Assembly: GCF_023055435.1 (NCBI RefSeq)
Contig: NW_025964257.1
Coordinates: forward strand, 2,356,001 to 2,420,000
Source: Haliotis rufescens
Taxonomy: Eukaryota
DNA length: 64,000 nucleotides
Direction: 5' to 3'
Shown here: positions 1 to 64,000 of the stretch, in pieces
Layout of the letters: the number at the start of each line of letters is the position of its first letter
Position numbering within the stretch: position 1 is the stretch's first letter
Made by a program: the position numbers and the translations under genes
Notes under the pieces: generated by a model
The model's database searches: none
What the model was told of the DNA's origin: nothing
What the model saw: the letters and a program-made list of their open reading frames with translations, nothing else

Positions 1-246
1 TGGATGTTCCAGGTAAGTATGTTATGTGTATAGTTGATTAAACTACAGTGTTACCATCATTATGGGGACAAAGAGCGTAACCGGATACAGATGGATGTTC
101 CAGGTAAGTATGTTATGTGTATGTTTGGTTAAACTACAGTGTAACTATCATTATGGGGACAAAGAGCGTAACCGGATACAGATGGATGTTCCAGGTAAGT
201 ATGTTATGTGTATGTTTGGTTAAACTACAGTGTAACTATCAGTGTA
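1..246 (+). repeat. 91-bp tandem repeat (about 2.7 visible units) copying the 3' end of an upstream exon and its GTAAGT splice donor
   Basis: tggatgttccag|gtaagtatgttatgtg recurs at 1, 92 and 183; the exonic part reads ...CYHHYGDKERNRIQMDVP|gt (phase 1). Confidence 0.85.
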
Positions 247-537
247 AGTTTCACTGTGACATATACACATGCAGTAAATTTCAAACTGACATATTGATAG
301 AACTGGTTTCAAAGTGAGATATGCACGCAGTACGCTGCAGGGCATAATGTCTTATAATTTGCTTCCTTCCTCATGTATGCAGAGCTTAGATTGTAGTTCT
401 ACCAAGACACGCCATACGTCACAGTGGTAGGTACTTACGGATCACACAAACCGTGATACCTTCACTAGAACCACTTCATATGTAGACAGTGTCTCCAAAC
501 TACCGCCATATTCCATAAAGCTGTGTTATTATTCCAG

Positions 538-3500
538 TTCCTCTGAGCAGTGTTACCAAGGACCACTACATCTGTCTCCTGTGTCGCTGTCTCCAACCCA
601 CCGCCGTCCACGACGTTGTACAGAGACGGGATCAGTGTGGCCACCAGCCCAGCAGCAGTAGAGGGATACACTGGCTGGACAGCCACCATCAACTACCAGC
701 TGACAAGGCACCAGTAGGAACTCCCTGTACTACTGCCAGGCATCCAACAAACAGACTACTGTCAACTCTACCTATTCCTATCCGGAAAGTAAGCAATTTT
801 ATAAATGACAAAAACATAACCATAACCTCGCCAAAACATCATAAGTACACTGGATACATTGACTGATGCCGATGATATTGACACCAATACAAAGGACTGT
901 ATGATATTTTGTTATATAATGTATTTTCATATTAACTGCATCGTTGAATTCACTTTCTATGCAGTTGCTGTCAGCAGTGTGTCTCTAACAACCATCACAT
1001 CCGCCAACCAGGAAGTTGGATCTGCTGAGGGTCAACCGCTGACCTTGACCTGTGTGACCTCGGCCAGTTACCCTGCTGCTACTGTCACGTGGTACAAGAA
1101 CAGTGTTGAGGTAACAGTGGGGATCTCCAGTAGCAACACCGTCACATCTGGAGTGGCTGTCCAGGCAACCAGTGCCGTGACCTTCACCTCTGTGGTGAGG
1201 TCAGACCTGGGTCACACAGTCTACTGTAGAGCCACCAACATCCACACCCCCTCCCTAGTACAGTCTGACAGTGAACAATGAAAACTTGACAAACTGAACC
1301 GTCAAGTTCAAATGGAAATTGCATGGTGCACTGTAAAGACAAGTTATGTTAGAAGATATTTGTAACTATTGAAAGAACCAAAATATTTGACACTCGTCAA
1401 ACCGACGAATATGGTATTGCACAACTGTTTGAACAACACAACATTGTAGTTATACACATGATATTACTATATTGCAGACGGACCAGAACAAGTTGGTTTT
1501 ACACAGTCAGACAACGCTGTAGCTTTCGAGAAAAGAAACCTGACCTTGACTTGTACTACCACTGCTTATCCCAACCTGACCTTCACCTGGGACTACAGTG
1601 ATGGAACCCCTGTAGGTGGCAGCACGGGGCCTGTGGCAGGATCTTCGACCCGGTGGTCCCAAACTCTCACCTTCAGGCCAAATAAAGACAAGACTGCTGT
1701 GAGGTGTAAGGTCAGAAACACCAGTACATCAGCAACTCAGGCTGGTTTTGCGTCTCTGGAAGTCAAGTGTGCGTTTTCAAAAGTGTTGCCAATATATTAA
1801 TAGAGTTTCAGATTTGCATTTAAAGTACATTTGAATGTTTTAGATCATAGATAAATATAGGGGGACAGCAGAGTGATACATAAAGAGGCTATTATCACTG
1901 ACTCTTACATGGACGGTGGATACTGTTCGACGAAAGGACTTGTTTTGCAAACTTATCATGGTTGTTTCAGACCCACCACCTGTCCCTCCTTCCATCACAA
2001 AGTTTCAGACTCTGATGTTTGAAGGAGACCAAGAGACAATCATCTGCTCGGTGACAGGAGGAAATCCTCTAGCTACTATCACGTGGTCCTGTCCAGGCAC
2101 TGGATCAGCATCGGTCAGTGACAGTGGTCAGACCAGGACATCTACCCTCTCCTTCACTGTCAGCAGGAGTCAGAACGGTCAGCAGTGTCAGTGTCTGGGG
2201 GCGTGGCAGTATGGGGGATACAACCAATCTGATGTCAGGACCTTCAGTGTCAGTTGTGAGTATCTCAAACTGTTTCTGGAGGGATTGATGGGTACAATTG
2301 GTAACTCCACATCATTCGGTTAAGAATGGAGTATAAAGCCTGTCTGATGTAAATGACACCTCCTTTGTCACACGGACAAAATACAAAACTATGTATTCAG
2401 TAAACATGAAGTCAATACTTTTTTCATGTGATACTCATTTTATACTGCAGGTCCCACAAACCCACAACCACTCAATGCCGAATATAACATGGCAGGTGTA
2501 ATAGCAGGAAGCACAATAGGAACCCTCCTTCTTACCTTGCTGATTGGAGGACTAGTTCTGATTGTCCTCTATAGGAAGGGGTTCAGGTTTGGGAACGTCT
2601 TGAAAGGTATGTTGTTGAATTTCATTTTGGTGCTGCGATATCTCATTTGAATGTGCCGTCAAAAGATATACATGAATGATATGCGTTAAAGTAAAAGTTA
2701 CCCAGGAATCTAAATCATCACTGACTCAGAATGAGCACATACAATTTAGGAATGTATATGAAATTCATAATAATATAAGAAATATGCACTACAGTTTATG
2801 TTCAGTCATTTACGTTTTACATTTCATATTTTCCATTTGCAACATGTTCCACATGTTCCGTCATTTGTAATGTTTGTATTACAGCATACTATAAAATGAA
2901 TCATCTTTTTTTCAGGATCTGCTTAACCAAAAAGGTATACACAATGTATGAATTAAACGTTTTTAAATAAGTTCTTTTGTAATAAGATAAATGTCCTTTA
3001 AAATCAGAAAAGAATCATATGTTGAAGATGTTCCTTTCCATTATACATTGCCATAAACGGACCTCATGTTACTTTTGTAGGATCAGACATCCCGAAATTG
3101 AAGAAATGGAAAACATTGGTTATTCATCCTTGGGTAGGTTGAAGTCAGCATTGCTGGTCGGAGGATTAGTTTGGTCACAAACATGCCTGTGCCGACTCCG
3201 CGCTGAAGCCGTATTAATCGTATTCTGATTTGTTGCAGATCAGATCAACAGTCAAACTCAGTACTCAAACATGGATAGAGAGGTGTCGGAAAAACAACAT
3301 TACACACAGTTGAAGATTTATGAAAATACAAACGGTAAATGGATAATTTGACGTTCTATATACAATAGCAGTTCTCACTCGTACACTCAGTGACGGCACT
3401 GCCCGATTATCGGCATGCGAGTAAACGTTTTGTTACGTTTAGACGAGTCTATGACATATAAGTTCTTTGGAAATGCGTTACCAATCATATTTTCAGTCGA

Positions 3501-3827
3501 GCTCAAAGCAGAAACAAGTACCTACGAAGACATGACAGAAGCTCCTCCGGTATCCTACGAGTCCATCGGAGCATCTCCATACCAAAACAGCGGCGCTCAA
3601 CCTCAAGGTAACCACTACTTAGAATATTTATGCCCCTGAAAAGAATGACAGCGTGCATAACATATTGTACACACGGTATGATTCAAGTTTTAAAGAATAC
3701 ACTTATATTTGCTACTGTGTCCTGATGTTTACCCTGTCATCGTTTGACTTTTGATTATCTTGAAATTATTTTCTGGATCTTAATTCCATGTGATGCGTTT
3801 TCAGATCCTGACTATGGAAACAAGTGA
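538..3827 (+). pseudogene. Gene A: IgSF type-I receptor (at least 4 Ig, TM, multi-Tyr tail), 5' end outside window, disabled
   Basis: Exons 538-788 (Ig; two frameshifts, TAG 715-717), 965-~1278 (Ig; 3' end and donor lost, TGA 1279-1281), 1478-1768 (Ig), 1971-2255 (Ig), 2451-2606 (TM, AGVIAGSTIGTLLLTLLIGGLVLIVLYRKG), 2916-2934 (19-nt microexon with in-frame TAA 2924-2926), 3081-3133, 3239-3334, 3497-3607, 3805-3827 (DYGNK*). Splice sites and phases match the paralogs. Confidence 0.8.
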
Positions 3828-4579
3828 ACAAGCTCTAGATGTGATGACATAAATGGATAAGAATACACATTGCGTGAACTGAAAATTCTGTTTAACTTTC
3901 ATAAAGTATTATTTATTTCAACATATGACTGTTATCTTCCAGTATTTACCGTTGTTATTTAACATATTATCTGCATTGCATTATATTAACACATAACACA
4001 AGATATTGTTGTATCCATAACACTTGCATGGGCTTTAGTGGCTGACACAACAAACTATCTGTCACTTAATTTGCTGCATTTTCTTTGTCACTTTTTCATA
4101 AGTTTGTTTTCAATGAGTGGATACATATACAATATTTATTATAGTATACTATAGTATAATACATATAACAATAACAAAGTTTGCCATTAGCTATAATTGT
4201 CCAAATAATGTTATGGTCTATATGTTAAATCAGTGTTCTGGTAATGCACGTCAGAAGTGATATGGCGGTCTGTATACATTTTATGCATTCTGTATCAATT
4301 CTCATTTTGCCTTACTTTTAAGGACACAATGGCCTGACTTAACGTTGTATATGATTAATTATCGCATTTTATTACCAACGTTTTTACTTACTACTGGTTA
4401 TAAAGAGGTACGTCGTTCGTTGTCTTGTTTGTTTGGGATCCAATTCTCATAGGAAATAAAAACTGATTCACACTAAATAAATGTGGTTTTCATTGATGTT
4501 TTTCATTCACTGTTGTAAATAAAACCAATAACTTTTTTTTCATAGAAGGCTACTGTACGATTCCGAGTATATCATAAGC

Positions 4580-5510
4580 ATGTGTGAATTAATCACCATG
4601 AAATAGCGATAATACCTGGTGTTTGACACAATTGACCCATATCCTGCAACGCCAGTTGCACCCATCGTGAAGAGAATTAATTGACTTTGTATTTCATGTA
4701 TAACACCTTATTCTATGTTTACTTCATATCAATTTCTGCTGCATTGCTTGATTGTGATGATAAAATTTCTTTAAAATGTCTTCTCTCCGTTGCACAGTCA
4801 TACACGCCACCGGACATCCTTTAATATATGAATCAATCAAGAATTCTGAATATTCATTTACAACCTCAAATAAACTGCTGTATATTGCCGTAAAAAACAA
4901 CTTGGTTTCAAAATGTCAGTTTGATGATCCCATGCTTGTGGGCATTAGGGTTTCCAAGAAAGATATTTAACCCTGATCCCAAAGTGAAGAGGTTTTCAGC
5001 AAGAGAACACTTAAAATAATGTCCAGGACACTGACAACCTTTAGTGATCTCATGGTTTTGTCAGATTGTATCATACATGTTCGTCATATAATAAAGTTCT
5101 CAATAGTTTCAAAACATCGGTTAGTGTATACATAGTGAGAATAATGTTAAACGAATAGCTATGAGAGGAGACAGAATATTACAACTGTATAATCTGCCCT
5201 TTATCTATTCAGTCTCTTGACTGTCATGTTGACTGTGATAGTGAAGCCATTTTTGCTCGTGTAGTTGCTCTGAACACGGACGATTCACCTGTATGGGCTT
5301 TTTGTAGGCCGAGGTCAGTGACGCGGAACCGGTTAAATCGCGTTTTGTATTGGTCTTGGCATGTGCACAGACAGGGCAATGTGAAGAGTATTCAAGTCAG
5401 CAAAGGGACGGCTGGTGGTTGGGGCAGGATCAAATAACACAGGATTGTGAATTCAAACAGTCGGAATGGCATTCGTTTGGCTGCCTCCTCCTGTGTAAAG
5501 TATAGTGGCT
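4580..5510 (-). pseudogene. Degenerate duplicated block (copy 1 of 3) with residual minus-strand coding-like frame
   Basis: Aligns by eye with ~24570-25380 and ~42700-43640 (e.g. ttatctattcagtctcttga.tgtcatgttgactgtgatagtgaa); minus strand gives YFTQEEAAKRMP...LNTLHIALSVHMPRPIQNAI with stops and frameshifts. Confidence 0.55.
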
Positions 5511-5795
5511 GAATATTGCAATCTAAGGCAGGTGTATTGCAACAAACATACACTTACTTTTTCATGAACAAATATGTGTGAGTGGCGGGTTCTACCGGAA
5601 GAGCAGGATATGCTTATTCTCTTCACGAACACCTGGTGTCATGACAAACGATTATAGGTTTCAGGCTCGCAGAATAATTTATTAAGTAAAGCAACAAAAC
5701 CCTTTTTTATCCAATAGAAATATCTGCATAAAGGTTAATGCTCAGTCATTAAACTTAGATATGCACTTAGCTAGCATGAAACGAGAAATGCAGAG

Positions 5796-6995
5796 TTGAA
5801 TCATAAACTTTACATACAGTCGGTGAAGAGTTTAGAACTAGAAGATGCATTAGACAAGAGTGAGAGTTATTCACGTTACCACCTAGATATGACTGAACAT
5901 CAAGTTGACAGGCTACGTTCACGCCAGTCTCCTGTCCAAATCATTGCAAAGTTCGAATCCAGGGATGACAAAGATGCAGTATTTGCACAGGGCACACCTA
6001 CACTTGTGATGCAACCCAAATAAACAATGGATGCCCCACCCTTAGCTGGATTGTAAACAGACTTTAAAACAAGTAAGCTTTATTGGCTTCACCAGTTTCC
6101 TTTCGAGTATTGATATATTTTACCTGTTGGAAACATGGGGTTAAAGCATAAAGGATTTTGCACACATATTTAGCAAATATTATTTTTTCCAGTCGATTCG
6201 CAAAAAAGACAAAGAAATATGGCTGCTGTAGTTGAGGTCTCGCAGTTTAAATTAAATGTGACCTGTGTAAGTTATTTTCACGGGTCCATATAGAGTGGCC
6301 GGACACTATTAGTGTATCAAATATTGGATACGTGTTTTATCTATGCCCATATACAGACATCTGCACCAGTGTTATGAAATGCTGTATGATACCTGTGACA
6401 GGAAAAATTTAAATTGAGTATCTCATATTAGCAACCCAGGGTGTTGGAAATGAAGAGAAATGTATCTTTGTCCCGCAACAACGTATACTTGACTGTGCTT
6501 AACAAAACTGGCATTCACTTCTCACAGATAAACGATACCTTGTATTTTATTCAAACATGAAATCAGAACTTCAGTTTGAATCGTATGTCCAAAATATTAA
6601 TGTACTGAATTAAAATTTAGAAGTGCATATGATACCTTTGGTGTTCTAAACGTACGTAAAGGTAATGTAGGAGATGCAGACTCTCTCTGCTCGCACTGTA
6701 ATTGTCTCGAAGATGAACAGCACGTTTGTCTTGAGTGTCCTCTGCACACCGATGCACGTACTCATTACAAAGTCTTAACAAACAACCGAGCCCACTGTAC
6801 GATGCTAATATTTTATTGTAAAATATTTGAGAATATTTTTCATCTGTCAAACTATATGTATATTGTATTTAGAAATAGAAGGGAAATGTGATGTTATCCC
6901 AAACCATGGTGCATGTGCAATGTAATATACCTGTATGATATATATGTATGTAATATGAGTCATATGGCCTTGAAAAACAATAAACCGATTGATTA
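5796..6995 (+). mobile_element. Degenerate LINE (CR1/L2-like) fragments
   Basis: ORF1-like peptide DRLRSRQSPVQIIAKFESRDDKDAVF (5796-6023); ORF2 C-terminal CCHC-like CSHCNCLEDEQHVCLECPLH (~6687-6750); ends ...aataaaccgattgatt. Confidence 0.6.
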
Positions 6996-9900
6996 ACTGA
7001 TACATTCACATCCGGAAAAAAACAACCCGTATTCAATAACAGACCGGATCTTCATCCGCAGTCACTGTGGTCGACAAATGATACTATTGTAGTGTTACCT
7101 ATTCACTCAAGCTGCAACGCGAATGTGGTCTCAATGTTTACTCGGGTGTATTTATAAACCAGGAAGTAAATATCACATTATGAGGGGTGGCCAGCTGTCA
7201 ACCCAGGTATAGGAGAACGTATTCAAGGAGGGACAGCCCTGCCACAAAGGTGAGACAATATATTGGGTCATGCTTCAAACACACACATTTTCAGATAGTT
7301 TAACCAGCGTTTAACAAAATCTAGACTAATTTGCTTGTGTACGTTTAGCAGCATGGATTCCTAGCTTCCCATAGGCAACTACTTATATTGATATTCAACA
7401 CGCCTTACAGCACAGATAATAAGGTGCTATATATAACTAATGCTGATCTGTCATTTGAGTCAATAACTCCACTGGGAGATCAGTAAGGACGATGTAATCC
7501 GAGACTCAGGGGTAAAGTTTAAGACGACAGCAGTCAATGTTTTTGTTGTAGTTTGAAATAGGTTGAAATGGTACAAAGTTACAGTAATCACGTGACAGAA
7601 ATCACACTGGGTCCGATTGAACAATGTTCCAGGTGCGGAGACCCGCTCTGTCCTTACTACAAGTTGACGTTTTTGGTGGTGGTGCAGGCGGCCGCAGCCA
7701 ACGCCGGGTCTAGCCGTGCAAGCTGTCCGCCCCTGTGTGACCCATGTACATATAGATATGTAAGATCCGGAGACCTAGGGAGGTGTTAACTGACAGTAAT
7801 AAATCACGCTTTGGATTAAGGGTTTTGGAGGCGATGTGCTGAATATTTGCTGTGTACATTAAATAGACAAACGAGATGGAATGTCGGTGCACTTTGGAAA
7901 CAAATACTGAAGCAATTAGGTAATCATTTAGGTATGTTTGATCAATGAAATATTAAAGAAACCTATGGTTTCCACAATGACAAATACATCAAATGGATTT
8001 CCCTTTCGTATATGCCAACTTACTTCATGATCAGCTACTCATACACTTGATCCGTTCAGCAATATTCAGATGCATGGATATCATTAGGAACGTTCATCTT
8101 TCACAAAGGACACCAGATTGAAAAACTATATATGCACATATTTCATCAAGTAAAAGAAACTAGCCACACTTCTCTTAATTCAAGGTTATACACTTATTGA
8201 GTTTTAGTGTTTTAAACCCGCTTTCAACAGAAGTTCAGTTATATCAGGGCATGTCAGCTCACAGTGTAAAGATCCGACGTGACGTAGATATCACACTGTA
8301 CCACTTAAACACCACGAGCACAGGCATGGTTCTGAGAAAACAAAAGTCCTAATGCGAATGAATTTTGGATTCGAACGTGTCATTAAAGGATGGAGACATG
8401 CTCACTTTATACTTTCACAACTTGAAGATATCTGCCACTTAAAGAAGTTATGAAGAAAAATTTAAAACAAAATTATTCATTCATACAAACATGCAACTTC
8501 ACTATTCTTACAAGGCACAGGTAAGAACCCTATCAGATTATAACTAAATGTGTAAGTCTCGAGATGGAAATGTGTACTATTCTTTAGCAAAAAAATATTA
8601 CCTTTTCAGAACACTCCTATCAATGGCGTCCCTTCCTAACGCGGCAACGATTTTGCTTGCAGTTAGCTTCATGAAAGGTATGTCAGGCTTAACATTAAAT
8701 GACCCACTGCACATGTATTATCAATTAAAATTGTTTTGGAACCCAACTTGCATTCTCTCCAGAGTAAAAGTCTTATGTGAGAGTGTTCCGTGTTTCCGTG
8801 TTTAGCTCCAGATGTTGATGGGGCAGTGACAGTATCCGGGTCAGGAGGTACAGGGATACCCAACCAGCAGGCTCTGACACTAAGATGCAGCTACACTGTG
8901 ACATCAGGGGATGTTGTTACTTCATTCGCATGGAGGAGGCTGGAGGGCAACTCTCCGCAGTGAACATAGTCTCAGGTTCAGTGACTCCCCAGAGAGCTGT
9001 GTTCTGGGACTCCTGGGGGAACAAGGGCGTGTTTGTTGGTGACTACACCTCCTCCCTGGACATCCAGCTGCATGCCAGTCACGTGACATCCAGCTATGCC
9101 GGGACATACAGTTGTCAAGTGAGTGGACTGTCAGGTTCTGGACGAGTGGATGTCACTGCCTCTGTGTTGGGTAAGTATATGATGGACATTATTATGGATA
9201 GAAGGGGCAAGGTTGACCTCCAGGATTACATGGACCATATGCATAGATGTCATTGCCTCTGCTGTGGTGTATGTATGTTATTATTATGTGTGTGTGTGTG
9301 CGTGTGTGCGTGTGTGTGCATTGGTATTATAACAGAAACATTGTTGGGGCCATTTGCCACATTTATCACAAATCAAAAGGTGCAATTTATGTCTTTAAGT
9401 AGCATGTTATGTGTACACAGTTATCATTGTGTAAGTGCAAGAACTGTTTAATTGTTGTGGGAACTGAAGGAGCTGTATTCATATGAGACACGACATGTGA
9501 AATGAATATTGAAACAAACAGGTGTCCCATCAATATCTGGTCTGCCGTCCATCTACCGAGTGATCGAGTCATCCCGTCTCAATGTGGACTGTAGTACCTA
9601 CACCACACCAGGCAACCCTCCAACAACAAGCTACACCTGGACCTATGGTTCTACTGTCAGTGCTGGGGCTGTACTTGATAGAAGCAGAATCAGCAGGAGT
9701 CAGGGAGGAAACTACACCTGTACTGCCAGCAACACTCAGGGGTCAGACTCGGCCTCAGTCAATGTGGATGTACAGTGTGAGTAATTGCAAAATCTTCTCC
9801 AAAATGTAATTTATTATGATATTATACTAATGAATACAATTATTATCATTATTGTATAATTTGTATTTTGAACAAATCATGCCATAACAGTTTACATAAC

Positions 9901-10744
9901 AGAGTGTTAGGAGTCATGTATGATTTACTGTAGAATAACAAGTGAATTTACATGTATTTTGCTAAAACAGCAGTCATTTTAATATCGCTTATGGATTTGT
10001 AATTTCCACCTTTCAGATGTTCCTTCTATATCCGGACTACCACCAGTTCAGACTGTCACAGAGTTCTCTAATCTAAGGATAGACTGTAGTACCTACACCA
10101 CACCAGGCAACCATCCAACAACAAGCTACACCTGGACCTATGGTGGTTCTACTGTCAGTACTGTGGCGGTACTTGATAGAAGCAGAATCAGCAGGAGTCA
10201 GGGAGGAAGCTACACCTCTACTGCCAGCAACAGTCTGACACCAAGTGGGGGATCTCAACAACAGGGGACAGCAACAGCACAGGTCAATGTGGACGTTCAA
10301 TGTGAGTCACGGATTTGCATGTGAATTTGTTACAGACAGACTCATGGGATACCAAATCCACATTTCGTATTTTGTTTCAAAGGATTATGATCCGTCTGTG
10401 ACCTAGTTTGACAGTATCTCTGTTTAAATCAGAAGCCGAGGAAACAGTATTTGTAGTTGTGTAACAATATGACAGTTACAATATCTAGGTTATCATGGCT
10501 ACCAATAGCAGGTAAAATACATGTATAACAATCGTGTTTACTATGTAAATGCAGACAATTCACTCATTCACAATCCAAATTACTCACAAGTCTCTTCACG
10601 GGCGGAAGAACTCTCAACCATGTATGGTGACATGCTGTATGCTATGGTGCCTAACAAACTGTCAAGCACTTTTAAATTGTCCTAAGACAACTCAGAATTA
10701 CCGCACTAGGATAACAACAGTTTCTGTGTGTTCTTGCTACCATA

Positions 10745-11038
10745 GGGGGCACGGGTGGCCCAGTCGTCTAAGGCGCCGCGATTTGCTGTGCAGAGTTGCG
10801 TCCCTTGGGCGCGCCAGAAACCTATGATTGTGGGTTCGAATCCCGGTTCGCCCCGATTATGTTTCTAGGTTTGTCAGCACCATACCCATGCTCGTGGGTT
10901 TCACCAAAGTGGTAAACGTCTAAGACCTGCATCACTTCGGGCTTTCCTCCCGCATTAAGCTGACACGCCGTGATTTAACTGGAATACTGTTAAAAGCAGC
11001 GTTAAACCCAACTCACTCACTCACTCACTCACTCACTC
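10745..11038 (+). mobile_element. tRNA-derived SINE, family 1 (~290 bp, (CACT)n tail)
   Basis: Pol III A box (tggcccagtcgtctaagg) and B box (ggttcgaatcc); tail ttaaacccaactcactcac; homologous to 48828-49106 and 62456-62728. Confidence 0.85.
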
Positions 11039-12701
11039 TTGCAACCATATGCACTGTTGTCTTTGACAAACTCCAAAAACACTCTCTTCAAAAAGAAGAA
11101 AGGCAAAGCCAGATTTGTTAGAGATAGGAAAATACATTTATACGGTACAAGGTATTGAGCCAAAATGTTGTGGAGAGAACACTTGGTGATTGTGGTCGGT
11201 ACATAGGAAATTCCAAGGACAGTCAGCTACCATCAATAAGGCAGATGTCCCCCGTTGGAATCGATGGCGGCCTGGCATCCTTCTGCCCATGGAAGAGATG
11301 GATTGCATGTCTTTGTTGTGATCATTTTGATCCGGGAAATTTGTCACTGATACATTTACATATTAAACATTTAAAAACAATAGTGATGGTTTACTCATAT
11401 AGAAAGATTGTATGTAGAATTATTCTTTCTTATGGAAATTTGTTTGATGTCAAGTACAAAGATGTTCCTGTATTGCAATTTGAGCATATATATGCTTATG
11501 TTACCTCTCCTTTTGATTAAATAGTTTATTCCGCGTTATAGTTGGTTGTTGTATGGCTGTCAGTGTAAACATGAAGTCACAGGTACTAAATGAAATTGTG
11601 TAATACATCCCTCTAGGTATGAAATAGTCATATACAAATCTAAACTAGCGCTAGTATTGTGGTAAAAAAGTCCGTTGGGGAAGTTCGTTTCATAAAACCA
11701 GAGATAGACAGATTAACATGTTAGAAATGTGTAGTACATTATCAGTGTCTTTTTCAAAATCCTAAAAGGGTATCTGTGGATATGCTACATTTAGTTTCTT
11801 GCGGCTTTTCTAGGGTACAATAGTACAAGGACATTCATATCCATATGCACTACTCAACACTTAAATGTGGAAGTGCATGTGTTGAATTCAGTTATGGAAC
11901 TCTTGTTTCTTTTCATACTAATCCATACACATGTCCACTCCAATGTAGAGACTATACCCTACATGTCAATACTGTAATGGGTTATATTTTCAGATCAGGC
12001 CAGTATAAGTATGTTTACTGCCAACTCACTCAGCGGCATATTGACAGTGAACGAGTCTGATCCGGTGACCTTGAGATGCCAGATTGATAGTAACCCAAGG
12101 TCAATCATCAGATTACTGAATGGAACTGAGGAGTTGACAAGGGCAGATAACTCCATGACAGCAGAATATAGACTGGAGTCAGCAGACTGTAGACAAAGAG
12201 GGAACTACTCCTGTACTGCCACTAACAGCATTGGGTCAGCCAGAGGGTGGAGTTGCTAGTCAAATGTGAGTAATCACTCAGCAGATCCGGTGTACTCACT
12301 GTAGAGTTGTAATTATTGCCATTTACTAACTCTTGCAGGCTGTTATTGAAAACAAATGTATTGGCTGTGTTAGGCTTGTATATTGTGTTCCCTTTTGTCC
12401 AATGTTAATTCTGCCTTGCATAAAAAACAAATATCATTACTGGCATATTCAACTAAAAAGGTCAAACTCTCGTTTAAATGGATACAAAAATGCAAAAGAA
12501 GATAATCTTGGAACTAAGGGATTATGCTCCGCCCAGTTGTCGAGCAAAGAAGGTCTGATTCAAGTCATTCATAACTCACAATTTGTTTGGTCTTCTTACT
12601 GATATGTTATAATGCATACTATTCTAAGTACACAATGTATCTATTTGACACTGATACATCGTCTTTGTCTAAACGTGATATTCACGTGTTGCAACTATGA
12701 C

Positions 12702-13928
12702 TACGATGGCTGGTCAAAAAGTTCTGAGCAGACTAAATTTCCTCTAAGAGCTAAACAAAGTGAACAAATCAATTGTTTAATTGAACACTGTTTGTGTTGT
12801 TCATTGCATGTGTGTCTGGTCTGTTGAGGCTGGTTGTATATGTGTGACAGCCAGTCGAACGTGATAGGGGTCCAAATTGACTCATCAAAGGGAAAGATCG
12901 AGTACCAAGCAGTCATCATGTTTTTTACCTGAAATTCATGACCACATGTTACAAGTGTATGGGGATAAGTGCGCTAGCTATACCACAGTTAAACATTAGG
13001 CAGCTATGTTTAAGGCTAACAAGATAACAAACCTTGATGATGACCCTTGGTCTACCTCAACGTACATGTACCTCTACTTACATCAATGAAGATTCAATCA
13101 AGGAGATAGGACGTATTACAACTGCTGAACTTGAGGCAGACTGAGGTCTGTGCCATGGATCCATTGAAACTATTATTCATGGATATTTACAAATGAATAA
13201 GTTCTGATTTAAAGGAAAGAGCAACTGACATTGCCAGAGAATATTTAGAGCTAACGTTGGAGGATTTCGTCAAATTCAAAAAGACATTACTAAGGGGTGA
13301 TGACACTTGGGTCTACCACTATGGTCCCTAGTCAAAACGTCAATCCATCGAATGGCTCCATTCCACTTCTCCAGCACAAAAGAAATTCAAGATCAGTGAG
13401 GAAAGTTAGAACCACTGTATTCTGGGATGCAAAGGGTGTGATCTTTGTTTATTCCAAGTCAAAGGCGATTACAGGTGCCTAATATGCTGACTTGCTTCAT
13501 TGCCTGTGAAACTCTGTCAAAAAAAGCGGAGAGGAATGCTGACTGCTGGAGTTCTACTACTTCATGACAATGCGTCTTCTAACACTTCTCCACTTGCAAA
13601 GGCTGCTGGGCGACAATCTGGGTTCGAAGAGCTTCCTCACCCTCAATATTCGCCAGACATTGCACCAGTTAATGCCACTTGTTTCCTAAACTGAAAGAAC
13701 ATCTTGGTGGAAAGTGCTATGACGACATCTATGACCTCAAAACTGCCGTGAATTATTTTTTCTGGGTGGCTTCAGAAAATGTCTTCCTGACTGGAATTGA
13801 AAACTTCACTATCGATATGAGAAGTGTATTGACAAGCAGGGAGATGATGTTGAAAAATAAAATTAAAAACACATTTACAATGGTTGGTTATGTTTGTCTG
13901 TCTTAAAACCTTTTGACCAGCCCTCGTA
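12702..13928 (+). mobile_element. Mariner-family DNA transposon, full-length but degenerate, in a gene B intron
   Basis: TIRs TA|cgatggctggtcaaaaagtt and aaccttttgaccagccctcg|TA with TA target site; broken transposase motifs GDDTWVYHY, LLLHDNA, ELPHPQYSPDIAP, FPKLKEHLGG. Confidence 0.9.
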
Positions 13929-16900
13929 TATAAGGAACTGTCTACATTTTCGTTTTGTTCCGTGTTAGATAGGAAGATAGCGATATCATCTAAGTATGAA
14001 ACCAACGAAATTTAATATGTTATCCTAATTATGTTTGGATTGATTAATATCAGAATACATTTAAGGTATGAAAATACGAAATAAAACAAGCATGAATTGA
14101 TCAAGAAATATATCATTAACCTGTCAATCATTATGTATTTGTGAACAAACAGATTGAAACATTGAAATATTGAACATATGAAAACTTATCCAAGGTCAGA
14201 TCACATTAAGGGTTCAGCTACGTTTCAAATTCACAAAGTAGAACTCAAACTTATTCCTAATGACGTAATCCTATCAGCAGCACCCATAACTATTTTATGG
14301 GACTATACATCGGAAATGGTCATTGATCAAGTCAATTACAATTTCAGTGTTATAAGTCACATTCCCAACTTGCTGTTCTTTCACTCGTACAAGTGCGGAC
14401 AGTTTATTATTCGTCATCGAATATATGTATAATCTTCAGCAAGTGTATTAATTGCCGCCTGTCTTGGTCATATAACCAGTTTCCCCACGACTTGATGAAT
14501 CAGTTCCCCAGCAACTCAAATACGCCGCTAGACTGGGTGGTAACGTGAACGTGTCTGTGTCAGTCCTGGCCTACCCCCCGCCTTCATTCACTTGGAGTAG
14601 AACCAACAGCACCAGCCGGGACCTCACTGGTTCCTCCAGCCAGGTCTCAGACATCTCAGTCACTGCCAGGCTACACCTTACTAACCTCCAGCAGCGGGAC
14701 TTTGGGGACTACAGCCTTACAGTGAGCAATCGTGTAGGCCGGTCGGTGGCATATACTGTCAGTCTAAAGGTCGAAGGTGAGCATCCAATTCTTATTCGTC
14801 CATTAAGTTTTCATATAATCCCTTATTAATAATTACTACGACTATAGCCTATTTTATCAATATACCATTTTATGTGTGTTCTGAAAGTACTAGTATGCCT
14901 TTTCACTTCATGATGTTCACTGTGAGTATCTTGATACAGAGTTTCTCAGAACAAACATATGATATAACGTTGTTTTAATAGGGCCTCCGAGGACACCTAC
15001 ACAGTTCAAATCTCTAGAAAATGTAACAACGTCTTCGGTGTGGTTGTCATGGCAACCTGGGTTCAATGGCGGACATCCCCAGTCTTTCATGCTTGAATAT
15101 CTTCAGTTTGTTACAAGAACCTGGACCGCGTACAACACGTATGATGACACTGGCAAGGTGAAAGTGGTGGAAGTGACGGGCCTAACGTCAGGAGATATTC
15201 ACCTTTTCCGTCTGCATAGTAGAAATGCCTTGTCTAACAGTTCATCTGTCGTCATTGTGGAAACTGTGACTGCTGGGGGTAATTATCACTGACGTGGGAT
15301 CTCAAATTGTCATAATCAACAACATTACATGAAGAAAAATATGTATTGAAGCATCACATACCTATTTTTAGCATGCCTGTTTTTGTTGGGGTTTTTAACG
15401 GCTCACTAAACAATGCCACAGGCAATGTTATTTAAACACCATATCTATTTGTCTGTGTGTTTTTTAGCATGTTTATCTATTTGTTGTTTGTTGCATAGCA
15501 CTGCCCTCAACAATATTTCACTTATATGGCTGTAACCTGTAAATAATCGACTCTGGATCAGAAACTGAGTGTTTGATATATAAGTAGAAGTAAGTATTGT
15601 GGTGCGTCAAAATTTCCTTGCTATGTGATATGTTGTCGTTGCAGTTTCATCGTAGAATATAAAAAGTTTAAAGTTGCAATAAGTTCAAAATGTGCTTACT
15701 TGGGTTGGAAAATGAATGTGGTAATGTTTACCGATTTACTGCAAACCAGTAAATACACGACAACCACTCGTTATACTTTGATAACGCAGATCCTACAGAC
15801 CATCAGCAACTCGATGCTACTTGTACAGAAGACATAGTGGGGTCAACTGTAGGAACTCTGCTTGTCGCCTTGTTCATTGGAGGAATTGTTGTGATGGTCC
15901 TCTACAGAAAGGGTTTCAGGTTCGGACATGCCATGAAAGGTATATTGTGTATTCTCGGTAGTATTGTAAGTAGATTGATGCAGTAGTAAAATAATGTTTG
16001 CAGTCAGAATAACATTTTATATTGACACTGCATATAGTGACGAATAATGGTGATATGTATTGAAGTGGAATAATGTTACTTACTCAGCATATCTAGTGTG
16101 GTCTAATTGATACGTCATAAAGTCGACAACAAAATATATGCATCTATACGTCAGTCCTGAGATGTTAAATATATCCTATATATATATGTCTGCTTGTAAA
16201 AGAAACGTTTACTTCTGACGCCTCTTTGTCATTTTACTTTCCATAATCTCCCTGTGCAGCATGTTCACTATACATACGATATATTCGTCATGTGTTTACT
16301 ATTCAATACAATGTAGACATTCTTCATCTTTTACAGGAACTGCATCACAAAAAAGGTATTCCGAATGAATACATATTGCATGGATTTATAGGGATTCTCT
16401 CCTTCGTGTCTTCTGATATCAGTTTCGATTAGTGCTGATCTGTTCAAGAAACACCATGCAGATATCTGTTTCACCCCCATATGTCGTTCTAAATTAATTA
16501 GTGATTGTGTACGTGCAAGGATCAATAAACTTTGCTTCCAAAAACACGACAGAGTCGCCAAAATAGGTCACCTTTTGACATAACTGACGACAGTAATAGC
16601 TGAAGTGGTGCATGCTTATCAAGTAATCACAATTGAGCAGCGATAAACTACAAATAGATAAATATAAATTGATGGAATAATGTTAATGATCCTATCTTAA
16701 TATCTTAACCTAACTGAAATGATGTGTCCTTCATGTACATGTATTTTAATGAACTTACCTGTCAACGTTTGCAGCACCAGTCGAGCTGAAGTTACAGAAA
16801 TGGACAACATTGGCTATTCTTCCTTGGGTACGTGGTCGATGATATTACTGCTAATGATCTCACACTTATATCACAGTCTCTCAGAACTGATAGAATCTGT

Positions 16901-17171
16901 ATTTGTTTTAGATGCAGTCAACACTCCGGCTCAGTACACAAGTTTGGAGGAAAAGGCACAAGATAAACAAAATTACTCACAGCTGAAGATTTATGAGAAC
17001 ACGAAAGGTAAATGAGCCGTTAACATTTATAATAGTATTGAATGTCCAGTATTGCAGTATGTTACTGTCAGATTGGTACTGACAGCATTGTAAACATCGT
17101 ACTACAACCAAATCCGAATTGAAACATGAAAATGAAAATATTACTTTCTGAAGAGTATGTATGTACACACA

Positions 17172-18578
17172 TACTCTTCAGAAAAAAGGTAAAGAAGAAA
17201 GTAAGGAATACTCGGAAACAACTTACAGATTCCAAAATTGTAAGAGGTATCAGTTTTTAGTATTACTTGTATCATTATAATGAACGAATTGTGAACATAT
17301 TACACACATGTATGACAGCCGATGCTATGACTGCCAACGAACGATCTAGAAGAACGATAGAGGTGAGATGGGAAATTTCAAAGTTGACGTTTTTGGATCA
17401 GTAGTGCGTAATACGGCCACAATTTGTCAAACATTCATTCACTCGACGAGGCATACTGCGTATGAATGTCCTTAGGGCGATTTTGGGGAGTCTGACCCAC
17501 TCCTCATGCAGGACCTGACCAAGTTCAGCCAACGTGGTTGGCGGCCTTTAATGTTGACGCGCACATGTCCCTATAATGTCCCAGACGTTTTCAATGGGGG
17601 AAAGGTCTGGATTCATTGCTAGATGTTGTGTTGCTGAAGGTGAACACTGACGATTCGTGCGCGTCGAACACGGGAGTTGTCGTCCTGAAAGCACAAACGT
17701 CGACCCACACGCCTTGCAAACGGGACAACAAAGGGTGTCAGTATGGTGTCCAGATAGTACTGTGCAGTGACCCTTCCTTGCACAATGTGTGGTGGGGTTC
17801 GGTCAGTCAAAGTGATGCCACCCCCGACACCAGAACTGATCCACAGCCAAATTCCCCATGAGGTCTCATGTTGACATTATCTTGACGAAAACATGCCACA
17901 TGACCAGCGACGATTACCCCAGTTTCGACATTGTGTACACCATTGACATCTGTTGGCAATATGACGATTTGTAAGGGGCGGCACAACACGTGGCCGCCGA
18001 GCATGGAGCATGGAGCATCTGTACGAGCATCTAATCGTCTGACCCGTAACTCGTCGCTAGAAGCCTGGTGAAAGTTTGCACCAATCTAATTTGCCGTTTG
18101 AGGTCGATTTTGTACTCTTGTCGTTGACCAGGGACTCCCTAAAGGGGTCGATCGTGAACATTTTCGGTGTGTTAATATCTGTCCCATTGTCTACTAATCA
18201 CAGACTGTGAAACATTAAACATATTGCCCGCTGCACTTTGACTTCTGCCAGTTTCCAGCATGCCAATAGCCCGTGGACGCTCCGTGTGTTGCAGATGCCT
18301 CGTCGCTATATCATACCCAAACAATGAATGAAATCAAGTTAATCACAACTGTAAGATAAGCAGAATCAATCAGATTGACAGACGTAATGAAAGTGTCACA
18401 AGCAGGAATGACAAGCTACGCACGTGTGTGGGACTACTGCCTGCGGCACCTGCAGACTATCTGATGTGTTTGGGAACAATATTTTAAAGACATGAACGGT
18501 CTTGCATAGGTCTTTGTTATAGAACTTACAATTGAGATTTAAATTTCATTATCCCCTACGTTTTAAAAGAATATGTAT
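17172..18578 (-). mobile_element. Tc1-family DNA transposon remnant in a gene B tail intron
   Basis: Minus-strand peptides VTAQYYLDTILTPFVVPF...FQDDN and PDLSPIENVWDI; degenerate TIRs catactcttcagaaaa and ttttaaaagaatatg. Confidence 0.8.
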
Positions 18579-18818
18579 ATATATATTTCATATAAACAAT
18601 CATATATCTCCCAGAAGATGCTCCAGCAGATACGAGTACCTATGAAGGCATGGCAGAGACTCCCCCTGTGACCTATGAATCCATCAACGCATCTCCGGAC
18701 CAGGACAGTGGCGGTCAACCACGTGGTAATTAATCTTTGAATCTCGTAGCACTGTGACTATCTTTAATCTTACATCATTCTCAAACTCTGTGCTTGTATG
18801 TTGTACAATCTATTCAAA

Positions 18819-18990
18819 GGGGCGGTGGTGTTGTCAAGTGGTTAAAGCGTGCGCTCGTCACGTCGAAGGCTCGGGTTCGATTCCCCACATGGTGATAATG
18901 TGTGAAGTCCGTTTAAGGTGTTCCCCGCCGTGATATTGCTGAATAATGCTAAAAGTGGCGTAAAACCATACTCACTCACTCACTCACTCA
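18819..18990 (+). mobile_element. tRNA-derived SINE, family 2 (~170 bp, (CACT)n tail)
   Basis: tRNA-like head (agtggttaaagcg...ggttcgattccc), body ccccgccgtgatattgctg, tail taaaaccatactcactcac. Confidence 0.85.
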
Positions 18991-19464
18991 TTGTATACTA
19001 GTTTGAGTTGATATCCTCCCTGTTCCAATCAAAAATAGTGATGCATGCTATGTTATTTCGTTATATTACACTGGTAAATGCTACTTATCGTTGTCTACAG
19101 TTGTTTATGCTGAATTGATTAGCAGTCTGGGAGTGTATTATTATTGACTTAATCATTGATAAGTATTGCACGTGATACAGTCAGAATCGTATAATGGATT
19201 ATAGCAGAGATTTGTCATGAATATGAAAGGGGTTTTGTTGCTTTTATTCCAAATTTTGTTGGCGTTTACGAAGGTATAATATAAAAGCTGATAAGCACAA
19301 AGTGTAAATTGTCTCAGTGGATGTATGCACAGTATAGGTATCTCATTTGTGTAAGGTGTGCACAACGGTTCTTACACCTCAATAAACGCACACAATTATA
19401 ATTTGTACCATGAATGTGAATTACTCGATTCTGATCGGTCAATCACGGTATCAATTTATTATAG

Positions 19465-19628
19465 CGAGTGAGTGAGTATGGTTTTACGCCAATTTAGCAA
19501 TGTTCCATCAATATCACGGCGGGGGACACCAGAAATGGGCTTCACACATTGTACCCATGTCAAGAATTGAACCAGGGTCTTCAGCGTGATGAGCGAACAC
19601 TTCAACAACCAGACTACCCGACCGCCCC
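19465..19628 (-). mobile_element. SINE family 2 copy
   Basis: Reverse complement of 18819-18990 (gagtgagtatggttttacgcc...atatcacggcgggggacaccagaaatgggcttcacacattgtaccc). Confidence 0.85.
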
Positions 19629-19699
19629 ACAAATGACTATAATCACCTTTCAATTGAAACAGCTGATTTGACGGTAGCACCCTGGAAGCTATTATTAAT

Positions 19700-19853
19700 A
19701 GAAAAGTTTCACCAAAGTGGTAAACGTCTGAGACCTGCATCGCCTCTGGCTTTCCTCCCACATCAAGTTTACACGCCCTTATATAACTGGGATACTGATA
19801 AAGGGGTGTTAAACCCAACTCACTCACTCACTCAATCACTCACTTACTCACAC
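19700..19853 (+). mobile_element. SINE family 1, 3' fragment
   Basis: tttcaccaaagtggtaaacgtctgagacctgcatc...ttaaacccaactcactca matches 10900-11038. Confidence 0.8.
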
Positions 19854-20544
19854 TAGTGACGAGCAGGGTTTTCTTTAGAGGAACAATGTGTACAATGCGA
19901 GTGACATATTACGATATAAAATGAATATGTTTGTACAAATATAGCACCATATTTTGTTTAAGTGATATCATCGGGGTTTCCATAATTCAGATCGACAACT
20001 CACTCAAACCATTGGATGCAACCAGTGCCGTTTCATTCAATATCATTGCTACGAACAAAGCGTTTAATATTGTCATGGTTACACATTATGTATATCTCCT
20101 GATTACCTACCTGCGTTTTACAATGTTTTCTGTTCTTTTTCAGATGCTGACTATGGAAATATCTGAAGAGGCAACAATCCATGCTATGGCATCATCTTTT
20201 CAGTAAAGGATTATTGAACACTTGATGTGGTGCTTTGCTTGGATATATACACTCATTCATACTTGTTGACTTTATCCAGAACAGAGAAACCATTCACATT
20301 TGTGTAGCTGTTGGTTCACCCACGAAAGAGAGGGATACTCAAAGCATGTTGGCTTTTGATCATGTCTGTTTACATTTAGCATTCCTCTTTCATTGTAAAA
20401 TTCAGATTACGTGAAAAGTACATGTTTACAGGATAATGTAATACAAGTCTAACTTTATATATTAGATTGATATAAAAATAGGTCAATAAAACTGTCGATC
20501 GGTTTACAGACTACGGAGTCCACATATATATATACACCTGATTT

Positions 20545-20700
20545 TTTTTCGCTTTGCTTTATGCTGATGATACAGCATTATTAGCGTCCACTGATGATGC
20601 AGAAAGAACAATTTAGAACAATTTAGATATGTTCAGTGAATACTGTCATCAATGGAAACGTGTCCGCCATATCAGTAAACAATAGATCATTGTAAACCCT
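20545..20700 (+). mobile_element. LINE reverse-transcriptase fragment
   Basis: Reads LLYADDTALLAST...NNLDMFSEYCHQWK (YADD catalytic motif). Confidence 0.7.
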
Positions 20701-22712
20701 AGATTATGCTATGTTCATAGCATTAAGTGAATAAAGTTATGTTCTGTTGTTAATCAGATTCTCAAGTTACAAGTTGTATTTTATCCTCTATCAACATTAA
20801 AAAGAATGTTGACCCCTTTAACAAATCACTATCTAGATGTATAAGCCTTCAAGTTGATTGCCCGCTGCAAGGGATTACACAGATAAGTTAATTGCCCAAT
20901 CCAGGGGAATGAGCAACACTCATTGGTAATAACTGGGCCTTGGCAGAGGGTCGACCATTCTCAGGGATAACGCAAAATGTTGACTATTGTGGTTATGAAC
21001 ACGAGATTGATGCCTATAAATATATATTGTCAGTAAAGATTTACTTTCTGAATATGAATATCACCTGACAAGTAAATCAGTGTTGTAGGAAGTGAAATGA
21101 GGTATACAGAAAAGGAGTTGGGAGAAGCATGATAGACGATATCTGCACTAATCAATATGTCAAACATGATATAAAATAAATGACATTGTTACTCTTTCAT
21201 TACATCTCAATCCAACCTATCAAAATAGGTTCCCTCACTTTAATGAGACCTCCTGTCACACGTCTTATTGTCCAACAATGGACATTTGGAATCACTACGA
21301 CACCTATTGTTGGCAATGGATATCGACAAGTCCCGGGAATGTCGTTTTGTATGCATTTATTTACGGTTGAGCAATTATAAAAAGAGAGGAGATGAACGAA
21401 ATCTAAGAAATCCTTGATAGAATGATATGTTGTTTTTTTCTATTCACGTTTTGTTAAAGGAAATATTTATATATTTATGAAGATGATTGGCCACATGACG
21501 TATTTACATATTTCTAAAAGAATTAGGATTGACATCAAAATATGTAATGGAACACATCAGCAATGGCTTGGGTGTCGCAAAGTTTACAGGTTCTCATGGG
21601 TTGCTAATAACAACAACTAAAATAATACTAGTAATAATCATCATGACAATAATAACAATATCAATTTGATTAGCAAAGAGGAAGGGTATCATTCTTTACC
21701 TCCTTAGCACAAATCCCCCAAACCCTTTACTCACAATCTTTTCTTGGATGGGCTTGAACTTATTGCCAAAGGAGGATCCCCACTGAAAAAAAAATGATTC
21801 TTCCTATCCTATTTCTAATGATATTGCAAAGTCCATTGGACTCGACAACGGCAACATCTTAATCTGAAACTTAGGGATGCAGGTAATGGACAAACAAAAT
21901 GTCCATATCAAGGAAAAACATGAAAGCATATCTGTGTCTATTTGTATACATTATATACTTAAACTATATATGTGACTGCTATTTCCTAGCTTTGTAAGAA
22001 GTTTATCTATATGAAGTGAGATAGCCATTTTGAGTGTTCATACTTTACCTTTGAGATAAATGTATGTTAACACAGAAGTCAGGTAACTGTTCTCTTTAGT
22101 TGCAAGTGGTCATGTGATGTAACATGTTCCAATTCTCTAAAGATATATATGGTGTGTACTTTCTGCATTTGAACTACTTGCAATATTTATAAAAGTGTAT
22201 GTGTGCAATGTGTGCAATGTGTATATAAGTGTGACCTTGCAGCTTGAACAACAGCTCTCTTGCAGTTTGGGAAGTCGAATAAGATGAATCCGTTGTGATG
22301 ATGGTATTCACTGGCATTGACGACAGTAATAACCAGTTAGGAAAATGCATGTCATCAATTGTACAAGTAAAGCCTGGTAACTACTTTAGGTGAGTCATGT
22401 TTATCAGAAAGCGCGTCACAGAGCTACGGTTGAAATGAATGTAATTGCGGAACTGTATCCCTTTCCTCTTAGGCGGCCTGCCAGATTGCATGAAAGAACC
22501 TGAGCTTGAAATATGCGAGGACACAATGTTACTAGTCTGTCATGTTAAAAAGTGTCAGCATTTGTTCATATAAGACATGTAACTACTTTGTTTAGTGTTC
22601 ATCTATATTCAATTATTCATGTATCTATCTTTTATAATGTGTCTTCAATACTGGAGGAAATAAAGACAGTCTATCTATTTATCATTCAGCCATTTTCTTT
22701 CGATCTAGTGAG

Positions 22713-23035
22713 ACCGCCTCTGTGGTCTAGTGGTAGAGCGTCCGCCCGGAGAGCGGAACGTCCGGGGTTTGATCCCCGCCCGTGTCATACTAAAATATGT
22801 TAAAATATGGTATTTGTTGTTACCCTGCCTGGCGTTCGGCATTAAGGGGCTAAAACAAGGGCTGGTCGGCTCAGAGTCAGTATACTGTGTCTGAGTGGGG
22901 TATTCATGTTAAACTTCGGCATGGTATCTCATTTGGCTAGCATTATCAATCGGCATAAGCCCGAACTAGTACAAGCAGCCACACACACATGCACATAAGT
23001 GCAATAATCTTGGTTATGACATTAAACCACATTTC
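22713..23035 (+). mobile_element. tRNA-derived SINE, family 3 (central gtcatac..aaaa..tggta..cctgcctggcgttcggcattaag domain, possibly Meta-SINE-like)
   Basis: tRNA-like head (gtggtctagtggtagagcgtccgcc...ggtttgatcccc); related copies at 32862-33190 (+), 39630-40025 (-), ~26960-27250 (-), ~47170-47410 (-). Confidence 0.75.
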
Positions 23036-23514
23036 AGATCCAGTTAGGATTTATATGTTTGTTTCAAATGTTAGCATGTACCTGTGATATGAATGTTGTC
23101 TACACTTACTCGGTGCACTAGGGTAATGTAAGGTCGCATCGGGTTTCAGGTTTGAATTGATGCTAGCGTCGCAGACAGCAGGCAAGATACCAGGATGGTC
23201 AAACGGATTGTTTGAATGTTTAAGAGCGATAACTCTTCGGACTTTGTAGAATGTGTTTGTGTTCAAGTCGCCGTAAAATTTGCAACTAGTAGCTAATGCA
23301 AGGGAGTGTTTCCTACATGTAACGGTGAAGAGAAATACGCCCTTTATCCACAGTAGTAACAATATGCATTTGATAATGACCTGTGATATAAACTAATTCA
23401 TTACACCTTGCTTAATTTAAAGATTTTAATAAACGCTTCCCGAGTTGACGAAATACACAATGGGACACGTTATCACTGACCTACGATATCAAGACTATGT
23501 CAGATGTACACTCT

Positions 23515-23735
23515 CATATTCTATACACTATTGCAGTTCTCAATCGTAAACTCGCAAATTAACGGTATGCTATTAAACGTTGTGTTACGTTTAGAAGGTA
23601 TACGTCATTTCAATTTGTTCTTTGTGTTCCGTCGGTATTTTCAACCGTTGACAAAGTACAAGTGCCTACGAAGAAATGACATCAGAGCATCTCCATACCG
23701 AGAAGAACAGTAGCTTGCAACTTCAAGGACACACA
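23515..23735 (+). pseudogene. Relic of a fifth paralog: A-type tail intron plus a deleted STYE/SPY tail exon
   Basis: Intron text ttctatacactattgcagttctcaatcgtaaactc...aaacgttgtgttacgtttaga parallels 3354-3445; then acaagtgcctacgaagaaatgac...atcagagcatctccatac (TSAYEEM...IRASPY). Confidence 0.7.
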
Positions 23736-24569
23736 GACACGGCTTAATGTTGTGGATAACTTATTGTAATAATTGTAATACTAATTAATCATCGTTTGTA
23801 ATAAATAGAATATCAAACTCGTTCCATGTTGGGGACAGGTTCAATAAATATGTTACTTGAGACGACAGAGGCTTAATATGGGATGGGAAGCTCGTTTATT
23901 ATCATATAATACTTACCTGTGTGGACACATTTAAGTTCAGTCATAACAAATCAAATGTAATAAAATAATCTTAATGTAAGTTATCAAGATGTATGTTCAT
24001 TGCCTGTATGTATCTAGTTTCCCTTGCTGAGGGTCTGATTCACACGAGACATATATAATGATTCACTCTTTCACACTCAGTTCATGTTTGTAAAATGAAA
24101 GTAATGCACTATAAATACCCAGTACTGGTATCACTAACGTCACCTAAAGATGTCAGCAGTCAGTATTCAAACTATCCAACTTTATAACAATAAGTATGTA
24201 TATTTTATAACTTACTGTCTATTCGTGTTACCCTGACATCGATTGCACCAGTGTATTAACTACAACACCAAATTCAATCTGAAGAGTAATATTGGGATAA
24301 TTACTTGCTATGGTTTGGTATGGTAATATGATAAATGATATTATACCTTATAAAAGGGTTTAAGCACGTTTTTGGAACGTTGATCTGTTAGTACAGATCA
24401 TACTTTATATATAAGACAAAATACCTATTCCCTTAATTTGGAAAAGGCAGCGAAATTTCATCTAGTTCTCTGACGCAATACAGTGCTATGACGTTGGACA
24501 ATGAGGTTACAACGTCAGTTTTGAAAGAATGTTACAGCTCAATAGAAGTCCATAACGATATTTCCAAGT

Positions 24570-25380
24570 ATTCAACAAAAATAATGCGTATCCTGCACCA
24601 CTGGTGGCACCCGAAGTGAAGGGATTTATGAATTTGTCGTTTCGTGTATAACACCTTATTTGATGTTAAGTTCTGCTGCATCTTTCGGCATTAAGGATCC
24701 CAAGAACGATTACGATCTTCGTTTCCAATACGGACGAATCTTCAGCGTGATAAAGGAACGCATAAACGTCCGGGTCGCAAAATCATTTTTAACAATAATA
24801 TGCTTGTGTCGTATGTTTTCGTTTAAAGGATGGTTTATAATTCTTGTAACAGTGAAATATTATCAAGCTATCGGTTAATGTAAACATGGTATGAATAGTG
24901 TTCAGTAGATGGGTGTTGTCAAAGGAAACAGACTATTGCTTCTAATAATTGGACTCTGATATATTCAATTCTTTTGAATATCATGTCGACAGTGTTTATT
25001 CGCATATTGTAAGCCAAGGTCGGTAACACGGAACCACACAGATAGCCTTTTGTATTGGTCTCGTATATTCACAGATAAGGCCTTGTGGAGACTATTCAGT
25101 TTATCGAAGGGACTTCTGGTGATTTGTGTACAATCTAATCACACACAGAGGGGTAAACTGTCAGAGTTGTCATGGCATTCGTTGGACTGCCTACCAAGGG
25201 GCACAGTATGGTGGCAGGTTCTTGCCATCTGTTTAACGGAGATGAATACTCATCATTGACTTGTCAGGTTTACAATGAAATGATGTATGAGAGGACAACA
25301 GGGTGGCATTGCATTGAGGCTCAACGCGACTGATCCACAGCATGAAATGCCATCGACCAACAAGGCGACCAGATAAAACT
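24570..25380 (-). pseudogene. Degenerate duplicated block, copy 2 of 3
   Basis: Matches 4580-5510 and 43140-43640 (e.g. caacgcgactgatccacagcatgaaatg is identical in copies 2 and 3). Confidence 0.55.
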
Positions 25381-25581
25381 ACGTTCGGATATGTGGGATG
25401 AGTGGGATATTCAAGTTAAACAGCGGCATTGCAATTGGTCAAAGTCAGCCTCATCCAAACACTGGTGCCTTCTACTTTAGCACCTTAAGTTTGGTTGGTT
25501 GGTTTTAGATAAGTATATTTTTAATGTTTACGAGCTCGGTTTTCCCCAAACCCAACAGGTGTTCAATTTTTATTAAGAATA

Positions 25582-25681
25582 AACTCACTCACTCACTCAC
25601 TCACTCACTCACTCACTCACTCACTCACTCACTCACTCACTCACTCACTCACTCACTCACTCACTCACTCACTCACTCACA
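25582..25681. repeat. (CACT)n microsatellite, about 25 units
   Basis: Pure actc run, probably an expanded SINE tail. Confidence 0.95.
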
Positions 25682-27337
25682 GATTGACGCAGCTATATTT
25701 AGATACGCTTGAACGAGTTTGTAGCGAGTGCAATGGACATTACTTCCGTGTTGAGCTATCCGGCCAGACACCATGACTGCCGCGACGATATCTAATTGAC
25801 AACTTGAAGTCTCTGCTGGTATGTGTATCGATATATATTTTACCTTTTCACATGACATAAGATTTGTCAATGTTTACTTGAATCACTATGTTGAGCATGC
25901 AAACTGGACGCTTCTTCTGTATGAACTAATGTATTGAATAAGTCACCCGCAATATCTCACTGTACTCGAGTACTTTGACACGGCCTCTGAGTGTACATAT
26001 ATATGTGTCGCCTGTGTATGAGATATTTATACTTGAAGGGTATAACACATATCTTTACAGGAAATATCTAGTTGGTAAAATTCGATTCTCCTTTGGGGTC
26101 TTTGTTGTCTATACAGAGTGGTGTCCCTTAGTCCTGAATACGACAGTCGCACATACACGTTTGCACGGGAATCTTAGTGTGTAAATATATACATGTACTT
26201 ATGATGTGAACGCAGAAAATGCAAATGTACATGGGCTATGACTCTTGATATTCATTGTATTATTAGTTATTGATACATTGTACATACAAATATTGAAGCA
26301 GGGGAAATATTGTCTATAGCTACCTTATGTTTTTGTCAAGGCGAAATTATTCAGTTTTGGGTTTTTCTTTCGCGGCGGAAAATGATAAAGTTATTGACAA
26401 AGATATTCAACACTATCCTTGATCATACGGATGTTTGTATACCAGTCTTTGTTCCACAACTGATATTTACACATTATCAGGTTGACTGTATTTCTCTCAG
26501 TCATGGGTCTGCCTTTTGGGCTGAGGTGTTACTATTGTTTTTTCTCAGCACCATGTCCTTGCTCTTAGAGCGGGCTTCAGCTGTGATACAACCAAAAAAC
26601 TGTTCAAACCAGATAAATCTATATAAAAATGTCATGAGAACACAAAACATGCGTAGATATGGCAATGATGACAACATTGATGCTTATTTTAGTCGGGTAA
26701 ACAAGGTGACCAACAATTATACTATCTTGTACGTGCATGTGTGCTTGTGTGCGCCTGTGCGCCTGTGTGTCTGTGTGTGTGAGTGAGTGTGTGGGTGTGC
26801 GTGTGTGTGTGTTTGTGTGTATGAATAGCAGCTTTTTGTGTGAAACATATTTTTATTTTCCATAACAAAAGTACAATTTAACACCAAAATCACACTTACG
26901 ACATAAAACAGCTGGTAAGTAGACGTGTCATTCTACACCCATACAGGTGAGGATGTGGGCTTATAATAGGGTTATTGGAAAAATATAGCGAAGTGCATGT
27001 ACGTGCGCGTGTGTGTATGAAAAGCAGCGTTCTGTGTGAAATATGCATTTATTTTCATGAGAAAATAACAGTTTATCACTACTATCACACACACTATGTG
27101 CGCGTCTTTGGATGCAATAATCCGAACTAATGCCGGTTTAATTGTTCTACCCCACTGAGGTGCCATGCCGCAGTTTAAGATGACTATTCTACACAGACAC
27201 AGTATACTGTCCGACAAGTCCTTGTTTTATCCCCTTAATGCAGAGCATAGTTTATGGACACTCAGGACAGTCTCTAAATAAATGACAAACAATTAATCTT
27301 AATTCCAGATCTCGGCGAGGTGCCAGACAACAGCATA

Positions 27338-27377
27338 ATGAAGATAGCTCCTGCTGCTCTGCTTTATGTCATTGCAG
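27338..27377 (+). CDS. Gene C signal-peptide exon
   Basis: MKIAPAALLYVIA, then G|gtgcgt (phase 1). Confidence 0.75.
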
Positions 27378-30300
27378 GTGCGTCATGTGCAGTGATTGTA
27401 TATGTTTACTTATTAACTTGTTCTTCTGTGCGACATGGGTACAATGTGTGAAGCCCATTTCTGGTGTCCCCCGCCGTGATATTGCTGAAATATTGCTAAA
27501 AGCGGGTAAAACCATACTCACTCACTAACTATTCTTCTGTGTAGTGATGATTGACGATTTAGCAGTATTTACATCAGATAAGAGAAGATCTTGTTTATGC
27601 ATCACAAAAGGTCAAACAGACAGAACATGACTCCACTTGGTGTAATGTACGGTCATACCACATGCTACATGCTACATATCTTCTTCCTGCAGGTGTTGTA
27701 TCAGGTGCCCCCAGTGCCAGTCCAGTGTTGTCTGCAGTGTCTGACACAGCCAGGTTCAGCTGGGAGATTCCACAGGGAGGGCTGGGGCCAGACAGTAGTT
27801 TCTACACTGTCACTCCTGCTGGTGTCACTGTGTTCATAGTGTTTAGTGATGGGACGTTCATCCCACTCCCCAGCTACAGAGACAGACTTGTGTACCAGGG
27901 GAACACAACGCCCAGGAATGTCACCTTCACCCTCAGCAACATCCAGACATCTGATGCAGGGACATACACGTGTGGGAATGGAGGGACTACTATCGTGATA
28001 CAGAACTGTGGACAGAAACTTGTTGTTCTTGGTGAGTGGCTATTTAACCAGTTGCTGTTTGGTGTGCGATGAAAATAGATTAGCCCTCTGAATATTCAGA
28101 AACATATTCAGAGGAAAGATAAAATGCATGTATAATCTTGACTACATGTATGTGTTTGATCACACCTGTCTAACAATGTAACATGATCAAAATCGTTGAA
28201 AAATATTTTTAGACTTCCTTCTGCTAACAAGGACTATCTGTCAATCTAACCGATTATCAAATTCATATTTTTCAAACTTTACTCATCCATTATTCCTGGA
28301 ATTCTATATACGTACATAGGTATGTAAATCCATGAAAACATATCACTAACTTATGTTTGCTTCCATCAGTAATAAAAAATCTAAATGACAGTGAGGTACT
28401 ACTCAGGGATACAGTTGATGTATGTTTGTATTTAACTTGCCGTGAATCTACGTCAAACTATCTTGTCTAGATATTGGTGGATCACAATACATTGTTCATC
28501 TCAGATCAGCAAGATAAGAACTCGTTTACGCTGAACACTACGGTACCACACAAACAATGTTTTAGGGCATTGAAATCCTTATTTTAATAAAAATACATCC
28601 ACTAGAACATTTGTAAACTTAAACAACATTTCATCATGTACTTTTCGACAGGGCGTGTCCTGATCATGAGACGAGACGTCACAACATCAGATCTCGAACA
28701 CAAACTCGCCAATTGATGAAAACAAACTGAGTGTAGTGAGTGAGTGAACACTATTGATGTGGGATGACATCTTTCCCACTTTTGTGAAATCCACGAGGAC
28801 ATGTGTGCTGCCATCAAACAGAGAATCATAAACAGGGTGAATCGTGGATTCGAACCCACGATCATCTCTTCTAGCACGCCTGGATGGCGTCAGCCTGAAA
28901 GAGAATTGTGTTCCTGGTATCTAATGAGTCTCATTGTGTATGACCCTGACAGAGAATTGTGTTCCTGGTATCTAATGAGTCTCATTGTGTATGACCCTGA
29001 CAGAGAATTGTGTTCCTGGTATCTAATGAGTCTCATTGTGTATGACCCTGACAGAGAATTGTGTCCCTTGTATCTAATGAGTCTCATTGTGTATGACCCT
29101 GACAGAGAATTGTGTCCCTGGTATATAATGAGTCTCATTGTGTATGACCCTGACAGAGAAATGTGTCCCTTGTATCTAATGAGTCTCATTGTGTATGACC
29201 CTGACAGAGAATTGTGTCCCTGGTATCTAATGAGTCTCATTGTGTATGACCCTGACAGAGAAATGTGTCCCTGGTATCTAATGAGTCTCATTGTGTATGA
29301 CCCTGACAGAGAATTGTGTCCCTTGTATCTAATGAGTCTCATTGTGTATGACCCTGACAGAGAAATGTGTCCCTTGTATCTAATGAGTCTCATTGTGTAT
29401 GACCCTGACAGAGAAATGTGTCCCTGGTATCTAATGAGTCACATTGTGTATGACCCTGACAGAGAATTGTATCCCTTGTATCTAATGAGTCTCATTGTGT
29501 ATGACCCTGACAGAGAATTGTGTCCCTTGTATCTAATGAGTCTCATTGTGTATGACCCTGACAGAGAATTGTGTCCCTGGTATCTAATGAGTCTCATTGT
29601 GTATGACCCTGACAGAGAAATGTGTCCATGGTATCTAATGAGTCTCATTGTGTATGACCCTGACAGAGAAATGTGTCCCTGGTATCTAATGAGTCTCATT
29701 GTGTATGACCCTGACAGAGAATTGTGTCCCTTGTATCTAATGAGTCTCATTGTGTATGACCCTGACAGAGAATTGTGTCCCTGGTATATAATGAGTCTCA
29801 TTGTGTATGACCCTGACAGAGAAATGTGTCCCTGGTATCTAATGAGTCTCATTGTGTATGACCCTGACAGAGAATTGTGTCCCTTGTATCTAATGAGTCT
29901 CATTGTGTATGACCCTGACAGAGAAATGTGTCCATGGTATCTAATGAGTCTCATTGTGTATGACCCTGACAGAGAATTGTGTCCCTGGTATCTAATGAGT
30001 CTCATTGTGTATGACCCTGACAGAGAATTGTGTCCCTGGTATCTAATGAGTCTCATTGTGTATGACCCTGACAGAGAATTGTGTCCCTTGTATCTAATGA
30101 GTCTCATTGTGTATGACCCTGACAGAGAATTGTGTCCCTGGTATATAATGAGTCTCATTGTGTATGACCCTGACAGAGAACTGTGTCCCTGGTATCTAAT
30201 GAGTCTCATTGTGTATGACCCTGACAGAGAAATGTGTCCCTGGTATCTAATGAGTCTCATTGTGTATGACCCTGACAGAGAATTGTGTCCCTGGTATCTA

Positions 30301-33300
30301 ATGAGTCTCATTGTGTATGACCCTGACAGAGAATCGTGTCCCTGGTATCTAATGAGTCTCATTGTGTATGACCCTGACAGAGAATTGTGTCCCTGGTATA
30401 TAATGAGTCTCATTGTGTATGACCCTGACAGAGAAATGTGTCCCTGGTATATAATGAGTCTCATTGTGTATGACCCTGACAGAGAATTGTGTCCCTGGTA
30501 TATAATGAGTCTCATTGTGTATGACCCTGACAGAGAATTGTGTCCCTGGTATCTAATGAGTCTCATTGTGTATGACCCTGACAGAGAATTGTGTCCCTGG
30601 TATATAATGAGTCTCATTGTGTATGACCCTGACAGAGAAATGTGTCCCTGGTATATAATGAGTCTCATTGTGTATGACCCTGACAGAGAAATGTGTCCCT
30701 GGTATCTAATGAGTCTCATTGTGTATGACCCTGACAGAGAATTGTGTCCCTGGTATCTAATGAGTCTCATTGTGTATGACCCTGACAGAGAAATGTGTCC
30801 CTTGTGTCTAATGAGTCTCATTGTGTATGACCCTGACAGAGAAATGTGTCCCTGGTATCTAATGAGTCTCATTGTGTATGACCCTGACAGAGAATTGTGT
30901 TCCTTGTATCTAATGAGTCTCATTGTGTATGACCCTGACAGAGAAATGTGTCCCTTGTATCTAATGAGTCTCATTGTGTATGACCCTGACAGAGAATTGT
31001 GTTCCTTGTATCTAATGAGTCTCATTGCGTATGACCCTGACAGAGAAATGTGTCCCTGGTATCTAATGAGTCTCATTGTGTATGACCCTGACAGAGAATT
31101 GTGTCCCTTGTATCTAATGAGTCTCATTGTGTATGACCCTGACAGAGAATTGTGTCCCTTGTATCTAATGAGTCTCATTTTGTATGACCCTGACAGAGAA
31201 ATGTGTCCCTGGTATCTAATGAGTCTCATTGTGTATGACCCTGACAGAGAATTGTGTCCCTTGTATCTAATGAGTCTCATTGTGTATGACCCTGACAGAG
31301 AAATGTGTCCCTGGTATCTAATGAGTCGCATTGTGTATGACGCCTAGTTGGCGTCACCCTGACAGAGAATTGTGCCCTTTGTATCTAGTGACCAATATGC
31401 CCTGCGCTGATGACGACACGGTTTATTTACATCATGGTAATCACTTTGGGACGCGAATTGCACCGTTATAGATGAAATGGGCATCTCGAACCCGTAAATT
31501 TCTGCAGTTCAAGTTAAAGTTGTAATAGTCAGCCTTTTTACGAATAGGAGGGGATGCAGTTTGTGGTTGGGCAATTCACGTTTAAAAATCATAACACGTC
31601 AACGAGACAATACAGCTCGAGGAAGACCGGGGTTTGGCTCTCCAATTGGATGAAATATGAGAAGCCCATTTTTATTACGCCCTTGGTGTTGTTAGAGTTA
31701 TATTACTTAAGTAAGCACACAAACACTCACTTGCGCATTCACCCACTAATTCACTCACTATAGATCTCTTATTTATATATTAAACCGTAAGAACAATGCT
31801 TCTAAATTCTAAATTCTAAATGATCTCTTTCAAAAGGCAAGCCGACAACACCTGTCCGTCCAGTGTCAACAACTCCAGTGTACAACCAGCAAGTGACCTT
31901 GACCTGCAGCTCCACCTCTACCACTGTCCCAGCTGACCATGGCCTGACCTTGACCTACATCTGGCAGCGTGACAGAACTCACATCACAGTAACCTCCCCT
32001 GGTTCCCCCTACACCTTCAGAGTGAGTTCCCGGGACAGTCACAGCTACAGATGCAGAGCCAGAGAAAGTCAGGGTCTGGAGTCAGAGTGGAGCCAGGGGT
32101 ACAACATGGAGCCTCAGTGTGAGTACAGCCCACACATTACCGAATCCCGTAATGCTCAATCATGGTTAGCCAAACTAATAATAATAAAACATAATTAGTA
32201 ACATTAAAAACTGCTTTTTTCGACGAAACTGGAAGGGAGTGCCAATGACGTTTTGTTAGTTATATAAGGCTGTTCGCATTCCATTGGTAGCTCAGGGATC
32301 TACTAAATTAATTTGTTTCTCACCCACAGGTAAAAAATCATTATGGGTCTATTCTTGGTCGACAGCTGATCAATTCGATTGGGTGCTGATCGCTGGAACG
32401 TAGGCGTCAGTAGCACATTGCAAATAAACACAAAGTTCACCCAGCTAACAGACGGATGACCTACTCTTAACATTCACGAAAGTAGACATAAAATGCAGTC
32501 ATTTCAAAATTCCCGGTATTATTGACATATGTATTTGAATTTGTCCTTGGGTTTTTGCAGTCGACTATATATGATCTTTAGCAGGACATGAGAACACATA
32601 GGCTTGAAATGGAGAGGTACACGGACACGATTTAATGCAGTATTACAAGTATTGTTGCAACATAACGCTTCAGAGCATCACCAATAAACAAAACTTTAGC
32701 GTCAAACCATCATCACACCATTCAACAAACTTACTTCTTTGAACTTAACTTTGCAAATAAGAGTAGCCCCTATGGACAAAATGGACGGCTAGAAATGTCA
32801 ACCGATGCAATCCCCAGTCTTAGCGCACCATTAATCACAATCAGTTCCTTTACTTATGAGAAAGCTTCTGTGGTCCAATGGACAGAACGCCCGCCAGAGA
32901 TCGGAAGGTCGTTCCATTCCCGAACGCGCCCCACCAAAATACGCTACAAAATAGAACTTGTTCTTACCACGCCTGACGCTCGGCATTAAGAGGCTCAAAC
33001 AAGGACTGGTCGGCTCAGGGTCGGTATACTGTGTCTGAGTGGAGTATTCTTCTTAAATTGCAGCATCTCAGTGGGCTAGCGCTATACACACTGCATTTGT
33101 CCGGACTAGTTCAACCAGACACACACACACACACACATGTGCCTTCACGTCATTATAGTGCAATAGTCCTCAAACCACGTTTCACCTCACCTCATAACTT
33201 ATAAACTACCTGCTGACTCGTGTAAAATCGCACAGGCAACATGACAAAAGTGACTGATTGATGCCTCGATCGTGTCTCGGGGACTCCTCGCATACACATA

Positions 33301-36300
33301 ACCGAGTTTGATACCATGCGTCTATATTTTCCTGTTGACTGGTGGTGTTAGTGTTGATGATATTATTAAGTTATTACAGAATCTGCAACTTATCATTTCT
33401 TGCCGTCGACCTCTGAGAAAGCTGAGCACTACACATTTCTAGGCTATACTTTTTGTTTTCATTTTGTTATAATTAAATTTTCGTTGTGTTCATGGAAATT
33501 CCTGCATTTTGATTAGCTGAATTGGTCACGTGTTATTGCATTCATTTCCCAATGAATGTAAAAAATTAAGCCACGCCCACCGCGGCGCACTACTTTTATT
33601 ACTTCGGAATGTCGGGGAATCCCAATATTACAGTCGAGGGAATTCCCTTTCTGCTCACGTGTATCGTCATGCACAGGACATTTAGCGACTTTCATGCATA
33701 TTCATTTTCCAAACAACCCTTTGAAACCGAAGGCCGAAAACGAATGAAACAGCAAACGTGCAGGCTCTCTCGCCTGTTTTTGTCCCCGCTCGTCTCGGTT
33801 CAACTTTCATGTCTTCGGGTTTCATTTCTAACTAGCATTTCTCTAACTGAGTTTTACCGTAATCAGGAAGTAATGTTTGAATCACGCAGTAAATGACCAT
33901 GTTATTTGAAACAGCCGCCTTCTCTCGGTCGACATATTTCTTCCGGTTCGTTACAGTCTGACTGTTGCAGTTCTTTTTGCCTCTTGCCTTAATTGACAGG
34001 TCTAATGAACATTGTTTTAATCCCACTCTCCGTTGATTGGCTACTGACTGTGTAGGCGTGTCAAGTTATGTGCATAAATTAAACGATCACCTGATTCATG
34101 TCACGCCACTGTATATATTCCTACACCTGGAATGTTTATCAATGTCGTCATTTTTGTCTGTTTTGATATATGCAACTGTTTTGGGTTAAACTATTGTAGA
34201 TAAAACATGTTTAACGTTGTCGAATTTAATTATAAGCATTGACCGTATATTTTTTTCGGTTCATTGAGGTATGAATCGAAAAACCGACGTGCAAACTTTT
34301 GTAAGAATCCGCTACGCGGATTCATACAGTTTGCACATCGGTTTTTCGATTCATACCTCAATGAACCGAAAAAAATACACAGTCAATCCTTAATTCAAAG
34401 TAATTTTATGAATATCATCAACTCATCATTGTTTTCCACATGTGTGTTATTAGAGGTATAATTATATCTTTTATCACGGTATCAGTGTCTCAGTGCCATG
34501 TATTCCAGACGGGCCCTACCAGATCTCCCTGACCCCCTCCATCTCCTCCTACACTGTGACAGAACACCAAGCTCTTCCATCAATCACGTGCTCCGCCATC
34601 TGTAGACCCGGATGTACCTACAGATGGTTTCACAATGGAACAGCCTTCAGCAGTGGAGCCGTGCTCCAGGGACAAGCTGACAGATCTAAGACAGGCTCCT
34701 ACAGATGTCAGCCTTCCAACACACACGGGAGTGGTGACAGTGTTACAGTCAGTGTCGATGTTCAGTGTAAGTATATAGTCCACACTGGTGACAGTGTTTC
34801 AGTCAGTGTCGATGTTCAGTGTAAGTATATAGTCTACACTGGTGACAGTGTTACAGTCAGTGTTGATGTTCAGTGTAAGTATATAGTCTACACTGGTGAC
34901 AGTGTTTCAGTCAGTGTCGATGTTCAGTGTAAGTATATTGTCTACACTGGTGACAGTGTCACAGTCAGTGTTGATGTTCAGTGTAAGTATATTGTCTACA
35001 CTGGTGACAGTGTCACAGTCAGTGTTGATGTTCAGTGTAAGTATATAGTCTACACTGGTGACAGTGTTACAGTCAGTGTCGATGTTCAGTGTAAGTATAT
35101 AGTCTACACTGGTGACAGTGTTAAAGTCAGTGTTGATGTTCAGTGTAAGTGTATAGTCTACACTGGTGACAGTGTTACAGTCAGTGTTGATGATCAGTGT
35201 AAGTATAAAGTCTACACTGATGACAATTTTACAGTCAGTGTTGATGTTCAATGTAAGTTTATAGTCGATAGCGTCAATGTTCAGTTTTAAGTTTAGCACG
35301 CTATACTCATGGCATTTGTGTTTGGCGTCTTTCTAGGTTAATATTGTGGATAAACGTATATGTTCTTAAGCACTCTCTTTAAAAAATACCTGTGTTAGCG
35401 CATGCGCTAACTGTCACACATTTACTATGGTATACTCTTCAAGCAAGTCCCATGTACAGCCAATACCTTCCGTGACAAAGATACAACGAGTTATATTTAT
35501 TTTTTCAGACCCAGCAACTGTAATCATGTTCACCGTCAACTCACTCAGCGGTACATTGGCAGTTAACGAGTCTGATCCGGTGACGTTACGATGCCAGGTT
35601 GATAGTAACCCAAGGTCAGTCATCAGATTACTGAATGGAACTGAGGAGTTGACAAGGGCAGATAACTCCATGACAGCAGAATATAGACTGGCGTCAGCAG
35701 ACTGTCGACAAAGAGGGAACTACTCCTGTACTGCCACTAACAACATCGGGGCACCTGTCAGCCAGAGGGTGGAGTTGCTGGTCAAATGTAATCTGTTTGG
35801 ATATTCTATACGGATGGTAGTATTGATGGTTTATGTCGCAACTTTGTCTATGATAATAACACTGTTGAGTAAATGGCCGGCCCTCGGTATGCATGCATAC
35901 TTGTGTTATCATGTCTCTAATGTTGATACTGCAAAGTTGAAGTAACAACGAAAGGCTCCTGATAAATAATTCTAAATACTCCATACATTTAGTCTTCATA
36001 ATACTAAACGGAGATTATTTGTTCCAGAGCCATTGCATATGTTGTCTACATTTAACTAGGTTCTCCTCGACTTGATGAGACAGCTGTCAAGCAACTCAAA
36101 TACGCCTCTAGACTGGGTGGTAACGTGAACGTGTCTGTGTCAGTCCTGGCCTACCCCCTTCCTACATTCACCTGGAGTAGAACCACCAGCACCAGCCAGG
36201 ACCTCACTGGTTCCTCCATCCCTGTCTCCGCCATCTCGGTCACTGCCAGACTACACCTTACTAACCTCCAACAGCAGGACTTCGGGGACTACAGTCTCAC

Positions 36301-38917
36301 AGTCAACAACGGTGAAAGCAGTTCAGTGACATATACAGTCAGCATAGTGTCTGAAGGTGAGCCGCGATATTCTGATTTGTTCATATGTTTCAATACCTAT
36401 CTCTGACTGTTGTTTAACAATTGCATCTTCATTGTACAAATAAAGAGCTTAACATTACAGCATTCTCTGATAAAGCTTTTACAGCATTCCTTTTCATATT
36501 AATTTGTTGTCAGGGCCACCAGATGTACCTACACAGTTTAGAGACCTGGATAATGCAACAACGTCGTCGGTATGGTTATCATGGCTGCCTGGTTTCAATG
36601 GTGGACACCCTCAGACGTTTCTGCTTGAGCATCTCAAGTTTGCTACAAGAACTTGGACTGTCTACAAGACCTATGCAGACACCGGCAAGATGATGGTGGT
36701 GGAAGTGACTGGGCTTACACCAGGAGATATTCACATATTCCGACTACATGCTAGAAATGACTATGTGGATTCTAACAGATATGTATTTGTAGAAACTAGG
36801 ACTGCTGGAGGTATGTGTCACTCAAGTAGACACAAATTGTTTAATCTGATAATCAATTAACAACTGATCACCATAAAATTTTAATATATAAGCATATGTT
36901 TTATTTGGAAGTTCTACTTTTTCCTTGTTTATGTAGACAAACATAACTCATCTTCTTTATATTTTAAGTAATTTCCCATTGAGAAGTACTTCAAGTAATG
37001 TTCCTTATATCTATTCATTCAACGTGAAACTGTGTATCTGGGTTCGAGCCAATGAGTTGTGACCTACATATCTGTTAACAGTTGCAGCATCAATAACACC
37101 AAACATTAGGTAATATATAATATTAAGAATCTTGAGCATGTTGTTAATGCGTATGCACAGAAATGTCAACATTGCCCATATTAGGGCATATGTCAATATT
37201 CATGCGCAACCAGATTTTGCAACCCGTTTCAGTTTTGTCTGTCAACGAACGAAAGTTGTTATGTATTTACTCTTGAATATATATTTAACGTGGGTAATGA
37301 AAAATATACCTCACTGATTCTTATAAGATACATATTTTACGAAACTCGTGAACTTTCTGTGATATTTGACCTCGCTTTCGCTCGGTCAGATAACATAGAA
37401 AGTTTCGTAAAAAAACTATGTAATGTTTGTAGTACTCTCTATTTGCCAACCAATCACAAATTAGTTTGTTTGAGAGTAGGAACCTGGAAATGAATACACT
37501 TTCACCTGAATAAAGTGACATACGCGGATAAGCACTCGTCTGTGATGATATTTTGTTTATTTTATAGATCCACCCAATCAACAAAAACTCGAATCTCCAT
37601 CTTCGCATGCAGGGGTAATAGCAGGATCCACAGTCGGAGGCATGCTTCTTACTATGCTCCTTGAGGGAATTATTCTGATCGTACTGTACAGAACAGGCTA
37701 CAGGCCTAGGATCGGACATATTCTGAAAGGTATTTAGTTAAATTTCTATTGTAAAATTATTGTCAACAGGAATAATTTCATTATGATGTTCCATGCGTTT
37801 GAATGTATAATTGTCAGGCCTAGGATTTCCTAATCTGCATTGATATTGACAAAAGGATACATTTGAACCAACAAATGTTTGATTAAAGGTTGTTATTAAT
37901 ATATTTATATGCAGTCATTTAAAGTTGACTTTATTCTTGCACTGAAGGTTTCTTTCGTGATTGACGAGTTTTGTTGTATGTGTGACGTGTTTTTTACATT
38001 ATGTACCATGTGGCTATTTTTGTTTTCCAGAAACTGCATTACGAAAAAGGTATTATAAATGTCAAAGTTAAAGATAACAATGAACGGAACATTTGCAAAA
38101 AAATAAACAAGATAAGTTGTCAAAATAAGACAACTAAAAACAATATTGCATACTGAAGTTAATCGCTTCATTATATTATGTTTTTTTAGAAACCGACCTT
38201 ATTATTTTTGCAGCACCAGGAATCCTGAAACTGTAGAAATGGACAACATAGGGTATTCATCATTAGGTTAGTACTGTTTATTGGGTTTCCCTTTTGTTGA
38301 TATTACTATATATATGGGTCCGTTTAACACTGAAATCATTACAATGTTTTCACATTGTTTTGTTTCAGATCAGATAAATGTCCCAGCCCAGCATTCAAAT
38401 GTGAAGGAATCAGAAAAACAACCGTATTCACAGTTGACGATTTATGAGAATACAAAAGGTGGATATAGATTTTGCATTTTGCTCAATACTGTTTAATTTT
38501 AAGTATTCCAGTGAAGGTAATATTGACGTGCCAGTAAGAAGAAGAGAGTTATGATTTGGATTTGTTGTTAAATACGTAATGAATTACATCTTCAGCGGAT
38601 GCTGCAGCAGGTACAAGTACCTATGAAGGCATGACAGAGACTCCCCCTGTGACCTATGAGTCCATCAGAGCATCACCATACCAGAACACTGGAGCAAATT
38701 CTCAAGGTAACCAAAACATGAAACACTCTTGCTGGTTGGAATCGTATGTCATTGCCATGGACGAAGCATTAAACAGATGCATATGCCTTCTTTTCTATCC
38801 CAATGTAACACGTTTAGCACGTCATGTTATTGTGAGTGATATGAAATCTGTCATATAATCTGTGTTTAATTACATGTAGTTCTATACTTTTCAGGTTCTG
38901 ACCATGACAATAAGTAA
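27338..38917 (+). CDS. Gene C: apparently intact IgSF type-I receptor, SP-5xIg-FN3-TM-multi-Tyr tail (~749 aa); nephrin/sidestep/CD22-like architecture
   Basis: join(27338-27377,27693-28031,31837-32118,34509-34766,35509-35787,36060-36356,36514-36810,37568-37729,38031-38049,38214-38266,38369-38458,38596-38706,38895-38917) = 2250 nt, all GT-AG, no internal stop found. Confidence 0.85.
27693..28031 (+). CDS. Gene C exon: atypical V-set Ig domain
   Basis: ARFSW...YRDRL...FTLSNIQTSDAGTYTC...NCGQKLVVL; cag|...G|gtgagt. Confidence 0.9.
28894..31388. repeat. 51-bp minisatellite, about 48-49 units, in gene C intron 2
   Basis: Unit cctgacagagaa(t/a)tgtgt(c/t)cct(g/t)gtat(c/a)taatgagtctcattgtgtatgac. 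Confidence 0.97.
31837..32118 (+). CDS. Gene C exon: Ig domain 2 (C2-like)
   Basis: GKPTTP...VTLTCSS...YIW...YRCRARE; aag|...T|gtgagt. Confidence 0.9.
32862..33190 (+). mobile_element. SINE family 3 copy
   Basis: Similar to 22713-23035 (cgctcggcattaagaggctcaaacaaggactggtcggctcag). Confidence 0.75.
34238..34388. repeat. ~150-bp near-perfect palindrome (MITE-like)
   Basis: Arms ttttttcggttcattgaggtatgaatcgaaaaaccga and tcggtttttcgattcatacctcaatgaaccgaaaaaa around the centre gaatccgctacgcggattc. Confidence 0.9.
34509..34766 (+). CDS. Gene C exon: Ig domain 3
   Basis: YGPYQISLTP...ITCSAICRPGCTYRW...GSYRCQPSN...VSVDVQ; T|gtaagt. Confidence 0.9.
34733..35290 (+). repeat. 54-bp tandem repeat (10 units) spanning the exon end and GTAAGT donor
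   Basis: Unit ggtgacagtgttacagtcagtgtcgatgttcagt|gtaagtatatagtctacact. Confidence 0.95.
35509..35787 (+). CDS. Gene C exon: Ig domain 4
   Basis: VTLRCQVDSNPRS...GNYSCTATNNIG...VELLVK; paralog of 11994-12265. Confidence 0.9.
36060..36356 (+). CDS. Gene C exon: Ig domain 5 (I-set-like, no B-F disulfide)
   Basis: VSVLAYPLPTFTW...LHLTNLQQQDFGDYSLTVNN; paralog of 14480-14776. Confidence 0.9.
36514..36810 (+). CDS. Gene C exon: fibronectin type III domain
   Basis: GPPDVP...SVWLSWLPGFNGGHPQTF...VTGLTPG...FRLHARN. Confidence 0.9.
37140..37420. mobile_element. Interspersed non-autonomous repeat with internal hairpin; inverted copy at ~52070-52335
   Basis: tcatgcgcaaccagattttgcaa.cc.tttcagttt.gtctgtcaacgaacg is present in opposite orientation at 52240-52296. 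Confidence 0.7.
37568..37729 (+). CDS. Gene C exon: transmembrane segment
   Basis: AGVIAGSTVGGMLLTMLLEGIILIVLYRTGYRPR; homologous to the TM exons of A, B and D. Confidence 0.85.
38031..38917 (+). CDS. Gene C cytoplasmic tail, five small exons
   Basis: ETALRKSTRNPETVEMDNIGYSSLDQINVPAQHSNVKESEKQPYSQLTIYENTKADAAAGTSTYEGMTETPPVTYESIRASPYQNTGANSQGSDHDNK*; same exon layout as A and B. Confidence 0.85.
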
Positions 38918-39012
38918 CGAAGAAGGAAGACATCATCATATCAGATCCAGTAACAGACCAAGGAACATGTGCAATATATTATATTCCTTTCCTTTGAGTC
39001 AAAACATCGTTA

Positions 39013-39240
39013 GATCCGGGGTAGAATAAGTCTTCAGCAACCCGTGCCTGCTGTAAAAGGCGACTACGTTTGTCATAAGAAGCGTCCAACGGGGTTGGGT
39101 GGTCATGCTCGCTGAGTTGGTTAGATCGGTGCTTATGTAATCGTCACTGGATTGTCTGGTCCAGTCTCGATTATTTACAGACCTTCGTTATATAACTTGA
39201 ATATTGCTGAGTGCGGTGTTCAACAACGATCCAACAACAA
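39013..39240 (+). mobile_element. Short SINE-like interspersed repeat
   Basis: gtaaaaggcgact motif; 3' end gaatattgctgagtgcggtgttcaacaac...caacaacaa resembles the other SINE tails. Confidence 0.5.
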
Positions 39241-39629
39241 AACATCGCTATTACTCACTTCACGTTTTCATAACATTAAATTATGTTGGTTATGCTCGTG
39301 TCTATATATGTATCGCCTTTGTCACTGAATGTCACATAGCAAATAAATACATTTTCAAAATAAATTAACAAAACGCTTTGATGATCACGTTAACATAATG
39401 GAAACATTGCTGATGAAATATTGTTATCAGTGTCAGATTTCTGGGACTTTAACCTGTTGCTATTACATGGTGCGAAGCAGCATATGTTGTTGAACCTAAA
39501 TGAGGAAACCTGATCAGCCAGGTTTTGTTTTTAGTTTTTAACATACAGTCGTATAAAGTCAGGTATTGTCATCACTTAACCAGATGCCAGTACTGCAATA
39601 TTATGATAAATAATTCACCTTAATTCAGG

Positions 39630-40025
39630 AGGTGAGGTGATGTGAACTGGCTTTTAACGTCGCAATTGTATTACCCTTATTTAGTGTAGGTGTGTGAGCG
39701 TGTGTGAGCGTGTGTGAGTGTTTAAGTATGTGCCTGTGTGAGTAAAGAGTGTGTACGTGTATACTTGTTTGTACAAGTCATAACTGCAGACCGCCATTGA
39801 CAGCCCACTGAGATGCACTGCCTCGTGTAAACATGGATTCCCCACTCAGAAACAGTATCCTGCCTCTGAGCCACCGACAAGGACTTGTTTTATCTTTAAT
39901 TGCCGAGCACAAAGCAGGGTAACAACAAGTTCCATTTTTAAAAGTTTTTTGGTATGACACGACAAGGGATCAAACCACAGACCTTCCGCTCTCTGGGCAG
40001 ACCTTCTGACCATTAGATCACAGAG
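39630..40025 (-). mobile_element. SINE family 3 copy
   Basis: Reverse-complement match (ttaattgccgagcac...ccatttttaaaag...ggtatgacacga...gatcaaacc). Confidence 0.75.
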
Positions 40026-40409
40026 GCAGAACAAAAAAACACGAATATCACACAAGTGGCAATGCCTACCATAACTCTCACTGTGATGTTTACATTGCTT
40101 TAAACTGCCTCTTTATCAGTCGATGTGGTTACATGGCACATTACTAAAACTGTGGTGTGTGTTGGAAACATTGATTTCTTCTTCAATGTTGGGATGTTAT
40201 AATCTGTAGGTGGGATATAACATTTGGATAGATTTGTTTTCAAGTCAGACGAACGACAAATGTAACAACAGTAACATGCACAGTGGGGCCATTGGCTTTG
40301 TGAACATAAGGACTAAATCAGTGATGAGTGGTTTATTGTCACATATAGATCTAGAAAAGATAGATGGCTCGGATGAGGATGACTGAGAAGAGGACGATGA
40401 TTTGGAGGA

Positions 40410-40510
40410 TTCTAAAGGTGACTTTATATTGGCTGCCCCATTGCCAAATAATCGTGGCTGTAGTTTTGTGTTTGTGATGACAGACGTGTTTTCCAGGTAT
40501 CTTCATCTGA
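40410..40510 (+). mobile_element. Gypsy-type LTR retrotransposon integrase fragment
   Basis: LAAPLPNNRGCSFVFVMTDVFSRY resembles the integrase (rve) N-terminal motif GPLP...YILVxVDxFS(K/R). Confidence 0.5.
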
Positions 40511-40789
40511 AACAACCGAGGAGGGACAAAAAAAACGAATATAACTTCATTGATTTCAGAAATATGATATTGATTATGAAACAAACAAGTGCTCTTTTCA
40601 TGCTTTCCGAGATTATGAATACTGAATAACTGTTTTGAATAAAGCTCACATGTGAACAATATTGCTTCTGTAAATTTACAATATTTCCCACAAACCCAGG
40701 CGATAGTTCTAATGCACACACTGCATGTCAGTTTATAGAAATCAATCATTCCGATTTGTGACCTACATGCTAACCATGACTTTGAAGAA

Positions 40790-40955
40790 GTGAGTGAGTG
40801 AGTTTGGTTTTACGCCCTTTTAGCAACATTCCAGCAATATCATGGCGGGGCACACCAGAAATGGGCTTCACACATTGTACACATGTCGGGAATCGACCCC
40901 GGGTCTTCGGCATGACGAGCGAACGCTTTAACCACTAGGCTACCCGACCGCCCCT
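40790..40955 (-). mobile_element. SINE family 2 copy
   Basis: Reverse complement of 18819-18990; flanked by the direct repeat tgactttgaagaa (target-site duplication). Confidence 0.9.
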
Positions 40956-42699
40956 GACTTTGAAGAAAGATATGTAACATAGTTTGTAATGTGTTCAGTG
41001 GGTCCACGTGTTAGGTAACTCCATATACTCGAGTAGCCTCTTAAGGTCGGCATTGCTCTGTTGTTTCATAACATATAGCCAGTGTCATTCTGAAAATGAT
41101 TTCAGTGGCCAGATGATCAAGATTACACATTTCACTTGTTCAATAACCAGTGTATGAATACATAGGCTAATCTGTATTTATATGTTTGCTTGTTTGTGTG
41201 TTTGTTTATTTGTTTATTTATTCATTTACATGAACATGTGTAACTGACACAGTTTGTTCTCCTTCCTGCAACAACATTGAGGGTGATGTATTGAAAATTA
41301 TACGCAGCCCCTTTTTAGACAAAGGAGAATAGTATGATATACAACGTCAACACCAGAACATAACCAGTCTCGATTATCTGCAAACCAAATTTCCTCGAGG
41401 CGTAAAAGGCAAAATAGCAGCGGAAATTATTTGAATGGATTACTGAAAATCAGTGATGACACAAGGTGTGCGCCAAAAAGCCCTGATCGACCGGTAGCAC
41501 GCGTCACTCACGCAAATTGCAGAAACAAAGTAATCGTTTGTTTGTTGCCTGACGCCGTACGGCAGTATTACTTCCCCACATTCATGGGTACTCGTCTGTA
41601 ACACGTCTACACAGACACCTACAATCAATACGCATGCACTGTGCCCCAGCACCCTTACCTGCTAGTTTGTTGCGTGGTCGTCCACGTTTGTCACCATGCA
41701 ATGAATAACCAGAAATTCTGAATGAATACAAACTGAGAACTATTTCATGTCTACACAGAACCATACAATCAGTAGGTTCACACTATTACCAAGTGACAAT
41801 ATCTGCTTTGTGTAACACACGACCTAGTTTAATGGGTACACGTCTGAGTGACATAAATCATTCCGTGAATATATATATATTTCCATTTCCATGCAAGCCA
41901 GGTATATATATAGACTGTAGTTTAACGCCAGTATCTATTTCCTACACCCGACCTAGTTTCACACACAGCTTTCATGTATAAAACTAAAAACTATACCACG
42001 TCTACTTTAGTCAGTACATGCAACCTGGAAGTAGATATACACTGTAGTTCAGCGCCAATATACATTACGTGTGACACCCGACCTAGTTTCACACACTGCC
42101 GACATGGCCATGCTGTACACCCGTCTCATCCTCACAGTTGGAGCTCTCTTGGTGGACATATGTCACAAACACGTGGGTAAGTACACGTATCTGACTGCTT
42201 GTGGTTTATGTGTGTTAATATTATTGCATCAGGGGTAAACGTAATGAATCTCACACTCAGTTCCCACACATACAGTGGCTGAAAATAGAACCAGGAAGTA
42301 GATTGCACATATATGTCAGTGGGGAGGACACGCCTGTAGTTACATACATCTACCTCCGCATGTTGATGATAAAGAATGTTGAATATACATGTGGTTTACT
42401 AGTTATGAACATGAAGCATACAAATGAATAAAACATTGATCTCGTTATGTAGAAGTAGTTAGTTTTGTCAGGTCCTAACAGCATGCTTTATTTATCAGCA
42501 CATGAAACGGGATAACGAGAATTGTTTATAATTATACAGAATCAGCTAGTCGGTTTGGTTTAACACTGGTTTGAACAGTATTTCACTTACAGCTGTGTGT
42601 CAGCTTGATGAAGGAGGAAAGCCAGAATGTATGTCTTACCCATTCACTTTGGTGAAACCCACGAGCGCAGGTGTAGTGCTGACAAACCAGGAAAACATA

Positions 42700-43640
42700 T
42701 GTGAATAAATCACAATGGAATAGCAATAATACCAGGTCTTCTAAAGAGTGATTGAAAGGAAACTAGTTCACTTTTTTAAAGACCTTATTTCATGTTCAGT
42801 ATATCAATGGCTGCATCGCTTCATTGAGATGATGCGGACACCCTTTAATATATGAAACACCATGCTGAATATACGTTCACAACTTCAAACGAACTACTGT
42901 TAATTGCCATTCAAACCCACTGTGTTTCAAAATGTCAGTGTGATTATCCAATACTTGTCGGTATTCGGGGTTTTCCAAGAATGAGATTTAACCCGAGTCC
43001 CAACACGAAAAGGTCTTCAGCGAGAAAACGCTATGAATACCCAGAACACCAACAACCTTCAGTGATCTCAGGTTTTCCTCAGGTTTTATCGCTTACATTA
43101 TGTTCGTCATTGAAGGGGTAACTTCATATACTGCCAACATATGTTAAACTAATAATGGACCCCTTATCTATTCAGTCTCTTGAATGTCATGTTGACTGTG
43201 ATAGTGAACCTTTTGTTGCCCGTGTAGCTGTTCTGAACACGGGAGAGTCACCTGCATGTGCCTATTGTAAGCTATGGTCAGTGACACGATACCAGTTTAA
43301 TAGCGTGTTGTATTGATCTTGGTATATGCAAAGACAAGGCAATGTGGAGACTATTCAACTTGTGGTGGCTAGTGTACGATCCAATAACACCCAGGGTTGT
43401 GAATGGTGGAAGTTGCCATGGCATTTGTCGGGCTGCCTCCTCCGGTGTAAAGTATGGTGTCCCTTCTGTGTCAGAACTGTGGAGTTCTAGGCTTTTCATA
43501 TAGGCACCATATTCCCAATGCTTTGTTGCATAAGAGGACAATATTTCGGGATGAGAGCACAGTGCATCGCAAGGCGCCACAACGCGACTGATCCACAGCA
43601 TGAAATGTCATCAGTGAACAAGGCGATTAGATTAAACCAT
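42700..43640 (-). pseudogene. Degenerate duplicated block, copy 3 of 3
   Basis: Contains track ORF 43278-43601(-) YFTPEEAARQMP...LNSLHIALSLHIPRSIQHAI, homologous to copy 1. Confidence 0.55.
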
Positions 43641-44194
43641 GGTGGCTGTTTAGAGTTATCTTGTGTTGAAATAGATTGGACGGTTTTTCCACCACCCCAT
43701 ACGCATGTGTTGATATAACATTCTGAATAACACTCTTTTCTCATTGTAATTTGTTTAATTAGCAATGTAGCTTTCTTCAATATATTAAATTCTTTTCCAT
43801 TATATTTCCTAATTCATAACTATATAAAGCCACATATTTACAGCGGGAGTTCAGCAGTTGTCATGGGAAATATTTCATGCAAATTTAATCTGATGATCAT
43901 CGGATTTGCTGACGTATCGATGCAATGCATAAATATTTAACCATGATTGCCTTCTTCGATGCCTTCCTGTGCCACTTGAACCTTGTTGATTCGAAAATGA
44001 GAGGATGTGTGAAGCGTTGTTTGACTCTCCACAAATATATAACATATACATAAATAATGAAACGTTGGTTGTTGTACACAAATGCACGCTTATTTCTTGA
44101 CCTTCTGACAGCAAAACATCTAACTATGATGGAATGAAGAGAAATGCTGAACCACCTCGATCACCTCGATTGTTTGCTAGTTATTTTGGTAAAT

Positions 44195-44605
44195 GTAATT
44201 TAACACTGCCTTCCTCAGTCGATGTTGCGTCAAAACAGTGATTCCCCAGTACAAATTAACACTGCCTTCCACAGTCGATGCTGCTACAAAAGAGTGATTC
44301 TAAGATACAAATTAACACTGCCTTCCTCAGTCGATGCTGCTACAAAAGAGTGATTCTCAGATACAAATTAACACTGCCTTCCACAGTCGATGTTGCTACA
44401 AAAGAGTGATTCTAAGATACAAATTAACAGTGTCTTCCACAGTCGATGTTGGGTCAAAACAGTGATTCCCCAGTACAAATTAACACAGCCTTCCACAGTC
44501 GATGTTGCGTCACAACAGTGAATCCCCGGAAGAAATTAACACTACCTCACACTGTCGATGTGGTGTCAAAACACTGGTTCTCTGGTACACATAGACACTG
44601 CCCTA
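44195..44605. repeat. 56-bp minisatellite, about 7 units
   Basis: Unit tacaaattaacactgccttccacagtcgatgttgctacaaaagagtgattctaaga; starts at 44250, 44306, 44362. Confidence 0.9.
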
Positions 44606-46109
44606 TACTTTTGATAATTCTTTCTCAAGATGACACATGTTCTTGTTTAAAACAGTACTGTGTGGCTGAATTCAACAACAATTGTTGTTTTTGTCATTAT
44701 ATTATCAGTGCTGATATATTTTAATAGTATTTATCTCGACATTGCGAATGCGTGATTGCTATGAGACTGTCACCTTGCTAGGAGTACCAGCAAATATGAG
44801 AGTCCAAAATGTCTGGGAACGAAAACATACCATCGACGTGGTTCATGTAAATAAAAGCAACAATAAACATTTCAATAATCATAAGACGTATCTGCTTGAA
44901 GAAGAGGCCATTGTGCAATTGTGCTAATTTCATACGCATGGGTTTATGAATCACTATCAAATATGTTACAAGGTGTTCACGATACGGTCAGCGTGTCCGG
45001 CCTGACCAGTGGCATCCCTCACAAACAGAAGCAAAGACATGTACCATGTTCACTAGAATATAACAGGGCAACACATGATAGCAATAAGGAATTGCACCGG
45101 ACATCAATTTTGTGACTGATGTCTTCCACATATCTACCATAAAACTACCCGAAATGCTGTTACACTGATCAAACAACTTTTGAGCATGAGTTGTAAGACA
45201 CTCTTTGAAAGTCTCATAGAGAGAGCATGCTCGATTGTATACTGTGATACAAATAGCTCACTATTGCTGTTGCTGCCGGTACTGATGCCACATTGTACTA
45301 ATATGGGCAAACATGCGACCAGCTGTGTTATTCAAACATGAACAATGTGAAGCTTATCTTTCGTAGTGCGTTAAAGAAATCGTATGTCGTGATAAATTCA
45401 TTTATTGTTCATTTGACGAGGTATCAAATAAAAGTGACAAAAACTATTTCCATATTCATAAGAAACCCCTGCCAAAAGCAGTCAATTTAAAATTCCGACC
45501 ATAACATTAGCATGTATCAATGAATGACCATCACGTAGTGATGATACCATGAGAGCGTTTCCTGCCCCACTAGTGGCCCCCGTCACAAACACATTTGAAA
45601 CCAAGTCAATTGTTCACTTGAAAAAATGGAACAAGTCAAAATACGGACTTTTGTTGGACATCATTTTTGTCGCTGATGCTTCAAATACGAATTTCAACAA
45701 TGTAATGTACAGTGTGTTTCTTCACAACTATACAAACTCTCCAATTCACGGAAAGAGTCCGAAATGCATCGTGTGTAGCAGTGGAATCTGTTCCAATGTG
45801 CCGGATTGGGCGATGTGACAACAGAATTGTTGTTGCACTAAGGGGGCACCACATATTGGATATAAGCAGTACTTAGAAACGATGAGTCAGATAGGTCGGA
45901 TCAGTAGGTCGGATCAATAGGTCGGATCAATATGTTATGTGTTGTGTAGCTGTAGAATACATATGATCTGTGGGTATGGCGTGCTCATCTATTTATATCT
46001 CGGTGTAGTTCTGACCTACTTATTCTCTCGCCCACCCGGAATTACAATACCATTTCAATACGTACACTTCAGATGACAACACTGTGTATGTGTGAGCGTG
46101 AGCTCTAAA

Positions 46110-46182
46110 ATGTTTACCTGTGGATATCTCACATACATTTCACTTCTGATTCTGGTGGATGTAGGACAGATTCCCCGTACAG
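46110..46182 (+). CDS. Gene D probable signal-peptide exon
   Basis: MFTCGYLTYISLLILVDVGQIPRT, then G|gtaagg (phase 1), joining DSAPVL. Confidence 0.6.
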
Positions 46183-49100
46183 GTAAGGGGACTGCTAGTT
46201 GTGATCGGAACTACAGGGACACCTGAACTCGTGTATGTATGTAATAGTCATGGTATATGTATCTATGGTAGAGTCATGTATAGATAACTTGTCATTCAGC
46301 TAATACACGAAGCAGATAAGTCGGATGTTTAAGTTTACTACTTCTGTGAAACATGATTTACTCCACGAGTGAGGCACAGACCAGATATCATAATTAGAAG
46401 AAGAATGAAAGCCAAGTGAAATCACAAAAAGTGTAGTAACTGTAATAACTATCGTCGTGAAATTAAATGTATACCTGACATAACATAATGTCATACATCA
46501 TTCCCTTATATTAGATTATCACTTTGCTATAAGGACAGGAAACGTAAGATAAAGTGAATGGAAGTAACAAAACGCTGGGTATCAGGAGGAGATTGTGGCC
46601 TCATGATGTCCTGAACAAAGTACATAGTAAAAGGAAAAGTGTGAACAGCTTCATGAACAGTCGTACATGTACGGGTGTACTCTGATTCCTTGGTGAATGG
46701 TGTATTATATTCAGAAACAAATCAGATACTGGTATTTTTCTGAAATTGTCATAATTAAATGTTTTTACATTCCTTTATGAATGTTGATGGAATATGACAT
46801 AATATCACTATGGGTGAATATAGTATGAGTAATATTAAGGTGTGTACCTACATGTAATTATTTCTTTGTTTTCGATAATGACATGTGCTAAACAATAGTG
46901 TGTTTTCTTTACACAATCAAGCTAATGATAACAACCCCGGTACAATCACATTGTAGGAAATAAGGCTCCTTAACTTTGTGATATTGTTATTCTATTTTTT
47001 ATTTATTTAAAAAAAACCAAGGTGCGTAGCAATATATGATTCTTAACTTAAGTCGGACTATCCTGATGTGTTTAATATTTCCAGAATGCCAAGGAATAAT
47101 TTATCAAATAACAACTACTTTACTCCACATTTGATATTCATACTCTCAATGGTCGGTTGCAAGATGGTGGCTTTACGTGTGAAATGGGGTTTAACGTCGT
47201 TCAAAGTTATTGCACTTATTTAGCGCCGGGTTTGTAGTGCCACGCACATAGATGACATGCAACATTTCAAATGGATATCCCACTAAGTGACGGTATTTTC
47301 CGAGCCGACCATTCCTTGTTTTATCCTGTTTATGATGAGTGGCAGACATGGTAACAACAAGTTTTACCCTTTGGCGCGGCTGGGAATCGAACGCTCGACC
47401 GTCCGCTCTGAGGACATTCTCGATTGTTGCCCATGGGGATGCCTACAATTTTCCTAACTGTCCAATCCAAACATTGTCACATGAATATTATCTATGATCA
47501 AGTCTATCATTTTACATACTATTCCCTCAGTGAACTTCAGATGGCATTTGCCTTCATTTTGTCACATTGTCCTGACACTTTGAAGAGCTGTAACTATATA
47601 TGAGGTCACCATTTTTAGTCACAAATGCCACACATTCGTTCAACTTGCTTTTGAAGCCTGCGAAGTGACGTTACGTTCGTAAGGGATATCCCAGTTTTAA
47701 CAAAACTTATTATCTTAGTATGTTCATGGTCAATATACGAATCACATGTTGTCTGCCTTTAGTCATTATTTCTTTTGTCATGTTCTTAAGGACTCTGGTG
47801 ATACATCTTCCAGATTTAACATATGCCCTCAGCACACCTGGTAATTTGTGATAAACAGAAGTTGTTCAGTTATATCCGAGTAAGTTCTATGTGATAAAAC
47901 CTCTGCTTTAGTTGGAGTACAGTTTTAGAGTTTGTGAGTAACTGCAAGCCGCCTTTAAAACTAAGCATAAAGTTTAATGTTATTTAAGAGTATGAACCAA
48001 GCATCACTATTAACAGCAGACCAGTAGAAAGATCACCAACACAAATACACTTATTCACAGCTAAAGTTTAAATTCTACAGACAAATTGCCAACATTAAGA
48101 CAAGACGTCGCCTGCCCCACACCTCTACATACGCAGTGCTAAATGGATGGAGCTCTGTTCTAATGAGTCTATCGCAAGCCCCGTCTTAATATGCAAAGTA
48201 ACCCTGGTGTGCATGCAAGAAAGGGGTGTCGTTTTCTTGAAGCATCAACGTTTAATAAAGCCAGACATATTATCAAGGTACATCTGCATACAATGATTGA
48301 CGGGTGTTGTTTGGCATCATCTCTATTCTCAAGACCTTCTGCAATGTTATGCCCAACAGAGCTGTCACTGAGTAACGCACGGTACGCTTGTCTTGGTAAT
48401 GTCAAGTTCGAATTACATCTTATACACACATATCTACGAGCATATTCTGAAGACAAGATGGCTGATGAATACTATGCATGTATGATAAACCAAGACATGT
48501 ATGTTTTCCGATATGTTTGTTCCCAGAACTGTCTTCATCCATGTTCCTATAGGGAGCCTTTCCAAATAGTAAATCTGAAACATCAGTATTAGAGAACAAC
48601 CAGTTTCGATTTTCCAAAAAATCAGATTCCATTAAGCATTAAATGCAAACTGGTGGTGTAAGAGTATACAAATGGATCCTGTGTTAAAAAGACATGTTTT
48701 TCCATGTTGTCATATACATGACTATAAACATGAATATATGTGCATTTACACCATTATACTGAATTAAACAACAATGATTTTCTACTTTCACGGGTATGTA
48801 CTGTTTTGACTTCGTGTTGCAAATTGTGCATGGGTGGCCCAGTCGTCTAAGGCGCCGCGATTCGCTGTGCAGAGTTGCGTCCCATGGGTCCGCCAGAAAC
48901 CTATGATTGTGGGTTCAAATCCCGGTTCGCCCCGATAACATTTCTAGGTTTATCAGCACCATACCTGTGCTCGTTGGTTTCACCGAAGTAGTAAATGTCT
49001 GAGACCTGCATCACTTCGGGCTTTCCTCCCACATTAAGCTGACACGCCGTGATATAACTGGAATACTGTTAAAAACGGGGTTAAACACAGCTCACTCAAT

Positions 49101-52100
49101 CACTCCTGTTGCAAATAACAGTAGCCCTGGTCGGACCAAGTGGACAGTCAAGATGTCGTTCTCGTGTCAGCCGATTACATCATGTGTGTTGTGAATCTTT
49201 CGTATGAACAGATGAAATTAACAGATGGTGAAGTGGCATGGCAAATACAATGGATTTCATAACAGATGAATCATATGTCTGGAAACTTAATTTTGAATTG
49301 TCACAATAGTTTATAGTTAATTTTAGACGAAGTAGATATCCTCTAAACCAAATTAAGTTTAAGTGCCTCTTGCTTCGCATGTTTGAACACGCCCCACTAT
49401 CGAATTGGCAAGCAGAGTGACTCCCTCATTGATGCAAGCTTCGCTGAATGCTGAGCAATTTAGTGTAGTTTTCTCCTTGAGAGAACACTCTGTGGTCGAA
49501 TCATCTAGTTCGCATTTTGAATTCTTATTGTACCCTTATACGAGCAATGTCTTTCATATTTTCAATGTTGAATAGCGATACTGTTAAACAAAAATATGTC
49601 TACATTCTTCCCTGTAATATGCCGTTTTTATTACTAGTGGTGTATTCAAAAAGTGTCGTGTGTAACATGCGTTTTTGAAAACATTAGTTGTATGAAATAT
49701 AGCATCTAATAGGGATTTATTTAGTAATCAATATGATACTACACATCTATACATTGTATGCCACCCTTCAGAATAAGTATCTATGTTGGATTCTGATCAA
49801 TTGTTTTGGTTAATTTTATATTTATATTAAGCGGTCTTCATATAAGTTGTAAAGGGAAGTTACTTTTTTGTTGTTGTTGGTATCGCTATGTGAAAGAGAC
49901 TGTGCTGTGAGCGGGGGACCGTAAAGGATATAAAACGGTATTTATGCAATTAAATACAAAACTTCATTAAACGAGAAGTTAGACAATATTAAAGTGACCG
50001 TTTATTTTCATATTTGCGACTAAATATTAGTATATTCATAGACGTTTCTGCATTATTTTGCAGTCAATCAAGCCGACACCGCTACCTTGGTATTCCGTGG
50101 TAACGGCACCCTTCAACCAGAACAAGAATCTGTTAGAATATGAAACTAAGAATAAGAATAAATCCATAACCTCAAAACAATTGAAGAGAGTGAAGATTCA
50201 CAAATTTATTTTAAGAGGGAAAGCATGTGAAATCATAACTAATGCAGATACATTGCATGTGTGTTATATCGTTTCAGATTCTGCTCCAGTTCTTGCTACC
50301 AACAGACGTGTTCCTGTGGAGGGTGTCAGTTTCAGCATCACCTGTACAGGAGTTGCGGCTATCACTTCAGCTACTCGTTTCTATAAGGATACTTCTATCC
50401 AGGGCGGCTGCTTATCATCAGGCAGCTGTGGGACATCTGTCTCTGGATACAACGTGAGTCTGGACAGTACATCCAGGATCCTGACTCTAGACATCGCATC
50501 ACCAGATTCCGTCAGAGACAGCGGGACATGGAGTTGTACTGATGGTGCCACATCGTCTGATACCATCACACTGTCACAGTTTGCAGGTTCGTTATTTGTG
50601 TTTGAATCACGTATTGATTACAGGAAACAATCAAACAATGCATGAGGGATCATTTTGTAACAATATAGAATTGGAGAGCAGACAACACGGCATTACGAAA
50701 AGGAGAGCTACAGTTGGTTTAGGGCGATCCACGACATGGGTACAATGTGTGAAATTGAGATTTTTTCAAAACAAGCGAAAGCGAGTTAGATACGCTTTCA
50801 AACAACGCGTTGTAGTGACGTCATCCGATGCACTGCTTACTTTGCATAAATAATGTTACCCGACACAAAAAGGTTTCAGCCATATCTGTGGATTATGAAG
50901 GTGATAGTGCAAACTAGATAAAATCAAAGAACCCGCTGGATGCCAAGTTAAAAGTTTTTACCTCAAAGAAATGACCAGATATGTACAACAATGTTTACTT
51001 CCGTTTGACATCACTACCGCTGACCGACTTTTGCAAAATGACGTCTTCACTCGCAACAGTACACGGGATTTCCAGAGTAGGATTTTCATTGATTGAGAGA
51101 TCGTATACACATAACTTCGTCATGTAAGGAATCAGAAACATTCTGACAATATGCGTACTGTTATGTATTTAATGTTTTCCAATGTAATCAAGAGAATTTG
51201 TCAGAAATACAGATAGCTACCGTTGTCGTTGTGCATGACTTTCCGTCAGTCATGTCGTCACTCGCAGAACAGAAAACTTTTTTATTTCTATTCAATCTAC
51301 TTGACGTAGTCATGTGTATGTTTTTAATTCCATAATTCGTGATATGCGTAAGCCGAATATGCAACAATTAGACGAATGGATAGCTAAAAACATCGAGAAA
51401 ATGCTACATAGTGTACAATCTGAATTTTACCTTGTTTACATTTCAATAAGTACAGTTTTTTTTTTAGCACAGTGTTCGTTTCTTCACCTAATTTATTTCG
51501 ATTGATTTCATCCAGATGATTTTTATTGGTGACAACGACCATTTGTCATTTGATTCTAATGTGTATGAGGATTTAAGGGATGCCTGTATCGCAGATGAGT
51601 TTGAAACATATGTGATCTAATAGGCTTCTCATTATCTGCACCTGAAACCTGATTTTGTAGACAGTATCCAATACACTTCGGTGTATGTGTTTGCGTATTT
51701 TCCAAAACAATCGGACAAAATATTCCAACAGATTCTAGGCGACGTTTCAAAATTATCATCAGTGATTAGATGAAATACAGATTCCTATTTTCACTAATAT
51801 GCTATTTTTTTAACTTCAATTCTTCGAGTAAACGTCCAATATGTAGATTTCTAGAAACAGAGTTAATAAGGCTGTGAATGGTGACTTAGTAATGTTTCAA
51901 AATGAAGGGATGTACCAAACTTTTATTTCAGTCATTTTGATTTGCCTAGAATTACAGTGAATGATATCACAGAAGAGTGAATGTCCCACCGAATTAAAAA
52001 AATGTGAAGTATGTCAGTGTGCACAGTGTATTTTGAATATTCGGCTTCCAAGTGAGGGTTAAAGATGGGCCAAAAATACTACTCTCTTTAGATACCATTT

Positions 52101-55100
52101 TTACGAAATTAGTGGACTTTCTATGGTATCTGACCGAGTGAAAGTTTACGAGTTACGTAAAAATGGTATCTAACGAGAATGAATGTGGTATTTTATATTA
52201 CCCACGTTAAATATATATTAAAGTGTAATTACATAACAACTTACGTTCGTTGACAGACCAAACTGAAACCGTTTGCAAAATCTGGTTGCGCATGAATAGT
52301 GATATATTGTTTACATTTCTATGCATACGCCTTAACAACACGCGCCTGCAGTTGTGTTTGGAAACACAACATCGCCAACGCTCAAGATCCTTTTGGAATA
52401 ATTTCACGTAAGCGCCACGTACGCTTTGGACAAACAGTCGGTCACTCGCACTGCCCGTATCCGTGCTGTGCAATCAAAATGGTTCGGTTTCCTTTATCTA
52501 TCAGCTGAATTAATATCACGTCCGTACCATTTTGGAAGAGGAAAATTAGAGTGTTCGCCAAAGGCATTTTGTTAACTGAACCACCCTATACTGAAGACAT
52601 GAAAATCAACAAACTCAGGTCTGCTTTCAATGTCATGGACAGCTTCAAACGAAGGGCAAGGACACCACCGTAACAAGAAAAGACAACAGTGATCTTCTCA
52701 CAGCGTTTATCACATTTGGGATATTTTGGGCCACATTATCAGGAGTCAGGCACACTTCCACGGAGTTTTCGAATGATTTGTATCGGAAATGTTCAGTTTG
52801 AGTGATCTGGTAGTGCAGTCGTGAACAAACTCCCGAAACAGTCCCAAAAACTACGCTGCAAAGGGGACACTGATATATGTAGATATATGTACAGCTAGTT
52901 TAAACTGTCTTCAAGTCACCATGCTCATCCATTTACGTTAAGTCTAATTGAAAGTTGGGAAAGTGGTCGGGTGCGTCACGCTCATGGGGACCCTCGATCT
53001 CGGTAGTGGTACATTGTAAATGGATAAAGCTCGATTATACAATGTCTGTTGAAGCTCTATGTATAACCTGCGCTCATGAGATTGCTTCATTTCTGTCTTG
53101 TAGTTGCAAAATTAATGACGTCTCGTGGAAAAAAAGTAGTCCCTCTGTGAAAGAGGTCACGGTTATCCAATCAAAACGAATAAAACAAAGTCAAATTGTA
53201 CGACACACGTGTGACGAACGGATTTAGTATCTTACCACCTGTATCTTCAACACGTGGGTAATAAGGATCGATGTGGCATTGAGGGGATTTAGACTCTAAA
53301 AAATGTTCAACACAAACGGAGGTGAACATTCAACTTAAGCACATGCGACTTATCAATGACTTACGATCAAGAAAGTAGTCCGTCATAAGCTGACCACAGC
53401 TCATCACCGTGGAGTAGCAAATCACAGGCAAGGAAACCGATCTCACACACATGTTTAACAGTTATCTCAAATGAGTTTTTCATCCACAGGTGTGTACAAA
53501 TCCCATTTCTGGTGAATCCCGCCGTGTTATGGCTTGAATATTGCTAAAACGGCGTACAACCATACTCACTCACTAAAGTTGGTTAATACATATTAATAAA
53601 GCGACACAATCCCTTTTATACTCATCAGAAATATCTACTGACAGAAGAGTCCATTGTATGAATTCAACTCAATCGTAAGCATTTGTTGATGAATCTCTGT
53701 CAATTAATTTGATTCGGTTGAAGACAGTATATACTCCTCACAAAAAGTTCAAGTATTATTTTCCGTGCAACATTCTCATCAGTGTTGAATGCCATCCATT
53801 GAGAACAAATTCTGGCAGGAGAATTACCTACGAATACTCGACTTAAAGCCCTTTCCATGTAGATGTTCCTGATAACACTGATAACATCGCCTGAACACAA
53901 CCACCCTCAAAACACACACGCAAAATGCACGACATGCATGTTTTACACACTTCACTCATGCACCCTGATTGCTTAAAAACTGCCAGCAAGGTCAATTTGT
54001 CGACATTAACACATTAGACATGGCTAGGCCTCACTTAAAGCCAACTGAGGCTGCTCAGATTGTTGGAATGGTACAGGGGGTCTCACCCGAACTGATGTTG
54101 CCAATCATTTTAATGTTCACCGCAGTGTCATCCCAAGAGCGATAACTCGATACCATCAAACGTGACTGATGACAGAGAGACCATGCACAGGTCGTCCAAG
54201 GGTGACAACTCCTTGTGAGGACCGGTATTTAGCCACCTTAGCCCGGAGAAACAGGTTTACTACGGCCAGATCTCTCCAGAATGACCTTCAGAGAGTTGCA
54301 GGAAACAGAGTCTCAACACAGACAGTAAGAAACAGACTTCACGCTCAGGATGTGAGGTCCAGACGACCAGTACGACGTATCCCAATGCCTGCACACCTTC
54401 GACAACATGTAATCAACGCCGTAACTGGAGGGTCAATCGCTGGCGTAACGTTCTCTTCACAGACGAGTAAGGATTCTGCCTTGACTTCAACGATGGTAGG
54501 GCACGTGTGTGGAGAAACCGTAATGAACGATACGCCAACTGTACAGTTGCTGAACACGACCAGTACGGAGGTGGAAGTTTGATGATCTGGGCTGGCATCA
54601 GGGTTGGAGACAGAACTGATCTTGTGGTCATCAGACGTGGTACCATGACTGGAGTACGGTACTGGGACGAGATTGTCACACTTGTGATCATTCCCCTGGC
54701 ACAACAAGCAGGTCCTAACTTCATCTTTATGGATGATAATGCTTGTCAACATCGAGCAAGAGTTGCCACTGATCTTCTTCAGACCAACAACATCACGCAT
54801 ATGGCCTGGCCTGCAAGGTCTCCGGATCTTAATCCCATTGAACATGCATGGGACATTCTTGGAAGGCGTGTTTATGGTCTTCATGTTCGTCCTCAGAATC
54901 TGGATAAACTTGAACAGGCCTTAAGGAGAGAATGGCAGAACATTCCACAACAGACACTTGATAAGCTTATCTGGTCAATGCCAAGACGTGTAGAAGCTTG
55001 CATTCAAGCCAATGGTGGACATACACGTTACTGAACATTGGATCATCGTTTCAAAATGACTTAAACTGCAACTTAAAGATTTTCATCTTTAACTGCAGCA

Positions 55101-58100
55101 CATTTTGCACGACTGTTTTCATGATACTGTTTATGATCATTTGTAAACCTGTTAGGCATAAACGCTTTTCAGTTCCTTTGAGGACAATGTGTGTTTGTGC
55201 TCTTTCTTTTTATTGCTTTAGTCAGTTTTTAGGTATTGTAATATTTGACCATTGACTGACACATTATAGATTTGTTGCTTAACATTTTGTGAGGAGTATA
55301 TGTTCAAGTGTTTTCACACATCAGCTGTGATGAAGCATGCAAGCTCTGTCAGCCTGTTCTGTTAACTTAAAATAAACTCACTCCCACGTTCATGATCAGC
55401 TCTACTAGTCTGGGGAAATACAACAAGTGTACACAATCTCACTAATATATACATTTTTTTAGAGATAATATCAGTTTGAAAGTTCTAGTCAGATGGTGAA
55501 GTATTCAGAGCGATCATACAGTGCGGTTCTGTGTTGATATCTATTCTTGATTGGCTGTGTTGTGTGAACTTTCAAGAGGTTCAAAGATCTCCATCAGAAT
55601 CCTAATGGTATCATTCCTTCTTACCAGCTCTTCTGGACTGGAGCTCTGTGACATTCTCTCCACAACTGACTTCTCTCCCGTCCTCTGTGACCCCACAGAA
55701 CACTATCTCCGTCAAGGTGACCACCCCGGGTGCTACCCCTGCCGCCGTCATCACATGGAGATACCAACAGGTGGGAACTGTATGCTCATCTTGATGTATT
55801 AGATCATCTTATGTGTTTGGTTTCATTAACATGATTGTTTCATTTTAGCTCATCCAGACATTACCCATGGGCCCCACCACCTGTACCTCATGACTGACTA
55901 AAAAGCTTTTCTCCTAATATACATAAATACAATTTGTTTTACATATCTCACCCTCCTCTACTTCACCAACCTCCTCCATTTCCTCAACTCTGTATATTGA
56001 CCCCTGTGTTAAAACTTACACTTTGGCTCTGTACTCCTCCTCCGAACCTTTCACCTCCTCTTCTCACCACTCAGGGTTAGTTAAAGCTTTTCCTCGTTAC
56101 GCAGAAGACCCGGGTTCGAATCCCGAAATTGGTACAAATGTGAAGCCCATTTCTGGTGTCCCACACCATGATATTGCTGGAATATTGCTATGAGTGGCGT
56201 AAAACCATCCTCGACAACTCATTCCTCATCTCTCACCCATCTCCTCGCGCCTCACCCATCCTCACCTCTCGTCACTCCTCAACTCTACCGCCCTTATCAC
56301 CACTTTTCACCCTCTCCTCACCTCCCACACTACTCCTCGCCTCTCATCCTCCTCCTCGGCTATGTAATAACTGATAGAATATGTTTCTTTCAAATTAAGG
56401 CATCATTTTTTTCACTTGTGATACATGTTCTCCACTAAGCAATCCCCTGCAGCGACTACTTTCACCTGATGATATTTACGGGCAACTTCAGGCACATCTT
56501 GTCCGAGGTACCTCTGGGGATCCACAGCTGTGCCTCAACAAATCACTAATCAGATCCAAAGCCATAATAATATCTATAAGCCCTACTACAGGTGCACCAA
56601 CAGGTACTTTATTAGAAGCACATGATCATCAAACCCTGTTTAAATATCAAAAGTCACTGAAAAAGAAAAACCCTACTACGATCAGCAGCCATCCCTAATA
56701 TTCGTAACCTTCCTTGCAAAAAAAATATGGCGAGACAAAAACACAAGAGATGAAGCCCAAGTTTGGAAAATCCTTCATTGAAGCCATCTCGAAGGCACAT
56801 CTGTGCCTGGGTTAAGGGGTACAATTGGGATGACATTCAGCCATCAAAAAGTCATAACAAAGGGCTATACACACCCTGGACTGTAAACGAGCCAAATGTT
56901 ACCACTGCTTTAACATCAGAAGTCACAGAAAAAGAAAAACCAACCCAACTACGATCAGTAGCTATCACTAAAATCCGAAATACCTGAGACAGTTGGGCCC
57001 ATATAAACACTGATGGATCTAAGAATCCAATCAACAACACAGCTATTTAGGGGAGCCATATTCATTACCAAACCCCAAGTACATTCAGTCCACCTGCCTA
57101 ACGGTCAGTCACTATTTAATACTAATAAGGAGGAAAATCATTACGCATTCAAAACTTGCTAAGTGCACGACTAGCAGCAGAAACTCAAACTCAAGACCAA
57201 ATACAGTCAATAATATTATATATGAATATACAAAATCATCGGACCATGGCAAACAGCCGAAGGTGTGTTTGGTCCCGTCTCGCATATATATTCATGGAAA
57301 TGAAAAAGCATACACACTGGCGGAGCAAGCTCTAGACAATGCATTATGACAAGGTCTGCCCATCTTACAACAAGCCTGAATCTATTGCTCATTTGAGACT
57401 GAAATGTCCAGACCATGCCCAAACGTCTGCAGCAACAAGTGATGTGGCTTTTAAAAGTCTGTCTTTTATAGCCCTATTCTGCATGCTTCCCGTGAAACAA
57501 AACACGTTTTCTATGACGCGCACGCAATTTTTTGCGTTTTTGAGATGTCGCTCACAAACAAATTAGGAATGTGTTTTGACGAGCTGTTGTTCTTCATGCT
57601 TTGTCCAGAACGTCGTATATTACTCATTCACTTATATATTTTCATATGTCTTAAGCCCGGATAAAAATACATCCAATTTCACGGTGGTGCGTTTTCAATG
57701 CTGTTCAGTATACTATATTAATATTAATACTGCACAATACTACACTATCAGTTATGTAAACCATGAACTGTTAATCATACACCAAGCGCAATTCCCATGT
57801 AAAATGTAAATACTGGACACTAAGCTCAAGCCTATTTCTGCAAGAGAGAAAACAGTACTCTTACCTTATTTACACTCAGAGATGAATTCAATTACTGTTT
57901 TATTATGCATTTACCATTATTCCCACAGTCAGATCACAACATCAGGCGAATAGGATTATGTGACACTCTCTATCCACTATCATTATGTCGTAAGAAAAGA
58001 ACTAGTTCTGGAATTTGACCGAAATCGACAAAGGTATGAAATATTCCAAAGCATGTTCTGAGGAAATTTTTTTTTTAATAACAAACCCTTTCTATCCAAT

Positions 58101-61100
58101 TATTTGATATCATGTCTTATCACTGAATAAAGACGAGCTTCTCTACCTGTAGTACTCAGGATAAGTATTGCTCATTATTTCACTAAACTGAAACATCAGA
58201 CAGTGTCTCTCCAACTACTGTTTTGTGTTTGTGTGGCGTTATTACTGTCTCTGCCAGGAACACCGCCAGTCTCACTTACTACTGTTTTGTGTTTACAGGG
58301 TGTGAGTGGCGTCCTTCCCAGCAGTACATCTTCCTCCCAGGTATCATGTCCATCAGGCCAGGTCCAGACAACCAACTCTCTGTCACTACCAGGAACACAG
58401 CCAGTCTCACTTACTACTGTTTTGTGTTTACAGGGTGTGAGTGGCGTCCTTCCCAGCAGTACATCTTCCTCCCAGGGATCATGTCCATCAGGCCAGGTCC
58501 AGACAACCAACTCTCTGTCACTACCAGGAACACAGCCAGTCTCACTTACTACTGTTTTGTGTTTACAGGGTGTGAGTGGCGTCCTTCCCAGCAGTACATC
58601 TTCCTCCCAGGGATCATGTCCATCAGGCCAGGTCCAGACAACCAACTCTCTGTCACTACCAGGAACACAGCCAATCTCACTTACTACTGTTTTGTGTTTA
58701 CAGGGTGTGAGTGGCGTCCTTCCCAGCAGTACATCTTCCTCCCAGGGATCATGTCCATCAGGCCAGGTCCAGACAACCAACTCTCTGTCACTACCAGGAA
58801 CACAGCCAGTCTCACTTACTACTGTTTTGTGTTTACAGGGTGTGAGTGGCGTCCTTCCCAGCAGTACATCTTCCTCCCAGGGATCATGTCCATCAGGCCA
58901 GGTCCAGACAACCAACACTCTGTCTCTGCCAGGAAACACAGTCAGTCTCTACAACAGACAGGTGTCTCTCACTGTCAGTGTGGAACATGACTCCTTTGAC
59001 CCGCCCACGTACACAAAGTCTGTCACTTCAAATACAATACAGTTTCCTGGTGAGTGCAAATCAACTCCAAGTCTACCTGTTGTTGACTCAAGGCCCGTAT
59101 TGTAGCAGCAGGAAAAAGAAGTTTCACGTAGTCGAAAGCAAAGAGAGTTCTTGGAAAATTCTTGGAAGTTGACAATACTTTTCAAAATTATTATATGTGT
59201 ATGTCGCAGTGAATCCATCTCATCCAGTGCGTTTTAAATAAAACATAGATGCCAGAAATGAGAAGTTACGAAACGGGATCTATTTTACTTTTATGCCTGA
59301 ACAAGGGAAACGTTGACCATGTCAATGGGTAATGATTGGGTAATGATACGCATACTTGGGTGGAGTTCAATGTTTGTTAGTGTCCGTTGATTTGAGACAC
59401 ACATAGTTGTGTCGGTATTAGCATTCACAATATATTAAACAGTAGATTTTAATACAAATAACAATATAGAAGTAGGAGATTAACCTGTTATATTTTAAGT
59501 GTAGACGTATTCTGCCAATGATGATACGCGACCATTACAGTTATTTTTTTCGTAATAAATATGTAAAGGTAAAATGATGAGTGACGTGGCATTGGTCAAG
59601 TATAATGTTTTAGTTGTGTTGAATGGAAGTTGTCACCATATTGATAGAGTTCATTGTGGGTATTCCTGCTTTTGTAATTCAAACCATACCTTCCTGTATT
59701 TAACTCTCTCCAATATAGGAAAGAGCAACCCTCTAGCAGATTTCCTGTATTCATTCTCCATACAGTTTCATTTGGGGAAACTGAGGGAGGCAACCCTTGT
59801 AGCAATTAGTTCTAAATAAATACACCACTTTTATGAGTTTATATTGTTCTACTGACACGTGTGCCAAAATATTGTGAACGGGCAAACACGACCTCACCGT
59901 CCGTAATCTACTAGTGCTAAATATACATTTCCTACTCGTCGGTTTTGTGAAAGAACTGCTTCCTGAGAAATATTTTCACTCATCAGCAAAAGCATGTAGA
60001 TTCCACACACCTGGCTGACCAATCAAAATGCAGGATTCCAACATGTCATGGAAAAAAACCCATCATATGCATGCCAAATAAATGTGTTTATAGTCCAGTT
60101 GCTGTCACAGTTTGTCAACAATATATTCATGAAGTAGTTTCTCTTATCATTAGCAGATATTCTTAAAAAAACAAACAAAACAGGCTGCAGTTTCACATTC
60201 CTTCAAATCCATCTTTCAATTAATGCAATGTTGTTACTATCTGCTAAGACGGAAACGTGTCGATTTGTTACCCGCACATGAGGTCTTATTTCCTATATGT
60301 TTCATGAAAGCATGAGGATATTATTACGTGTTTACCAAATTAATTCAGATATAAATTATGATATGGCCTTGAAATAGTTCATGTTTAGATATGTAAAGGA
60401 CTGCTATTTGATATCAAGTGCCAATGTTTTCACGTCTTACAGTCCCAGTAACGTCTGTGACACTGACAAACATCAACTCTGATTATGAGAAGATAGGACA
60501 AGCAGTGGGTCAACCGCTGACCTTGACCTGTGTGACTTCAGCCAGCTTCCCGACTTCTGCTGTGACCTGGGTGACCTTGCCATCAGGAACCACTCCTACA
60601 GTCAGCACAGAGACGACATCTGGTGTCCTGGTGAAGACCACAAGCTCCGTCACATTCACGGTCAGTAAGACTGACCAGGGGAGGAGCATTCACTGTCAGG
60701 CTGAAAACATCAACGGTCAGACATCCCCACAGTCTAACAGAGCAACACTGGAGGGTTGGTGTAAGTAGACATAGTCGAACATAGACACACTGGAGGTTTG
60801 GTGTAGATTAACATGTATCTATTAGGTTTGGTGTAAGTAGTCCCAGTCTAACAGAACTACACTAAAGGTGTAAGCAGATATATGTATCTATCAGGGGATC
60901 AGACGCAGTCTACCAGAGCAATTATAGAGCTTTGTGAGAGTAGAACTAGACGAGAGGCTTTGAAAAGTAGAAATCGTCTTACAGAGCCATACTGGAGACT
61001 TGTGTCGCAGCCACACTGGATGTTTAATGTCGTAGATACATGTATGTATTAGTGGTCAGATACTATTCGTTATAGTGTCTTTAGTTGCCTAAGATGACAC

Positions 61101-63773
61101 TGTATACGGCAACTAAAGACACCATAACGAATTTATTATGCTGAAAAGTTTACACTATTTGGTATCTTTGTCGCACATGTCATGTCAAAATGAAAACTTG
61201 ACACTTAGAACCGGTATAAACGGCAGGACCAGTACATATCTTTCCGATAAAATGCTCTAATGTAAATATAAACGTTAACAATGGAATATATAATGCACTA
61301 AATGTGAATGGTTTAAGTACAAGAGCTAAAATGGATAAAATTTTCATAACAATGCCCAACATGTAAACATAAATCTGCGGGCCACTGTAACTTGATAGCA
61401 GTCCGCTTTCCCGTAACGACAGGATGCTATCTATTCTATTGCTATGTGACGTGATTGGCGTCACGTTTCTTGTTTGTGACGTCATCCTATAGTATGTTCT
61501 ATGACGTTGCTATTTGTAACTCAATGACCTCCGTTGTAAGCTTTTTCTCTCTATTTTTTATAAATAAAGTCACGAACGTGGATTCTTTCATAAATAATGT
61601 CTGTTCTCATCACAATTAGTGATATTAAAAAACAAAACAGTATCGAATAACGAATTTCTGTACCAGAATTACCATGTGAAATATGTGAGGTGGGTGTTGG
61701 AAAATTCAAAATGGCTGTTACTGACGGCATATGGTCTCATATTAGGTCAGTAACAACCATCTTGGATTTTTACTTACGGTATACGGGCTCATTTGGGTTC
61801 AGTAGTTCTACTCTCTGATTGGGGCAATCTCACTTTGAGGCATAATAAGGTCTGATATAGCAATGCTATAGCTTTCGTGAGAGCTGAAATATGTCTATCA
61901 GAGCAACGCTGTATTCAGGCAGGCAACACAGTAGTTATATATCATTATTCCGTTTTCCAGTTGGACCAGAACAGGTTGACGTCACAATGCCCGACAAAAG
62001 TGTAGTTTTCGAGAACAGAAACCTGACCTTAACCTGTACTACCACCGCCTATCCCAACCTGACCTTCATCTGGGACTACAGTGATGGAACACCTGTAGGT
62101 GGCAACACAGGGTCTGTGTCAAGGTCGTCTACATGGTGGTCCCAAACCCTCACCTTCAAGCCTTATAAAGACAAGACAGCTGTGAGATGCCAGGTCAGAA
62201 ACACCAGAACATCGGCAACACAGACTGGTTCTGTGTCCCTGGATGTCAAGTGTGAGTGTTCAAAGATGTTTCCCTTTTATTCAGAGCATTCAGGACATTA
62301 TCAGTTTCTTTAGAAGTTACAAAACAGAACCTTTATGCACAACTCTTCCTCCCTGCAACGGCTGGACATCATATTGTGACTTTGTTCACTGCATGATAAC
62401 AAACGAGGAAGGTCTTCACAATTACATCTCTTACTTATGTCATTTATAGTAACCAGGGCACGGGGGGCTCAGTCGTCTAAGGCGTCACGATTCGCTCTTT
62501 GGAGTTGCATCCTTTGGGTACGCCAGAAACCTATGGGTGTTGGTTCGAATCCCGGTTCACCCCGATTATGTTTTTGGGTTTGTCAGCATCATACCCGTGC
62601 TCATGAGTTTTACCTGGTAAACGTTTTAGGCCTGCATCAATTAGGGCTTCCCTCCTTCATTAAGCTGACACGCCAGTGATATGACTGGACTACTGTTAAA
62701 AGCGGCGTTAAACCCAAATCACTCACTTATAGTAACCGTCTTCATTGTTCCTGTTTAAGACCCCCCATCTGACCCTCCTTCCATCACACAGTTTGAGACT
62801 GTGATGTTTGAAGGAGACCCGGAGACTATCAGCTGCTCGGTAACAGGAGGAAATCCTCTAGCTACTATCATGTGGTCCTGTCCGGGCGCCGGAGTAGCAT
62901 CGGTCAGTGACAGTGGTCAGACCAGGACATCTACTCTCTCCTTCACTGTTAGCAGGAGTCAGAACGGTCAGCAGTGTCAGTGTCTGGGGTCGTGGCGGTA
63001 TGGAGGATACATATACAACCTCTCTGTTGTTAGGACCTTCAATGTCAGTTGTGAGTATCTTTTACTGTTTCTTGAGGAAGCGATAGGTGCAATGGTTAAT
63101 TCCCCTTCATTAACGTATGTATGGAGTGTGTAGCATGTCTGAAATCAGGGATCCCTGAACATGCCACAAATTGACAGCATTGCCAAGAATCCCCCCAAAA
63201 TAATGTTCATCACATCTGTATATCACTCATTGACTAACAATTTGTAAAAATGATGTAACACGAATTAACCACCAAAAAGTGACGGTAGATTGATGGTTGT
63301 ATATCTTCAGGTGTGCGATCTCCTGTCCTGTAGCTTGCTGAGGATAAAGTAAAAATATGTACAAGCTCTTTTACCGCAACCTTTCCTGTCTCAGTGTTGT
63401 ACAATAGCTAAATGTTGCAGTTAATAACAATAGACCTCTGCAGAGATCCATTACTGTCATTGTATGTGGGCATGGGAATGGAAATAAGTTGTGTTGTCTT
63501 TGGAATCGATGGCATTTTAGAATCAATGTATGATGTATGATACCTATATCAAGCACTCTGTCTTCAGTAAATATGAAATCAATACGTATTTCATGTGGTA
63601 CTTATTATATATTGCAGGTCCAACAAACCCACAACCACTCAATGCCGAATATAACATGGCAGGTGTAATAGCAGGAACCACAATAGGAACCCTCTTTCTC
63701 ACCCTGCTAATTGGAGGGATAGTTATGACGATCTTCTATAGGAAGGGGTTCAGGTTTGGAAACGTCTTGTCAG
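46110..63773 (+). CDS. Gene D: IgSF type-I receptor SP-5xIg-TM (no FN3); tail exons lie beyond the window; open so far
   Basis: join(46110-46182,50278-50586,55628-55770,58839-59049,60443-60760,61961-62251,62760-63050,63618-63773); phases 1,1,0,1,1,1,1,1 are consistent; last two Ig exons and TM are close paralogs of gene A. Confidence 0.8.
48828..49106 (+). mobile_element. SINE family 1 copy
   Basis: Near-identical to 10745-11038; flanked by tgttgcaaat on both sides. Confidence 0.88.
50278..50586 (+). CDS. Gene D exon: N-terminal Ig domain with an extra C-x5-C pair
   Basis: FSITC...RFYK...GGCLSSGSC...LTLDI...RDSGTWSC. Confidence 0.85.
53732..55298 (+). mobile_element. Tc1-family DNA transposon, full-length and inactivated, in a gene D intron
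   Basis: TIRs TA|ctcctcacaaaa and ttttgtgaggag|TA; transposase 54020-55034 with GRPRVTT, VLFTDE (followed by TAA), FMDDNA, WPARSPDLNPIEH (DD34E); frameshifts present. Confidence 0.92.
55628..55770 (+). CDS. Gene D exon: first half of a split, Cys-less Ig domain 2
   Basis: ...NTISVKVTTPGATPAAVITWRYQQ|gtggga (phase 1 to 0). Confidence 0.7.
56070..56210 (+). mobile_element. SINE family 2 copy
   Basis: gaagacccgggttcgaatccc...gaagcccatttctggtgtccc...gatattgctggaatattgc. Confidence 0.8.
56470..57400 (+). mobile_element. Degenerate non-LTR retrotransposon fragment (RNase H-bearing)
   Basis: RYLWDPQL-like RT thumb text near 56505 and HINTDGSK (RNase H motif) at 57000-57023. Confidence 0.45.
58200..58940 (+). 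repeat. 135-bp tandem repeat (5 units plus a partial) spanning a polypyrimidine tract, AG acceptor and exon start
   Basis: ttactactgttttgtgtttacag|ggtgtgagt with exon starts at 58299, 58434, 58569, 58704, 58839. Confidence 0.95.
58839..59049 (+). CDS. Gene D exon: second half of Ig domain 2
   Basis: GVSGVLP...GSCPSGQVQTTNTLSL...QVSLTVSVEHDSF...IQFP, then G|gtgagt. Confidence 0.7.
60443..60760 (+). CDS. Gene D exon: Ig domain 3 (C2-like)
   Basis: GQPLTLTCVTSASFPTSAVTW...DQGRSIHCQAEN; paralog of 965-1278. Confidence 0.9.
61961..62251 (+). CDS. Gene D exon: Ig domain 4
   Basis: LTLTCTTTAYPNLTFIW...VRCQVRN; paralog of 1478-1768. Confidence 0.9.
62456..62728 (+). mobile_element. SINE family 1 copy
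   Basis: Homologous to 10745-11038; flanked by the direct repeat ttatagtaacc. Confidence 0.88.
62760..63050 (+). CDS. Gene D exon: Ig domain 5
   Basis: ISCSVTGGNPLATIMW...QNGQQCQC; paralog of 1971-2255. Confidence 0.9.
63618..63773 (+). CDS. Gene D exon: transmembrane segment
   Basis: PTNPQPLNAEYNMAGVIAGTTIGTLFLTLLIGGIVMTIFYRKGFRFG; near-identical to the gene A TM exon. Confidence 0.9.
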
Positions 63774-64000
63774 GTATATTGTCAAATCTCATTTTTATCA
63801 TTTAACAGTATTACAGATGGAATAAGAAGTGGTGTGGGGATATTTACAGACGGGAAGTTTCCTTTCAAAGTGACGTCAGTCGATAAACATGAATGATATG
63901 TGTAAAATTGTAAAGTTAGAAACAGATCTAAATCATTCCTGACTGAGTGACAGAATGAGCACATCCACTTTGGGTATGAATATAAATAATTAATAAGGAT

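What the first reader, a model, noticed from the sequence alone, without database searches (positions are those of the whole stretch)
3081..38917. Multi-tyrosine tail with paralog-specific loss of motifs
Seen: A has IGYSSL, TQYSNM, HYTQL, IYENT, STYEDM, VSYESI, PYQNS and DYGNK (8 Tyr). B has IGYSSL-x8-YTSL-x9-YSQL, YENT, YEGM, VTYESI and YGNI, with Tyr7 changed to Asp (7 Tyr). C has Tyr2 and Tyr8 changed to His (6 Tyr). Established: I/V/L/SxYxxL/I is the ITIM consensus, YxxL-x6-8-YxxL the ITAM spacing, YxxM the PI3K p85 site and YxN the Grb2 site. B's YSSL-x8-YTSL fits an ITAM, and in C the Tyr-to-His change destroys that pair while leaving two ITIMs. Inference: paralogs could be tuned toward activating or inhibitory output, as in paired receptors.
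Basis: partly seen in the sequence, partly recalled or inferred. Interest (0 to 1): 0.7.

Follow-up and report, generated by a model that had tools for sequence, protein, structure and literature searches.

The report
Abalone receptor cluster with optional tyrosine
This is part of a cluster of over thirty abalone cell-surface receptor genes whose inner tails keep six tyrosines almost unchanged but repeatedly lose one, which likely shifts them between activating and dampening immune signals, although two of the three copies first flagged are broken genes in this assembly.

Summary
The motifs are where stated, in spliced tails of Ig-superfamily receptor genes of red abalone; 33 tail copies lie in 1.05 Mb of this contig. 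But the three-gene comparison is weak. A carries two ectodomain indels and a stop before all eight tyrosines; B has two frameshifts; only C is an intact 749-aa frame. C's Tyr8-to-His is clade-wide, not C-specific.

Across 68 tails from four abalone species, Y1 and Y3-Y7 change 0-3 times each (non-Tyr mean 6.7), while Y2 changes 11 times, like its spacer neighbours. Substitutions are therefore not enriched at tyrosines; one site is optional. Y2 decides whether an ITAM spacing exists: 28 of 43 C-type tails have it, 0 of 19 A/D-type. The V domain varies mainly in CDR-like loops, and the genome has Syk-, SHP2-, SHIP- and p85-like SH2 exons.

Verdict: a likely immune-type receptor cluster evolving by birth and death, with class-level signalling differences. 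Tuned pairing is plausible but untested. I found no description in the searchable literature; analogues exist in Hydractinia, Botryllus and oyster.

The parts
533..2311 (+). Gene A ectodomain exons inside the window (Ig, C2-set, Ig, Ig; signal and V exons lie just upstream of the window; no FN3). 5-nt gap after 556 and one extra base at ~705 break the frame
2451..2606 (+). Gene A transmembrane exon
2916..2934 (+). Gene A 19-nt micro-exon with in-frame TAA at 2924-2926; the only one of 38 copies with a stop here; reads TCA in contigs of 4 of 4 runs laid
3081..3827 (+). Gene A tail exons (3081-3133, 3239-3334, 3497-3607, 3805-3827), 8 Tyr, Y2 = YSNM, no ITAM spacing
8623..15939 (+). Gene B signal, V, four Ig, FN3 and TM exons; frameshifts at ~8951 (+2) and ~12234 (-7)
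16337..20166 (+). Gene B tail exons (16337-16355, 16775-16827, 16912-17007, 18615-18725, 20144-20166), 7 Tyr, YxxL-x8-YxxL-x9-YxxL, Y7 is Asp
27338..38917 (+). Gene C, intact 13-exon frame of 749 aa: signal, V, four Ig, FN3, TM, tail
27693..28031 (+). Gene C V-set exon; variation among 13 sister exons is concentrated in CDR-like loops
37568..37729 (+). Gene C TM exon with mid-membrane Glu (37663-37665) where most C-type sisters have Gly
38031..38917 (+). Gene C tail exons (38031-38049, 38214-38266, 38369-38458, 38596-38706, 38895-38917): Ile at Y1-2 (38248-38250), His for Y2 (38392-38394), Val at Y2+3, His for Y8 (38903-38905)
50271..64000 (+). Gene D, fourth paralog (A/D class, no FN3); its tail lies beyond the window and has Asn for Y2

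Best explanation
These are tails of a tandem family of abalone Ig-superfamily receptors that likely act as phosphotyrosine docking scaffolds in immune-type recognition, with six fixed tyrosines and one optional one (Y2) whose presence creates an ITAM spacing. Shown: exon structure, at least 33 copies on this contig, strong conservation of Y1 and Y3-Y7 in four species, repeated loss of Y2, class-level difference (ITAM spacing in most C-type and all three B-type tails, in no A/D- or E-type tail), loop-focused V-domain variation, and several disabled copies including A and B. Inferred: ligand binding by the V domain clusters receptors, Src-type kinases phosphorylate the tail, Y1-Y2-Y3 would dock Syk, YxN sites Grb2, YxxM p85, and Y6 (with Y1 and Y3 when Y2 is absent) SHP2 or SHIP. 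Y2 loss would lower activating output, but it arises at about the background rate during birth-and-death evolution rather than by targeted substitution.
For: 68 tails, 4 species: changes Y1 0, Y3 1, Y4 1, Y5 3, Y6 1, Y7 1, Y2 11, non-Tyr mean 6.7; spacer columns 0-14, most 5 or more. Motif zones dN/dS 0.22 vs 0.54 elsewhere in the tail. Strict ITAM: C-tail 28/43, B-tail 3/3, A/D 0/19, E 0/3. V fold is V-set (Z 12.8, rmsd 2.2, 108 aligned; pLDDT 71.5); CDR-like pN 0.255 vs framework 0.042. SH2 exons whose best PDB matches are Syk, SHP2, SHIP2 and p85. Early stops or frameshifts in A, B and three more distinct tails. Oyster ITAM receptor binds Syk and oyster ITIM receptor binds SHIP2 (PMC6994640, PMC11841013, passages).
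Against: No binding, phosphorylation, tissue or challenge data. CDR-like pN/pS is 1.3 with bootstrap 0.88-1.98, so positive selection is not shown. Every class keeps both ITIM-like and YxN/YxxM sites, so tails are mixed, not clean opposites. Y2+3 is V or M in 7 of 35 C-type tails that keep Y2, so the strict ITAM is not fixed. The acidic residue at -3 of the oyster ITAM consensus is absent (Asn at Y1-3 in 32 of 32). Within this genome alone Tyr columns are not significantly more conserved than random columns (P=0.14). Nephrin-like adhesion receptors also carry multi-Tyr tails (recalled).
Confidence: 0.6

Rival explanations
1. True paired-receptor system: selection repeatedly converts activating copies into inhibitory ones by removing Y2, sometimes together with an ITIM-type residue at Y1-2 and a transmembrane Glu, as in gene C.
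For: Y2 lost 6 times in the C-tail clade (to His, Phe, Asp or deletion) while Y1, Y3, Y7 never were and its direct neighbours changed once each. His-Y2 tails are shared by one red-abalone gene and two H. cracherodii genes. C has 8 private amino-acid changes and 1 silent one, 3 at motif positions. TM Glu occurs in 16 ITAM-less vs 4 ITAM tails of 62 scored.
Against: Y2 pN is below pS; other spacer columns change as often; independent-pair tests give p=1 with 1 and 3 supported pairs; C's V domain is no closer to an ITAM sister (76-82%) than sisters are to it generally, and V is the least similar domain, unlike CEACAM pairs (PMC2832619 section 10).
Confidence: 0.25
2. Adhesion or sensory receptors (nephrin/turtle-like) whose multi-Tyr tails recruit adaptors such as Grb2, Nck or p85; ITAM/ITIM matches are incidental and Y2 is simply non-essential.
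For: NCBI names the proteins nephrin-, turtle-, hemicentin- or CD22-like; architecture V-4Ig-FN3; YxN at Y4 and Y7 is as conserved as YxxL sites.
Against: Names are automatic; large species-specific copy number, loop-focused V variation and frequent pseudogenes fit recognition arms races better; Y1+3 and Y3+3 are Leu in 31 of 32.
Confidence: 0.12
3. The A/B/C differences are mostly decay or assembly noise.
For: A and B are disabled here; the A stop is absent from 4 of 4 runs laid; a ~216-kb block is duplicated at 99.86-100% in the stretches sampled.
Against: B's Y7 loss is shared with both sisters, C is intact, and class differences recur in three other species' assemblies.
Confidence: 0.03

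Closest known systems
Hydractinia Alr family (bioRxiv 10.1101/2022.03.04.482883, passages read)
   Same: Clustered invertebrate IgSF genes with V-set, further Ig and FN3-like domains, unusual V sequence, ITAMs in some tails and ITIMs in others; Syk/SHP/SHIP present.
   Different: Alr tails are too diverse to align; here one homologous tail differs mainly at one Tyr. No allorecognition link here; homology not tested.
Botryllus fester co-receptors FcoR (PMC12582321, abstract and section 13 read)
   Same: IgSF receptors with several Tyr motifs that switch ITIM/hemITAM by substitution and by intron retention with early stops.
   Different: FcoR have Ig plus sushi domains, hemITAMs and cognate partner genes; here full ITAM spacing, FN3, and no partner family was sought.
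Oyster CgIgR (ITAM-Syk) and CgNCAM1/CgIgIT (ITIM) (PMC6994640, PMC11841013, passages read; CgIgIT only as cited titles)
   Same: Mollusc multi-Ig transmembrane receptors with Tyr motifs shown to engage Syk or SHIP2.
   Different: Single genes, separate lineages as described; no oyster protein appeared among hits to the FN3, Ig or tail queries (Haliotis only).
Vertebrate paired receptors, CEACAM1/CEACAM3 type (PMC2832619, abstract and section 10 read)
   Same: Tandem IgSF cluster, V-type N domain under diversification, copies without TM, ITAM and ITIM members in one group.
   Different: There the tails come from different exon sets and the N domain is the most similar part of a pair; here tails are homologous and mixed, and V is the most divergent part.

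Membership tests
ITAM receptor | Yxx[L/I]-x6-9-Yxx[L/I] in the cytoplasmic tail | tested here: met
   B and 28 of 43 C-type tails; not A, not C. B itself is frameshifted upstream.
ITAM receptor | Acidic residue three before the first Tyr (consensus quoted in PMC6994640) | tested here: not met
   Asn at Y1-3 in 32 of 32 tails; Asp/Glu mostly at -4.
ITAM receptor | Syk-family tandem-SH2 kinase in the genome | tested here: met
   One SH2 exon with best PDB match Syk, E 5e-14; full gene not assembled.
ITAM receptor | Phosphorylation and Syk binding | not testable with these tools
   needs biochemistry
ITIM receptor | [ILVS]xYxx[ILV] | tested here: met
   Two each in A, B, C; at least one in 29 of 32 distinct tails, the 3 without being early-stop copies.
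ITIM receptor | SHP/SHIP effectors in the genome | tested here: met
   Best PDB matches SHP2 and SHIP2 for two SH2 exons.
ITIM receptor | Phosphatase recruitment and inhibition | not testable with these tools
   needs cells
Paired receptors (CEACAM/LILR/KIR type) | Clustered paralogs with similar ectodomains | tested here: met
   C vs C-type sisters mostly 84-95% in Ig2-FN3.
Paired receptors (CEACAM/LILR/KIR type) | Ligand-binding N domain is the most similar part of an opposite-tail pair | tested here: not met
   V is the most divergent domain, 76-82% between C and ITAM sisters.
Paired receptors (CEACAM/LILR/KIR type) | Opposite motif sets in the tails | tested here: inconclusive
   ITAM present or absent, but ITIM-like Y6, YxN and YxxM are shared by both.
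Paired receptors (CEACAM/LILR/KIR type) | Short-tailed activating partner with basic TM residue (recalled feature of KIR/LILR type) | tested here: not met
   No Lys/Arg inside the 62 TM segments scored; the polar variant is Glu.
Paired receptors (CEACAM/LILR/KIR type) | Shared ligand and opposite output | not testable with these tools
   no ligand known
V-set IgSF | V-set fold of the N-terminal domain | tested here: met
   Predicted model matches antibody, TCR and nectin V domains, Z about 12; Pfam V-set E 2.5e-5, below cut-off.
V-set IgSF | Canonical B-strand Cys | tested here: not met
   C-type V has invariant Cys only at 94 and 106 (F and G strands) in 17 of 17.

The most novel reading that the evidence does not exclude
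Abalones have an independently evolved paired-receptor complex in which germline V domains diversify in CDR-like loops and are shuffled by unequal crossover, while a single tyrosine (with a Gly/Glu membrane toggle) flips the same tail between Syk-activating and phosphatase-recruiting modes.
Probability: 0.25. Interest if true: 0.75.

Novelty: new member of a known kind. Interest (0 to 1): 0.5.

Why it matters
Molluscan ITAM and ITIM signalling is known from a few single oyster genes. A cluster of 30-plus homologous receptors with a natural one-residue series (Y2 present, His, Phe, Asp, deleted) on a fixed tail makes it directly testable whether invertebrates balance activating and inhibitory receptors as vertebrate NK cells do, and gives candidate loci for disease resistance in farmed and endangered abalone. 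It also warns that A and B should not be used as the test constructs.

Tried and rejected
Enrichment of substitutions at Tyr codons: not found. Coupling of ITAM loss with ITIM gain at Y1, or with TM Glu: raw counts lean that way but independent-pair tests have no power (p=1). Y8-to-His as a C-specific loss: rejected. Rescue exon around A's stop: only two weak candidates; NCBI's model of A skips three tail exons and is fused to B (P0037). No run on record as RNA holds the A stretch ('no RNA holder listed'); the runs laid are contigs guessed to be RNA. The bin over C's His-Y2 codon had no cover in X1-X3 at 94% likeness; this says nothing for or against expression of C. B's and A's ectodomain indels were not checked against reads (both lay calls used). 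The automatic frameshift screen of 28 genes is noisy at exon ends, so only A and B are called from it. Earlier-finding look-ups by place and sequence were empty. Ten literature searches listed no paper on this cluster; most subscription journals are not searched. Grb2 was not identified among the SH2 hits (not tested). No complex prediction was run because phosphotyrosine cannot be modelled.

Full report
What the stretch is. The window is contig C479:2,356,001-2,420,000 of a 1.33-Gb genome; database proteins 99-100% identical to window exons and on a contig of the same length are named Haliotis rufescens. It holds four tandem genes (A-D) with Ig, C2-set, V-set and FN3 exons, a TM exon and five short tail exons (19, 53, 90-96, 111, 23 nt).

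Observation. All motifs and spacers quoted are present. In 10,000 shuffles per tail, having every Tyr in Yxx[LIVM] or YxN has p<=0.0001. GT..AG joints matching the modelled tail introns occur in contigs of three RNA-like runs laid on A and on C, including the micro-exon in one contig; these contigs come from the family and partly from other species. NCBI's model P0002 equals my C model at 723 of 749 residues, with an identical tail.

Two of the three genes are disabled in this assembly. A has TAA at 2924-2926, upstream of all eight Tyr, the only stop in that micro-exon among 38 copies; contigs from 4 of 4 runs read TCA there, so it is private to this animal or an error. A also has a 5-nt gap and a 1-nt insertion in its second ectodomain exon against three sisters. 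B has +2 nt in the V exon and -7 nt in the fourth Ig exon against 3 of 3 sisters. C is open over 13 exons. These indels were not checked against reads.

The family. The 36-aa fourth tail exon finds 42 places, 33 on this contig within 1.05 Mb (a lower bound). 38 of 42 have tail exons 1-4 with intact splice sites and 32 are distinct. Parsimony changes at Y1-Y8 are 0, 6, 1, 1, 0, 2, 2, 5: mean 2.1, against 3.2 for other columns and 2.2 for the +-3 flanks; neither enrichment (P 0.90) nor depletion (P 0.14) is significant in this genome alone (same on a tree built without tail letters). Pairwise dN/dS is 0.22 in motif zones and 0.54 elsewhere; Y2 has pN 0.20 and Y8 0.25 against pS 0.37, the others 0-0.08 (29 tails). 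I then added 39 tails from NCBI models of H. cracherodii, H. rubra and H. asinina and dropped three early-stop copies; models without a full tail, one divergent tail, duplicate isoforms and red-abalone models were left out. In these 68 tails Y1 is kept in 68/68, Y3 67/68, Y4 67/68, Y5 62/65, Y6 62/63, Y7 61/64, Y2 45/68, Y8 12/52; changes are 0, 11, 1, 1, 3, 1, 1, 2 for Y1-Y8 against a non-Tyr mean of 6.7. Y2 lies in a fast spacer whose columns mostly change 5-14 times. So six tyrosines are fixed, Y8 is an old clade difference, and Y2 is optional.

Classes. Mapping ectodomain exons over about 0.86 Mb of the cluster gives a C class (V-4Ig-FN3), a B class (other V, same frame), an A/D class (no FN3) and a small E class. 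Strict ITAM spacing (consensus as in the Alr preprint) is in 28/43 C-type tails, usually two overlapping (x8 and x7), 3/3 B-type, 0/19 A/D and 0/3 E. Gene C is an exception inside its class: Ile at Y1-2 (1 of 16 in this genome), His at Y2, Val at +3, and a TM Glu. A second His-Y2 tail, on a B-type ectodomain, is shared with two H. cracherodii genes. These fit a switch, but the phylogenetic pair tests have no power, and Val at +3 is common in H. rubra and H. asinina tails that keep Y2.

Ectodomain. The C-type V domain folds as V-set (pLDDT 71.5; best Z 12.8) without the usual B-strand Cys. Among 13 V exons, loops equivalent to CDR1-3 have pN 0.255 and pS 0.193, the framework pN 0.042; bootstrap of loop pN/pS is 0.88-1.98 (I set the loop limits from the model after seeing the alignment). 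C and its duplicate differ at 26 residues, 25 in V. V is the least similar domain between C and its ITAM sisters, the reverse of CEACAM pairs.

Mechanism. Inferred: V-domain engagement, tail phosphorylation, then Syk on Y1-Y2-Y3, Grb2 on YxN, p85 on YxxM and SHP2/SHIP on Y6; without Y2, Y1 and Y3 stand 23-25 residues apart, a spacing that suits SHP2's two SH2 domains (recalled). A's YSNM matches the YxNM motif of DAP10 named in PMC12582321. The genome has SH2 exons best matching Syk, SHP2, SHIP2 and p85 (4 of 47 hits tested). Oyster work shows both pathways exist in molluscs.

Comparison and novelty. All hits to three exon or tail queries were Haliotis; a V-domain profile also reached two Bulinus proteins with unrelated Tyr-bearing tails. 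Ten searches found no description of the cluster. One abalone genome paper notes Ig-domain enrichment on a structurally divergent chromosome (PMC12627906, passages); its supplementary tables, which I did not open, may list these genes. A review (PMC11999971, passages) does not mention them in the passages seen. It works like the Alr, FcoR and CEACAM-type clusters but fails two paired-receptor criteria, so I file it as a new member of a known kind, interest 0.5.

Noticed in passing
window 32701-64000 vs contig 2,657,178-2,688,457 and on to ~2.87 Mb: A block of about 216 kb is duplicated at 99.86-100% in the stretches sampled, with both ends inside C-type genes; the duplicate of C has a different V exon. 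Recent unequal crossover or two haplotypes placed in tandem.
   Followed up: partly
window 2607-3080; 37993-38087: RNA-like contigs of three runs run unspliced through the introns around the 19-nt micro-exon of A-like genes while other introns have no depth; retention would end the protein just after the TM.
   Followed up: partly
window 37663-37665 and paralogs: One mid-membrane position toggles Gly/Glu 9 times on the tree; Glu in 20 of 62 TM segments, 16 of them in ITAM-less tails.
   Followed up: partly
contig 2,106,500, 2,142,400 and 2,947,000 (L083, L086, L143): Three C-type genes with V and four Ig exons but no FN3, TM or tail hit: possible secreted decoys or truncated copies.
   Followed up: no
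contig 2,439,138 and 2,491,819 (L046, L047): Tails with stops after Y4 or after Y2; NCBI models the second with that exon skipped (P0010).
   Followed up: no
window 27693-28031: V domain lacks the B-strand Cys and has invariant Cys in the F and G strands; related V domains occur in other Haliotis genes and in Bulinus.
   Followed up: partly
P0048 (H. cracherodii): D-type ectodomain joined to a divergent TM and tail that still keeps the Y3-Y7 arrangement, suggesting an older, wider family.
   Followed up: no
window 54471-55034: DDE_3 transposase fragment in an intron of gene D; similar remnants by eye at 13.3-13.9 kb and 17.5-18.1 kb in gene B introns.
   Followed up: no
window 28800-31350, 34770-35290, 58200-58950: Intronic tandem repeats; the last two copy exon-boundary sequence of an Ig exon several times.
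   Followed up: no

What the first reader, a model, noticed from the sequence alone, without database searches (positions are those of the whole stretch)
538..63773. Tandem cluster of modular IgSF receptors: unrelated recognition heads on one conserved multi-tyrosine signalling module (candidate invertebrate immune or allorecognition receptor complex)
Seen: four head-to-tail genes share a homologous TM exon, and A, B and C share the same five-exon tail (19/53/90-96/111/23 nt). There are two stalk classes: A and D end in the same Ig-Ig-TM block without FN3, while B and C end in the same Ig-Ig(Cys-less)-FN3-TM block. The signal peptides and N-terminal Ig exons of B, C and D cannot be aligned by eye, and nearly all domain exons are phase 1-1, so they can be shuffled freely. 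Two of the four genes are broken and a fifth survives as a relic. Established: clustered, rapidly turning-over Ig receptors with Tyr-motif tails characterise vertebrate LRC/SIRP/Siglec/NITR clusters and the Hydractinia Alr complex (Ig-Ig-Ig-FN3-like-TM with ITAM/ITIM tails). Inference: this is a lineage-specific mollusc receptor complex that diversifies ligand-binding heads by exon shuffling onto a fixed signalling module. Automated pipelines would probably label the genes only nephrin-like or hemicentin-like.
Basis: partly seen in the sequence, partly recalled or inferred. Interest (0 to 1): 0.88.

Follow-up and report, generated by a model that had tools for sequence, protein, structure and literature searches.

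The report
Abalone Ig receptor gene cluster
The window is a 64-kb slice of a roughly 1-Mb tandem array of about 40 abalone-specific immunoglobulin-type surface receptor genes that share one tyrosine-rich signalling tail; it resembles vertebrate immune receptor clusters, but its function has not been tested.

Summary
The window is Haliotis rufescens, unplaced scaffold C479:2356001-2420000. It carries four head-to-tail type-I IgSF genes. They share a transmembrane (TM) exon and a five-exon cytoplasmic tail of 19/53/96(90)/111/23 nt, all with AG/GT splice sites. All domain exons are phase 1-1. There are two stalk classes: Ig-TM, and Cys-less Ig-FN3-TM. Genes A and B are broken.

The window is only a slice. 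The TM exon has 37 copies and the 111-nt tail exon about 40. Nearly all lie at 1.98-3.03 Mb of C479, on one strand. RefSeq labels the genes turtle-, nephrin-, hemicentin-2-, VSIG10- or NCAM1-like. The TM+tail region finds relatives only in four Haliotis species.

The heads are not unique to each gene. They fall into three mutually unalignable V-like classes (B, C, D). Each class has several paralogs, and orthologs in other abalones. Whole-gene and segmental duplication is therefore the main mode of growth. Synonymous divergence differs several-fold between exons, and the identity of gene C to its +268-kb paralog is mosaic. Both show that heads and bodies have different histories.

The tail carries YSSL, an ITAM, YEN, YxxM, an ITIM (VTYESI) and YQN. 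An immune role is inferred, not shown. The scan holds notes, seen as titles only, on similar Tyr-tail receptor clusters elsewhere in this genome.

The parts
1..3827 (+). Gene A, a D-type pseudogene. Its 5' end lies left of the window. Parts: 3' end of the head exon with its donor inside a 91-nt x 2.6 repeat (1-241); Ig exon 553-787 with a frameshift near 705; Ig 965-1270; Ig about 1478-1768; Ig 1971-2252; TM 2451-2606; tail exons 2916-2934 (in-frame TAA), 3081-3133, 3239-3334, 3497-3607, 3805-3827 (stop).
8623..20166 (+). Gene B, B-type and broken at its 5' end. Parts: signal-peptide exon 8623-8677; V-like head 8802-9229 (frameshift at 8942-8954); Ig 9522-9776; Ig 10017-10301 (second Cys lost); Ig4 about 11996-12238 (frameshift near its end); Cys-less Ig 14480-14776; FN3 14982-15278; TM 15790-15939; tail exons 16337-16355, 16775-16827, 16912-17007, 18615-18725, 20144-20166.
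   Evidence: The 3' half equals RefSeq XP_048240966.1.
27338..38917 (+). Gene C, C-type; all exons read open. Parts: signal-peptide exon 27338-27377; V-like head 27693 or 27705 to 28031; Ig2 31837-32118; Ig3 34509-34766; Ig4 35509-35787; Cys-less Ig 36060-36356; FN3 36514-36810; TM 37568-37729 (Glu inside the membrane span); tail exons 38031-38049, 38214-38266, 38369-38458, 38596-38706, 38895-38917.
28894..31341 (.). Array of 48 copies of a 51-nt unit in intron 1 of gene C. It separates the part that is 87-93% identical to the paralog 268-269 kb downstream (signal-peptide and V region) from the part that is 99% or more identical (Ig2 onward).
34732..35266 (+). Repeat of 9.9 copies of a 54-nt unit that duplicates the end of C's Ig3 exon together with its splice donor. 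Homologous arrays stand in other C-type genes.
42104..63773 (+). Gene D, D-type; its tail lies right of the window. Parts: signal-peptide exon 42104-42176; V-like head about 50278-50586; 135-nt x 5.2 repeat carrying an acceptor and an exon start, 58245-58949; Ig about 60443-60754; Ig about 61961-62251; Ig 62760-63047; TM 63618-63773.
54166..55031 (+). Open frames that look like a Tc1/mariner transposase (by eye from the translation), inside an intron of gene D. An insertion, not part of the receptor.

Best explanation
The window is part of a multigene family of single-pass IgSF surface receptors found only in Haliotis, with about 40 genes and pseudogenes in roughly 1 Mb.

Each gene encodes a signal peptide, a distal V-like Ig head of class B, C or D, and 2-4 further Ig domains. 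B and C types add a Cys-less Ig plus FN3 stalk. All have one TM helix and a cytoplasmic tail of about 110 residues.

Proposed working (inferred, not shown): the distal domains bind a ligand. Clustering lets a Src-type kinase phosphorylate the tail tyrosines. These then dock SH2 proteins:
- the ITAM (YxxL-x7-8-YSQL) docks a Syk-type kinase;
- the ITIM (VTYESI) and YSSL dock SHP or SHIP phosphatases;
- YEN and YQN dock Grb2;
- YEGM docks PI3K p85.
One tail would thus integrate activating and inhibitory signals.

How the family grows (shown): tandem and segmental duplication, pseudogene decay, and recombination or gene conversion that leaves heads anciently diverged while Ig4 and Cys-less Ig exons stay similar across types.

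The most likely use is haemocyte immune-type recognition. I put about 0.45 on that part alone.
For: Gene structure: and RefSeq models that match it.

Census: 37 TM exons, about 40 copies of the 111-nt tail exon, 21 FN3 exons and 22 C-type V exons lie on C479 at 1.98-3.03 Mb, plus small unplaced contigs C492, C532 and C602. The only trace elsewhere is one degenerate copy of the 111-nt tail exon, with a stop, on C576.

Range: TM+tail of P0037 gave 37 hits, all from H. cracherodii, H. rufescens, H. rubra or H. asinina.

Tail motifs in the 39 TM-bearing relatives: YSSL 39, YSQL/YTQL 37, VTYESI-type ITIM 35, YEN 34, PYQN 32, YE[GD]M 25. A canonical ITAM spacing of 6-8 occurs in 19 of 45.

Selection: purifying throughout, pN/pS 0.2-0.6.

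Mosaic history: between C subclades pS is V 0.62, Ig3 0.61, Ig2 0.31, Ig4 0.24, Cys-less Ig 0.23, FN3 0.16. Between B and C types pS is 0.22 in Ig4 and 0.245 in Cys-less Ig. Gene C against its +268-kb paralog is 93% (upstream), 87% (V region), 99% (Ig2 region), then 100% at the protein level in the later exons; a 3-kb locus in the next gene, D, is 99.97% identical in DNA.

Functional analogues in oyster: CgIgR (Ig x5, ITAM, recruits Syk; PMC6994640) and CgNCAM1 (Ig x3, FN3, TM, two ITIMs, recruits SHIP2, induced in haemocytes; PMC11841013).

Context: Ig-domain genes are enriched on the segmentally duplicated, non-syntenic Chr4 of abalones and were proposed to serve immunity (PMC12627906).
Against: - There is no expression, tissue or binding evidence for these genes.
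- The tyrosine motifs are short consensus matches. Within the window only B has an ITAM-like pair, with spacing 9. A has YSNM and C has His in place of the first Tyr.
- No paired activating and inhibitory forms were seen.
- dN/dS never exceeds 1, so diversifying selection on heads is not shown.
- Two of the four window genes are pseudogenes.
- The 99.9% duplicate block could be an assembly artefact on an unplaced scaffold.
- 'Haliotis only' rests on a word-seeded search.
Confidence: 0.6

Rival explanations
1. The genes are cell-adhesion or cell-identity molecules of nervous or epithelial tissue, like nephrin/Kirrel, IgLON, Dpr/DIP or the clustered protocadherins. Variable distal domains would give a homophilic or heterophilic recognition code. 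The tail would signal as nephrin's does, through phosphotyrosines that bind PI3K, Grb2 or Nck.
For: The ectodomain resembles titin, MDGA1, contactin, Robo and RPTP-delta I-set and FN3 domains. RefSeq names them after adhesion molecules. YxxM and YxN sites also occur in adhesion receptors (own knowledge). Variable heads on a constant tail also describe neuronal identity families.
Against: There is no ortholog outside Haliotis for the TM+tail. Pseudogene turnover and segmental duplication are high. ITAM and ITIM consensus motifs are conserved. Oyster Ig-FN3-TM-ITIM and Ig-ITAM receptors act in haemocytes (PMC11841013, PMC6994640).
Confidence: 0.2
2. The array is largely a decaying or assembly-inflated repeat of a few functional genes on an unplaced scaffold. 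Most copies would be pseudogenes or duplicated haplotypes with no distinct role.
For: A and B are broken. Block genes g7 and g8 lack TM or FN3. Copy pairs are 99.94-100% identical at the +268 kb offset and between C492 and C532. The family sits only on unplaced scaffolds.
Against: There are many intact full-length RefSeq models in four species. pN/pS is 0.2-0.6 across exons. Paralogs outside the duplicate block differ by 10-30%. Non-syntenic, duplicated Ig-rich chromosomes are reported as real in several abalones (PMC12627906).
Confidence: 0.12
3. The genes encode gamete or reproductive recognition proteins, a class known to evolve fast in abalone.
For: Only the general precedent of fast-evolving fertilisation proteins in Haliotis (own knowledge), together with the lineage restriction.
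Against: There is no similarity to lysin, VERL or ZP proteins. The Pfam hits are Ig and FN3 only. A phosphotyrosine docking tail is not a feature of those systems.
Confidence: 0.04

Closest known systems
Vertebrate leukocyte receptor complex families (KIR, LILR) and fish NITR clusters
   Same: Tandem clusters of Ig-ectodomain type-I receptors. They show birth-and-death turnover, segmental duplication, unequal crossing-over or gene conversion, more divergent distal domains, and tyrosine-motif tails.
   Different: No sequence relation in the TM or tail. Every Haliotis member carries the same long tail with both an ITAM and an ITIM, rather than paired inhibitory (ITIM) and activating (short tail, basic TM residue, adaptor) forms. 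The stalk may include FN3. The charged TM residue, where present, is Glu.
Fc receptor-like proteins (FCRL3, FCRL5)
   Same: Multi-Ig type-I receptors in a tandem cluster whose single tail combines ITAM-like and ITIM motifs (own knowledge). FCRL5 is among the PDB sequence hits of the ectodomain.
   Different: Only generic Ig similarity (E 1e-12 among many IgSF hits). No FN3 in FCRLs. No tail homology.
Hydractinia allorecognition complex (Alr gene family; bioRxiv 10.1101/2022.03.04.482883, also PMC9546547)
   Same: An invertebrate cluster of IgSF genes. By that paper's title and abstract the genes lie in a histocompatibility complex.
   Different: The family was not compared by sequence here. 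Abalone are solitary, and no allorecognition phenotype is known for them. Allelic polymorphism was not measured.
Oyster haemocyte receptors CgIgR, CgIgIT2 and CgNCAM1 (PMC6994640, PMC11999971, PMC11841013)
   Same: Mollusc type-I receptors of Ig x3-5, with or without FN3, plus TM. Their tails carry an ITAM (recruits Syk, then ERK) or two ITIMs (recruit SHIP2). They bind microbes and are induced in haemocytes. CgNCAM1 has the same Ig-FN3-TM-ITIM layout as the B and C types.
   Different: They were studied as single genes, not as a 40-member array with head classes. The Haliotis tail combines both motif types. Homology was not tested, because no tool gave me the oyster sequences.
Ig-domain gene enrichment on non-syntenic Chr4 of abalones (PMC12627906)
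   Same: Same genus. The enriched Pfam domain is PF13895 (Ig_2), which these exons match. The genes are described as segmentally duplicated and 'NCAM-like', and an immune role is proposed. The H. asinina relatives lie on one scaffold of 106 Mb.
   Different: That paper reports domain enrichment only. It describes no receptor architecture, shared tail, head classes or cluster map. I could not show that scaffold C479 belongs to that chromosome.

Membership tests
Immunoglobulin superfamily (Pfam Ig_2, Ig_3, I-set, C2-set_2, V-set) | Ig-fold domains recognised by the curated profiles | tested here: met
   Several window exons exceed the gathering scores, for example Ig_3 at 39.8 and 40.3 bits, and Ig_2 at 38.8 bits. 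The B head is V-set in P0042 (26.4 bits against 26) and 'ig' in the paralog exon (23.9 against 21.8). D's head has no Pfam hit. A low-confidence model of it (pLDDT 57) matches only V domains, at E about 2e-3.
Fibronectin type III stalk | fn3 profile match between the last Ig domain and the TM helix | tested here: met
   The window exons are below the cut-off (22.4 and 19.1 bits against 25). The orthologous domain in P0042 passes (30.4 bits). The FN3 profile search hit thousands of FN3 proteins.
ITAM-bearing immunoreceptors | Cytoplasmic YxxL/I-x(6-8)-YxxL/I | tested here: inconclusive
   Present in 19 of 45 Haliotis relatives; 6 more have spacing 9. In the window, B has spacing 9, A has YSNM and C has His in place of the first Tyr.
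ITAM-bearing immunoreceptors | The phosphorylated motif recruits a Syk-family kinase | not testable with these tools
   Needs biochemistry. The only precedent is oyster CgIgR with CgSyk (PMC6994640).
ITIM-bearing inhibitory receptors | Cytoplasmic (I/V/L/S)xYxx(I/V/L) | tested here: met
   A VTYESI-type motif occurs in 35 of 39 relatives and in A (VSYESI), B and C. IGYSSL occurs in A, B and C.
ITIM-bearing inhibitory receptors | Recruitment of SHP-1/2 or SHIP | not testable with these tools
   Needs biochemistry. The only precedent is oyster CgNCAM1 with SHIP2 (PMC11841013).
Nephrin / SYG-2 / Kirrel adhesion receptors (a RefSeq label) | A conserved, low-copy ortholog across bilaterians with eight Ig domains, one FN3 and its own conserved tail | tested here: not met
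   Members have 4-5 Ig domains with or without one FN3. There are about 40 clustered copies. TM+tail relatives occur only in Haliotis. The PDB hits are generic IgSF.
Turtle / IgSF9 (a RefSeq label) | Five Ig domains, two FN3 domains, a long tail ending in a PDZ-binding motif, conserved orthology | tested here: not met
   Members have one FN3 or none. The tail has about 110 residues and ends in ...DYGNK or ...DHDNK. Restricted to the genus.
LRC-type paired receptor clusters | A tandem cluster of Ig receptors undergoing birth-and-death turnover | tested here: met
LRC-type paired receptor clusters | Paired forms: a long ITIM tail versus a short tail with a charged TM residue that binds an ITAM adaptor | tested here: not met
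   All 39 TM-bearing relatives carry the same long tail. A mid-membrane Glu occurs in 11 of the 28 TM exons read, but always together with the full tail.
Hydractinia Alr family | Sequence homology, extreme allelic polymorphism and control of allorecognition | not tested

The most novel reading that the evidence does not exclude
Abalones carry a genus-specific, haplotype-variable immune receptor complex of about 40 genes that works like the vertebrate LRC or the Hydractinia Alr complex. V-like heads of several ancient classes would be recombined onto a homogenised stalk and a dual ITAM/ITIM tail. The recombination would occur in introns that hold minisatellites duplicating splice junctions. This would give a germline-encoded, individually variable recognition repertoire in a solitary mollusc.
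Probability: 0.3. Interest if true: 0.8.

Novelty: new member of a known kind. Interest (0 to 1): 0.55.

Why it matters
If these receptors act in haemocytes, abalone would offer a large and tractable example of an invertebrate multigene immune receptor complex. It has a defined signalling tail and head classes, and it sits in a genome region already reported as non-syntenic between haplotypes. That would allow direct tests of how germline receptor diversity arises without somatic rearrangement. It would also give candidate loci for disease resistance in farmed and endangered abalone. The family shows as well that automatic names (nephrin, turtle, hemicentin, NCAM) hide a single lineage-specific receptor family.

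Tried and rejected
Expression is untested.
The cluster was therefore mapped through coordinates from the genome search.
- FN3 profile search of the representatives library: giant multi-FN3 proteins dominated. Only the single-stretch hits P0036, P0037, P0042, P0044, P0077 and P0083 were useful.
- ESM Atlas with TM+tail: only sub-threshold look-alikes such as SCIMP, LST1 and opalin (0.86 or less). I treat them as leads, not evidence.
- PDB sequence search: generic Ig and FN3 hits, and none for the tail.
- Positive selection: no exon has dN above dS.
- Tree incongruence: the AU tests are borderline (p 0.086 and 0.044).
- Profile-profile comparison of head classes: no significant similarity beyond the short stretch around the second Cys.
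- Literature lead: a 'protein turtle homolog B-like' transcript is induced in H. discus hannai haemocytes after Vibrio challenge (PMC11250055). Its best hit is XP_046336404.1, which lies outside this cluster's accession range, so it is not linked to this cluster.
- No paper cites the cluster's accession numbers.
Exons were searched by reference, and full-length comparisons used RefSeq proteins that the tools returned.
Full report
**Identity of the sequence.** The window is G000:C479:2356001-2420000, + strand. The genome has 1.33 Gb in 615 contigs. C479 is 3,095,103 bases long. RefSeq proteins of Haliotis rufescens that match the cluster are recorded on a contig of exactly that length. The organism is therefore the red abalone and the scaffold is unplaced. 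The window holds no N and nothing human-like.

**Check of the observation.** An all-against-all comparison of stop-free segments shows four sets of paralogous + strand exons. Pfam confirms Ig domains in 16 exons and gives weak fn3 matches for two. In the related protein P0042 the fn3 domain passes the curated cut-off.

All have AG/GT boundaries, and their phases are 1-2, 2-1, 1-1, 1-1 and 1-stop. The RefSeq model XP_048240966.1 ('nephrin-like, partial') is letter for letter the 3' half of gene B, which validates these exons independently. Every Ig, FN3 and TM exon tested is a multiple of three in phase 1-1. The signal-peptide exons of B, C and D end in phase 1.

Gene A is broken by a TAA in its 19-nt exon and by a frameshift near 705. 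Gene B is broken by two frameshifts and a lost Cys.

- A is a D-type gene that runs off the left edge of the window.
- A and D share three Ig exons plus the TM exon.
- D begins with a signal-peptide exon at 42104-42176.
- C reads open in all 13 exons.

**The window is a slice of a much larger array.** In the whole genome the TM exon has 37 matches at E below 1e-6 and the 111-nt tail exon about 40. Almost all lie on the + strand of C479 between 1.975 and 3.03 Mb. A few lie on the small contigs C492, C532 and C602. The only trace elsewhere is one degenerate copy of the 111-nt tail exon, with a stop, on C576. The FN3 exon has 21 family copies and the C-type V exon 22.

The 30 loci around TM exons split cleanly into two groups. 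Where the stalk is an Ig exon like A's, the TM exon is 78% or more identical to A's. Where the stalk is Cys-less Ig plus FN3, it is 66% or less identical. The TM and tail therefore travel with the stalk.

**Head classes.** Every head seen in the window recurs there:
- a B-type gene whose head is 82% identical to B's;
- a D-type gene whose head is 77% identical to D's and which holds the same internal repeat;
- six more C-type genes.

Among 46 relatives from four Haliotis species, 23 carry the C head, 10 the B head and 4 the D-type N-terminus. Heads thus define subfamilies older than the divergence of these species; they are not gene-specific novelties. The classes cannot be aligned with each other. 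Profile-profile comparison finds only the short stretch around the second Cys. B and C heads are V-set by Pfam. D's head has no Pfam match. A low-confidence model of it (pLDDT 57) resembles only V domains.

**How the family evolves.** Whole-gene and segmental duplication dominates. Several pairs of 3-kb loci about 268.4 kb apart are 99.94-99.97% identical, introns included. Even so, the exons of one gene do not share one history.

For the same pairs of C-type genes from two subclades, the proportion of synonymous differences is:

| Exon | pS between C subclades |
|---|---|
| V | 0.62 |
| Ig3 | 0.61 |
| Ig2 | 0.31 |
| Ig4 | 0.24 |
| Cys-less Ig | 0.23 |
| FN3 | 0.16 |

B-type and C-type genes have unalignable 5' halves. 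Yet they differ in Ig4 and Cys-less Ig no more than C-type genes differ among themselves (0.22-0.25). Per-exon trees agree: the branch between the two C subclades is about 1.25 changes per site in V but 0.14 in Ig2.

Gene C gives a concrete example when compared with its paralog 268-269 kb downstream, which I infer encodes the RefSeq model XP_048241008.1 (P0167). Identity is 93% upstream, including the signal-peptide exon, 87% around the V exon, and 99% around Ig2. The later exons are 100% identical at the protein level to P0167. The switch lies in intron 1, which holds an array of 48 copies of a 51-nt unit.

This is what recombination or gene conversion between tandem paralogs produces. It does not tell whether heads are moved or bodies are homogenised. 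The AU tests on the Ig4 plus Cys-less Ig tree are not decisive (p 0.086 for C-type monophyly, 0.044 for B-type). An assembly artefact cannot be excluded for the near-identical block.

dN/dS is highest in V and Ig3 (0.56 and 0.54) and lowest in Ig2 and FN3 (0.17 and 0.21), but it never exceeds 1. Across 26 loci, stalk, TM and tail exons have pN/pS of 0.2-0.6.

**The tail.** An alignment of 46 relatives shows a conserved series of tyrosine motifs:

| Motif | Count |
|---|---|
| YSSL | 39 of 39 |
| YSQL/YTQL | 37 of 39 |
| VTYESI-type ITIM | 35 of 39 |
| YEN | 34 of 39 |
| PYQN | 32 of 39 |
| YE[GD]M | 25 of 39 |
| Upstream YxxL with canonical ITAM spacing 6-8 | 19 of 45 |

The counts out of 39 refer to the TM-bearing relatives.

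The 96-nt exon, which carries the ITAM, and the 111-nt exon, which carries YxxM, the ITIM and YQN, are both phase 1-1. RefSeq models exist that lack the 96-nt exon, or that lack the TM exon together with three tail exons. Splice variants could therefore change the signalling, but this is not shown. The reading of the motifs as SH2 docking sites rests on established consensus rules and on oyster precedents. It does not rest on any test made here.

**Comparison with what is known.**
- They are not orthologs of those genes. The TM+tail finds only Haliotis proteins. The ectodomain gives only generic IgSF hits in the PDB. The ESM Atlas gives only sub-threshold look-alikes.
- The closest working analogues are vertebrate LRC, FCRL and NITR clusters, the Hydractinia Alr complex, and the oyster haemocyte receptors CgIgR (ITAM, Syk) and CgNCAM1 (Ig x3, FN3, two ITIMs, SHIP2).
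- A 2025 paper reports that the Ig_2 domain (PF13895) is the top enriched domain on the segmentally duplicated, non-syntenic Chr4 of abalones, including H. rufescens and H. asinina. It suggests an immune role for these 'NCAM' genes. That paper probably covers this family at the level of domain counts. It does not describe the receptor architecture, the shared tail or the head classes. I could not place C479 on that chromosome.
- No paper cites the cluster's accession numbers.

**Limits.**
- Expression could not be tested, because the tools for sequencing reads were not available.
- Only a fifth of the cluster could be read as sequence.
Exons went by reference, and full-length comparisons used proteins that the tools returned.

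**Verdict.** The modular receptor complex and its mosaic evolution are real. Free shuffling of unique heads is overstated. An immune or allorecognition function remains an inference.

Noticed in passing
window 1-241, 34732-35266, 58245-58949; also L031-L050 block positions 95812-97179, 153114-154244, 177882-179139, 27978-29134 (-): Minisatellites that duplicate an exon end with its GT donor, or an AG acceptor with an exon start. They recur at splice junctions of A, C and D and of their paralogs, with different copy numbers. They might offer alternative splice sites or act as recombination hot spots.
   Followed up: partly
G000:C576:2057578-2154000: A second cluster of about a dozen V exons, 39-52% identical to the C-type head. 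They often stand as pairs about 370 nt apart. No copy of this family's TM exon is found there, and the single tail-exon copy on C576 lies far off at 455 kb and is degenerate. The same head type may therefore also be wired to a different membrane module.
   Followed up: no
window 37568-37729 (gene C TM exon); L001-L030 TM exons: One mid-membrane position of the TM helix alternates between Glu (LLIEG) and Gly (LLIGG). Glu occurs in 11 of the 28 H. rufescens TM exons read. It is mostly found in D-type genes, in gene C, and in the TM exons of loci L026 and L029.
   Followed up: partly
C479:2385000-2491000 against C479:2653500-2759000: A duplicate block offset by about 268.4 kb, 99.94-99.97% identical over introns, inside an older duplication of similar period (87-93% identity). 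It is either a very recent segmental duplication or conversion, or an assembly artefact.
   Followed up: partly
window 54166-55031 (+); weaker relics at 17401-17876 (-): Open frames that look like a Tc1/mariner transposase inside receptor introns. Related copies occur in the 200-kb block.
   Followed up: no
window 27431-27533; also 10825-10974, 18730-18984, 19462-19827, 40773-41010, 48904-49068, 55927-56228: A dispersed element of about 100-170 nt, with copies 95-99% identical on many contigs of the genome. It may be a young SINE-type repeat.
   Followed up: no
   Followed up: partly
RefSeq models P0183/P0186, P0185, P0036: Annotated isoforms or genes that lack the ITAM exon, lack the TM exon plus three tail exons, or end in an alternative C-terminus without a TM helix. 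These hint at soluble forms or forms with altered signalling.
   Followed up: no
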